A stretch of 64,000 bases of DNA from Bugula neritina. Taxonomy: Eukaryota > Animalia > Bryozoa. Positions 1 to 64,000 of this stretch are shown here, piece after piece (positions within the stretch are counted from its first letter, which is position 1; every line of letters begins with the position of its first letter). The stretch is taken from contig OZ037767.1 in NCBI GenBank assembly GCA_964035545.1, forward strand, positions 29,032,628 to 29,096,627. Reading direction: 5' to 3'. Under the pieces are notes generated by a model. That model saw only the letters and a list, made by a program, of their open reading frames with translations, ran no database searches and was not told the origin of the DNA. Made by a program: the position numbers and the translations under genes.

Positions 1-1112
1 AGTACTGCATGTGTCAGCAATGTTTGTATCAGCAGTGTTTGTGTCAACAGTGTATGTACCAACAATGTATGTATGTATGTATACTGTATGTTGGCAGTGT
101 ATGTATGTGAACAAAAGACCAAATTGCCATGCCAATTATAACTGTCATGTAACTTAAGAACTTTTCTTGTGAAAAGTTTTAAAGTGTAACACACTGAGTA
201 CATGCCAGTCATACCGGAATAGTAACTTTGACACAAATTCTAGCCTAGTTCTAATTTCCTGCAGCATCTCTATACAAATTAGTTGAAGGGCTACACAGTC
301 TGTATGATATGTAGGAATAGAGTTCATTGACACCGTATGCTCCAGTTCTCAGGAAAAATCATTTGAATAGAGTTGGTAATAAACAGTAAAAATTATAGTT
401 AAAATATGTTTTGTGGTCAACTTATATAATTTAATTTGTAATATTCTGAATGGATCATTTATTTTATGACTAATCTTGCTACTTCAAACAGATTTAGCAG
501 TCTGGAGGCCTGAGAACAGTGTATTACAGGATATATTAGCATGTTAATCTCCCAACAGTAGCATTGTGTAGCATTTCTACCAGATAAACATGAGAAGAGC
601 AAATAACTATTCCTAATTACTGCTAGAGTCAGCCAAAGGTAATGTTTAGTAGGAGGGATAACTCCGTCATAGCCAGTTACTTGAGACTTGAGTTGAGAGT
701 CCGTATGGGTTATTGAAGACCTGCTTTAGCTTAGACTGTATTATTAAACCATCATAGTGTGATACATACAACACATATTCCACTGAGGTCTTCTCTATTT
801 TAAGAATATATTGCAACCATAACAGCTCCAGCCTTAACAGTAGAGCTCAGAACATCTGCACTTTAAAACACAGCTGTTTATCACCTTGACATAGATATAG
901 AGATTACACAGCCCTATGATGACAGTAGTATGAACTGCAGGTATGTATGTTACTTGTATATATTATGAGGAAGAGTTAGTAAGAGCTTCTGCACCAGGCT
1001 ATAAGTATATTTACTATACATTTGGAGGCAACTTGAACAACAGAAACAGTACAGCAGGAAGGGGAAGTGGACAACATAGCTACTCAACCAAGATGGCAGC
1101 AGTCTGACTCAC

Positions 1113-4100
1113 CGTGTTTGCTGCCGCTGATCGCCCAATTAGGATCCGATCGAATCTCGTAGGACATTTGCTGAGAGTGCCCTTCACCTTCGTAAGGTTG
1201 AAGGTCAGCGCAAGACTTGAGTTCAACAACCATCTCACACTCGCACAGAGCCTGCCAAGTGTTGGGTTTCAGTTCCGAGGAGAGAGAGTCAGGGGAGAAT
1301 GGGGAAGCCTGTTCGGTTGAGGTTTGACGAGATATGGACAGGGGTGACATAGGTATGCCTGACTTGATGTATCTAGTCATTATGAACTGAGTCTACAAGC
1401 AATCACAATGCATCGTTTGCATGATATAAATCTATAGTTTTACAGAAAAAATGGATTTAAATGCCAGAATAGAATATATTTTTAAAACCGAACTATTGAA
1501 GACGTCTGCTGTACCTTCCCTGTGACTCACCAGCACGATGTCGATGCTGACTTCCGTACTGAATGTGTAGAAGTCATCGGTCAGCGTCTCAGCCACCTTC
1601 TCTTGAAACTGCAAGGAGAACGAGCACTTTACAGAGTCCGTGATGACTGCATCAGCTTTCAACCTCCACAGAAAAGAGAGCTGGCTAGACCGTTTCAACG
1701 TCTGCAAAAAGAGAGAATGTTTAGACAGAGAAACATAGTGTATCAGATGTGTATTGGACAGAGTATGCAGCCTCCATACATGCAGATAACATGGTTCATG
1801 GTTAGACAAAGTAGTCACAGAACACTATCATTGTGGGATTATTTGATAAAAACAACTTAAAGCCTCAGTATTAGCTACAATAAACAGGTATCTGTAAGAC
1901 AAGATGCTATAATAACTGAGAGAGAGCTTACAGTAATAGGTTCTGCTCAATTACCCAACTAATAACAAACTAATAAACCAGTAAATATAGTACTTCACAC
2001 TCAACATCATTCAGTGTAGAATACTAAATTCTGAGCAACATAATTACATGCTAAATACAAATAATATAATTTCCATAGCCTTAGCCCATAGAAAACAGCA
2101 GTTTTGTTTCTTAGACTGAGATATTATCATACAGTAGCTGATGGTAGCTGTACCATTAGAAAGCTTGACTATACACAGTGCACTCATGTGACTCTATAAT
2201 GAGGGGTTTTCTTCTCTTACCCACAATGCATTGTCTGGACCGTTGAGGCTGGTAAATTCTAGACCACAGTCTGATTGCTGAGTGACTTCGAGGGACGGGT
2301 GCCTTATGCTGATGTCCCGACCTTCTACCAGGGAGAACACGGCTATTTGAATGAACTTTCTACAATAAAAACGAGCGCTTCATATAACAGTAATATATTT
2401 AAGAAAAGAAAATTGTATTGTAAAGTAACTTATCAATTGATTCGGGTGAATTATATTCTGGCATTACATGTGATCCTATACTTCATCATTATATTACAAT
2501 ATCACTAACAGATTACACCACGCACACACATATACCAGTATATTATGTTATTATAGTAATATACTTACTGCTCCCTGGCTGTATATACTTTGCTAGAGAT
2601 TTCTATTGGACAACAGCATTCAATAGTCTGAGATATGAGCAGTGTCTCTGCAGGTAGAGTGTAGTGTGGAGTACTTTCAAAAGAAAATTTCACCTGCAAG
2701 CAAACAGTAGACTTACTATTGCAGGTTTCACTGCCGTGACAATAACTCCATACGCCAAGCAAAGCAATGCTAAACTATACAATGAAATGCTATATTATAT
2801 TAAGCTATATTGTGTTATACTAAGCCCACCCCCCCCCATAGGCTATACTATACTGACAGCACCTTGGGGTTATACTATACTATATTATACTGACAGCACC
2901 TTGGTGTTATACTATACTGACAGCACCTTTGTGTTATACTATACATACTGACAGCACCTTTGTGTTATACTATACATACTGACAGCACCTTGGTGTTATA
3001 CTATACTATACTGACAGCACCTTGGTGTTATACTATACATACTGACAGCACCTTGGTGTTATACTATACATACTGACAGCACCTTGGTGTTATACTATAC
3101 ATACTGACAGCACCTTGGTGTTATACTATACTGACAGCACCTTGGTGTTATACTATACTATACTGACAGCACCTTGGTGTTATACTATACTATACTGACA
3201 GCACCTTGGTGTTATACTATACTGACAGCACCTTGGTGTTATATTATACTATACTATACTGACAGCACCTTGGTGTTATACTATACTATACTGACAGCAC
3301 CTTGGTGTTATACTATACTATACTGGCAGCACCTTGGTGTTATACTATACATACTGACAGCACCTTGGTGTTATACTATACATACTGACAGCACCTTGGT
3401 GTTATACTATACTATACTGGCAGCACCTTGGTGTTATACTATACTATACTGACAGCACCTTGGTGTTATACTATACATACTGACAGCACCTTGGTGTTAT
3501 ACTATACTATACTATACTGACAGCACCTTGGTGTTATACTATACATACTGACAGCACCTTGGTGTTATACTATACATACTGACAGCACCTTGGTGTTATA
3601 CTATACTATACTGACAGCACCTTGGTGTTATACTATACTATACTATACATACTGACAGCACCTTGGTGTTATACTATACTATACTGGCAGCACCTTGGTG
3701 TTATACTATACTATACTATACTGATAGCAGCTTGGTGTGATACTATTCTATACATACAGGCAGCACCTTGGTGTGATACTTACTGGCAGCAATTGAGAAC
3801 TTGGTGTGATACTCTTGGTGGTGGGTTGGAACTGAAACCTCACAGTAGTTGGAGATTCCGTAGAACTGTGCACCATTACGTCTGCCTGCGATGAAGTCAC
3901 ACTTGGCAGCTTGCCATCAACATCCTCGGAGCTGACCTGAGCAGTCAGCGAGTTGGTCATTCCAAGGAAGCAAATCTGCTGGTCCCCTGCAAGTCAAGTC
4001 TTTGTAGATCATACAAGAGCTGCACCCCGTGAACATACAGTACATATACTGAATCCATTAGCAAGGAAGTCAAAAGAGTATTGGTTTGCGTGGCTATTAA

Positions 4101-7100
4101 TATGTTATATACAGTTTACTGGAAGCTCACACAATGTATACCTGCAGAGGTTTGTACAGATGTACGTGTCTTACCAAATTCGACCTTGACCTTTGGTGGT
4201 GTAGAGGTACGGATACTGAATGCTCCGCCAGGCACATTGGAGTAGAGGTCAATACTCGACTTCTGCAGACGTATTTGATGCACCCTAAACTCGCCCATGC
4301 GAGGCTCCTTGAAAAACAAGATTAAACGCCACATTTAGTTAATCATAATGAGCAGAAGAACATCTGCCCCAGCTAATCTCTTTCTATATTTGTCTAAGAG
4401 CGGGAGACACACCTAAACAAGCCATTATTCTAGTCTGCGACCTTCACATTTCCAAAGGAGATGTCAACAATAACAGCTGGAAATGCACTAAAAAATCACA
4501 TAAATACCAGCTTCTTGCAGTTTTATATTCCATTAATGGCTCCATTACCCGAGAAAGTGGTCTTTACAAGTATAAAATTTAATAATTAAGTCTTCAAATA
4601 TGGGTTTAAGTCCAGGGCTTGCTAAGCCCGTAATTATCAGCCATACACAGCATATATCACACTGAAACTTCAGTTACACGATGTATTAGATACTTGCTAA
4701 GACATTTTATTGCCTTTGGCAAAAAAACTTCAAGAGATCCTCCTACACTAGCATAAAACTCCATTTTTTCAGTTTAGACTAAAGAGAAAAAAAAAACTGA
4801 AATAACAAAAATACCAGATAAGTAAATAGCAGAGTTCTATAGTCAAGCTATGCGGGTACCTGTAGCAAGAAAGTCAGCATGTTTCTACCGGGCTTGAGGC
4901 TGCCAGAGCAAATGCTGGCCACCATTTCCTGTTCGCTGTCTGTCTGTTCGACTTTGTTTTTGCTGAGATTACGAATCATGTGACCGGTGTTGTGGGAGTC
5001 CTTATGGGTGAGCAGTGAGTGCGGGTTGACACAGTCGAGACCGACGGATACGCTGCCGTCTTCCTGTTTCCTGTCATAGAACGGCGTGAGCTGGACAGCA
5101 GCGAATGATGAGCGACCTACCATTTATAGAACCAATTATATGCAGTATGACATATAAAAATGAGAAACAATAGCCAATAAGAGAGCGAATAGTTCACAAC
5201 TTAGTATTCTGTCTTATTCTATCACAAGAGAAGCACTACCTTCGGATGGGCTACAACACTGTGCAACTCAACGTGGTATACATGTCTGTGACAAGATGCA
5301 CTTAATCATGGAAAATGCAACTATATGTACAAAGAGTAATGAAAAATTATAATTTATTGTAACTATGAACATTAGCAGCAAAAATAAAATGTCAAATATA
5401 ATAAACACATTGTAATACAAATTTGGTATAAATATTATAAGATAAGTATTATAATATAATTATATTATAAACATTATAAATGAAGTATAAATATATTTGT
5501 TAGTTTATACAGAAGTTATGCAAATGCTTGTATTATAATTAAAACTACAACCAGAGGTAAAACTAGCCTGTAGCTACCTTTTTGAGATGACTTCGATTTA
5601 TCTGGATTCGTCTCCCCTGGTACATGAGGCTTGATGAGAAGGGAAAGAGTGTCGTATTCAAGAGAGATGGGCAGTTTGAAATCGGCTTGTACTTGTAGAG
5701 TAGCAGCGTTAGACTGAGAGTCATTGTGCACACTGACTAAGAGGAGGGATAGGGCGCAATCCTCCACCACCACCACTACTTCTACAGAAGAACCTGCGCA
5801 TGAAGTGAAACGGAGCAAAGTATCTGCCAATACATGCGGGCCTATAAATGAAAAATGTATATTAACACCCTTGAATAGTTTCAAACAGTGAAATATATAT
5901 GCACTATACACAAATATAACACAAATATAATGGTGTTTTAGGATTTGTCCCCTCATCAGCACAGAACAGAGTACCATGGTCTACACCTTCGCAATAATAA
6001 AAACTAGTGTTTTTGCCAAAACATATTTAAAAGGTATGTCAATTCAAGCCAGAGAGCTCAAGTTGCCTTAAGAGCTACGAGCCTTGCACAAATAACTATA
6101 TAGATGAATCAGTTTTTTTCCAAAATTTATGATTATTGATTTTGGATTAATAACACTTGCTATTCCCTCTAACATACTAGTTTTATATCACTACATATAA
6201 GTAGAAAATATTCACGCAAATATTTTGAATTCAAAAAAGTGATGAAAATGTAAAAGATGACATCATGCCTGTTATTAGACGGGGGGGGGGGGGGAGGGGG
6301 GGAAGCAATACCTTTGTTGCTGAGGGCAAAGTCCGTGATTCGTTGCATACAGGAAACTCTGAGACCTGAAGAGGCCCGGCTATGAGAGGCCACTTTGAGG
6401 GAGGCCCTGACGTAGGCACTGCAATGCCCCATCATCTGCTCGCACAGAGCTAGCTGGTTCCACGTGTCCACCTCTAGACTGGTCCACTGGTCGTTGGTGA
6501 AGAGTTGTAGACAGCTGAGGAGAAACGGCTCTGCTTGCTGCGGTTTCTTAGAGGCCCTTAGAAATGAAATGAGTTGATACTCTGCATTGAGTATATCATA
6601 ATATCATATTACATATTACGAGCATATGCAACTTGCTGTGCAGCCCCACTATTCTTATATATTAGTAATATGATGAAACATGTTTGATGATACTTGAAAA
6701 AAATTCGCTCAGCAAAAAGTGTAAATATTTCACAAGGAGTTTATAATTCACACCTGAAATTATTTAGGTTTAGGGTCACAAAACTAAGTAGGCAATAAGA
6801 ATATTAAGATTTCCCATTTTTAAAAGTTTTTTCCCTGATTTATATGATTTGTTTCTTAGTCATGTGAAAAAGAGGGCTATGTTTAAAAAGGAAAATTTTG
6901 TTTTTTAATATGCAGGAGAAGTGTAGAGAGAGGATATAAACAGAGATATCCAAAAATATAATTTAATGAAAACATTGTGAATATTATCTTTAGCTAAACA
7001 CGTGAATCAGAGATGAACATAAAAAATGAAAAGGATTATTTATCTTGGATATGGCCAGATAATCTTGTTATGTGGAAATATTAGATGAGCTAAACGAACC

Positions 7101-10100
7101 CTACACAGAGTATACACGAAACATACATATAAAGTAGTGTATAAATTCAAAACCTGCTCTTTAAACAATCAGTTAAGATGATTAATTGCAGTTAGCATTA
7201 TTTCGCAATGGATCAGTATGGGTTGGTTCAGAGATAAAGTAGGTAGATATGAACTGAGCATGCAGATGGCGTATGGCAGAAATACCATAGAGACACTTAT
7301 GATGTAGCTTCATGTACAGTATAGGTTAACATGGCGATAGTTGAGATTCACACACACCCCAAGTAGGGGTTTAGACTCACACACACCCCGAGTAGGGGCT
7401 TAGACTCACATGTAGAACTTAGCGAGTTGAAGACCCAGGATCTTGGCCATCCTCGTGTGTTTAATATACTTCAGAGTGCAGATGGTCATCTCCGTGAGCT
7501 CTACGTAGTAGCTACAGAACTCTTGAGAAGATGAGAGCACTCTCTTTAGACGATGTTGTGGGGTCAGCTCTGAGACACAGACTATATTTAGAGTAACGCC
7601 TTCCACATGAGTTAATAGCAGCTCTCTATCTAATAGTCCAGGTATATACTCTAATAGTTCAGGTACACAGTCTAATAGCTTAGATATACCGTTTATTATT
7701 AGATCGTAGTATATTTACTGGGCTGTTTTCAACAGCAGCTTTTTACATTTGAACTATCAAACCATTATTTGAGAAATTTTTGAGTAAAAATTCACACAAC
7801 AGGCCTAAAAAGGATAGGTTTACCCATCAAACAGTGTACAGGTTGTCTACTGTGTTTCACGGATTTATCAGCACACCTCATCTTAGAGGCTAACTGTTGG
7901 TGACCATCATGCTGACAACTTCGCAAACCATTTTGAACATTTAAAAAAATTAAATCTACATTTAAATTATTTGAAACTCCAAGCATTGTAATGAAATCAG
8001 CAATTAAGGAACTACTTTATAGACACAATTTAAATGACAATAACAAATATCACAATAATTGTGCACAAAACTTTCATCTTGAATTTTAAAAAGATGCATA
8101 TTTCTAATAAGTAATTTGATCTGCAATGCAAATTAAAGCTCAATTGAATATTTTTAAATAAAATAATAATTATAGCGACCTAGTTTTCAGATTAGGAGAG
8201 TATAACTCCAATAAGGATTTAAAGTAATTAGCAGTATTTGTATTTATGTGTGTGCACAAATGTTTGTGCGCATTTGTGTGTGCGCTTCTGTTCGTCTGCA
8301 ATTCTGACAATCCCATTTTATTTCTTATACACTATGACTCATAAAAAAAAATATTCTAGTGCTATATTTTGGTGGTTACAGACCAGAGAAATACAGACCG
8401 TTGTTGTAATTGGAGCCGTTAGAGATGCCAGAGATGAGTTGTACCACAGAGTGCAGCTCCTGGGATGTGGGAGCAGAACCCGGCATCAGCCCACCGAGGC
8501 AGCCGAGCTTGTACGTCTGCAGAGAGAGTAGAGGAAATATAGTCAAGTTCTGCAGCAGACACTCTCTTATGGGTGCATGCAGTGTCTCTCAGTCTAACTG
8601 GTTGTTTAATGAAAAGGTTCTCACAACTATATTCCTATGGGTTATGTACTAGAAGAATTTAAAACTTTTGTTAAATACAAACTGATAACAAAATGTAAAG
8701 CTATTAGGCAGACAAATGAATAAAACAAAAATATAATTATTTGCTGAAAACCTTTAAATAAAATTTAGCATGTTTCCTATGCCATAGTCTACAAAGGTTT
8801 GGTGGTTCATCACCCCCCCCCCACTTACCACAGACTGCAAGCAGGTCCAGAGGTGAGATGTGTAGATAGAGTATATCTCAATGTCAAGGTACTCCTTGAA
8901 AGTCTCACAGACTGAGAGTAACTCCTTGCAGGTAAGAAACACCCAGCAAGATACAGCGCCAGGGGGCATGTCCACCTACACATTCACAACTACAGTGACA
9001 TACCAAGATACAGCCAACCCCCATCAACTTAGTGTCTGCTCTAAGACAAGCCACTCGAAGATAAGTTATAACTTCACATTATGTCAAAGTTGACACACCA
9101 TGATACACGTAGAAAGTTAGCAACTAGCAGAAAATATTTGATATAATATTTTCTGATTGCTGGAAGTCAGCATCAAAATGTAAATTACACAAACTAAGAG
9201 CAACTCCAAGGCTTTTCTATGATCAAAAAGGTAAAATGGTAATCAATATTCAATAACATTGATTATTTAAAACTTTATTGAGTTTTGGATAAGTAATTAT
9301 GTTACTATCACCCTACCAGGTGAATGTAACTCCTAAAACTTAACACATAATATGTTATGACAAAGGTATAATAGACAGTACAAGATATATCACACAACAC
9401 AACACCAGAGTACAGTAGAGTAACATATGATTACAGTAACTAAACTCTGTAGCCTACTAACCTCCAGTAGCCTTAGCTCATGTATTGTATTATGGATAAA
9501 TTTCAGTGACCTGTCCGTCAATTCTGAAGGTCGTTCTAGCTGTATGAGAAGGTCACACTGACTGCTAAACATGTAGTTTCTCAGATCTGTGATATAAACA
9601 GTAATCTCTGATAGATACTTACTTATTACGGGAGAGTAAGTAAAACACCTACACTAACTAGAGATACTTACTATAATATGAAAGAGTAGGTAAAACACCT
9701 ACACTAGCTAGAGATATTTACTATAATATGAGAGAGCAAGTAAAACACCTACACAAGCTAGAAAAAAGGCAGATTTATAGTACAACATATTAGCTGATCT
9801 ACTTGGAGCAAAACCTAAATGGGGTTTCCCGTTAGTTAATTTATGGGAATAGCCAAACTTACTGACCTAATAGACTGGGTTTTCCTTCACTGATTAGCAT
9901 GCGGCGATAGAGATTGACATCTGTAGACATGGAGACTCCCTCCCAGCCACTAGCGAGCTCGCCATATGGTAGTAACCAACCAGCTTTGTCTATAAACATA
10001 ATGTGCATCCAGCAAAAGCTGTAGGAAACGCATTTACTGTCAAAGGACTGAAGAAAATACTATGAATTATCAGCAAAGAACAGTTTCAATAAAAAGCATT

Positions 10101-13100
10101 GAAGAAAGGCTATGAATTATTAGTCATAACCTGGTAGAGATTAATCAAAGAGCTGACTGAGAAAAAACTGAAAAGTGTTAGGGATGACTCAGAACATTCC
10201 GAAACAGCGGATGATGGAGAGAGTTAGCAGGTAGGGAAGTACAGCAGTAAAAACTTACCCCCAACTGAATGGTTAACCACAAACTGAGCAAACAGTGCAT
10301 CCAGTTCGTCATATTGCACTAAAGCATCCTCGTACAGCTCTATGACATTGTAAAACTTGGCCAGTGACTCCTGTAGAAATAACGAGATATCCCAGATTAG
10401 ACAAGAAGCTGTCTGTAGTTAGCTGAGTGCACTACTGCATATTTTGTGACTGTTGGGGGGGGGGGGGGTATTAGGTCCAGAGAAACAAACTTGGCTCCTT
10501 AGCAGGCTCAGGTTATACATTGGCATCAACATCTAGTATGTGATTAATCAAGGTCTAGATGATTGCCTCAACAGCTTGCATAAACAAACTGTTATTTATT
10601 ATTATTATTTATTGATGTGTTAGTGATTATAATTTCATACAGGAGACTATAAAATTAAAAGCAGTGACTTTAACTTGACTGCAAACTTTGTTGAATAAAA
10701 TTTAAAATATTAAAAATTTAAGTCATCACCTGTAACATGAAGTACTTAGCAAATGTCCAATCAGGTTTGATTCTCCTTTCTCGCTCTAACCTCATGGCGT
10801 CTTCGAACTTGGATATAGTTCTGCTGAACGAAGCGAGCATGAGCTCTTTGACTCGGGAGATAACAGAAGTCCATGCCTCTGATTTGAGATCATTCCGAGT
10901 TGGATCAGAGAATATTATACACCTGTAAATCATTACATAGCACACCATTTAGTGAGTCTAAACAAAAAATACCAAAATCTAGAAGAAAAAATTATGCCTA
11001 TTTTAACATGCTCGCATCATTAACCACATGCTTTGTCTTTTTTATGATTTACATAAAAACAACACCAGAACTTTAAAGGTTAGCTAAGTAAAGCGTATTA
11101 GAACAGAAGCTGCAGAAGTGATGCCTTGCAAATAGAAACAGTTGGCGACACGAAAAGAGACCATAACAAGAGAAGTGTTGATCATAATTTACCACTTGAA
11201 ACTGTCTTTTTTGGGGCTGTAGATAAAATGCTGACATAAAACAGCAGCAAAACATTCTTGCAAGCACACAAACTATTATTTTGGTATTATTGAAATATAT
11301 TATATTACATAAAAATAGAGTATTAGTGATATTTTTAGAGTAGTTGTGAAATTACTGTGCTGGTAATTTTACTCACCTATTAGAACTTCTAGAACCAAAT
11401 TCACTTTTTACTTTATCATAGACCGAGGTCCTGAGAATCTTATTCTTAACCTTATTCTCCTCGTGTTCAACAACAATGATTAGCCAATCAGGAATAGACA
11501 AAGCCCGCAGTGCGCTCCACCACATGAATAGGTCATCGTGCACCTTCCTCTTGTATGTTTCAATATCCTGAAGAGATAGCAGCAGACTTTCCTTAGTAAA
11601 AACTTAAAGTAACTTCTGCAAATGAGTGACTCATCTCTTCTAATTAGAAAGCAAAAGTCATTCAGACGGAATATTATGTGATAATAGTTACCAGCTTAGT
11701 GAAATGTTTAGGAGTGAATATGATGTCATAAGGAACAAATTTGGGAGACACTACAACATTTTACACTGTTTATTTAAGATTCAACTAAATTATCTTAGTT
11801 CAGAAAGTCATGATTATATTTTTACATTAGATATTTTGTGAAACTACACACAATCAAGCAGAAATGAAGTTGGATAAAGAAAGGGGAATAACTAAGATCA
11901 CAGAACAAAGTATGTACGTACACAGTCTATCCAGTATAGGTGTAGTACAGGGTCTTTGAGCAGACGATTCTCATCAAACTTCCTTGGGAGTTGATGGACA
12001 TCAAATGGAACAAAATGGCCACAAAGCCTCACTTTTCTGACTGGTCTACCATAGGACCTAAAATGTTACCAACTATAAGAAAAATTGAGCTATTTAAATA
12101 ATTTTAAGATATACAAAGAAAATTACAGCTTAAAATCATCATATAAAAAAATGATATTAGCGTGATTTAGTGAAGTTTCAACATCATGAGTGCAATTATG
12201 CTATTACGAACCTCTGCCATTCTGTTTTCTGAAGAGCTAGAGCATCAACAATGTGAGGATGAACACTGGCAAACAAAGACTGATTGCCAGCACCTGAATA
12301 AAATGATAAACAAATAAAATATACAGTCACTAATCATTACTACAATTACAGTATGACTGCAATGATCACCAGTATTATTAGCATTGTGAATACCTATAAA
12401 TGTATGTTTAAATTACGAGTTAAATTTAGCCTTTAGGTTTATTATTAATACTTTAATATAACTACAGCTAACTCATAATAATAATAATACTTTAATTTAT
12501 CGGCAATTACAAAATAATAGCAACTGGTGGCTATAATGAGTGTAACTATAACTATCAATATTAGTTATAATAAATATCAATACAAATTTAACCATGATAT
12601 ACATTGTACTTACTATTACTCCCAATGAAGTTAATAAATATAATGATTAATTTTTACCTAATCCTACAATTAATTACTTGATGAAATACTAAATACTCAT
12701 TTGTAATTTGTGAGGCAAAGATTCGGCTAGGTCTGGAACTTTAAATAAAAAATAAAAATAAATTCAATTTAATAGTTCGCTATAATTGTGTAATTGCTAA
12801 CTTTTAATTGAAGATTAGGTTTATTAATTTCAAACATCACCAAAATAAAAATCAAAATAATTATTAATTTATGATTATCAAATCCAATATAAATAATATT
12901 TATATTATTATTAAATTTTAGATTATCATCATGATTAAGATTGTAAGTTTAATTATTAAACTACAATTTGAATTTGATTATATTCTAAAATTCTATTTAT
13001 ATAATGATGTTAATTCCATTTATTTTTTTAATTATTTCACTTTATTGAAAATATTCCATGAAAATTAATAATATGATTATCAATATCATTAATCAATCAT

Positions 13101-13382
13101 TATGATTATTGATTATTATCAATATTATAAATTAAAATTTATCTACATTTTCAGTAATACTAGCCTACTAGTTACTATAAGTATAATTAGGTCTATTTAT
13201 ATTAGTAATACTAATAGTATAATTATTAGTATAAATTTTCCTATAGTATTACTATTAGTATTACTATTAGTATGTAAGTACAAGTTAAAGTAAAAGTTAG
13301 TTACATTTTGATTTTGATTTTGAATTACAAATTAGTTCTACATTTACTTACATGTTATGAGAGGACGGTCATCAGTTGCCAT
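1113..13382 (-). CDS. TRAPPC10: Trafficking protein particle complex subunit 10 (TRAPP II subunit, Trs130 homologue); multi-exon, 3' end lies outside the window
   Basis: Spliced translation MATDDRPLIT|CAGNQSLFASVHPHIVDALALQKTEWQR|SYGRPVRKV...PVLHLYWIDC|DIETYKRKVHDDL...DWLIIVVE...RTSVYDKVKSEF|...SFSRTISKFEDAMRLERERRIKPDWTFAKYFMLQ|ESLAKFYNVIELYEDALVQYDELDALFAQFVVN...DLRNYMFSSQC... matches the recalled TRAPPC10 N-terminus (KPIVTCAGDQ..EWRRSYGR..EDALVQYDELDALFSQYVVN). The last visible exon has YEIRSDPNWAISGSKHG. Approximate exons: 13352-13382, 12212-12293, 11922-12057, 11377-11567, 10730-10922, 10259-10370, 9867-9989, 9462-9586, 8829-8975, ~8400-8517, ~7410-7570, ~6312-6557, ~5578-5823, ~4860-5130, ~4175-4310, ~3784-3987, ~2568-2693, ~2221-2359, ~1515-1701, 1113-~1392. 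Confidence 0.95.
2843..3790. repeat. Minisatellite, ~27-37 bp unit CTGACAGCACCTTGGTGTTATACTATAC(TATA/ATA), about 30 copies, TRAPPC10 intron
   Basis: Direct tandem repetition; unit length varies with the number of internal TATAC pentamers. It explains the spurious ORFs at 2664, 3174 and 3622. Confidence 0.95.
7346..7410. repeat. Short tandem repeat (~29 bp, ~2.3 copies) overlapping a TRAPPC10 5' splice site
   Basis: GATTCACACACACCCCAAGTAGGGGTTTA-GACTCACACACACCCCGAGTAGGGGCTTA-GACTCAC. Confidence 0.8.
9612..9762. repeat. Tandem repeat, ~50 bp x3, TRAPPC10 intron
   Basis: AGATACTTACTATAATATGAGAGAGTAAGTAAAACACCTACACTAGCTAG-like unit three times. Confidence 0.8.
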
Positions 13383-14730
13383 GTTAACTTTAGACTATTA
13401 AGGATTAGGCGCAGATAAACTTGACATTTTATTTCTTTTCAATTTGACATTCCATGAATAATAAATATGATAGGTAACAATGTCAATTGTAACGTTGTAT
13501 TGCAAAAACCATCTTTTTTACGTTCTTCAAAACTGAGTCTTTAATGTGAGAAGAATCGCTTTAAGCAGCACCAAGTTTTTGGCCTCAAATTTAGAGTTTT
13601 GAGTTCAGGCAACGGTGTGTATACAAATTCTGTACTCAATCACCCCTAACTTGGTGCTCTTTATAGCAATATTTAAATTTGACATTCAATTTGAAGTCGT
13701 AGTTCTCTAGCTAGTGAAGATCATGAACTTTACCACATATTCCAATCCGCCCAATCGCCCTTTGGCTTTAAAACCTAGGCTTTCTTATTTACATGCTCCC
13801 ACAACTCCAATTGTAGCTACCTAGCTCCCAGCTTATAGTGAATGCTATGTTCTACTAACTCAATGACAAACATATATTATATTTACATTTTGCATTTCAA
13901 TAGGTTGGCACTATCTCTTATAATTTTATCATTTTTTTCAAATTAACGTGATTTTAGAGTTTGTAATTTGTTAAATTGATGGTTAGATAAATAATATATC
14001 AAGATATATAATAAAAGTTATTAAGGATAGTTGGCCCCCCTTCATGTAGTTAAATAACAAAAATAGAAATAAAAATATTATGACATAATAAAAAAAATTA
14101 TATGCATTTATTTTGTGATATCTAGACTGAAAACACATACAGCAAAAGAATTTATAAAAAATTCGCTTAAATAAATGGTACATCAAACAGAAATAGCTTC
14201 AAAAATCAATTATACGAACAACAATTGTATGTAGTAATAAATTTTTTTAATGTAACAACTACTACACATATATGGCATTATATAACATTTGTGAAGCATA
14301 CTATGTATATACAGAATAATATAAGCATTATATTCTGTATATATAGAATATATAAGCATATATAATGCATATACATATAATATGTATATATACAGAATAT
14401 GCAACATGTGATAATATAGTGTTTAGGAAGTTAATAGATTGTCTTATCTTTTACTTTATGGTGAAGCCTATCAAACTGCTTGCATATGGTAATATTAAAT
14501 ATAAATCTCCATGTTTTATTAAAAACTATAAAACATGAGAAATATATGAGAATAAAATTCCTGAATAAGCGTTATAGAGACTAAATAGAAAGCAAACTTG
14601 TTATAATGTTATACACAGGATAGCGTGAAAATAAAGATATAAAATAAATTATTGTTTCATAGCTTTGGTGATTTTGCTTTTTGCCTGTTGATCATTGTAA
14701 ATATAAATTAGGAGTATTATAAATGTAAAA

Positions 14731-17700
14731 CTATGATAAAGAGTTGTGACTGGAGGGTGGGAGGAGTTTATGGTGATCATCTTCATTGTCTGATACACAT
14801 TGGCTATGTGCAACTGGTGTAACATTATCATTATAATAGTCGGCTTGATGTGTTGAAGGTGAGCAACAGTACACTAGCCCACTCACTAAAACCATTGCTA
14901 TAAAATATGGAAAATGAGTACAAGGAGGAAAGAGAGGACAACACCAAAACTAGAACATGGGATAGCAATAATGCATGCAATATGGAAAATCATAATTTTA
15001 TAATCTACAATATGTTTTATAAAAACTAGTTTAAATTGGTACTTAGCCTGTAAAAATTGAAGTTGAAAGAATTTAGAATTATTGGTATTTATATTTTGAT
15101 ACTGAGAAGCACAAATGACCTGCTTCCACCTGCCTCGCATAATCTTGCCTCTTTGGTCTACTGGTGATAAAAATATCAACACTGCAGGCCTAAATGTTTA
15201 TGAAGAAGAGAATTTTTTCTTAATTAAAAAATAGTATATGGAAATTGACTACTTCACTCACTATCAGATCATTTATACACCTAAAAAACATGAACATTCA
15301 AGAAAATCTACGCACCCATGAGACAGCCAATCATATGCCAGGCAAAGATCAAGGTCACCAACATTATACTCTCTGGGTTCTTGAGTTGTTCCTCTGTCAG
15401 TGCGTATGGAGTGTACAGAGACACTCCTATCTGGTGGAACCACGTGCCTTGCAAGAGAGCTCCATAGCACCTGCAATACAATGACTCATAGCACCTGCAA
15501 TACAATGACTCATAGCACCTGCAATACAATGACTCATAGCATAGCTATACAATGACTCATAGCACCTGCAATACAATGACTCATAGCACCTGCAATACAA
15601 TAACTCATAGCATAGCTATACAATGACTCATAGCACCTGCAATACAATGACTCATAGCACCTGTGATACAATGACTCATAGCACCTGTGATACAATGACT
15701 CATAGCACCTGTGATACAATGACTCATAGCACCTGCAATACAATGAATCATTCATGTTACTAAAAATAGCATTGCTTGCATAGCCACATCTATATACGAA
15801 CTTCTTACTCAGTGTATTCTGTAACAAAGTATTTAATCAGAAACATTCTGTGTTTGGTCCAATAAACATTAAGTTTATGCTAACATTTTCATGTATACAA
15901 TGTATATGCTAAAATAAACATTATATTATGTTTAATAGCTATATTGGTATAAATTGCAAGGCTTCAGTAATATAATTAGAGTTATATTTTTCTTACGCAA
16001 TATTCTGTGAATAGGTAGTCATTTACAAACCTTGCGAGTAAAACTGTAATGCTTTGGGGATACAACATCTCAATACCCACAACAGCTATACTAGCTGCTA
16101 TAGTGTAAACCAATAGCATGTGGAGGTGTGTGTCCACCTCATGGCGGCCATGAAGGTGGAATCGAAATAGAACTAGTTCTACACCAAGCGCCATCATCAA
16201 TGCCATGTACTCTGCACCTGGTAGGAAAAATGAACAGTTGTCTCACTAAATCTTGGCAATAAGTTAAAAAAACAATATAACTTCATGTCATTGACGCAGC
16301 AGCGTTGTCATTGGCAACATCTACAGCTGTTGGCTCAGCACAGCATTTACCTGCTTGCTAAGAGTTGACATGTGACATGCATAATATGCTGCTATGACAA
16401 CATATTATGCAATAGTATAGACAGCTGCATATGCATTGTATTAGTAAATTACTGCAGTATAGCCAACTTACAGCTCAGTACACATGCACATTTTAAATAA
16501 AAAGAACACGTGCATTCGTTTTTGAATTAAGTAATGCATGTAGAGAGTATATTTCTAAATTATAACAATCACGCAACAACTTTTACTCTCTATTAAACAA
16601 CTTATACATCATATTAGCAGCCATAACTTTTCAAAAACTTTCACCAGTGTCTATGCAAATAAGATCTTAGTGTAATTTTTCTGGTGAAATGTCATCTATT
16701 TTTAGCATCTATTAACTACTCAATGCTTTAGAGTTTAGAGTTTAGTCTGAGAAATAATTACAGTGATCTAATGAGGAAACTGCTATTTATTTATCTTAAA
16801 CAACCTTTCATTACTACTTAAGTCAGTTCAAAGGATGCCAACATTTGCAGGTAAAGGGGGGGGGGGGGGGGAGTATATATCCTTTAGCTAGTGTTCTCTA
16901 GCAATCCTTATAAATACCCACAGCCAACGGCACCAAAACATTATCTATGGAAGCTGGTATATAAACTTAGGAAATGTTATATAGGTAAATATTGCAAAAA
17001 AATGTACAGATTTAAAATAATTTCCTAGACTATTGCAAATAGGTAAGCACTTGCTGCTTCTTGTCACTTGTGACATGTCCTGTCAGTGATGAAGCTTCAT
17101 GCCAGGTACCAGCACCAGTTTTTGTCACTATTTCTGATCAGGTGTGGCATATAACAATAGACACCCTAAAGCCTAAGATAGATAGATCGTTAACCCGTTT
17201 TCCTGCATGATAGCTTTAACTAGCCAACAAAATTTTAGAGAAGTTACTAAGAAATAAACCCCCATCCCACCAACCCTTCTCTCTATTTACAACTAGTACT
17301 TGACTGACCTTTAGGGACGAACTTCACTTTATGGTGAACTAGTATAGAGGTGACAGCAAACAATCCAAAGCTGATGTACATAGTGAAATGCTGCAAGTTG
17401 CCCATAATGATAGTTTGTGTGGCTAAAATACCTGCAACAGCAACAGATAACTTTTGTGAGATGTGGACAAGCTATTGACAATCGTTTCTTTCAAAGACAA
17501 AAATAAGGAGTTATAGCAAACTTATGACTTAAAATAATACAATTAAAATATTTCATGATATGAAAAATGTTTGTATAACTATATATAACCTAAATTGCAA
17601 TAACTATCCAACATTTGTATTAAATTTTTGAAATATTCAACGTTTGAAATATTTACCAAGTCAAGCATATATTATAAGTTGAAACTTGAGCTATGTTTAC

Positions 17701-20677
17701 AATAACAATGTTTACAAAGCTGTATGAACCTTAGTCTAGTTAACATGTTCAGTATAGTCACGATTAATCCAGTTCTGAATTTGTGAGATAAAAAACTTAT
17801 TGTTTAGTAAAATACATGAGTTTCGCTGCACAACCACAGTGCAGTCAGTGTTTGAGGCTTACAGCTATAAGACATATTTTGTACAAATAATAGTTTAGTT
17901 GTTGCTACATGATTAGTTTTCAACATAAAACATGTTTGCATTTTCTAGCTGATAGAGCAAGTTCATCATACAGCATGAAATGTTGATTGCCATTTACTAA
18001 AATATGAGCTCAACTTCTAATCTCCTTCTGGTATCAGGAAGTAAAAAATTTGGCTATGGTTAGAGAAAACTAAACAAATTCCAGTCATTGATTGTTATTG
18101 TTTTTAAGGAAGAGAACTGTTGACCTTTCAAGGACAGCCAACTTTTCATCCTTGCAACACTTGTTAAAGTTCGGCAGCATTTTCGTCTAGCTGTGCATAA
18201 ACATACAGCTTTGGCATGAAAGTACTAAAAATATGTTATTAAACCTGTGTTTGTATTACGTTTAACCTTCATATAATTATATTCATAGAATAGTTGAAAG
18301 TACATACGTACTTGTCACAATCTCCATGACTGCTCCAATGGTTACAACCAGTATTAGAAACCAGCTGTCCAATGAAAACCGACTGTGGCATCCCTTTTTC
18401 CAGCAGCATTGTCTCACCAGACTGTTTGTATATGACTCAGCTGAATAACAATATAATATAATAAAATAGAATATAGTATAATATAGTATAATATAATATA
18501 ATATAATATAATACAATATAATATAATATAATATAGTATAGTATAATATAATATAATACAATATAATATAATATAATATAATATAGTATAATATAATATA
18601 ATATAGTATAGTATAATATAATATAATAGAATATAATATAATACAAAATTATATAGTGCAATATATTATTGTTATATAATATAATATTAGTATAATATAA
18701 TATAATATTAGTATAATATAATATAATATTAGTATAATATAATATAATACAATATAAAATAGTATAGTATCTGGGCTTACATAGCATTATCTTATAATAA
18801 CTAACATAAAACAGTATGGCAATAATGGTATGATATAGTATGCTATAATGTTATTATATCAGTAGTAGAATGAAATATATTAAAGATCATTATTAGTAGT
18901 TGATCGTCTATATAATAATATAGGGAAATACAATCTACCTAATGTACAGTAGTTATTCAACAATACTACAACATAGTTATTGTAGATAGCATGCTAAATT
19001 TTCTAAATGATAAAATATTATACAACTAAAAATCCAGACGATTCAAGTTTAGTTCTGGCATTGAATTATGAAGTATAATATTAATTTTTTGACACAACTA
19101 ACCTGTCTGTCTAATTGCTATGGTTTTTCTATTTTTTGTAAAATTAATTAAGCTTATTAAAAATTGACCAGTACATTTAAACATAACTTGAAAACTTCAC
19201 AACAGTGTGCTCCATTCAGTTACATGATAATAAGTTAGAGTTTTAGAATCTAAAATTGGAACTCATCACTTAATGAATAATGCTGGTCGCATTAAATCTG
19301 ATAACAAGCAGCTACTGTTAGCTAACGACCTTTTATGTTAATTTACTATAATATATACCAGCATGTGCACGTGTTGATTTATCTTTGGTTATCTGTAACT
19401 TTGTGGTAAACTATATACTATGATAGGGCTTGGTATAACGTAATCTCTGGCCCCTTTATTGAACTAAGCAGGTGTATTTTAGCTATAGGCTTCATATCAT
19501 TGCTACACATAGCCTAGTACATTCAGGGGACGAGTGTAAGCAACAGTAGTAGTTTCTTAAACAATTTTTACAGATACGGACTTTATGCTTATTTTTCTGT
19601 GTAAAGAGTCAGGCAATATTACCAAAACTGTTAAACATGCTCATTTTCTAATTCATCGCTTTTCTTCCTCTCACCTAACAATAGTAATTCCTCAATGTAT
19701 TTAGTTAAACTGTTTTTAGTTACGAGTGTTCATATTATATGCTATATTGGTACAAACATAATGCAATGTAATAAAATAGAGGACTGGTTTATAGTAGAAG
19801 TAAACAGAAAATAAATCGAACCTCCATTACGTATTATCATGGTCAAACCTTACTCTGAATCAGTTACATACTTCTCACTACAGATTTAAATTAGAAAACT
19901 AAAAGCATTGAGTGCAAACCTAAAGGAAACTGGACAACGACTAGAAAGACTATCAAATTTTAACACTAGAACACACATTGGTTAGATATAGAGAAAATAT
20001 TACATCATTTGAACAGAGATTTTTCTAGCTGGCTGTGTTGTTAGATGATATGGCAATGCTTAGACACACATCTATGAGCTTATGAGGAAATAATGAGCAA
20101 AATAATTAATAATAAATAATAAATTTATCTGGTACATCTGAACCTTATTATCTAACAGCTGCTATAGCCATGTGGCAATAGAGCATCAACTTTTCTTGCC
20201 CAAATATTGGTTCCCAGTCTATAAAAATGGCTACAACTCTTGACAAGATACATGTAATTTTTAAAACTAATCAAACTAGCCATCATCGTCTTGTCAACAG
20301 TTGATTATAATTTATGTGATATATATAAGGATTTTGTAAACCATACTGCAGTTAGCTTTGAGAAAATCATGACTTTTAGCCATAATAATTAAATAAAAAA
20401 TAGAGTGAGGTCAATAAATAGGTCAATAGAAAATATAAATATAGAACTTACCTTTGCCGAGAGAAAAACAGAATGTAACTTTATGAAGAGAATTATAATA
20501 TAAAACTCACCTTTACAAAAATAATAATATAAAATTTACTTTTGCCCAGAAAAGGATAATATAAAACTCACCCTTGCTGAGAGAATGGTAATATGAACGC
20601 AGAGATGTTATAAGCCACCACAGAGAGAAGCAAATAAAGAATGTTCCAGGAGCAGCATGACCTAGCCAGGTTCCCAT
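14731..20677 (-). CDS. TMEM45: Transmembrane protein 45 family (TMEM45B-like, DUF716), paralogue 1
   Basis: Six GT-AG exons: 20572-20677 (MGTWLGHAAPGTFFICFSLWW), 18312-18440, ~17310-17431 (MGNLQHFTMYISFG), ~16031-16217 (VELVLFRFHLHGRHEVDTHLHMLL), ~15316-15470 (LQGTWFHQIG..FAWH), 14731-14897 (AMVLVSGLVYCCSP...stop). GHxxPG, QHxTMY, FxFHxHGR, HxLL, QGTWF and FxWH are TMEM45 signatures. Confidence 0.93.
15463..15748. repeat. 24-bp minisatellite CATAGCACCTGCAATACAATGACT, 12 units, spanning the exon-5 acceptor of TMEM45 paralogue 1
   Basis: Ten 24-nt units and two 23-nt variants (CATAGCATAGCTATACAATGACT). Confidence 0.95.
18450..18770. repeat. (AATAT)n pentanucleotide microsatellite
   Basis: Imperfect AATAT/AGTAT run directly upstream (minus strand) of the TMEM45-1 exon-2 acceptor. 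Confidence 0.95.
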
Positions 20678-22681
20678 TGTTAGTAGATATCCCAGTGCTT
20701 TACTATGCAGCTATTCCGCCCAGCTTTTGCTACTGATCAGTAACACCATCGACATCTAAATGCTACTCACATCATTAAACATGCAGAAGAATTGCTTAGA
20801 CTAAGAGCTTCGTACCAATAGTGTATGGGCATGGTAATGACGCCCATCAATTGATAAATATGCAGCATGTAATAGTCATAAAACACTTATCTAAAAATAC
20901 AAAATCTAAACACCAATGCATAATAGCTGTACTCAATGCCACTAGCATAACCATTAGAATGTTTTAACACCAATGATGAATTATAATAGAAGATTGAAAG
21001 GCTTATGCTGCAAATGGAAGCCAATAATGGAAATAATGGTAGGCAAGCAGAGTTCTACAAACAACCGAATGTTTATCTAGACTGAGATCTAAAGCTATAT
21101 ATTTTACTCAATCATTAATTTCGTCTGCTGTATAACATAGCTTATACGTTGATTATAGTTGAAACCAGTATTGTGCATTGTAATTACTAAGTAAATAGAA
21201 GATAAATAATATTGGCAGTGCAGTAATATCCCTTACCAAATGCCGGTATGTCACGCAAACTCTGCAATGGGCAAAAGATTGGAAATAAATAAAAATGGCT
21301 GCTGAATGCACTTTTTAATCTTACAATGAATGAAGTAAATTAATTGATGCAGATTGTGCCTGCTCAGTAACTATAAACTGCAGCACAACTCTTAGAGGAA
21401 GTTTCATCACATGATGAGATTGTGCAAGAACATAACCATCATGCTGAGCAAAGTTTTTAACTTGCAAATAGGTTGAATCATAGGAAAATATGCTATGGTC
21501 AATTTTGATAAATTATGCATTCTTGATGAATATTTGTGTATTTTTTATATTACACTACTGATTAGATTAGTATGAGATGTGGTGTCATTGATCATATGAC
21601 TTGTGAAATAAATGGATATATTATAAGCTGTAGAGTCTATAGTATTACTGAACACTCATTCCCTTGAAATTAAAAAACTTGTTTACTATTACTATTACTA
21701 TTGTTGTATTCTTGAATGTTGTATTTCAAGATAAATTATTAAATGAATAAACACTGAATATAAATAAACCTCTGTCTTGCTTATACACTTTCCAGAAAAT
21801 GGCCATATATGCTATCACAGCAATAATAAAAGACTAGAAAAAGCATTAGATACACAACAAGCTAAGAAAGCTAGGAGAAATGTTTAGATACCAAGCTCTG
21901 CACAACAAGAGCTATTGTCACTAAGTTCTAGATACATAATATAGCGAGTTGACACCGTGTTCTAACATTACATTTCAGCGCATTGCTTTAGTTTGATATA
22001 ATCTATAATTCCTCCTAGTGTAGAAAGCTGCTTTCCCTGCATATCCTTGATCACTGGATTCTAGTTTTCTACATATGTCCTGTTTGATATTAATATATAT
22101 GTAATATTCAGCCTAATATGATGTTCTTACATGCTATTTGAGCAAAGGGTAGAATAGTACATAAAATTTCATTTAAATCTATTGATTTGTTCATTTACTT
22201 TTCCTGTCAAGATGCTTCCTTTATACTTTTACTAATAACATGTATTATTTTACTTCATTCTATGGCTTTCATCTTTGGCTTTGAAACTATAAATCTATCA
22301 ATATGCATGCCAATCGGCCAAATCACCAGCAGTTACAACACCTCAACACCTTAAATAGATGTAGTTTCTATTCACAGATGTTTGACAGTTATCAAAGTGT
22401 AAGTGTAAATAAAAGTAACCAGAAAGGATTACCAAGTGTAGCACTAGAGCTCTGTAGGATATCAAATATAACTCTCATTGTATTACATTATTACATATAG
22501 GTTACTGAATCAGCGTAAAGTATGTATAATGGATAATAGTTCAATATATTCGAATAATTAGCCTAACAATTATCTGCTCTGAACACTTAGGTATATTGTA
22601 TTACATATTATAGATAAATTTATGCTGACTGCAGGATATTTGCTTGCAATGCACATAATATTAATATGATATATTTACCTG

Positions 22682-22900
22682 TAACACTTTCACAGTTCAT
22701 TGTGTACATGTAACACACACTTACAGTTTATTGTGTACATGTAACACACACTTACAGTTTATTTACTTGTAACTCATACAGTTTATTTCCTGTAATCCAC
22801 ACTTATTTATTTACATATACACACTTACAGTAAATTTATATACAGTAGATCACACACTTGCATTGATTTACCTGTAATACACAAGTAGACACACCTGTAA
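22682..22900. repeat. Degenerate ~31-bp tandem repeat (GTAACACACACTTACAGTTTATTGTGTACAT)
   Basis: Two to three clear units followed by decayed units; intergenic. Confidence 0.6.
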
Positions 22901-24166
22901 AAGAATTTCCTTGTAATTATCATCACTTTACTTGCACAGAGGAACATAGACAAGCTTCATTAAACATGACATAATGGACATACAACATGTTCACTACACT
23001 GTAGTTGTTTATATACGGATTAGTGAACAGGGGTAGTAAATTTCCCCTGCATAGCATATAATATTGTGTAGTCTATTTTGGAACTTGCATGTAGTCGTAT
23101 AAGTAAGTGACTTCCCAATATGTTCCAATGTTTATGTGTTTAGAATGTAGGTAGGTGCAGTAATTGGGAAATTGGGAAATTTTCAACTCATGTCCCAAAC
23201 CAAAATTATTGGATAATTAAAGAACTTAGGCAATATTTACAATTTCTTTGTCACTGCACTTAAATTTATAGTAGGTGCGCACAAAATAGTTGAATATAGA
23301 TCAGGATATGAAAATACATCATCGATTAGCAAATACAAGATCATTCAATGTATTTTATTAAAAGATGAAACTAATGCATCTTGATTGACAGTAATTATAC
23401 ATGATGTTTATACAATGAAATATAATGGCCAATAAGTAGTAGCAAGCTTAAATACTTGTACAATACATGCCAGATATTCCTAATACTATGTATACTGGTG
23501 ACAAGGTTAATTTGCACAAATATATATATGCCTTGATTTAAGGTATAGAAAACCACATATAACTATTCCATAGAAAATAGACGCTTTTAGTAAATAGAAA
23601 CAGGACATTGATAGTCAATTAGAACATACAGTACGACATTGTTATATAGTAAGAGTAATGCAGACGGCCTGCTAAATACAGAATTTCAGCGGAACACGGT
23701 GTAATAGTTAATATACAGATATATGAGCTACACATCCGATTTTAGGTCAGAAGTTGACGAATAATTTCAAGAGAAATAAAATCAATATCCCGGTAACTCT
23801 GCAACCCGTACACCTAATCTTTCACTATAAGCAATGAGCTTTGCAAGAACAAAGTAAAGTACACGGTAGCTTTGCTATTGAATCAAACTGTAAAACAGCA
23901 ATTATACAAAATATCTGCACTTTAGGCACTGCTATAAGCCATAAAACAAAGTGCACACGAGTGTATATAAAATGAGGTGGTAAAAAGAAATATGAGTAAA
24001 ATATAAAGGTTAACTTAATACCGGTAACCAAATTAGTTCAAAAACAGGCGAATAGACCTGGCAAGAGTCTTAGAAACACTAGACATGTTTCCCACATCAC
24101 ATAGACTAAAGTACTAAATGGACTTATAGAAACTAACACAGTATAAATAGCTTGAGCTCTCAAACT

Positions 24167-27100
24167 TCACGGGGCTCCATTTTTATGGGAGGGTGCTGCG
24201 TACAACTCGTCTTCGTCAGCGGACCCTACGCTAGTGTAACCATTCATTATGGCAGACGTTTGAGAGTCGTCTACTCTTGACTTTTGTTCGCTGGCAGGAA
24301 GTAGCTGTATAGAATCATCGTTGCCGTAATCGCCCTGGCAACGCGGTGAGCAACACCAGTATACGAGACCATTGAGGATCAGCATCACTAAAATTCCAGT
24401 ACAACAGGTTATTGAGATATTCTACAGAGATACAAGGTATCTGTATGGATACAGCCCCTCCTCCCCCCCCCTCCACTACTTACAATAATTATACTGAATA
24501 TGCACGAGAAGGTAGAGAGCTCAAAACAAGACAGGAGAGAAAGAGAAGTTGATTACAGATTCCGTTTTCATGTCTAAAGATTCACCCTTCAATCTTAGTC
24601 TTTCCTTAGTAGAATTAATAAATTCAAACTCGCTTATTCAGAATCACTTAAGATACATATTCAAGTAAATCTACGCACCCATGAGACAGCCAATCATATG
24701 CCAGGCAAAGATCAAGGTCATCAACATTATACTTTCTGGGTTCTTGAGTTGCTCCTCTGTTAGTGCATATGGAGTGTACAGAGACACTCCTATCTGGTGG
24801 AACCACGTGCCTTGCAACAGGAAGCCATAAGACCTGTAAGAAAGGTACAAAGTGGATGCAGAAAGCACTGGTATAGTAAGTGTGAAGGGAGAAGTTTTCA
24901 CAGAGCTACTATATACAAACATGAGACATTATAATGAGCAGTGAAGGTACATAAGGCCATACCTGGCTAGCAGGGCATTTATACTGTGAGGATAGAGCCA
25001 CTCTGCAGACACAGCTATCATACAGCCGGCTATGGTGTATACCAGCAGCATGTGCATGTGGGTGTCTACATCCTCCCTGCCGTGTAGGTGGAACCGGAAC
25101 AGAACTAACTCTATGATGAGAGCTGCTAGCAGGATCATGTACTCTGAGCCTGGAGGTATGAAAACACAGCATACAGATATACTAACATACAGTGAAGTAT
25201 ACAATATATAGATATACTAACACACAGTGAAGTATACAATATATAGATATGCTAACACAGTGAAGTATATAATATATACATATGCTAACACACAGTGAAC
25301 ACTTACCTTTAGGCACAAACTGAAACTTATGGTGCACAAGGATAGAGACGAGGCCGACCAGACCAAAACTGATATACATAGTCAGGTGTTGACGATTCCC
25401 CATCACCACAAAGTTCTTTGTAGCCACACCTGTAAATACAGGTACAGTGGTTATGTGTCAAGATGGCGTAACGTAGAGTAATACATAGCATGGAAATATA
25501 CACTCTGTGCTATACAGTAATAGTATACACTTCTGACCAGCTAGTTGATAGATATCTATTCCCATGCCACACTATGACACTAAATCCATAGACCTACTAT
25601 ATCAAATTATGCCTTATAAGTTACAACTTGCATATTGGTGGAAGGCTTAGAGTGATTTATTAGGTTATTGTCCCTGTTTGTTAGATATTCTGTGTGTTTA
25701 ATAACAAGTCTTAGAGTAGTTTGACATTTAACTTTGCACACTCCACTAACCTAGTAAATACTGTAAACTATTTTTAATAGAACCAAAATCGTAAATCCTC
25801 ATAAAAATCTAATTTATAATATAAATATAACACATAAATATGTATGAATATATAAATATTGCCCGTGATATGACAAGGGTAGAAACACTCTAATATGGTT
25901 GGCAATGATTATACATTCATACAGAATAACCTCTAACTGGAGTGTATATAGGGTTACAGGATAGAATTAACATATACATATCCTTGTACCATCATATCGT
26001 GTGTTATTAAACCAGCAACTGGTTGTATTATTGCCTTTCCCATGATAGACAAGACTTGTACCACCAAACTGTATTATACTGGGTGCGACAGAGTAACAGC
26101 TACTTATGTAGTTTTATGAAGAGAAAACTATGCAGATGGTGTAATTCTACCACTTTTTAAAGATTTAATTGAATCAAAATCCATTGCCAGGAAAAAGACT
26201 ACTAAACAATGAGTTAAAGCAATGCCTTACTTTCAGGCTCACTTAAAATGTTATCAAAATATTTTTCTTTCGAAGTGAAAGCGATTTGTGTGACATTATG
26301 TTAACTTGTAAGCAGTATGTACGGCAGGAAAAAAAGAAGCAAGCTTATTGGTGGTAGAAGAACTCAAGTCTATGTAAATATGTTTAACAGAAAAATATTT
26401 AGCAGATGCAATTTATTTTAATAATCTACATTATTTCCTGTAAAGCTATGTCCTAATATTTATCTCAATCGATATAAATGACAAATATGCCCATGTATAA
26501 AACCAGAACACTAGTGTAAGCGAAGTACAAACATGTGAGTTGAATAAGTAGGACAGAGTGAATGTTGGCTCATTGTCACAACTCTAATCATGTGACACAC
26601 CCTCTAGTCACGCCAAAACTGATAAAGGAATGTCAAGGATCTTAATTCAACATGACCTTTGATCCTCCTGATCAACACTAGCGTATACTATAAAGCACTG
26701 AGATTTGATAAGACCTATGTAATAGTGAATGAGATAGAAGCGGTAGTTCATCAGTATTCCCACTGACTCAGACTTCTATTACTGGCGCTACAACTTTAGA
26801 AGTACATTACTTGTTGCTACTTCCATGATGACTCCCAAGGCAGCGACAAATATCAGCACCCAGTTGTCCAGAGGCAGTCTTCCAAAACATCCCGTCTTAC
26901 AACAGCAGTGTTTGACCAAACTGTTGACGTATTTCCGACCTGAACACACAAAGAGTTCATTGAATTAGTACTCAACACTATCTAGCTAGCCGGTCGGGAA
27001 ATTTTAAAAGTACTACTTGCAAATTATGAAAAAATCGCATAACATTTATCAAAACCTTCAGCACTAATTTCAAAGGAATGTTAAGGTGAATTAGTATAAC

Positions 27101-27744
27101 ATGCAGTAGTGAAGCACATATTTCATCATCATGATAACTTGGTAAACTCAAGGCTCAGCCTTGCTAGTCTAGGACTGAGCTAATATCACGGATTAGCAAG
27201 TTCCAAGGCCTGTTTATCAATTTAATATAAAAAAAAATGCTGCATGCAAAAGTTCAACATATTGTCCGCAAAAGCCATCCTAGCCCATGTTACAAGCGAT
27301 AAACTAAAGGTCTGTTTCTACCAACAAATTTGTAGAGATCATCCAGAAATTGGATACATAGGAATTACCAAGTGCAAAGAACAGTGCATTGGCAAAATAG
27401 GCTTCATAACATAGGACAATAAAAGTGCCATTTGAATGGGTTATGTAGGAATGATAACATAGTGCTACCTCTTACTTCAATGTTGATTAGAATTGCCAAA
27501 GTTGAGTATTATAACTACACAATAGCATGAGGTTTACTTTCTAAAGATCTTGAATAAGAACAACTATTAAATATGTTTATTGAGTGAGTATGGAGCATGA
27601 CCAATTGGTAACATCAACTAGTTCTACATCTTGATACTTACCTGAAGATTGTGAGTAGTAAGAGTGCATGGATCGCACCAGCCACCATAGAGAGAAACAG
27701 ATAAAGAAAGTGCCAGGAGCTGCATGACCTAGCCAAGTTCCCAT
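24167..27744 (-). CDS. TMEM45: Transmembrane protein 45 family (TMEM45B-like, DUF716), paralogue 2
   Basis: Same six-exon structure and intron phases as paralogue 1: 27642-27744 (MGTWLGHAAPGTFFICFSLWW), ~26811-26939, ~25308-25429, ~24964-25148, ~24678-24832, 24167-24388 (..DEDELYAAPSHKNGAP stop). An acceptor near 27768 suggests an upstream non-coding exon. Confidence 0.93.
25170..25300. repeat. ~35-bp minisatellite (about 4 units) making up most of TMEM45-2 intron 3
   Basis: TACTAACACACAGTGAAGTATACAATATATAGATA repeated. Confidence 0.85.
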
Positions 27745-29324
27745 GTTTCTGTCAATATTTCAACTATCTACAAAACATTACATGCTCTGTTTTCATATTC
27801 ATATCAGTTATCTAAAAGCACCAGAAGTTTGAAATATTTTCAATTTGATAAAATATGATAAACTCACAACAAATTTTCAAGTGATCTTTCTTAATTAATT
27901 ATATTCTATGGCTATAGCATACAGTCTTTACAAAAAAAATGATGAGTAGCCATTTAACATTAAGTGACCGAGTTAAGTCTGAGCGGCATTCATTAAAGTA
28001 ATTGCTGACTTGAAGTGCTCAAATTTCTTAATTTGACTTACTAAACTAATTGACTGAACTCAGTTTGAAAATGTTGATTGACTTGCCTTACACATTATCA
28101 TAGCTAAATTACATACATCATATTCAATAACATACTTTTTAATTTTTATTAATATCATTCACAATAACAAATAATTATATCTAATTCCATACATATTGAT
28201 ATAGCAAGAATAACATTTCTAAAAGTAAAAGTAACTTACTAGCTGCATGCAACTGCAAGTAATGCAGTACTAACTAACCTCTGCAACTATTATATTTAGT
28301 ATTAATTGTATGTGTTACTTTACACCAACATTACTTATACTATTACTATTAGTATTAGGCTTAGCAAAACTACTACGTCTACTGGTACTAGCTAATAATT
28401 ATAATTACCACACTGACAGTGACAGTTTAAGCCATTACGATTACGGATTAGGTATAGACTATAGACATAGTGATACTCATACTCGTACTGATTGGCTATC
28501 ATTATGAATACAGAATAGTAACAATTAACAATTACAAATACATTCACAATGATTATGAATAATTTTATTCACAATTACTATTAGTATTACTATTAGTATT
28601 AGTATTAGTATTACTATTAGTATTACTATAAGACTTAGTAACAAGTATAATATTTATAAAATACTAACTCTAAGTCAATAATAATTTTTCACTGGCAAAA
28701 AAGATAGCGAGTAATTATTGATACTTTAATAACAATAAAAATAAATAATAATCATAATGACAATGGCTAATGCAAATGTTGTCATTGATAATTACACCTT
28801 GAGCTACGAGCAGGTCTAATTTAGTAATAATTATAGCGATCAGTCATCGAGTCGGCTTCTCAAATGTGGCGTGTCCATTTCTTGCATTAGATAGCGCAAT
28901 CACTCACTCACCCATAATCAATATCTAGCGTGGCGACTTTAAGGCATAGAAAATCATTATGCCGCGTCTGTGCCGCGAGTTTTATATAAGTTATAGAGAG
29001 AAAATTTTTAAACTTTTGTTATTTTTTAATTTTATGTGTACATTTTGTTAGTTTTGTTTATTTGTTTAGTTTTTTAAACACATTTTTATAAACATAAAAT
29101 TAAAAACAATTTTAAAACTCACTCATGCACGTAAATACAAAATTATAAAGTTTAAGTTTTGCTGTGATTACAATGTGGATATATGAATAGAATATTGCTT
29201 GCAATAACCATTTTACACAAAACAGATTACAATGGCTATAAATGTAAAACTAGTAAGTTGGATGCAAATAGACATAGTAATACTACTTAATTTATGCTAT
29301 TTTTAAAATTTTAGTAATTTTTAG

Positions 29325-29994
<670 letters not shown>

Positions 29995-30452
29995 AATGCC
30001 CTTCATGTTGCTTTGCCTGCTTGCTTTGCAAAGATAGTTAACTAATTAATTAAAAATGCACCAAAATACCTGCATTGTGTAAATAAACATGCATTCGAGT
30101 ACGTATCAGAAACAAATCTATGATAATTTATTGAATGAAATAAGCCTACAAATAAACTAATAAATTAAAAGACAAAAATCAAAATGAAAAACTGTGAGAA
30201 TCAAAGAGAGTTTAAAAGAAAATTAGAAAAAACTTTTACCTGTATAATTTTTATATGCATAGCTATCAAAAATAATAATGTAAAGTTTCACAATAAAATA
30301 TTCAAACTTACAAACTTAATCTGACATCTTAAACTAGAAAAATACTAATCTTATTTATTTTGAAAAATAATGTTTTGACTACTCAATGTTATAGATCTAC
30401 ATATTCCACAGAGTGACAGTCTAAACACGGCTTGTTTGTTGAATAAACAGGA

Positions 30453-33400
30453 CTAAAAGTAATCATCAAATCTAGCCCGCTTTGCGAAGGAATAAGTTGG
30501 GTAGGTTCTTTTGAATTTCTCTGGATGATCAATGAGATAACATCTATGGCATTGTCCACCATGAGGTGTCTCGGTTCTCCAGTTACAACTAGTGCATAGT
30601 TCTCCTGTAGATGGAAACTTCTCAATGCTTCGGGTACCTCCTTTCATGGTGACTTCTGGAATTATCCTCTCTGGCAGACGAGCAGTACGGATGTACGGGC
30701 TATTTCGTTTATAGCTACCTGTTGACATAAAAATTGCCAACACGTTAGTTTTGCTCTCAAGGCATATTCCTGCTATTGCTGATAACATAATTTCATAAGT
30801 GTAATTATTATAATGATTATTTCATAATCATTATAATCTGTTTAGACAGGACATTGCTTCACTCGTGCTGAACAAATTTGAAATACAATAAAATAAAATA
30901 CAAGCTTACTATTTTCTCTCATTTTCTCTCATTTCTACTGTAGATAGAGCTGATTTACTTAGTTACAGTTAATAACTATACATATAAGCTTACTATTTTC
31001 CCTCATAAAGTCAGCATATCTTTCAGAGGAATACTTAACCAGCTCAGTTAAAGTGGCAGCAGGCATTCTTAAGCCTATTCTGCCATACAGAACATTCTTC
31101 AGTCTTGCCATATAGTACACATCTACAAGAGATTAAAAGCAATAGTTTACATCAAATTAAAACAAGGTCATGGTTAATATAGCGCTCAAAACAATAGTTA
31201 CCAGTTGCAGCATATTCCATGTATTCTTCTTTCAGTGGTCGCTTCTTCCAAAGCTGTTTGTCTGAATCAAATGCTTTATGCATCCTTTCTTTGGCAGCAC
31301 CAGAGAAGCCACATCCTGTAAAAAAAGTCAAGAAGTCAAAACTAAACTTCAATGAGTCATTATGAAATATGTATAGTTATCAGCACTTCTTACCAATAGA
31401 AGACAAACACGTCTATGCAAGTGATCACAACAGAGGTAATTATTGACTGCCGAAATTTGCTATAGCAACTGAGTTAATTTAGATCAGGGTATATTTTTTT
31501 AAAACAACAAAAATATGTTTTTATACATACGACACTTCATGTAATGTCATGCTTATTTTTATGAGAAGTAAACTGTTACTACACTATATTCCCACCTTTC
31601 ATGTGGTACTCCATACACTTCTGAAGACCACTGACACATCGCCAATCTTTGCCCTGAAGCTTCATATTTATAGAATTGAGTAGTTGCATGTCCAGCATAC
31701 CTGCAATGTTTGCACACAAGCTTAAAAATTTTGGTATATTTTGATTTTATTTCAAGGCAGAAAATTATAGTTCAATTGTGACAATTAACTTGAATTAAAA
31801 TACTAATCATTGTAAAAACTTAATGATTACAAGCATGTGGTAATGTTTGTTTGCCGACCTAATATTATATTATATTACAGCTTTTTTATAATAAGTAATA
31901 TGTTACAAAATAGTTTCCTACATGATGCAGCATAAGCTTCGTATAGCTATAACACATAATTGTTATAAAAAATATGTAATACATATAATTTATTTCATAG
32001 CATTTCAAATTATTAATTTGAAATGTCAAACAATTAATTTATTTCAAGTGACTGTATAACTGTGAATACAGTTCTTATGATTAGTTTTTGCTTCAAACTA
32101 TAGAAACTGGCTGTGTTCTTATATGGAAGATTACTATATGAAAAACCCGCAACTTGAAAAGAAAAAGAAATCCCCTTGCTATAAATAAAATATATCAGTA
32201 ACAGCAGCTATGCATGTATATAATGGTATATATGCATGTATATAATGGCATATATGCATGTATATAATGGTATATATGCATGTATATAATGGTATATATG
32301 CATGTATATAATGGTATATATGCATGTATATATTGGCATATATGGTTGTTGTTTGTATGGGGTCTTTAGTAGATATTGGCTACATATGTAGCTAATGTAG
32401 CTGCCAAAGTCATATATGCCTAACAATTTTCTACTATCCAATTTTAAGCCACTGCTAATATATTGTTATTTTATGTTGCCATGTTTTGATGGAATACCTG
32501 TGATAGGTTGTTAATGTATATATGTGTTGTAGATGTATATAGGTGTTGTGAATGTATATAGATGTTGTAGATGTATATAGGTGTTGTAGATGTATATAGG
32601 TGTTGTAGATGTATATAGGTGTTGTAGATGTATATAGGTGTTGTAAATGTATATAGGTGTTGTAAATGTACATAGGTGTTGTAGATGTATATAGGTGTTG
32701 TAGATGTATATAGATGTTGTAGATGTATATAGGTGTTGTAAATGTATATATATGTGTTGTAGATGTATATAGGTGTTGTAAATGTATATAGGTGTTGTAA
32801 ATGTACATAGGTGTTGTAGATGTATATAGGTGTTGTAGATGTATATAGATGTTGTAGATGTATATAGGTGTTGTAAATGTATATATAGGTGTTGTAGATG
32901 TATATAGGTGTTGTAAATGTATATAGGTGTTGTAGATGTATATAGGTGTTGTAGGTGTATATAGGTGTTGTAAATGTATATATTTGTTGTAGATGTATAT
33001 AGGTTTTGTAGATGTATATAGGTGTTGTAGATGTATATAGGTGTTGTAAATGTATATAGGTGTTGTAGATGTATATAGGTGTTGTAGATGTATATAGGTG
33101 TTGTAGATGTATATAGGTGTTGTAGGTGTATATAGGTGTTGTAAATGTATATATTTGTTGTAGATGTATATAGGTTTTGTAGATGTATATAGGTGTTGTA
33201 AATGTATATAGATGTTTAGATGCTTATAATTCTGGTAATTTACTGCAGACTTTTGAACAGCATGCGTGATACTGCAAAGTAACCACTTGAAGATAAATTA
33301 AACAGGAAAGAAGTGTAGTAACGGAAAATAAAAAATTGACTGAAAAGGATGTAATGAAAACTTCTAGAGAAATTTTATGATGTGTTATTCAAATATTATG

Positions 33401-34627
33401 TTAAATGATGCATGTTACTTTCGATTTTAAATATAAGCATTCATATGCCAAGATTCTCCCTAGGGCCTAGAATAAGTGTTATCAGGTTAAATGTTGATGC
33501 ATGTGCAGTCTTTCCAGAAAAATTTACTTCTTCCTCTTTAGAATAAACCTCCCCAAGTACCATTTTATAAAAGCATCCACCAGCTATAGATCTGTACAGA
33601 AGTAATCTATTAAAAGCAAGAAGTTACAGTTTCAGTTGAAAGTTACGATGACTTATTACCTTGAACTTTGACCCCATAAAGATGCTGCAGGGCATTACAA
33701 TCTTCACGACAATCATAGAACAGTTTGGTGACTTGGGCATCTTCCAGTATATCTTTCAAACCTGAGAAAACCACAAGATGGACATAATAGGTAGTTTTTA
33801 TGTTCGAAGTCTCTGTTTGTAAGAAACAATGACCATTCTCAATTTTTAAATGTTGCATTGACAGTTCATGTTTTTAAAAATATTGTCCTAAAGAAAACGT
33901 TGCATCACAAGCTCAACACTGTTACATACCAACACATTCACTTCCTTCACATCCAAATTACCAAACAGATAATACAGAAACCGTACCACTGTTTATCTTG
34001 TTAAGACAAAGCTACTGCGTAGCATGTTTTGGGATTTAGGTAAAGCAAAAATATTTTTATCCATTTTTATTTGCTCTAAAAGACTTGTAACTAAGAGTTA
34101 AACTACCAAAATACTTCAGGCAAATATGATAACAAGCACTCTAGCTGCAACCTCGTTTGTCAGTACAAAATGAATTTGCAGCCATTCTGATATTTTCAAA
34201 TGTGACCTCAGGTAGTCTGCTAATGGCTTGGCATGTGGCCTAATTCATACAAGTAAACTATAGCTAAGGTTTGAGAAAGCAACCTGCAAAAACATGCTAT
34301 ATTAAAGTGCTGCAATACATCAGATGTTGATATTGTACAATGATTTTTAGGATGGAATTATATTAATATCAAACTTTGGTTACAAAGCTTACCTTGATCA
34401 AATATTTTCCTCCCCAAGACCACCACATCAAAGAGATACACTTTCTGTGCAGTTGCTACTTGGACCAGACACAACTCTCCAGTCCTCCCCAGCTCCACAC
34501 CTTCACAGTCCACACTCAGCTGAGTTTCTCCTCTCAGGAGTTCTATAACATCTGGTAGCTGATGTTCTTTATCAATTAGTTCCATGGAAATTTTATTACT
34601 ACCCAGTGGCAACTTATGCGAAGCCAT
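30453..34627 (-). CDS. EXD1/Egalitarian-like DEDDy 3'-5' exonuclease with C-terminal C4 motif, copy A1 (catalytic residues intact)
   Basis: Exons ~34393-34627 (SVDCEGVELGRTGELCLVQVAT..VYLFDV), 33660-33761 (LKDILED..KLFYDCREDCNALQH), 31596-31701 (LDMQ), 31202-31316 (LWKKRPLKEEYMEYAAT), 30994-31122 (DVYY), 30453-30718 (LPERIIPEV..CTSC..CHRC). ExoI DxE, ExoII D and ExoIII YxxxD are present. Confidence 0.88.
32208..32335. repeat. 22-bp minisatellite TATGCATGTATATAATGGTATA, ~5.5 copies
   Basis: Direct tandem repetition in intron 2 of copy A1. Confidence 0.9.
32505..33222. repeat. 19-bp minisatellite ATGTATATAGGTGTTGTAG, roughly 35-38 copies
   Basis: Direct tandem repetition in intron 2 of copy A1. 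Confidence 0.95.
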
Positions 34628-35865
34628 AATATATCACTCCTTTATGAGGGTTGATAGAAGCAAACTTTATGGAGAGAATTTTATATGTGAAATGCTTTGG
34701 TTAAGCTTATGTATCAACAGACAGCAATATTGGCATCGGACTTTGCCTTTAGCTTTAGTTATTAAAAATTAGGTATGATATTTTGTTAATATAGTTGGGG
34801 GAGTATCCACTACCACACATATAGCTTTAGTCAAAGTCATGAACAAAGTCTAAATACTTGCAAAAAAAATTCTCAAGAAGGGACTTCTGGTAACAATCAA
34901 TAAAATGCTTACAATTCAGTTAATATTTGCACTATTGTGTATATGCATATTATGTGAAATGATTGTTCACTATACGTAGTCATACAAAGGATCAATAGAT
35001 TGTTAATAGAATTCCCCTTTCCTTGCCCTGATGCTTGCAGTTACAACCTTATAATGTCACCAACTCAGCTATCATTTCCAGTTTTACAATAATTTTAGAT
35101 AGATAGAAACCATATTATTCTAATTAACTTCATTGTTTTGTTTTCCTTTAATTTGGTGCAAATTTCAAGTTTTCCACACACACACACGCACACGCACACG
35201 CACACGCATACAAACGGATAATCGGATATTTGTATATGAGAAATACACTGAACTTTAGAATTGAAAAGTTATTAAGCTTTATTTTCCATATTAAGTTTAT
35301 GCCTTTAGGTTTGCAGATGACAGCCAAATTGATACGAAATACGCTGGTTACATCAAAAGTGGTAATTATGCCTTCATTATATCATACAGATCACATAGAA
35401 TATTATAGCCATAACGTTTTGCATATAAGATTATATAAATTGCAAACTCATAGACTGCTGTAGGTTGAGAATAACATTGCATCTGTGACACTTTTTCTTA
35501 TACAGGACTTCAGCTCTCCAATTGCAAATGGTGCACAACTCTCCTGTGGAGGGAAACTTCTCAATATTCCAAGCTCCTCCTCTCCTAGTGACTTCTGGAA
35601 TTATCCTCTCAGGCAGACGTGCAGATTGGAAATACGGACTACCTTGCTTGTATCCCCCTAAACAAAGCTGACCATATTAACTTTCTCCCTTAGACTTACA
35701 GTGATATAGCAAAACTACGGTGAACAGATTGCATTGTGTATTTTAGCTGTTACAACAAACTTGCGGACAAAACAAAGTGAACAGAAACATTCATGTTTTT
35801 ATAAAAAGTGTAGCAGATTTAAATGTGATACATAGAACTTTAGGATTTTTCAACTCTTTTTACTG

Positions 35866-35948
35866 TAAATTATAAAACCTTCACCCGACTGGGATTCGAA
35901 CCTGAGATCTCAGGCTTGTAATTACACCATGGGGGCTACTGGGTATTC
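35866..35948 (-). mobile_element. tRNA-derived SINE-like head (truncated), intron 5 of B1
   Basis: Minus strand reads CCCAGTAGCCCCCATGGTGTAAT...GGTTCGAATCCCAGTCGGGTGAAGG: partial A box and a canonical B box. Paralogous copies at ~44820-44900 and ~54210-54290; a related element occurs at 63138. Confidence 0.55.
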
Positions 35949-36529
35949 TCAATACTATATAAAGAGAGCCCATTTAAGTAAAAAGGTTTTTGTAACTATC
36001 AGTAATTACTTACTATTTTCTCTCATGAATTCAGCATATCTTTCAGAGGAATACTTAACCAGCTCAGTTAAAGTGGCAGCAGGCATTCGTGACCCTATTC
36101 TTTTATAAAGTGCTTCTTTCAGCTTTGCCAAATAGTACACTTCTAAGGGAAATAATATCAATTGATTTTATTTGATGTTGTATAAGCAAAACATGTAAGG
36201 CTTGGAGCAAGAGAACTATAGTCTCAAGTATAAGTTACCAGTTGCAGCATATGGCATGTATTTTCCTTCAATGATTGCTTCTCCCAAAGTTGCTTGTCAG
36301 AGTTGAATGCTCTGAATAAATTTTCTTTGGCAAGAGTTGAAATACTACATCCTAAAGAATATTACAGATGTTGATTACTCAAATAAAATATAGTTTTCTT
36401 TACTAAGCCAACAGCTAATTGGTTACCATAAACGATCATTGTGGTTGTCTGAAAATAAAAGACTTGGAATTCAAATATTGATAAAAATCGTTTCATTTAT
36501 TCCTAGCATATATGTATATAATAATTGTA

Positions 36530-36589
36530 TGATATTTATTTATATTTATATTTGTATTTATATTTATATTTATATTTATATTTATTTAC

Positions 36590-36666
<77 letters not shown>
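36530..36666. repeat. (ATTTAT)n + (TA)n microsatellite
   Basis: Seen directly; absent at the equivalent site in B2 and B3. Confidence 0.9.
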
Positions 36667-36669
<3 letters not shown>

Positions 36670-38427
36670 ATTGTATAATGTAGTTATTATATATTATATT
36701 ATAATTAATGTGTATAAAGTACGTATAAACTTAGCAAATTTCAAATCATTAGCAACTTACCTTCCATGTGATATTCAATACATCTGTGGAGGCTCTTTGC
36801 CCATTTCCATCTTCCATCTTCTATTTCAAGTTTCATTTGAATAGCATTGAGTATTTGAAGGTCTAAGATACCTGTCAAAGTAGTATATAACATACAATAT
36901 ATAACACATATGTTATACATGTACATCCATAATACATATAATACAACACATGTATAACACATATATGATGCATAAATTATAGACTACATAGTCTGGAAAC
37001 AGAAAAGAGATCATGTTGTGTACTACTATACACACAGAATAGTATAATAGTAGTATCCACCTGAATTTTAATTACCACATGTATAAGGCACAAAATAACA
37101 ACTGACTTACTAAATACAGCTTTATGATTGGCTGGTCGATGGAACCACAAAATGATGTTGCATGGTAAAAACACATGCTCACTTGAATCCAAAGGACTTA
37201 CCTTGAACTTTGACATCATAGCCATGTTGCAGTATGTTGCAATCTTCCCGGCAATCAAAGAAAAGTTTAGTAATTCCAGCGTCTTCTAGCACATCCTTTA
37301 AACCTAAAGTTTGCATGTTCTTATATCGTTAATTTCAAAAATTTGTTAAAAAACTTTTTATAATTACTTTTTTTTGCTTTAGTTGTTGTTATTGAAAAGG
37401 TTGACATAGTTTAGGTTAGTTCGAATATTAGTATTGCCAACTGGATATTATAAAAATCAGTAAAACAATACACGAAACTTTTTCATTTTAGCAATTACAA
37501 GCTGTATCTTACAGACATTTTAATAAAACCAATATCGAAAATTTTGTGATGCCAACACAAATAAATCAACTACCAAAATGGAAAGAGTTTAAATTTCACC
37601 TTGATCGAATATTTTCCTCCCCAAGACTACCACATCAAAGAGATACACCTTCTGTGAAGTTGCTACTTGAACCAGACACAATTCTCCAAATCTCCCCAGT
37701 TCCACACCTTCGCAGTCCACACTTAGCTGAGTTTCTTTTTTCAGAAGTTGTATAACGTCTGATAGTTGATGTTCTTTATCAACCAGTTCAATGGGAATGC
37801 TGTTGCTGTCCACCCTCAACTCAGAGAAACCAGCCAATTGATTCTCTGCCATAATTTAGCTATGATTGGGAAGTTACTTGAGTTACCTTCAGCAATTGTT
37901 AATCTACCAGTTTTTGGTTACAGACGGAGCTTGTGGTTAAAAGAGTTGATGGCTTTCTTTATGGCTGCATATAGCTTTAAATTGGAAAGTTCTGCTTTCA
38001 GATTGAAAGCTATATTCAATGAAAATTCAATTTTAATTAAGAGACAAATCCAAAGGCTGACTGCTTCTAAAAAGAAATTTAATGATAACTTTAGTTAGTC
38101 ATTAGAATAAAAAAGACAAATGTAGGCTATGTTCGTTGATAAAACTTATGATTAGTGTATTACAAAAAGTATCAGCAAGAAATAGTTGTCAGGTTTATGT
38201 TCCTATATGTTAGCAGTTGACCACTAAAATCACAAGATGTACAGGGATTACACAAAGTGTGTTAAACACATCTACACATGCGTTTGTTATATAACGTTTC
38301 AGCTTCGGATGTAATGAAAGACATTAGTCTTTCCAAGCCTTTCTCTCCTCCCCCTCCCCCCTCTCTCTCTTACCATGAATTGAAATAATTTAAGTAAACA
38401 GATATATTATCAGAATCAAGTTACTTA

Positions 38428-38777
38428 CTACTTTCCCGTATGAAGTCAGCATGTCTTTCAGATGAATACCTAGCCAGTTCAGGTAAAATTGCATCAGGTA
38501 TTTGTAAGCTCATTTTTTCATACAGGATATTCTTCATCTGTTCCATATAGCACACATCTATGAGGATAAGATATTAAGGCAGTTTATTAGATATTATAAA
38601 AGTAAAGCATGCAAAGCTTTGACTAGACAGTGGGTAAATGACAACACCAAAATATATATTACCAGTTGCAGCATATTCCATGTATTTTTCTTTCAGTGGT
38701 CGCTTCCTCAAAAGCTCTCTGTCGGAGTTCAATGCTCTGTGTACTCTTTCCTTGGCAGCAATTGAGGGGCCGCATCC
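38428..38777 (-). pseudogene. Orphan exons 4-5 of a C-type EXD1-like gene (fragment C1)
   Basis: GCGPSIAAKERVHRALNSDRELLRKRPLKEKYMEYAAT / DVCYMEQMKNILYEKMSLQIPDAILPELARYSSERHADFIRES, near-identical to 57187-57535. Exons 1-3 are absent (duplication junction at ~38780) and exon 6 is deleted (~38278). Confidence 0.88.
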
Positions 38778-39546
38778 TAATGATAATGAAAATGTTGTCA
38801 TTGATAACATTAATTTACACCTTGAGCTACGAACAGGTATAATTTAGTAATAATTATAGTGAACAGTCATCGGGTGGGCTTCTTAAATGTGGCGTGTCCA
38901 TTTCTTGCTCACTCCCAAAAGTTTGAAGTTGCGTCATTGTAGCATTTAACCTTCACCATGCAGCTGCTATCGAAGTATGGTGGGAGTTACAAAATTGCGT
39001 AATAGTAGTACTATTATAGTACGAATATTTCATATACCTGCTAATTTCTCTGTAATCATGGTCCAATAAACGACTTTCATGTTTGTTGCTTAGCTTTACA
39101 ATTCGAAAACATTTAACTAATAAATTAAAAATGTACCAAAATACCTGTTTGTGTAAATAAACATTCAAATATCAAAAATAAACCTGTGGTGTTTTATTGA
39201 ATGAAATAAGCCTACAAATAAACTAATAAATTAAAAGACAAAAATCAAGATTAAAAACTGTGAGAGTCAAAGAGAATTTAAAAGAAATTAGAAAAAATAT
39301 TTATTATAGGCCTACATAGGCATCTATATAATATTTATATATATAGCTATCAAAAAATAACATAAAGTTTCACAATAAATAAATCATACTTGTAGATACA
39401 ATCTGACATCTCAACCTAATACTAATCTTACTCATTTTGAAAATAATGTTTTGACTAAGCAACGTCTTATAAATCTACATATTCCACAGGGTGACAGTCT
39501 CAACCCAGTTATAGTTTGTTGAATCAACAGGGTTAAAGGTCATCAT

Positions 39547-42500
39547 CTACTTAGCACGCTTTGAATGGGAAGTAGTTCCGTGTGTTAGTTTAGATCTTTT
39601 TTTTGTAATTTTACCAATGAGGTAACATCTATGACACTGTCCATTTTGACGTGTCGCAGTTCTCAAGTTACAACTGATGCATGGCTCTCCTGTGGATGAA
39701 AACTCATCAAAATTCAAAATACCTCCACGTATAGTAAAGTCTGGAATTATTCTCTCTGGCAGGCGTGCAGTACGGATGTAAGGACTATCTCGTTTATAGC
39801 TACCTGTTGACATAAAAGTTGCCTGAAAGTTATTTTTGTTTTTATGGCAATGCATTCCAGCTACTGCTATTAACATGATTCTGTAAATGTCATTATTTCA
39901 TTATTATAATTTGTTTAGACAGGACATTGCTTCACTCGTGCTGGACAAATTTGAAATACAATAAAACAAATGTATTAGAATTTACATCATATAATTTTAC
40001 CATTTTTTTTCAAAAAGTCAGCGTATCTTTCAGACGAATACTTAACCAGCTCAGTTAAAGTGTCAGAAGGCTTGTTTGAGCAAATTTTTTTATAAAGGGT
40101 ATCTTTCAGCTCCGCCATATAGTGCACATCTACAAGAAATTAAAAACGATAGTTTACATTAAATTAAAACAAAGGCATGGCTAATATAGCGCTCAAAACA
40201 ACAGTTACCAGTTGCAGCATATTCCATGTATTCTTGCTCCAATGGACGCTTTTTCCAAAGCTCTTTGTCTGAATCAAGTGCTTTATGCATCTTTTTTTTG
40301 GCAGCACCGGAGAAGCCACAATCTGTCAAAAAATCAAGAAGCAAATCAAAACTACACTTCAATGAGCTATTATGAAGTGCGTGTGTGTGTGTGTGTGCGT
40401 GTTCACTGCAGAACATACAACTGCTGTATAACAAATACGGAGCCATAACCCCAACTCTAAATGTTGCATGCTATGTATTTTAGAAAAATATTATATTATG
40501 TGCAAACCCAAACTATGCACATTAAATAAAAGATCTGAGTTAACATCAACATGCTGGCATAGCTCTAAATTTTACTTGAACTGGTTTTAATACATGAGCT
40601 TTGTTTTATGATAATGCCCATTTCATTTTTAATACTTTAGCTATATTTTAAATCCATATACATTTTTTACATTCCAATTCTGTTGTTTCACTATTATATA
40701 CATCACCCTGACGAGTGGCAGTAACTTCATGCTCCAAAACAAATTTGTAGGTGATATAATTGATTTTAAAATAAAAGATCTTTGTCAATTACAACCTATA
40801 TACTTATAGTATCTAGCTCAATTTTCCTAGAAAATTTTGAGCACTATTTGATAACTAGTATTACAATATACATTTTACATATTATATATATATATATATA
40901 TAGTTCATAACATTTTCTCCTAGAGGACAAACCTGTTCATATTTAAGTGATCACAATAGAGTTAATAACTGACTGCTGAAATTTGCTAACGACTGAGTTA
41001 TTTTAGACCGTAGTTTTTGTATAGCAACTTAATATTATGTTTTTGTACACATGACACTTTGTGTAACATTATGTTTATTTTCATAAGTATTAAGCCGTTA
41101 CTACATAATGTTCCCACCTCTCATGTGTTCCTCCATACACGTCTGAAGCCTGCTGACAGACTGCCCATCCCCACCCTGATGCTTCATATTAATACAATCG
41201 AGTAGTTGAATGTCCAGCATACCTGCAATGTTGACATACAAGCATTGTTTGCCTACAAATAATGTGGACTGTAAAAGCAGTTAGGATAGTTTTATTGTGA
41301 CTATTTGTTTGAATTAAAATATTAACCATAGTGACAACTTAGTAACTACAAGCATGTGGTAATGTTTGTTGGTCGACCTAATATTATATTACAGCTTTTT
41401 TATAATATGTATTATGTTATACAACAATTTCCTACATGATGTAACACAGGTACACTTTAAGTTCCATATAGCTATAGTAATACATAGTTGTTATAAACAA
41501 TATGTAATGCAGGTGGCTACTTGCACAAAATACTTTATCATTTAATTGCAATATCAAGCAGAAATCAATTTATTATAAGTGACTATATATAACTGTGAGT
41601 ACAGTGATTAAAATCAGCATGTGTTTGCTGTTGCTTCCAACTACAAAGACTTATAGCTGTGTTCTTGTATAAAAACTGAAATATGAACCCTCTCTCAACA
41701 GTTTGAAAAAGAGGAATTATATGTCTGTAAAAAATGTTAATAACAGCAGCTATATGCATGTATATAATATGGTTATTGTTTGTATGGTATTTTTAGTAAC
41801 TATTAATTAGCAAGATGCTAAGGTGATATAATAGGCCTATTAATTTTTTCATTGTCGCACATTTCTAAAACACTAGTACTAAAATATTGTTTTATGTTGC
41901 CAAGTTTTGATGGCATATTGCTGATATGTTGTAAATGCTTATAGGTGTTGTAGATATTTATAGTTTTGATAATTTACTGCAGATTCTTGAAAAAAAACTT
42001 GTGTGATACTGAAAAGCAGTAACTTGAAGTGAAATTAAGTAGGAAACGAAAAATACAAAAGTATGTAAAACTGACTAAAGATCATAAAATATGACAATTT
42101 TCAGAGAGATTTAAAAATGTGTTACTTCCCTATTATGTCAGATGATGTACGATATACTTACTAATTTCAATTCTAAATACATGAAATTAGGTGTCAGGGT
42201 TTTCCATAGAACAAATGTTATTTGATTAAATGAATTTATACAAGAATTCACTAACTGTAGATGTGTACAGAAGTAATCTATTAACCAATCAAGAAGTTAT
42301 AGTTTCAATAGAAAGTTATAATGACTTTTTACCTTGAACTTTGACCCCATATTGATGCTGCAAGGCATTGCAATCTTCACGACAATCATAAAACAGTTTG
42401 GTGATTTTTGCATCTTCCAGTATATCTTTCAAACCTGAATCAATCATTAAATGGACGTATTATATAGTTTTTATGTTCAAAGCCTTTATTGATGAGAAAC

Positions 42501-43396
42501 TAGGACCGTTCTCAATTTTTAAATGTTTGAACTGCCAGTTCATGTTTCTAAAAATAATGTTCGGAAGAAAATGTTATATAAAAAGCTCATAAGTATCTCA
42601 ACACTGTTACACACTGATGCATTCTCTTCCTATAACACATCTAAATGAGCAAACCTTTGACATGTGATACAGAAATGTTGCATGCCGCTGTTTATCTTGT
42701 AAAAAAGGTAGCATTTTTTAAAATTCAGGTAATGAAAAATTGTTTTTATCTATTTCTATTTGCTCTAAAAGACTTGTAACTAAGAGTAAAACTACCAAAA
42801 CACTTCAGGTAAATATGATAACAGACACTCTAGCTGCAACCTCAATGGTCAGTACAGAATGAGTTTCTATTTGCAGCCATATACATTCAAATGTGACCTC
42901 AGGTAGTCTGCTAATGGCTTGGCATGTGCCATAACTCATACAAGTAAACTATAGCTAAGGTTTGAGAAAGCAACCTGCAAAAACATGCTATAATATGAGA
43001 TGACTTAGCTTGGCATTAAAGTGCTGCAATGCATCAGATGTTGATATTGTACAATGATTTTTAGAATGGAATTATATTAGCATCAAACTTATAGTAAGAT
43101 TCCTGCTTACCTGCATCGAATATTTTCTTCCCCAAGACCACCACATCAAAGAGATACACTTTCTGTTTAGTTGCTACTTGGACCAGACACAACTCTCCAG
43201 TCCTCCCCAGCTCCACACTTTCACAGTCCACACTTAGCTGAGTTTCTTCTCTCAGAAGTTCTATAACTTCTGGTAGCTGATCTTCCTGGTCAATCAGTTC
43301 CATGGGAATGCTAGCAGCTGGTAGCTGATCTTCTTGATTAATCGGGTCAGTGGAAATATTTCTACTTTTTGACCTTAAATTATATGGAGGATCCAT
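39547..43396 (-). CDS. EXD1/Egalitarian-like DEDDy exonuclease with C4 motif, copy A2
   Basis: Exons ~43111-43396 (SVDCESVELGRTG), 42333-42434, 41118-41222, 40209-40323, 40001-40129, 39547-39803 (CISC..CHRC). Frame is open through all six exons and YAAT|D is intact. Confidence 0.87.
40403..40880 (+). mobile_element. Internally deleted Penelope-like element (short RT stub fused to GIY-YIG C-terminus and 3' tail), antisense in intron 3 of A2
   Basis: 40441-40580 translates SHNPNSKCCMLCILEKYYIMCKPKLCTLNKRSELTSTCWHSSKFLL, matching the recalled PLE ORF end (CxLCLxEKxxI..LNKRSELxSxCRHxxKFLL). It is followed by a hammerhead-like motif, flanked by (GT)n and (TA)n, and absent from A1. Confidence 0.8.
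40702..40755 (+). ncRNA. Minimal type I hammerhead ribozyme motif of the Penelope-like element, core mutated (GAAA->AAAA)
   Basis: ATCACC-CTGACGA-GTGGCA(gtaacttca)TGCTCC-AAAA-CAAATTTGT-A-GGTGAT: perfect 6-bp stem I, CUGANGA box, stem II with one mismatch, palindromic stem III ACAAATTTGT, GUA cleavage triplet. Confidence 0.7.
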
Positions 43397-43877
43397 AATA
43401 TGCCACTGCTTTACAATGGTTAAAAAGTAAATTTCTTATGAAGAGAAGTTTATATCCGAAATGCTTTGGTGTATGTTTCAGAAGATTACCGAGCCTAGGT
43501 GTTAACAAAGAGCAATATATTAGGATTAGACATTTTTAGCTTTAGTTATTAGAGATTAGGTATGATAATGTTATGTTTATATAGTTGGGAGAGTATCCCC
43601 TACCACACATATAGTTTTAGTCAAAGTCATGAACAAAGGCTAGGTATTGAATTTGCAAAATAAGCTTTGCTGATCAATGCATTTTGATAAAAGTCAATAA
43701 AATGCTTACAATACAGTTAATATCTGCACTATTGTGTATATGCATATTATGTAAAATGATTGTTCACTATACATAGTCATACAAAGGATCAATGGATTGT
43801 TAATAGAATTCCCCCTTTTTTCTCTTGATGCTTGGGCTATAACCTTTTGGTCACAAACCCAGCCATCATTTCCAATC

Positions 43878-44027
43878 AGGAGCAGTAGTGGAGAAATTGA
43901 GATAGATTAAGTTTTTAACTTTATTATTAATTTTTGGGTTGGGGCGTGGGTTGAAATTCTTGTGAGAACATAACTACATGTCTAATCCAGAACACAGGAT
44001 GTTCTCAATTTCTCCATTACTGCACCT
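43878..44027. mobile_element. MITE-like element, ~150 bp, 25-bp terminal inverted repeats
   Basis: AGGAGCAGTAGTGGAGAAATTGAGA ... TCTCAATTTCTCCATTACTGCACCT (23/25 complementary). Empty site in unit 1 at ~35080. Degenerate flanking direct repeat CATCATTTCC / CATCATCTCT. Confidence 0.75.
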
Positions 44028-44383
44028 ACCTCATCATCTCTAGCTTTACAATAACTTCGAATAGATAGAAATCGTAATAATTATTCTAACCAACTTGATT
44101 ATTTATTTTTCTTTTAATTTGGTACAACTTGCAACTTGTACTAAAACACAGGCACCCAGGCAGGCTAATACATATTATAATATATGGGAAATACACTGTC
44201 TGAAATTGAAAAAATAATTGACAAAGCTTTATTATTTTTCATTTCAAGTTTATGCCCCTAGGTTTGCAGTTGACAGCCAAATTGACACACAATATTCTGG
44301 TTACAGAAAAAATGGTGATTATGTCTTTATTCTATCATACAAATCACATAGAATATTATTGACATAACATTTTGCATATAAGA

Positions 44384-46647
44384 TTATATAAATTGCAAAC
44401 TCTTAGACTGCTGTAGATAGAGAATAACATTGCATCTATGACACGTTTTCTTATACAGGACTTCAGCTCTCCAATTGCAAATGGTGCACAACACTCCTGT
44501 GGAGGGAAACTTCTCAATATTCCAAGTTCCTCCCCTCCTAGTGACTTCTGGAATTATCCTCTCAGGCAGACGTGCAGATTGGAAGTATGGACTACCTTGC
44601 TTGTATTCCCCTAAACAAAGCTGAGAATATTAACTTCCTCCTTTAGACTGACAGTGATATAGCAAAACTACGGTGAACAGATTGCACTGTGTATTTTAGC
44701 TGTTATAACAAACTTGCGGACAAAACAAAGTGGACAGAAACATTCATGTTTTTATAAAAAGTGTAGCAGATTTAAATGTGATACATAGAACTTTAGGATT
44801 GTTCAACTCTTTTTACTGTAAATTATAAAACCTTCACCCGACTGGGATTTGAACCTGAGATCTCAGGCTTGTAATTACACCACAGGGGCTACTGGGCATT
44901 CTCAATACTATATAGATAGAGCCCATTTAAGTAAAAAGGCTTTTGTAACTATCAGTAATTACTTACTATTTTCTCTCATGAATTCAGCATATCTTTCAGA
45001 GGAATACTTAACCAGCTCAGTTAAAGTGGCAGCAAGCATTCGTGATCCTATTCTTTTATAAAGAGCATCTTTCAGCTTTGCCAAATAGTACACTTCTAAA
45101 GGAAATAATAGCAATTGATTGTATTTGATGTTGTATAAGCAAAACATGTAAGGCTTGGAGCAAGAGAACTATAGTCTCAAGTATAAGTTACCAGTTGCAG
45201 CATACGGCATGTACTTTTCCTTCAATGATTGCTTCTCCCAAAGTTCCTTGTCAGAGTTGAATGCTCTGAATAAATTTTCTTTGGCAAGAGTTGAAATACT
45301 ACATCCTAAAGAATATTACAGATGTTGATTACTCAAATAAAATATAGTTTTCTTTACTAAGCCAACAGCTAATTGGTTACCATAAACAATCATTGTGGTT
45401 GTCTGAAAATAAAATACTTTGAATTCAAAATATTGATAGAAATCATTTCATTTATTCCTAACATATATATAATAATTGTATAATATAGCTATTATATATC
45501 ATATTATAATTATTGTGTATAAAATATAAACTTATATAACAAATTTTTAGTCCTTAGCAACTCACCTTCCATGTGATATTCAATACATCTGTGGAGGCTC
45601 TTTGCCCATTTCCATCTTCCATCTTCTATTTCAAGTTTCATTTGAATAGCATTGAGTATTTGAAGGTCTAAGATACCTGTCAAAGTAGTATATAACATAC
45701 AATATATAATACATATGTTATACATATACATCCATAATACAACACATGTAGAATACATATATGATGCATATATTATAGACTGCACAGTCTGGAAACAGAA
45801 AAGAAGTCATGTTATGTAGTACTATACACACAGAGTAGTATAATAGTAGTATCCACCTGAATTTTAATTAACACATATATAAGGTACAAAATACTAACTG
45901 ACCTACTAAAAACAGCTTTATGATTGGCTGGTTGATGGAACCACAACATGATGTTGCATGGTAAAAACACATGCTCACTTGAACCCAAAGAACTTACCTT
46001 GAACTTTGACATCATAGCCATGTTGCAGTATGTTGCAATCTTCTCGGCAATCAAAGAAAAGTTTAGTAATTCCAGCATCTTCTAGCACATCCTTTAAACC
46101 TAAAGTTTGCATATTTTTATATCGTTAATTTCAAAAATGTGTTAAAACATTTTTTATAATTACTTTTTTTGCTTTAGTTGCCGTTATTGAAAAAGTTGAC
46201 CTAGTTTAGGTTAGTTCGAATATTAGTATTGCTAACTGGATATTATAAAAATCAGTAAAACAATACACGAAACTTTTTCATTTTAGCAATAACAAGCTGT
46301 ATCTTACAGACATTTTAATAAAACCAATATCGAAAATTTAGTGATGCCAACACAAATAAATTAACTACCAAAATGGAAAGAGTTTACGTTTCACCTTGAT
46401 CGAATATTTTCCTCCCCAAGACTACCACATCAAAGAGATACACTTTCTGTTTAGTTGCTACTTGAACCAGACACAACTCTCCAAATCTCCCCAGCTCCAC
46501 ACCTTCACAGTCCACACTTAGCTGAGTTTCTTCTCCCAGAAGTTGTATAACATCTGGTAGCTGATGTTCTTGGTCAATCAGCTCCATGGGAATGCTTTCA
46601 CTGTCCACCCTCAACTCAGAGAAACCAGCCAATTGGTCCTCTGCCAT
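44384..46647 (-). CDS. EXD1-like exonuclease with C4 motif, copy B2 (ExoIII Asp->Glu)
   Basis: Exons ~46395-46647, 45998-46099, 45566-45676, 45192-45306, 44966-45094, 44384-44610 (CTIC..CHRC). Open frame; the exon 4/5 junction G|AA gives YAATE. Confidence 0.86.
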
Positions 46648-47228
46648 AATGTAGCTATGATTAATAAAACTTCTCTTACTTGAGTTACCTTCAGCTTGTT
46701 AATTTACCAGTTTTTGGTAACAGACTGAGCTTGCGGTTAAAAGAGTTGGTGGCTTTTTGTATGGCTGCATATAGCTTTAAATTGGAAGGTTATGCTTTCA
46801 GATTGAAAGCTGTATTCAATGAAAATCATTTTTTAATTATATAAGAGACAAACCCAAAGGCTGACTGCTTCTGAAAAGAAATTTAATGATCACTTTAGTT
46901 AGTCATTAGAATAAAAAAGACAAATATATGTCCATTGATAAAATTTATGATTAGTATATATTAAAAGAAGTATCAGCAAGAAATAGTTGTTAAGGTTATG
47001 TTCCTATGTTAGCAGTTGATCACTAAAATCACAAGATGTACAGTGATTACACAAAGTGTGTTAAACACATCTACACATGCGTTTGTTATATAACGTTTCA
47101 GCTTCGGATGTAATGAAAAACATTAGTCTTTCCAAGCCTCTCTCTCCTCCCCCTCCCCCCTCTCTCTCTCTTACCATGAGTTGAAGTAATTCAAGTAAAC
47201 AGATATATTAGTAAAATCAAGTACTTAC

Positions 47229-47563
47229 TACTTTCCCGTATGAAGTCGGCATGCCTTTCAGTTCAGGTAAAATTGCATCAGGTATTTGTAAGCTCATTTT
47301 TTCATCAAGAATATTTTTCGTCTGTTCCATATAGCACACATCTATGAGGATAAGGTATTGAGGCACTTTATTAGATATTATAAAAGTAAAGCATGCAAAG
47401 CTTTGACTAGAAAGTGGGTAAATGACAACACATAAATATACATTACCAGTTGCAGCATATTTCATGTATTTTTTCTTCAATGGTCTCTTAATCTCAAAAG
47501 CTCTCTGTCGGAGTTTAATGCTCTGCGTACTCTTTCCTTGGCAGCAATTGAGGAACCGCATCC
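47229..47563 (-). pseudogene. Orphan exons 4-5 of a C-type EXD1-like gene (fragment C2, decayed)
   Basis: Paralogous to 38428-38777, with an additional 16-nt deletion in exon 5 (~47260) and indels in exon 4. Same junction and same exon-6 deletion as C1. Confidence 0.88.
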
Positions 47564-48316
47564 TGATGATAATGAAAATGTTGTCATTGATAATATTAAT
47601 TTACACCTTGAGCTACGAGCAGGTCTGATTTAGTAATAATTATAGTGAACAGTCATCGGGTGGGCTTCTTAAATGTGGCGTGTCCATTTCTTGCATTAGA
47701 TAGCGCGCTCACTCCCAAAAGTTTGAAGTTGCGTCATTGTAGCGTTTAACCTTCACCATGCAGCTGCTATCGAAGTATGGTGGGAGTTACAAAATTGCGT
47801 AATAGTAGTACTATTATAGTACGAATATTTCATATACCTGCTAATTTCTCTGTAATGTTAGTTGCTTAGCTTTACAATTCGAAGACATTTAACTAATAAA
47901 TTAAAAATGAACCAAAATACCTGTTTGTGTAAATTAACATTCAAATATCAAATGTGGTGTTTTATTGAATGAAATAAGCCTACAAATAAACTAATAAATT
48001 AAAAGACAAAAATCAAGATTAAAAACTGTGAGAATCAAAGAGAATTTAAAAGAAATTAGAAAAAATATTTATTATAGGCCTACATAGGCAGCTATATAAT
48101 ATTTATATATATATAGCTATCAAAAAATAATATAAAGTTTCACAATAAATAAATCATACTTGTAGATACAATCTGACATCTCAACCTAATACTAATCTTA
48201 CTCATTTTGAAAATAATGTTTTGACTAAGCAACGTCTTATAAATCTACATATTCCACAGGGTGACAGTCTCAACCCAGTTATAGTTTGTTGAATCAACAG
48301 GGTTAAAGGTCATCAT

Positions 48317-49629
48317 CTACTTAGCACGCTTTGAATGGGAAGTAGTTCCGTGTGTTAGTTTAGATCTTTTTTTTGTAATTTTACCAATGAGGTAACATCT
48401 ATGACACTGTCCATTTTGACGTGTCGCAGTTCTCAAGTTACAACTGATGCATGGTTCTCCTGTGGATGAAAACTCATCAAAATTCAAAATACCTCCACGT
48501 ATGGTAAAGTCTGGAATTATTCTCTCTGGCAGGCGTGCAGTACGGATGTAAGGACTATCTCGTTTATAGCTACCTGTTGACATAAAAGTTGCCTGAAAGT
48601 TAGTTTTGTTTTTATGGCAATGCATTCCAGCTACTGCTATCAACATGATTCAGTAAATGTCATTATTTCATTATTATAATTTGTTTAGACAGGACATTGC
48701 TTCACTCATGCTGAAAAAATTTGAAATACAATAAAACAAATGCATTAGAAATTACAAAATATAATCTTACTATTTTCTCTCAAGAAGTCGGCATATCTTT
48801 CAGACGAATACTTAACCAGCTTAGTTAAAGTGTCAGAAGGCCTGTTTGAGCAAATTTTTTCATAAAGGGTATCTTTCAGCTTCGCCATATAGTACACATC
48901 TACAAGAAATTAAAAACAATAGTTTACATTAAATTAAAACAAAGGCATGGCTAATATAGCGCTCAAAACAATAGTTACCAGTTGCAGCATATTCCATGTA
49001 TTCTTGTTTCAGTGGTCGCTTTTTCCAAAGCTCTTTGTCTGAATCAAATGCTTTATGCATCTTTTTTTTGGCAGCACCGGAAAAGCCACAATCTGTCAAA
49101 AAATCAAGAAGCAAGTCAAAACTACACTCCAATGAGCTATTATGAAGTGCGTGTGCGTGTGCGTGTGCGTGTGCGTGTGCGTGTGCGTGTGCGTGTGCGT
49201 GTGCGTGTGCGTGTGCGTGTGCGTGTGCGTGTGTGTGTTCACTGCTGAACATACAGCTGCTGTATAACAAATACGGAGCGCAATATGATCTTCCATGCCA
49301 GGAAAATGTTAATATACCAATCTGGCCAACCCTGGAGTAAAAAGGGCAGCTCTTTATTTGGCATCACAATGGGCAGCTATGATGGTGCAGAATGTTGCAC
49401 TCTGGTTGGCATATTTTTCTCCATAAAATCAATCAGAAGTTTGAAAACTTATGAAAATAAACATGATATTGCACAAAGTGTCATGTGTACAAAAACATAA
49501 TATTAAGTTGCTATACAAAAACTACGCTCTAAAATAACTCAGTCGTTAGCAAATTTCAGCAGTCAGTTATTAACTCTATTGTGATCACTTAAATATGAAC
49601 AGGTTTGTCCTCTAGGAGAAAATGTTATG

Positions 49630-49709
<80 letters not shown>

Positions 49710-52700
49710 ACTGACTGCTGAAATTTGCTAACGACTGAGTTATTTTAGAGCGTAGTTTTTGTATAGCAACTTAACATTATGTTTTTTTACACATGACACT
49801 TTGTGTAACATTACGTTTATTTTCATAAGTATTAAGCCGTTACTACATAATGTTCCCACCTCTCATGTGTTCCTCCATACACATCTGAAGCCTGCTGACA
49901 GACTGCCCATCCCCACCCTGATGCTTCATATTAATACAATCGAGTAGTTGAATGTCCAGCATACCTGCAATGTTGACATACAAGCATTGTTTGCCTACAA
50001 ATAATGTGGACTGTAAAAGCAGTTAGGATAGTTTTATTGTGACTATTTGAATTAAAATACCAACCATAGTGACAACTTAGTAACTACAAGCATGTGGTAA
50101 TGTTTGTTGGTCGACCTGATATTATATTACAGTGTTTTATAATATGTATTATGTTATACAACAGTTTCCTACATGATGTAACACAGGTACACTTTAAGTT
50201 CCATATAGCTATAGTAATACATAGTTGTTATAAACAATATGTAATGCAGGTGGCTACTTGCACAAAAGACTTTATTATTTAATTGCAATATCAAGCAAAA
50301 ATCAATTTATTATAAGTGACTATATATAACTGTGAGTACAGTTATTAAAATCAGCATGTGTTTGCTGTTGCTTCCAACTACAAAGACTTATAGCTGTGTT
50401 TTTGTATACAAACTGAAGTATGAACCCTCTCTCAACAGTTTGAAAAAGAGGAATTATATGTCTGTAAAAAATGTTAATAACAGCAGCTATGCATGTATAT
50501 AAAAATATGGTTATTGTTTGTATGGTATTTTTATTAACTATTAATTAGCAAGATGCTAAGGTGATATAATAGGCCTATTGATTTTTTCATTGTCACACAT
50601 TTCTAAAACACTAGTTCTAAAATATTGTTTTATGTTACCAAGTTTTGATGGCATGTTGCTGATATGTTGCAAATGTTTATAGGTGTTGTAGATATTTGTA
50701 GTTTTGATAATTTACTGCAGATTCTTAAAAAACTTGTGTGATACTGAAAAGCAGTAACTTGAAGTAAAATTAAGTAGAAAACGAAAAATATGAAAGTATG
50801 TAAAACTGACTAAAGATAATAGAATATGACAATTTTCAGAGAGATTTAAAAATGTGTTACTTCCCTATTATGTCAGATGATGCATGTACGATATACTTAC
50901 TAATTTCAATTCTAAATACATGCAATTAGGTCCCTAGAACATGCAGTGTGATTAGGTTAAATGAATTTATACAAGAATTTACCAACTGTAGATGTGTACA
51001 AAAGTATTCTATTAACCAATCAAGAAGGTATAGTTTCAGTTAAAAGTTACTGTTACTGGCCCCGTATGAATTAAACCAGGATTTCCAAACGCAGAAGTTT
51101 ATTGGTTATACTTGTTGGTAAACTTGCTGGTAAAAACTAAATAAGAAAGGCAAAAGTTATATAAATGATTGCATGCATATAAATGTGGTTAAAATATTAA
51201 AGTAATGCTCACAAAAACCATAAAGTAAATTTATTATAAAATAATAATTCAGATAATAATATGAATAAAAGTAACTAACCTCTTGGGTCCTTCATAAACA
51301 GTGCCAGTAAATAATATATTGTCAAACCAGTAGAAGAATAAAATAATAAGTACAGTTTTGTTAAAGAGTGCTGCCAACTGATTGTATTAAGTTTGTAAAG
51401 TGTTTATATACTCTGGTTGTTGTTACTGTACCAGGCAAAAACATATTGCATAAACGACTATTGTCCCTAAAAATTACCACAATGATTGTGTCCCAAAACA
51501 TAGTAAACATTCACTAGGTAGCCTCAGGGTACCAACCTAGCCCGTACAGGTAGGGCAAGAATGACAGCCACCCCAACCACAATGACCTGACCACAAATCT
51601 AATAGTCAGCACAAGGCAGATGAGTAATGCCTGCTGACGTATGTCACCTAAACATAAATAGGAAGTTAATGGGGTCAATAGTTATTTATAGTGGGCAACA
51701 CACAACCAGTTACAGTTACGATGACTTATTACCTTGAACTTTGACCCCATAAAGATGCTGCAGGGCATTACAATCTTCACGACAATCATAGAACAGTTTG
51801 GTGACTGTCCCATCTTCCAGTATATCTCTCAAACCTGAATCAATCATCAAATAGACATATTATATAGTTTTTATGTTCACAGCCTTTATTGATAAGAAAC
51901 TATGACCGTTCTCAATTTTTAAATGTTTGAACTGCCAGTTCATGTTTCTAAAAATAATGTTCGGAAAAAAATATTATATAAAAAGCTCATAAGTATCTCA
52001 ACACTGTTACACACTGATGCATTCTCTTCCTATAACACATCTAAATGAGCAAACCTTTGACGTATGATACAGAAATGTTGCATGCTACTGTTTCTCTTGT
52101 AAAAGGTAGCATCTTTTAAAATTCAGGTAATGAAAAATTGTTTTTATTTATTTCTATTTGCTCTAAAAGACTTGTAACTAAGAGTAAAACTACCAAAATA
52201 CTTCAGGTAAATATGATAACAGACACTCTAGCTGCAACCTCAATGGTCAGTACAGAATGAGTCTCTATTTGCAGCCATTCTGATATTTTCAAATGTGACC
52301 TCAGGTAGTCTGCTAATGGTTTGGCATGTGGCATAATTCATACAAGTAAACTATAGCTAAGGTTTGAGAAAGCAACCTGCAAAAACACACTATATGAGAT
52401 CACTTAGCTTAGCATTAAAGTGCTGCAATACATCAGATGTTGAAATTGTGCAATGATTTTTAGATTGGAATTATGTTAGCATCAAACTTATAGTAAGATT
52501 CCTGCTTACCTGCATCAAATATTTTCCTCCCCAAGACCACCACATCAAAGAGATACACTTTCTGTGAAGTTGCTACTTGGACCAGACACAACTCTCCAGT
52601 CCTCCCCAGCTCCACACCTTCACAGTCCACACTTAGCTGAGTTTCTTTTTTCAGGACTTGTATAACAACTGGTAGCTGATATTCCTGGTCAATCAGTTCC

Positions 52701-52795
52701 ATGGGAATGCTAGCAGCTGGTAGCTGATCTTCTTGATTAATCGGGTCAGTGGAAATATTTCTACTTTTTGACCTTAAATTATATGGAAGATCCAT
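48317..52795 (-). CDS. EXD1/Egalitarian-like DEDDy exonuclease with C4 motif, copy A3
   Basis: Exons ~52510-52795, 51733-51834, 49860-49964, 48978-49092, 48771-48899, 48317-48573. Open frame; DCE, DCRED and YAATD are intact. Confidence 0.87.
49147..49237. repeat. (GTGTGC)n hexanucleotide microsatellite
   Basis: Seen directly; A2 has a short (GT)n at the same site. Confidence 0.95.
49240..49446 (+). mobile_element. Penelope-like element reverse transcriptase fragment, antisense in intron 3 of A3
   Basis: Translates CITNTERNMIFHARKMLIYQSGQPWSKKGSSLFGITMGSYDGAECCTLVGIF, matching the recalled PLE RT segment IIxHARKSLLF..PWxKK..FDVTMGSYDGAExCELVG. Confidence 0.8.
49447..49830. repeat. Long inverted duplication (arms ~49447-49572 and ~49705-49830) around a loop containing (TA)~36
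   Basis: The left arm ACTTATGAAAATAAAC...CAGCAGTCAGTTATTA is the reverse complement of the right arm TAATAACTGACTGCTG...GTTTATTTTCATAAGT, with only a few mismatches. A2 has a single direct copy. Confidence 0.92.
51051..51714 (-). mobile_element. Solo LTR of an LTR retrotransposon (BEL/Pao-like by TSD length), intron 2 of A3
   Basis: 664 bp, termini TGTTACTGG...CCAGTTACA, 5-bp TSD GTTAC (51046-51050 and 51715-51719). Empty site AAAGTTACGATGAC in A1. Minus-strand TATATAAA (~51404-51411) and AATAAA (~51098-51103). Confidence 0.85.
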
Positions 52796-53274
52796 AATAT
52801 GCCACTGCTTTACAATGGTTAAAAAGTAAATTTCTTATGAAGAGAAGTTTATATCCGAAATGCTTTAGTGTATGTTTCAGAAGATTACTGAGCCTAGGTG
52901 TTAACAAAGAGCAATATTAGTATTGGACTTTTTTAGCTTTAATTATTAGAGATTAGGTATCATAATGTTATGTTTATATAGTTGGAAGAGTATCCACTAC
53001 CACACATATAGCTTTAGTCAAAGTCATGAACAAAGGCTAGGTATTGAATTTGCAAAATAAGCTTTGCTAATCAATGCCTTTTGATAAAAGTCAGTAAAAT
53101 GCTTACAATACAGTTAATATCTGCACTATTGTGTATATACATATTATGTAAAATGATTGTTCACTATACATAGCCATACAAAGGATCAATGGATTGTTAT
53201 TAGAATTCCCTTTTCTTCCCTTGATGCTTGGGCTATAACCTTTTTGTCACAAACGCTGCCATCATTTTCACTTA

Positions 53275-53422
53275 AGAGCAGTAGTAAATAATTGAGATAG
53301 CCTAAGTTTTTACCTTTATTATTAATTTTTGGGTTGGGACATGGGTTGAAAATCTTGTGAGAACAAAACTATATTTCTAATCCAGAACACAGGCTTTTCT
53401 CAATTTCTCCATTTCTGCACCT
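53275..53422. mobile_element. Paralogous, more decayed copy of the 43878-44027 MITE
   Basis: AGAGCAGTAGTAAATAATTGAGA ... TCTCAATTTCTCCATTTCTGCACCT in the same flanking context. Confidence 0.65.
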
Positions 53423-53766
53423 ACCTCATCATCTCTAGCTTTACAATAACTTCGAATAAATAGAAATCATAATAATTATTCTAACCAACTTGATTATTTA
53501 TTTTTCTTTTAATTTGGTGCAACTTGAAACTTGTACTAAAGCACAGCTAGGCACACAGGCATGCAAACACATATAATATATGAGAAATACATTGTTTGAA
53601 ATTGAAAAAAATAATTGACAAAGCTTTCTTTTTCATATTAAGTTTATGCCTTTAGGTTTGCATATGACAGCCAAATTGACACACAATATTCTGGTTACAG
53701 AAAAAGTGGTAATTATGTCTTCTATCATACGTAGAATATTATAGCCATAACGTTTTGCATATAAGA

Positions 53767-56041
53767 TTATATAAATTGCAAACTCATAGACTGCTGTAGA
53801 TTGAGAATAACGTTGCATCTGTGACACTTTTTCTTATACAGGACTTCAGCTTTCCAGTTGCAAATGGTGCACAACTCTCCTGTGGGTGGAAACTTCTCAA
53901 TATTCCAAGCTCCTCCCCTCCTAGTGACTTCTGGAATTATCCTCTCAGGCAGACGTGCAGATTGGAAGTATGGACTACCTTGCTTGTATCCTCCTAAACA
54001 AAGCTGACAATATTAACTTTTACCCTTAGACTTACAGTGATATAGCAAAACTACGATAAAAAAATTGCATTGTGTATTTTAGCTGTTACAACAAACTTGC
54101 GGACAAAAATAAAGTGGACAGAACCATGCGTGTCTTTATAAAAAGTTTTACAGCTTTAAATGTGATACGTAGAACTTTAAGATTTTTGAACTCTTTCTCT
54201 TTTTATTGTAAATTATAAAATCTTCACACAACTGGGATTCAAACCTGAGACCTCAGACGTGCAATTACACCACAGGGGCTACTGGGTATTCTCAATACTA
54301 TATAAATAGAGCCCATTTAAGTAAAAAGGTTTTTGTAACTATCAGTAATTACTTACTATTTTCTCTCATGAAGTCAGCATATCTTTCAGAGGAATACTTA
54401 ACCAGCTCAGTTAAAGTGGCAGCAGGCATTCGGGAGCCTATTCTTTTATAAAGAGCATCTTTCAGCTTTGCCAGATAGTACACTTCTAAAGGAAATAATA
54501 TTAATTGATTTTATTTGATGTTGTATAAGCAAAACATGTGAGGCTTGGAGCAAGAGAACTATAGTCTCAAGTATAAGTTACCAGTTGCAGCATATGGCAT
54601 GTATTTTTCCTTCAATGATTGCTTCTCCCAAAGCTCTTTGTCAGAGTTGAAAGCTCTGAACAAATTTTCTTTGGCAAGAGTTGAAATACTACATCCTAAA
54701 GAATATTACAGATGTTGATTACTCAAATAAAATATAGTTTTCTTTACTAAGCCAGCAGCTAATTGGTTACCATAAACAATCATTGTGGTTGTCTGAAAAT
54801 AAAAGACTTTGAATTTAAAATATTGATGGAAATCATTTCATTTATTCCCAGCATTCATATAATAATTGTATAATATAGCTATTATATATTATATTATAAT
54901 TAATGTGTATAAAATATAAACTTAGCAAAGTTCTAATCATTAGCAAGTAACCTTTTATGTGATATTCAATACATCTGTGGAGGCTCTTTGCCCATTTCCA
55001 TCTTCCATCTTCTATTTCAAGTTTCATTTGAATAGCATTAAGTATTTGAAGGTCTAAGATACCTGTCAAAGTAGTAGGCTATATAACATACAATATATAA
55101 TACTTATATGATACATGTACATCCATAATACATATAATACAACACATGTATAACACATATATGATGCATATATTATAGACTACACAGTCTGGAAACAGAA
55201 AAGAAGTCATGTTATGTAGTAATATACACATAGTAGTATAATAGTAGTATCCACCTGAATTTTAATTAGCACATATATGAGGTACAAAATACTAACTGAC
55301 ATACTAAAAACATCTTTTTGATTGGCTGGTTGATGAAACCACAAAATGATATTGCATGGTAAAAACACATGCTCACTTGAACCCAAAGGACTTACCTTGA
55401 ACTTTGACATCATAGCCATGTTGCAGTATGTTGCAATCTTCTCGGCAATCAAAGAAAAGTTTAGTAATTCCAGCATCTTCTAGCACATCCTTTAAACCTA
55501 AAGTTTGCATGTTCTTACATCGTTAATTTCAATAGTTTGTTAAAACACTTTTTATAATCACTTTTTTTGTTTTAGCTGTTGTTATTGAAAAGGTTGACAT
55601 AGTTTAGGTTAGTTCGAATATTAGTATTGCCAACTGGATATTATAAAAATCAGTAAAACAATACACAAAACTTTTTCATTTTAGCAATTACAAGCTGTAT
55701 CTTACAGACATTTTAATAAAACCAATATAGAGAATTTAGTGATGCCAACACAAATAAATTACCAAAGTGGAAAGAATTTAAATGTCACCTTGATCGAATA
55801 TTTCCCTTCCCAAAACCACCACATCAAAAAGATACACTTTCTGTGTAGTTGCTACTTGAACCAGACACAATTCTCCAAATCTCCCCAAATCTACACCTTC
55901 ACAGTCCACACTTAGCTGAGTTTCTCCTCTCAGAAGTTGTATAACATCTGGTAGCTGATGTTCCTGATCAATCAGTTCCATGGGAATGCTTTCGCTGTCC
56001 ACCCTCAACTCAGAGAAACCAGCCAATTGGTCCTCTGCCAT
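53767..56041 (-). CDS. EXD1-like exonuclease with C4 motif, copy B3 (ExoIII Asp->Glu)
   Basis: Exons ~55789-56041, 55396-55497, 54952-55062, 54582-54696, 54356-54484, 53767-53993. Open frame; YMPYAATE. Confidence 0.86.
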
Positions 56042-56521
56042 AATTTAACTAGGATTAAGAAAACCTCTCTTACTTGAATTACCTTCAGCTTGTTAATTTA
56101 CCAGTTTTTGGTTACAGACTGAGCTTGCGGTTAAAAGAGTTGGTGGCTTTCTTTTGGCTGCATATAGCTTTAAATTGGAAAGTTATGCTTTCAGATTGAA
56201 AGCTATATTCAATAAAAATTCTTTTTTAATTAAAAGACAAATCCAAAGACTGACTGCTTCTAAAAAGAAATTTAATGATAACTTTGGTTAGTCATTAGGA
56301 TAAAAAAGGCAAATGTATGTTCATTGATAAAACTTATTATTAGTATATACTACAAGAAGTATCAGCAAGAAATAGTTGTCAAGTTTATGTTCCTATGCTA
56401 GCAGTTGATCACTAAAATCACAAGATGTACAGTGATTACACAAAGTGTGTTAAACACATCTACACGAATAATATGATATTTTATTGAATATTCAAGCTAT
56501 TACTAGAATAGAAATTAAAAT

Positions 56522-58884
<2,363 letters not shown>

Positions 58885-60563
58885 AATTTATCAATTACTT
58901 AAAAGAAATCGTAAACTTAAAATTTTTCCAGTTGTTTGAAATGAAAACCTCTTGTTCTGAAAAAAGTGACTTTGACTATGGCTATCTATGGCTATAGCTT
59001 TAGTTTTGTACAGCTGATACTGGCTAATTGCACAGTATAAGCTTGAAAGCTATATTCAATACAATTTCCTTTTATTGGACCAAAGCCAAATTTGTAATAC
59101 CAGAAATTTCTAGAAAGCAAAATTTGGTGGAAAGTTCAACAAAGTTACTAAAAGTATGTTTAGCATTTATCAGATAGATAAAGTTATAGTAGCAGCTAAC
59201 TCTCTTCCAAAAACGCACAATTAAAGACTGTTAGAGTTATATCAGTAAATGATTTGTGGAGTGTAGGTGGTGAGTTCACAGTGATGTAAACTGAAATTAA
59301 AATTAGCTATAGCGTCTATAATAATATGCTATGCTAGCCTGTCTATATAGGATGTCACGTAATTCTTTATCCTTTCCCCAGTGTTATAATAATGTATACA
59401 TGGTTATGTAAACACATACAACTACAAAGTACAAACACATACAATGCCGTATGGTTATACTACAGCTTGCTTTAGCATAATATATCCAGTAGTAAGGTGA
59501 GTGGGCTTGAAAGGGTACCAAGATACCCCCACTCTATTTTTAGGTCACATAAATTTAGGCGTACTTCCACCATAATTTTCTTTCATATTCACAAGCCTAT
59601 GTGAAATTAGTAATTATATGGCTAATGGTTGATTGGTTGGACATATGAGATCCTAAAACCAAAATAGATTTTAATAGCCATAGTCATTATATACATTATT
59701 TAGCTTCAAAACTGAACAGTTTCTCCGATTCACCTGTTAAATTTTTTCACATTTTATGCATGCTTTCTTTATAGAAATGCAACGAATTATATAATTAGAA
59801 TTATATTTAATAAGTGTATATGAATAACAAAAGTCATTTTTCTATGTGCAAATCTCAAAGATAACACGGTTTATTTGTGCATGTGAAACAATATATTTTA
59901 TAATTATGTTAAAATATAATATATTTTTATAGTTGAAATTTAATCCAATATTCATCTTTTTTTTCTAGTTTCTTTTGTTTCAAATATAACGACAAGTATA
60001 AAAAAATGTTGATTGTGAAAGAAGATGTTTTACTGTTTCCCCGGCATTAGACTTATAGGAACATAGAGACCCCGTGGCATCTTATAGGCACTAAACTTAG
60101 TAATAAAATATTTTGTACCTGCGCCCAATTTTCTTCAGACCTTGTCCACTAAAAACATCATACTATAATAAAAAGAATTATTTACCATTTTTATTCAGTG
60201 AACCTTTGAATTGTTCTATAAGCAGTGGGGGGCCTAACTCCAAATAAAATTAATTATTTACTGTACTTTTTTCCATTAACCTTACTTTAGTTATTTGTTG
60301 TTAATAGCCATAGCTGTAGCCTTAGCTCAAGTTTTAGTAGCCAGAATTTATGAATGATAATATATTTCATTTTTATTATTCATTTAGAAATAATCTATCA
60401 GTTACAGTTCTAGAATTTTCTCTTGTTATGATAACTTCTGGAATTATTCTTTCTGGTAGACATGAAGTTCAGAAATGTTAATAATCTAAATATTTCACAG
60501 AGTGACAGTTTCAACACAGTCTGACTGTTGAAGCAACATGATTAAAACTCAACATCATCAAAT

Positions 60564-63500
60564 CTAAGATGCCTTGTTTACGGACCGATTTGTTTTGGTC
60601 ACCTCTGGATGATCAATGAGGTAACATCTGTGACACTGTCCACCATGAGGTGTCTCAGTTCTCCAGTTACAACTGATGCATGGCTCTCCTGTGGATGGAA
60701 ACTTCTCAATATTCCAGATACCTCTTCTATTGGTAACTTCTGGAATTATCCTCTCTGGTAGACGGGCATTACAAATGTATGGATTACCCTTCTTGTATCG
60801 ACCTAAACAGAACTGATAGTATTAACCACGATACTTTGTCAGAATATCTCTAGGTTTACTATAGTATAGCAAATTTAAAAATAAAAAAATGGTATTACTT
60901 AAGTGTTTAGTAGCTTTTACAAAAATTTGTGGCCAAAACATCTTATATTTTTATAAGCTGCCTGTTTCAGCGTTTAATGTAGTGAATGTGATGAAAGATT
61001 TCCTAGTAGCCCCTATAGTGTAAAGGTTAGTAAGTTAGAAGTCTGCATTCATTTCATAAGCTATTTCGGCCTGTAAAGTGTGTTGCAGTGTAGTGTATTG
61101 TAGTGTAGTGTATTGTAGTGTAGTGTATTGTAGTGTAATGTATTGTAGTGTATTGTAGTGTAGTGTATTGTAGTGTAGTGTATTGTAGTGTAATGTATTG
61201 TAGTGTAGTGTATTGTAGTGTAGTGTATTGTAGTGTAATGTATTGTAGTGTATTGTATTGTAGTGTAGTGTAGTATAGTATAGGTTAGGTTAGTGTAGTG
61301 GAAGGCTATATTCTTTCTTAAATATTTCCTTTTACTGTAGATCGAGCTGATTTACTTAGTTACAGTTTATAACTATAATACATATAATCTTACTATTTTC
61401 CCTCATGAAGTCAGCATATCTTTCAGAGGAATATTTAACCAGCTCAGTTAAAGTGGCAGCAGGCATTCGTGACCCTATTCTTTTATAAAGAGCATCTTTC
61501 AGCTTTGCCAGATAGTACACATCTACAAGAGATTAAAAACAATAGTCAATAATAAAATTAAAACTCAAAGGGCACTGCAAAAAACTGGCTTTATGTATAA
61601 AAGAAGAGAGCTAATGAGCAGAATATAGATTACCAGTTGCAGCGTACAGCATGTATTCTTCTTTCAATGGTCGTTTCTTCCAAAGCTCTTTGTCTGAATC
61701 AAATGCTTTGTGCATGAATTCCTTAGCATCAGTACCGGAAAAGCCACAACCTAAATTATACCAGGTAAAACCTATTTAGTTGGATATTGTACTAACATAA
61801 GCTACACTACACTAAACTATACTAAAATAAACTACTGCTACTCTAAATTAAGTTAATGTTGCTCCAGATAATGCACTACTCCACTACAACATCAATTAAA
61901 CTATAGTAGGCTACACTATATTGCACTACACTGTACTTCACCAAACTGCACTACACTGCACTACGCAACACTAAATTTGATTCCAAGATATTTCTTATTT
62001 ACCTTTCATGTGATAGTCCATGCATTTTTGAAGGCCACTGACAAATTGGCATCGTTTACCTAAGAGCTTCAGTTGAAAAATGTCAAGCATTTGAATATCT
62101 AAAATCCCTGCAACAGCAGAAATATTGAATTCAACAATTGGTAAAATACATGGGAAACATTTATCACTCTTCCTACAATAGCATGAGACTGCAAAGATTG
62201 TTGCAAAACAATTTGTACGCTACCTTAAGTCTACTTTATGTATAACATTTCACTACTAAATTGATAAGCATTTTTATATAGTTTCCATGTATGATTCTAA
62301 ATATATATTGTGAAATAAGTATATGCATGTTAGATATTATCTTTTAATTTAATATCATAAATAACAACCGTAGAAAAGAAATAATAAAATTTAACATAAT
62401 GGTTAGTAGCACAGAATTGAGATAGCTTGCTTCACAGACAGAAAATCTTTGTTTAAACATAGTCCACACAGAGCAGTTACACTGTACAGCTGAGTAAGCC
62501 CATCAAATGTTCTACATTTTTAGAACTTTCATACCATATTCACTTTCAAAATTCTTTAGCTAAAACTTGTAGCATTTCTTACGATATGGAGGCTCAGGAA
62601 TCTAATAACCTTTAGCTAGATCTACACATAATTCAACATTTCCTATAAATTAATATTGCAGTGTGATATTACTGCTTATTGTAGCGGCTTTTTTTCATGT
62701 AAATTCTTTATCTTGGTTAGCTTACATATTTTTAATCATGAAACATGGGTGCATAAATATATAACTATATATATACATTAATGTACTGAAATGCTATAGA
62801 TATTTCCTTTGCAATAACGTATTTATCAGTTACTGATATGTAGACGCCCTAACTAACTGGTAACTTATGAGATATTGAAATACTCAAGTATCAATAACAA
62901 GTAGTTCTAGTTGACATGACCCTTCCTTTACCTTGAACTTTGACATCATATTGATGCTGCAGCATGTTGCAATCTTCTCGACAATCAAAGAAAAGTTTAG
63001 TTATTCTAGCATCTTCCAGCACATTTCTAAAGCCTAAAACCACCACACCATCATGATAACAATTTCTTGTCTTGTATTAATGTATTATGTTACAATCATA
63101 TATTTTGTTCTCAGCAGTTATTTGTGTAGTGTTGGGATTACCCAGTAGTCCCTGCGGTGTAATGGTAGAGCGCCTAACTCGAATCTCAGAGTGGGCAAAA
63201 GTCTTATAATTTATAAATCGAAGATAGCATAATGTCAAAAATATATTCTTATATTCTAAAAATTGAAAGCTGCAAACATACCAAATACAAGATATTTACT
63301 GTGAATGCGAGATTTTTCTGGTTATTCACTTCATTATAAAATTTAATATACATTCCGTTATACTTTGAAAAAGTGACTACAAGATGGAATCTGGCTGAGC
63401 GTTTACGAACAACCCGGACTTAAGAATTTCAGGATACAAAGCTGCAAGTCTTATAATATAGTATTGATACATCCAGAACTTTGGTAACAAAGCTTACCTT

Positions 63501-63750
63501 GATCGAATATCTTTCTCCCCAAGACCACCACATCAAAGAGATACACCTTCTGTGTAGTTGCTACTTGAACCAGACACAACTCTCCAAATCTCCCCAGCTC
63601 CACACCTTCACAGTCCACACTCAGCTGAGTTTCTTCTCTCAGGAGTTGTATAACATCTGGTAGCTGATGTTCCTGGTCAATCAGTTCTATGGGAATGCTA
63701 CTGCTGCTTGACTGTAGCATAGATAACACAGCTGAACTTTTGGCAGCCAT
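60564..63750 (-). CDS. EXD1/Egalitarian-like DEDDy exonuclease with C4 motif, copy D (catalytic residues intact)
   Basis: Exons ~63498-63750, 62933-63033, 62003-62107, 61634-61750, 61395-61522, 60564-60802 (LPERIIPEV..CISCNWRTETPHGGQCHRC). Open frame. Confidence 0.88.
61085..61300. repeat. (GTAGT/GTATT)n pentanucleotide microsatellite
   Basis: Seen directly in intron 5 of copy D. Confidence 0.93.
63138..63218 (+). mobile_element. tRNA-derived SINE-like head (degenerate), intron 1 of copy D
   Basis: TACCCAGTAGTCCCTGCGGTGTAATGGTAGAGCGCC..CTCGAATCTCAG..TTATAATTTATA. It shares its start and tail with the 35866-35948 element but sits at a non-paralogous site and in the opposite orientation. Confidence 0.5.
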
Positions 63751-64000
63751 TACAATGAATGTTAGGTGTATCTTAGTCTTCGAACAGTTACAGAATGCTG
63801 CCAGAATTGAAGTGAACTTAGATTAGCTTTAGCATTAGATGCATGACCAATAAACTAAAATTAATGATAGCTATATAGTTACAGCTATAGCCATACTGTA
63901 GCCTTCAATTTCTTGAAAGAGTATTTGCTCTCAGTTGGGAAGGCAGCTTTGATCACACTGAAGCCACGATTCTTGAAAAAACTAAACAAGAAAGTTTCTC

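Follow-up and report, generated by a model that had tools for sequence, protein, structure and literature searches.

A tandem array of candidate zinc-finger-assisted 3'-5' exoribonuclease genes in the bryozoan Bugula neritina

A 64,000-nucleotide stretch of the Bugula neritina genome (hereafter the window) contains much of a tandem array of short genes, each of which joins a DEDDy nuclease domain to a C-terminal four-cysteine (C4) finger. On balance, we think that the array encodes zinc-finger-assisted 3'-5' exoribonucleases from an old nuclease and C4-finger subfamily that has recently been amplified. Exons 1-5 encode an RNase D/Egalitarian-EXD1-like DEDDy domain, and exon 6 a compact C4 finger that is predicted by structural modelling to pack against the nuclease. 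We infer metal-dependent 3'-5' exonuclease action on the 3' ends of single-stranded RNA; catalytic activity, RNA as the substrate, the role of the tail and any biological pathway of the array proteins are all to be read as putative. Genes of this type are old and occur widely among marine animals; what is recent is the local amplification.

When the exon peptides of copy A were searched against the window with tblastn, eight six-exon paralogues (A-H) and two fragments were found head-to-tail on the minus strand between positions 30453 and 63750, the exon matches having E-values of 1e-8 to 1e-75. The copies are of four types, namely alpha (A, C and E), beta (B, D and F), gamma (G and both fragments) and delta (H-K). 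Those inside the window are as follows; the slash in YAAT/D and YAAT/E marks the exon 4/5 junction.

30453..34627, minus strand: copy A, alpha type; 316 aa, intact, the summed exons (951 nt) being in frame; exons at 34627-34393, 33761-33660, 31700-31596, 31315-31202, 31122-30994 and 30718-30453, with AG/GT boundaries and phase 1 introns; DEDDy residues in VDCEG, FYDCRED and YAAT/D
35431..37852, minus strand: copy B, beta type; six exons, with a 1-nt deletion in an A-run of exon 4 (from 36351) when aligned with exon 4 of copy D; a probable young pseudogene, or else a homopolymer sequencing error
38429..38776, minus strand: fragment 1, gamma type; only exon 4 (38776-38663) and exon 5 (38557-38429), with 93% nucleotide identity to the corresponding stretch of copy G
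39547..43396, minus strand: copy C, alpha type; 330 aa, open frame; ExoI VDCES, with D and E retained
44384..46647, minus strand: copy D, beta type; 311 aa, open frame; ExoIII YAAT/E (Asp to Glu), and WEKQSL in place of WKKRPL
47447..47599, minus strand: fragment 2, gamma type; exon 4 only, degenerate, with 86% nucleotide identity to copy G
48317..52795, minus strand: copy E, alpha type; 330 aa, open frame, DEDDy intact; a recent duplicate of copy C (dS 0.08)
53767..56041, minus strand: copy F, beta type; 311 aa, open frame; ExoIII YAAT/E
56522..58884, minus strand: copy G, gamma type; 307 aa, open frame; ExoI VDCAG (catalytic Glu to Ala), and a short end past CHRC
60564..63750, minus strand: copy H, delta type; 314 aa, open frame, DEDDy intact; the first of four delta copies

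The initial annotation had counted eight complete paralogues and two fragments. Ordered sets of exons 1-6 were indeed recovered for all eight, but copy B, while complete in its exons, has a shifted frame. The same annotation suspected that the array ran on past the right edge of the window, and this was borne out, as three further copies (I, J and K) lie there, together with a pseudo-exon 5 and a second, duplicate exon 6, and the array ends 19,963 bases outside the window. The whole array thus has 11 exon-1-bearing copies over 53.5 kb, eight of them inside the window, and a search of the 216-Mb genome found no exon-1-bearing copy outside it. Every exon boundary is AG/GT (the introns being GT-AG), every intron is in phase 1, and the model lengths span 307-330 aa. 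Frames are open in nine copies (A, C, D, E, F, G, H, J and K); the broken ones are B, through its 1-nt deletion, and I, in which exon 2 is missing. Intron 5 of copy G contains a (GA)n microsatellite.

Birth-and-death evolution, as proposed from the outset, is visible on both of its sides. Birth is seen in 9-kb units that are ~92% identical to each other and ~86-87% identical to their single B. neritina counterpart in the independent assembly GCA_010799875.2, and death in the frameshift, the exon deletion and the fragments. In that assembly too, the array lies between the same flanks and its types follow one another in the same order. We suggest that unequal crossing-over of multi-gene units enlarged the array. 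The 9-kb alpha-beta-gamma unit would have been triplicated once this lineage had parted from that of the sequenced Bugula neritina, with copies being lost concurrently.

With two broken copies, several fragments and an LTR element 4.6 kb past the last copy, one could ask whether these are working host genes at all, rather than a product of misassembly, the cargo of a transposon or a row of decaying pseudogenes. However, nine open frames and dN/dS below 0.5 are not expected from decay, and Watersipora has a syntenic tandem cluster that adjoins a DUF716 gene. The copies are not collapsed or inflated duplicates, because they differ from one another by 8-30% at the nucleotide level. An assembly artefact was rejected on this divergence and on the agreement of the second assembly, and transposon cargo was rejected on the retained introns and the lack of any transposase or reverse-transcriptase ORF in or between the copies. 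We regard it as very improbable that the array lacks working host genes.

The dN/dS check proposed with the initial annotation was made in a pairwise, gene-wide form, with Nei-Gojobori counts taken exon by exon and summed over 256-325 codons, and gave 0.16-0.48 in every pair, which indicates purifying, not diversifying, selection. This range bears on the suggestion that the genes are a diversifying nucleic-acid defence or small-RNA (piRNA or siRNA) effector family, with copy number and sequence driven by conflict with viruses or transposons. Rapid turnover (the recent triplication, the frameshift, the exon deletion and the fragments) fits such a role, as do the tandem clusters that recur in Watersipora and in coral-like contigs and a variation that falls mostly in the two ends of the protein, the exon-3 loop and the loop that separates the two Cys pairs. 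Small-RNA pathways are also the setting of EXD1 and Nibbler, the nearest characterised relatives. Moreover, coral-type tails weakly match Stc1 (PF12898), a domain that acts as an RNAi-to-chromatin adaptor, and 16 of 55 family members do so at E <=0.1 (best 1.1e-4). Two of these matches, with 17.4 and 17.6 bits, are nevertheless below the Pfam gathering score of 24.8, and P0005 of Watersipora, the bryozoan member listed individually, has no such match. Selection is purifying gene-wide in all pairs, a PADLOC search returned no meaningful match, and dosage too can drive tandem amplification. We therefore consider a diversifying defence family rather unlikely.

The case for exoribonucleases begins with the nuclease domain. 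All of the motifs quoted in the initial annotation were located in the translated exons 1, 2, 4/5 and 6: VDCEG...GELCLVQVAT...YLFD lies in exon 1, F(F/Y)DCREDC in exon 2, and W.KRPL...YAAT/D spans the exon 4/5 junction, with the tail motif in exon 6. Exons of the window were searched singly, and the Watersipora orthologue P0005 was used as a proxy for full-length work. PF01612 (DNA_pol_A_exo1), for which the threshold was the Pfam gathering score of 23.6 bits, scored 27.0 bits with exon 1 and 26 bits with exon 2 of copy A, 30.5 bits with exon 1 of copy C, and 72.8 bits with full-length P0005. The family profile matched Egalitarian at 1e-32, EXD1 at 2e-30, Trypanosoma brucei RNase D (TbRND) at 8.5e-28, Rrp6 at 5e-13 and WRN at 1e-9, and the best sequence match of exon 1 alone was Egalitarian (3e-4). 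The full-length Watersipora orthologue was modelled with AlphaFold2 (pLDDT 94.9, pTM 0.92); the model, in which the tail is ordered against the nuclease, had EXD1 as its first-ranked Foldseek match, with TbRND, Egl and Rrp6 also among the top matches. The earlier call of an EXD1/Egalitarian-like DEDDy exonuclease is thus upheld, and by Foldseek as by the profile search the array proteins belong to the Egl/EXD1/TbRND group, not to the Rrp6, WRN or polymerase-proofreading ones. Among ESM Atlas clusters, the same nuclease core is found fused to RNA-binding modules (CSD, KH, CCHC and WHD_Egal).

All five DEDDy residues (D-x-E, D, Y-x3-D) are kept in copies A, C, E, H, J and K. The exceptions are G, with E changed to A, D and F, with the ExoIII D changed to E, B, which is frameshifted ahead of ExoIII, and I, which is without the ExoII exon. 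Across 55 family members from four phyla, D29, E31, D84 and Y171 are invariant, and conservation of D175 reaches 90% or more.

EXD1 and Egalitarian are textbook examples of nuclease folds converted to RNA-binding adaptors, and the array proteins could likewise be non-catalytic, their nuclease fold and zinc finger merely binding RNA or a partner protein. Both of these nearest solved relatives work without catalysis, as the nuclease-like domain of EXD1 is inactive and Egalitarian retains all five DEDDy residues yet functions without them (10.1101/2025.08.03.668247). Conserved residues, therefore, do not prove catalysis. Three open-frame copies have active-site changes (G; D and F), which counts against catalysis, and they tolerate these substitutions under purifying selection. 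Many members also have in common an acidic-aromatic C-terminal end that resembles a docking peptide. Set against an adaptor role are the invariance or near-invariance of the five catalytic residues among the 55 members and the contrast with aligned canonical EXD1, where the ExoI Asp has been lost in silkworm (VSGDG for VDCEG) and shark (AVEG), unlike in the family. Taking both sides together, we find purely non-catalytic adaptors an improbable explanation.

Comparison with known systems sets the array proteins apart in architecture. They have the DEDDy residues and the W..RPL...YAA.D motif in common with Drosophila Egalitarian (PDB 9uju, 9rvy). Egalitarian, however, is a single-copy protein of ~1000 aa without a C4 tail; it binds BicD through its N-terminus and RNA through a winged-helix/EHD region, and has a dynein light-chain motif, whereas the array proteins are 307-330 aa long with merely 13-35 residues ahead of the nuclease. 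Pfam profiles gave no WHD_Egal match. With EXD1 (PDB 5fiq/5fis) the array proteins have the Egl-like nuclease fold in common, but they differ in retaining the catalytic residues, in having the C4 tail as an extra and in the absence of an Lsm domain. Yang et al. are said to have reported in 2016 that EXD1 carries such a domain at its N-terminus. The initial annotation held that there is no room for it here, and we agree: besides the few residues before the nuclease, copy A has an in-frame stop just upstream of its ATG, and the intergenic gaps are short (~480 bp from the G stop to the F ATG and ~800 bp from the B stop to the A ATG), with no further coding exon in either. Nibbler/MUT-7/EXD3 and Rrp6/RNase D, which trim or degrade RNA 3' ends, also have the DEDDy fold but are more distant (E ~1e-11 to 1e-13), and they have accessory HRDC, PMC2NT or N-terminal Nbr domains and no C4 tail.

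Exon 6 encodes the tail, SPY..ARLPERIIPEV..IEKFPSTGE.CxxC-x11-CHRC, in which a conserved LPERIIPEV strand precedes the finger. Its four Cys are invariant across the array copies and 50-55 aligned family members, the exon 6 copies of the window included. The initial annotation did not recognise the tail in EXD1, EXD2, EXD3 or Egalitarian, and it is absent from the solved structures of EXD1, Egl and EXD2 and from those of Nibbler/MUT-7-homologue exonuclease domains. A search with the exon-6 peptide, as first advised, had a divided outcome: no significant relative appeared outside the family, but the family profile matched the exon 6 copies of the window at positions 223-305 (best E-value 1e-6). 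The tail alone had no match in Pfam, where zf-CCHC was also without a match in the array tail, and its sequence matched only lin-28 in the PDB (E ~1). Foldseek and VIA-align searches with a model of the tail by itself (pLDDT 72) stayed at noise level, the weak rows being LIM domains and ribosomal zinc-ribbon proteins, and in the ESM Atlas only IleRS zinc domains were matched (TM ~0.5). A profile of the tail gave a borderline PDB match to archaeal PolD DP2 (3.3e-4).

Our favoured reading, in which the finger assists an exoribonuclease, draws on TbRND (PDB 7c42-7c4c), the only solved nuclease core of this kind with a linker and zinc fingers behind it. DNA is a possible substrate as well, because two other DEDDy enzymes, WRN and EXD2, work on DNA. 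Foldseek aligned up to 294 columns of the Watersipora model with TbRND, the tail region included, although the two tails have no detectable sequence homology. TbRND has an extended array of four CCHC knuckles (CX2CX4HX4C), whereas the array proteins have one C4 finger. The Trypanosoma enzyme actively degrades RNA in the 3'-5' direction, and its zinc fingers bind RNA nucleotides R5-R9, which lie upstream of the 3' end (PMC7797062). As the tail alone has no significant structural or sequence relative, its RNA-binding role is proposed by analogy: like the Trypanosoma CCHC fingers, it may keep hold of the strand upstream of the end that is cut.

The initial annotation took the family to be lineage-specific, and this proved wrong. 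We counted proteins of ~290-400 aa with the nuclease, then Y..NA.LP..IIP...FP, then CxxC...CxxC near the C-terminus, and found the architecture in 73 cluster representatives. It occurs in a second bryozoan (Watersipora), a nemertean (Lineus), an echinoderm (Patiria) and the cnidarians Clytia, Hydractinia and Desmophyllum. Counting copies in related genomes, as had been proposed, showed that the genes are clustered there too and not single-copy: besides the Watersipora cluster, coral-like contigs have 3-4 tandem copies, which are intronless and whose neighbours had no Pfam domain. In a 75-row tree, all 26 tail-bearing rows fell within one 38-row group (SH-aLRT 86%, not starred), with shark EXD1 in the other half. 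The exon-1 region of shark EXD1, by contrast, matched the array better, at 2e-11, than a separate locus on contig C1, where the catalytic motifs are degenerate, at 2.5e-7. Deposited names are mostly "EXD1-like" ("piRNA biogenesis protein EXD1-like"), a label that is probably misleading for these genes. In the literature searched, we found no paper linking EXD1 to bryozoans or to the cnidarians that bear the family.

The subfamily appears to be a sister form of EXD1/Egalitarian, with the active site retained and a zinc finger added. It is conceivable, if doubtful, that the nuclease and C4-finger genes are the catalytically active ancestral form of EXD1/Egl, and that they serve non-vertebrate marine animals as fast-turnover trimmers or degraders of RNA 3' ends in transposon or virus control, the variable finger loop and C-terminal docking peptide giving each paralogue its own target or partner. 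The subfamily persists in cnidarians, echinoderms, nemerteans and bryozoans, with repeated tandem amplification, and the Bugula array offers a clean case of birth-and-death evolution that can be dated against a sister assembly. Orthologues are present in the tractable species Hydractinia, Clytia and Patiria. The subfamily could be a missing marine-invertebrate enzyme for RNA 3'-end processing or silencing.

Translated searches with the exon peptides of copy A, which served as the reference gene model for the array, recovered the eight six-exon sets and two fragments of the initial annotation, in order on the minus strand at 30453-63750. The window (C3:29032628-29096627, in a genome of 216 Mb and 321 contigs) is AT-rich, with 30-39% G+C. 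The exons of copy A total 951 nt and encode 316 aa, and its introns are all GT-AG and all of phase 1; exon boundaries are common to all copies, whose models run to 307-330 aa. The copy A exons and the two fragments found with their peptides are as follows.

34627-34393, minus strand, copy A exon 1
33761-33660, minus strand, copy A exon 2
31700-31596, minus strand, copy A exon 3
31315-31202, minus strand, copy A exon 4
31122-30994, minus strand, copy A exon 5
30718-30453, minus strand, copy A exon 6
38776-38429, minus strand, fragment with exons 4-5
47599-47447, minus strand, fragment with exon 4

The suspicion that the array continues past the right edge of the window was borne out: the next 40 kb hold three more copies (I, J and K) together with an exon 6 duplicate and a pseudo-exon 5, and the array ends 19,963 bases past the window. 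Copies bearing exon 1 number 11 in 53.5 kb, and a whole-genome search gave no match to exon 1 or exon 6 outside the array. Nine copies (A, C, D, E, F, G, H, J and K) have open frames. Although each of copies A-H has its six exons, the eight paralogues are not all complete, as exon 4 of copy B has lost one nucleotide from an A-run, which breaks the frame. Copy I is without exon 2, which is still present in the orthologous Bugula neritina copy, and a frameshift past the zinc finger shortens the end of copy J.

Four types of copy can be told apart: A, C and E are alpha, B, D and F are beta, G and the two fragments are gamma, and H-K are delta. A unit of ~9 kb, made up of an alpha copy, a beta copy and a gamma piece, occurs three times; counting introns and spacers, the B/C and D/E units share 90-94% nucleotide identity, and the F/E unit is 88-94% identical to both. 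Copy A shares only ~77% identity with C and E. In copy G, intron 5 holds a (GA)n microsatellite of ~300 bp (56831-57136), and an intron of copy E holds a palindromic inverted repeat of ~390 bp (49444-49833; 78% self-complementary), possibly a MITE-like insert.

When an exon-1 profile was searched against 1.84 billion cluster representatives, two near-identical ORF fragments were followed, after a gap, by full-length proteins. Among the matches were hypothetical proteins of B. neritina ('EXD1', EB796_001258), as well as four to five from Watersipora subatra deposited as 'piRNA biogenesis protein EXD1-like'. At its right end the array aligns, at 84-94% identity, with the B. neritina contig VXIV02000141.1 (56 kb), in which the order is unchanged: an RRM (hnRNP-Q-like) gene is followed by four delta copies and then by gamma, beta and alpha. 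The window therefore comes not from the sequenced B. neritina genome itself but from a close relative, and the shared gene order rules out an assembly artefact. The single B. neritina beta-alpha segment is ~86-87% identical to both the D-C and F-E units, whereas these are ~92% identical to each other; by this comparison of sequences, the triplication most likely postdates the split from the B. neritina lineage, with the caveat that the contig stops at this segment. A further ~4.4 kb at C3:29121191-29125618 (24,564-28,991 bases past the window) is missing from the B. neritina contig, which aligns on both sides, and this fits a recent insertion absent from the orthologous site.

Chromosome OY755166.1 of Watersipora carries at least five such genes, likewise with six exons, within ~125 kb and next to a DUF716 gene. 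Two tandem DUF716 genes flank the Bugula array, so the neighbourhood is conserved, though orientation differs. Beyond them lies a TRAPPC10 exon.

10718-10948, TRAPPC10 N-terminal exon
15982-16206, minus strand, DUF716/TMEM45-like gene
24671-25204, minus strand, DUF716/TMEM45-like gene (Pfam PF04819, 1e-9 to 1e-11 across both tandem genes)

A (CA)n/(TG)n microsatellite of ~700 bp (29292-30045) adjoins copy A on its downstream side, in the interval that separates the array from the DUF716 genes. Minisatellite-like arrays at 2600-3900 and 18280-18790 carry long stop-free ORFs on both strands, with YTILYY-type repeat peptides, and are almost certainly non-coding.

Nei-Gojobori counts, made per exon and summed, gave dN/dS of 0.16-0.48 in all 20 pairs examined, so the copies have evolved as coding genes under moderate constraint. 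The dS values of the young pairs (0.08 for C/E, 0.15 for D/F) agree with intron divergence. Variation is concentrated in the first ~25 residues, the exon-3 loop between the ExoII and ExoIII motifs, the loop of 11 residues separating the two Cys pairs and the stretch past CHRC. Synonymous divergence is lower in exon 1 than in other exons, with species-specific clades; in exon 6, the full-length Watersipora orthologue P0005 clusters with Bugula C/E. These sequences, though short, suggest that old paralogy has been partly erased by gene conversion.

The nuclease was confirmed as EXD1/Egalitarian-like. Exon 1 and exon 2 each passed the cut-off for Pfam PF01612 (3'-5' exonuclease) separately, and among solved structures the family profile matched Egalitarian (1e-32), EXD1 (2e-30) and Trypanosoma RNase D (8.5e-28) best, followed by Rrp6 (~5e-13), a MUT-7-homologue (Nibbler-type) exonuclease domain (2e-11), WRN (1e-9) and EXD2 (4e-6). 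The five DEDDy residues lie in VDCEG, F(F/Y)DCRED and YAAT plus an Asp codon split by intron 4. Three open-frame copies have active-site changes: ExoI Glu to Ala in G, and ExoIII Asp to Glu in D and F. As first proposed, there is no room for an Lsm domain: only 13-35 residues precede the nuclease, and the intergenic gaps between some neighbours (G-F, B-A) are ~0.5-0.8 kb.

Array genes differ from EXD1 in both of its defining features, the Lsm domain and the dead active site. A tree of 75 rows placed all 26 proteins with the tail in one 38-row group, the bryozoan ones forming a 100% clade; a canonical EXD1, that of the shark Scyliorhinus, lay in the opposite half, across branches without strong support. 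The sole further Egl/EXD1-like locus in the genome is single-copy, on the plus strand of contig C1 at 24.175 Mb (G000:C1:24175300-24177130; L011 3799-5630). It keeps ExoII and resembles EXD1 in its degenerate ExoI and ExoIII (AFTG, LAKTV), and it may be the canonical, inactive orthologue of EXD1 or Egl. Nevertheless, the exon-1 region of shark EXD1 is a closer match to the array than to the C1 locus.

Exon 6 has the consensus SPY..ARLPERIIPEV..IEKFPSTGE.CxxC-x11-CHRC and matched nothing in Pfam or among PDB sequences. The family had been thought lineage-specific, a view that we abandon: the nuclease joined to Y..NA.LP..IIP...FP...CxxC...CxxC occurs in 73 cluster representatives of ~290-400 aa, including those of Lineus longissimus (nemertean), Patiria miniata (sea star), Clytia and Hydractinia (hydrozoans) and Desmophyllum (coral). 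Alignments of 50-55 members, window exons included, show no change in any of the four tail cysteines, and the window exon 6 copies align to family-profile positions 223-305 (best E-value 1e-6). Two coral-like metagenome contigs (ERZ25067548, ERZ25073805) carry three and four intronless copies in 5-10 kb, in mixed orientation, so clustering is a habit of the family and not of Bugula alone. Set against the five phase-1 introns of bryozoans, the intronless coral-type sequences indicate intron gain or loss within the family. Some copies end in an acidic run with aromatics (A, RARFDDYF, 30453-30520; I, RARFDDGF; K, RARFDDDYFDF), and many cnidarian members end alike (..SFWW, ..GDW, ..YLW); C/E, B/D/F, G and H have lost this end, which may be a docking peptide, and J has it out of frame.

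Full-length folding used P0005 as a proxy for the window copies, with 55 family sequences (pLDDT 94.9, pTM 0.92). In the model the tail is ordered: a beta-hairpin leads into the first CxxC, a knuckle, and the second CxxC opens the C-terminal helix, a predicted layout that is treble-clef-like. Foldseek with this model returned EXD1, Trypanosoma brucei RNase D (TbRND), Egl and Rrp6; only TbRND aligned through the tail region, and loosely. A tail-only model (copy A exon 6 with 49 relatives; pLDDT 72) had no significant neighbour in a structure search. Weak leads for the tail were LIM domains and IleRS zinc domains. Stc1-domain matches occurred in 16 of 55 family members, both scores seen falling under the cut-off, with none in the sole bryozoan member listed individually. 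The tail profile (A5) also matched a zinc module of DP2, the large subunit of archaeal PolD (PDB 6hms_B, 1098-1142; E 3.3e-4 for the chain, 0.023 for the domain), a borderline similarity (LP..IIPE...F...CxxC...CxxC) that may be due to chance. In the ESM Atlas, the P0005 model matched a 305-aa Basidiomycota cluster (TM 0.87, residues 1-284), and in other lineages the same core is joined to cold-shock, KH, CCHC or WHD_Egal modules, all of which are RNA-binding.

We suggest that the array proteins are zinc-finger-assisted 3'-5' exoribonucleases, which is the best-supported reading. It is favoured by catalytic residues conserved across four phyla, by nearest relatives and alternative partner domains that are all RNA-related, and by TbRND, the only solved relative whose nuclease is followed by zinc fingers, which hold RNA 5-9 nucleotides from the 3' end (PMC7797062). 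Conserved residues are no proof of catalysis, however, since Egl retains the same ones yet does not need them (10.1101/2025.08.03.668247). A role in defence or small-RNA pathways, as first proposed for the array, is the less likely reading.

The gene type is ancient and widespread, not a lineage-specific novelty, and was already on deposit under the 'EXD1-like' label, a name that is probably misleading. The Bugula array reflects local amplification of this old gene type, and only that amplification is recent.
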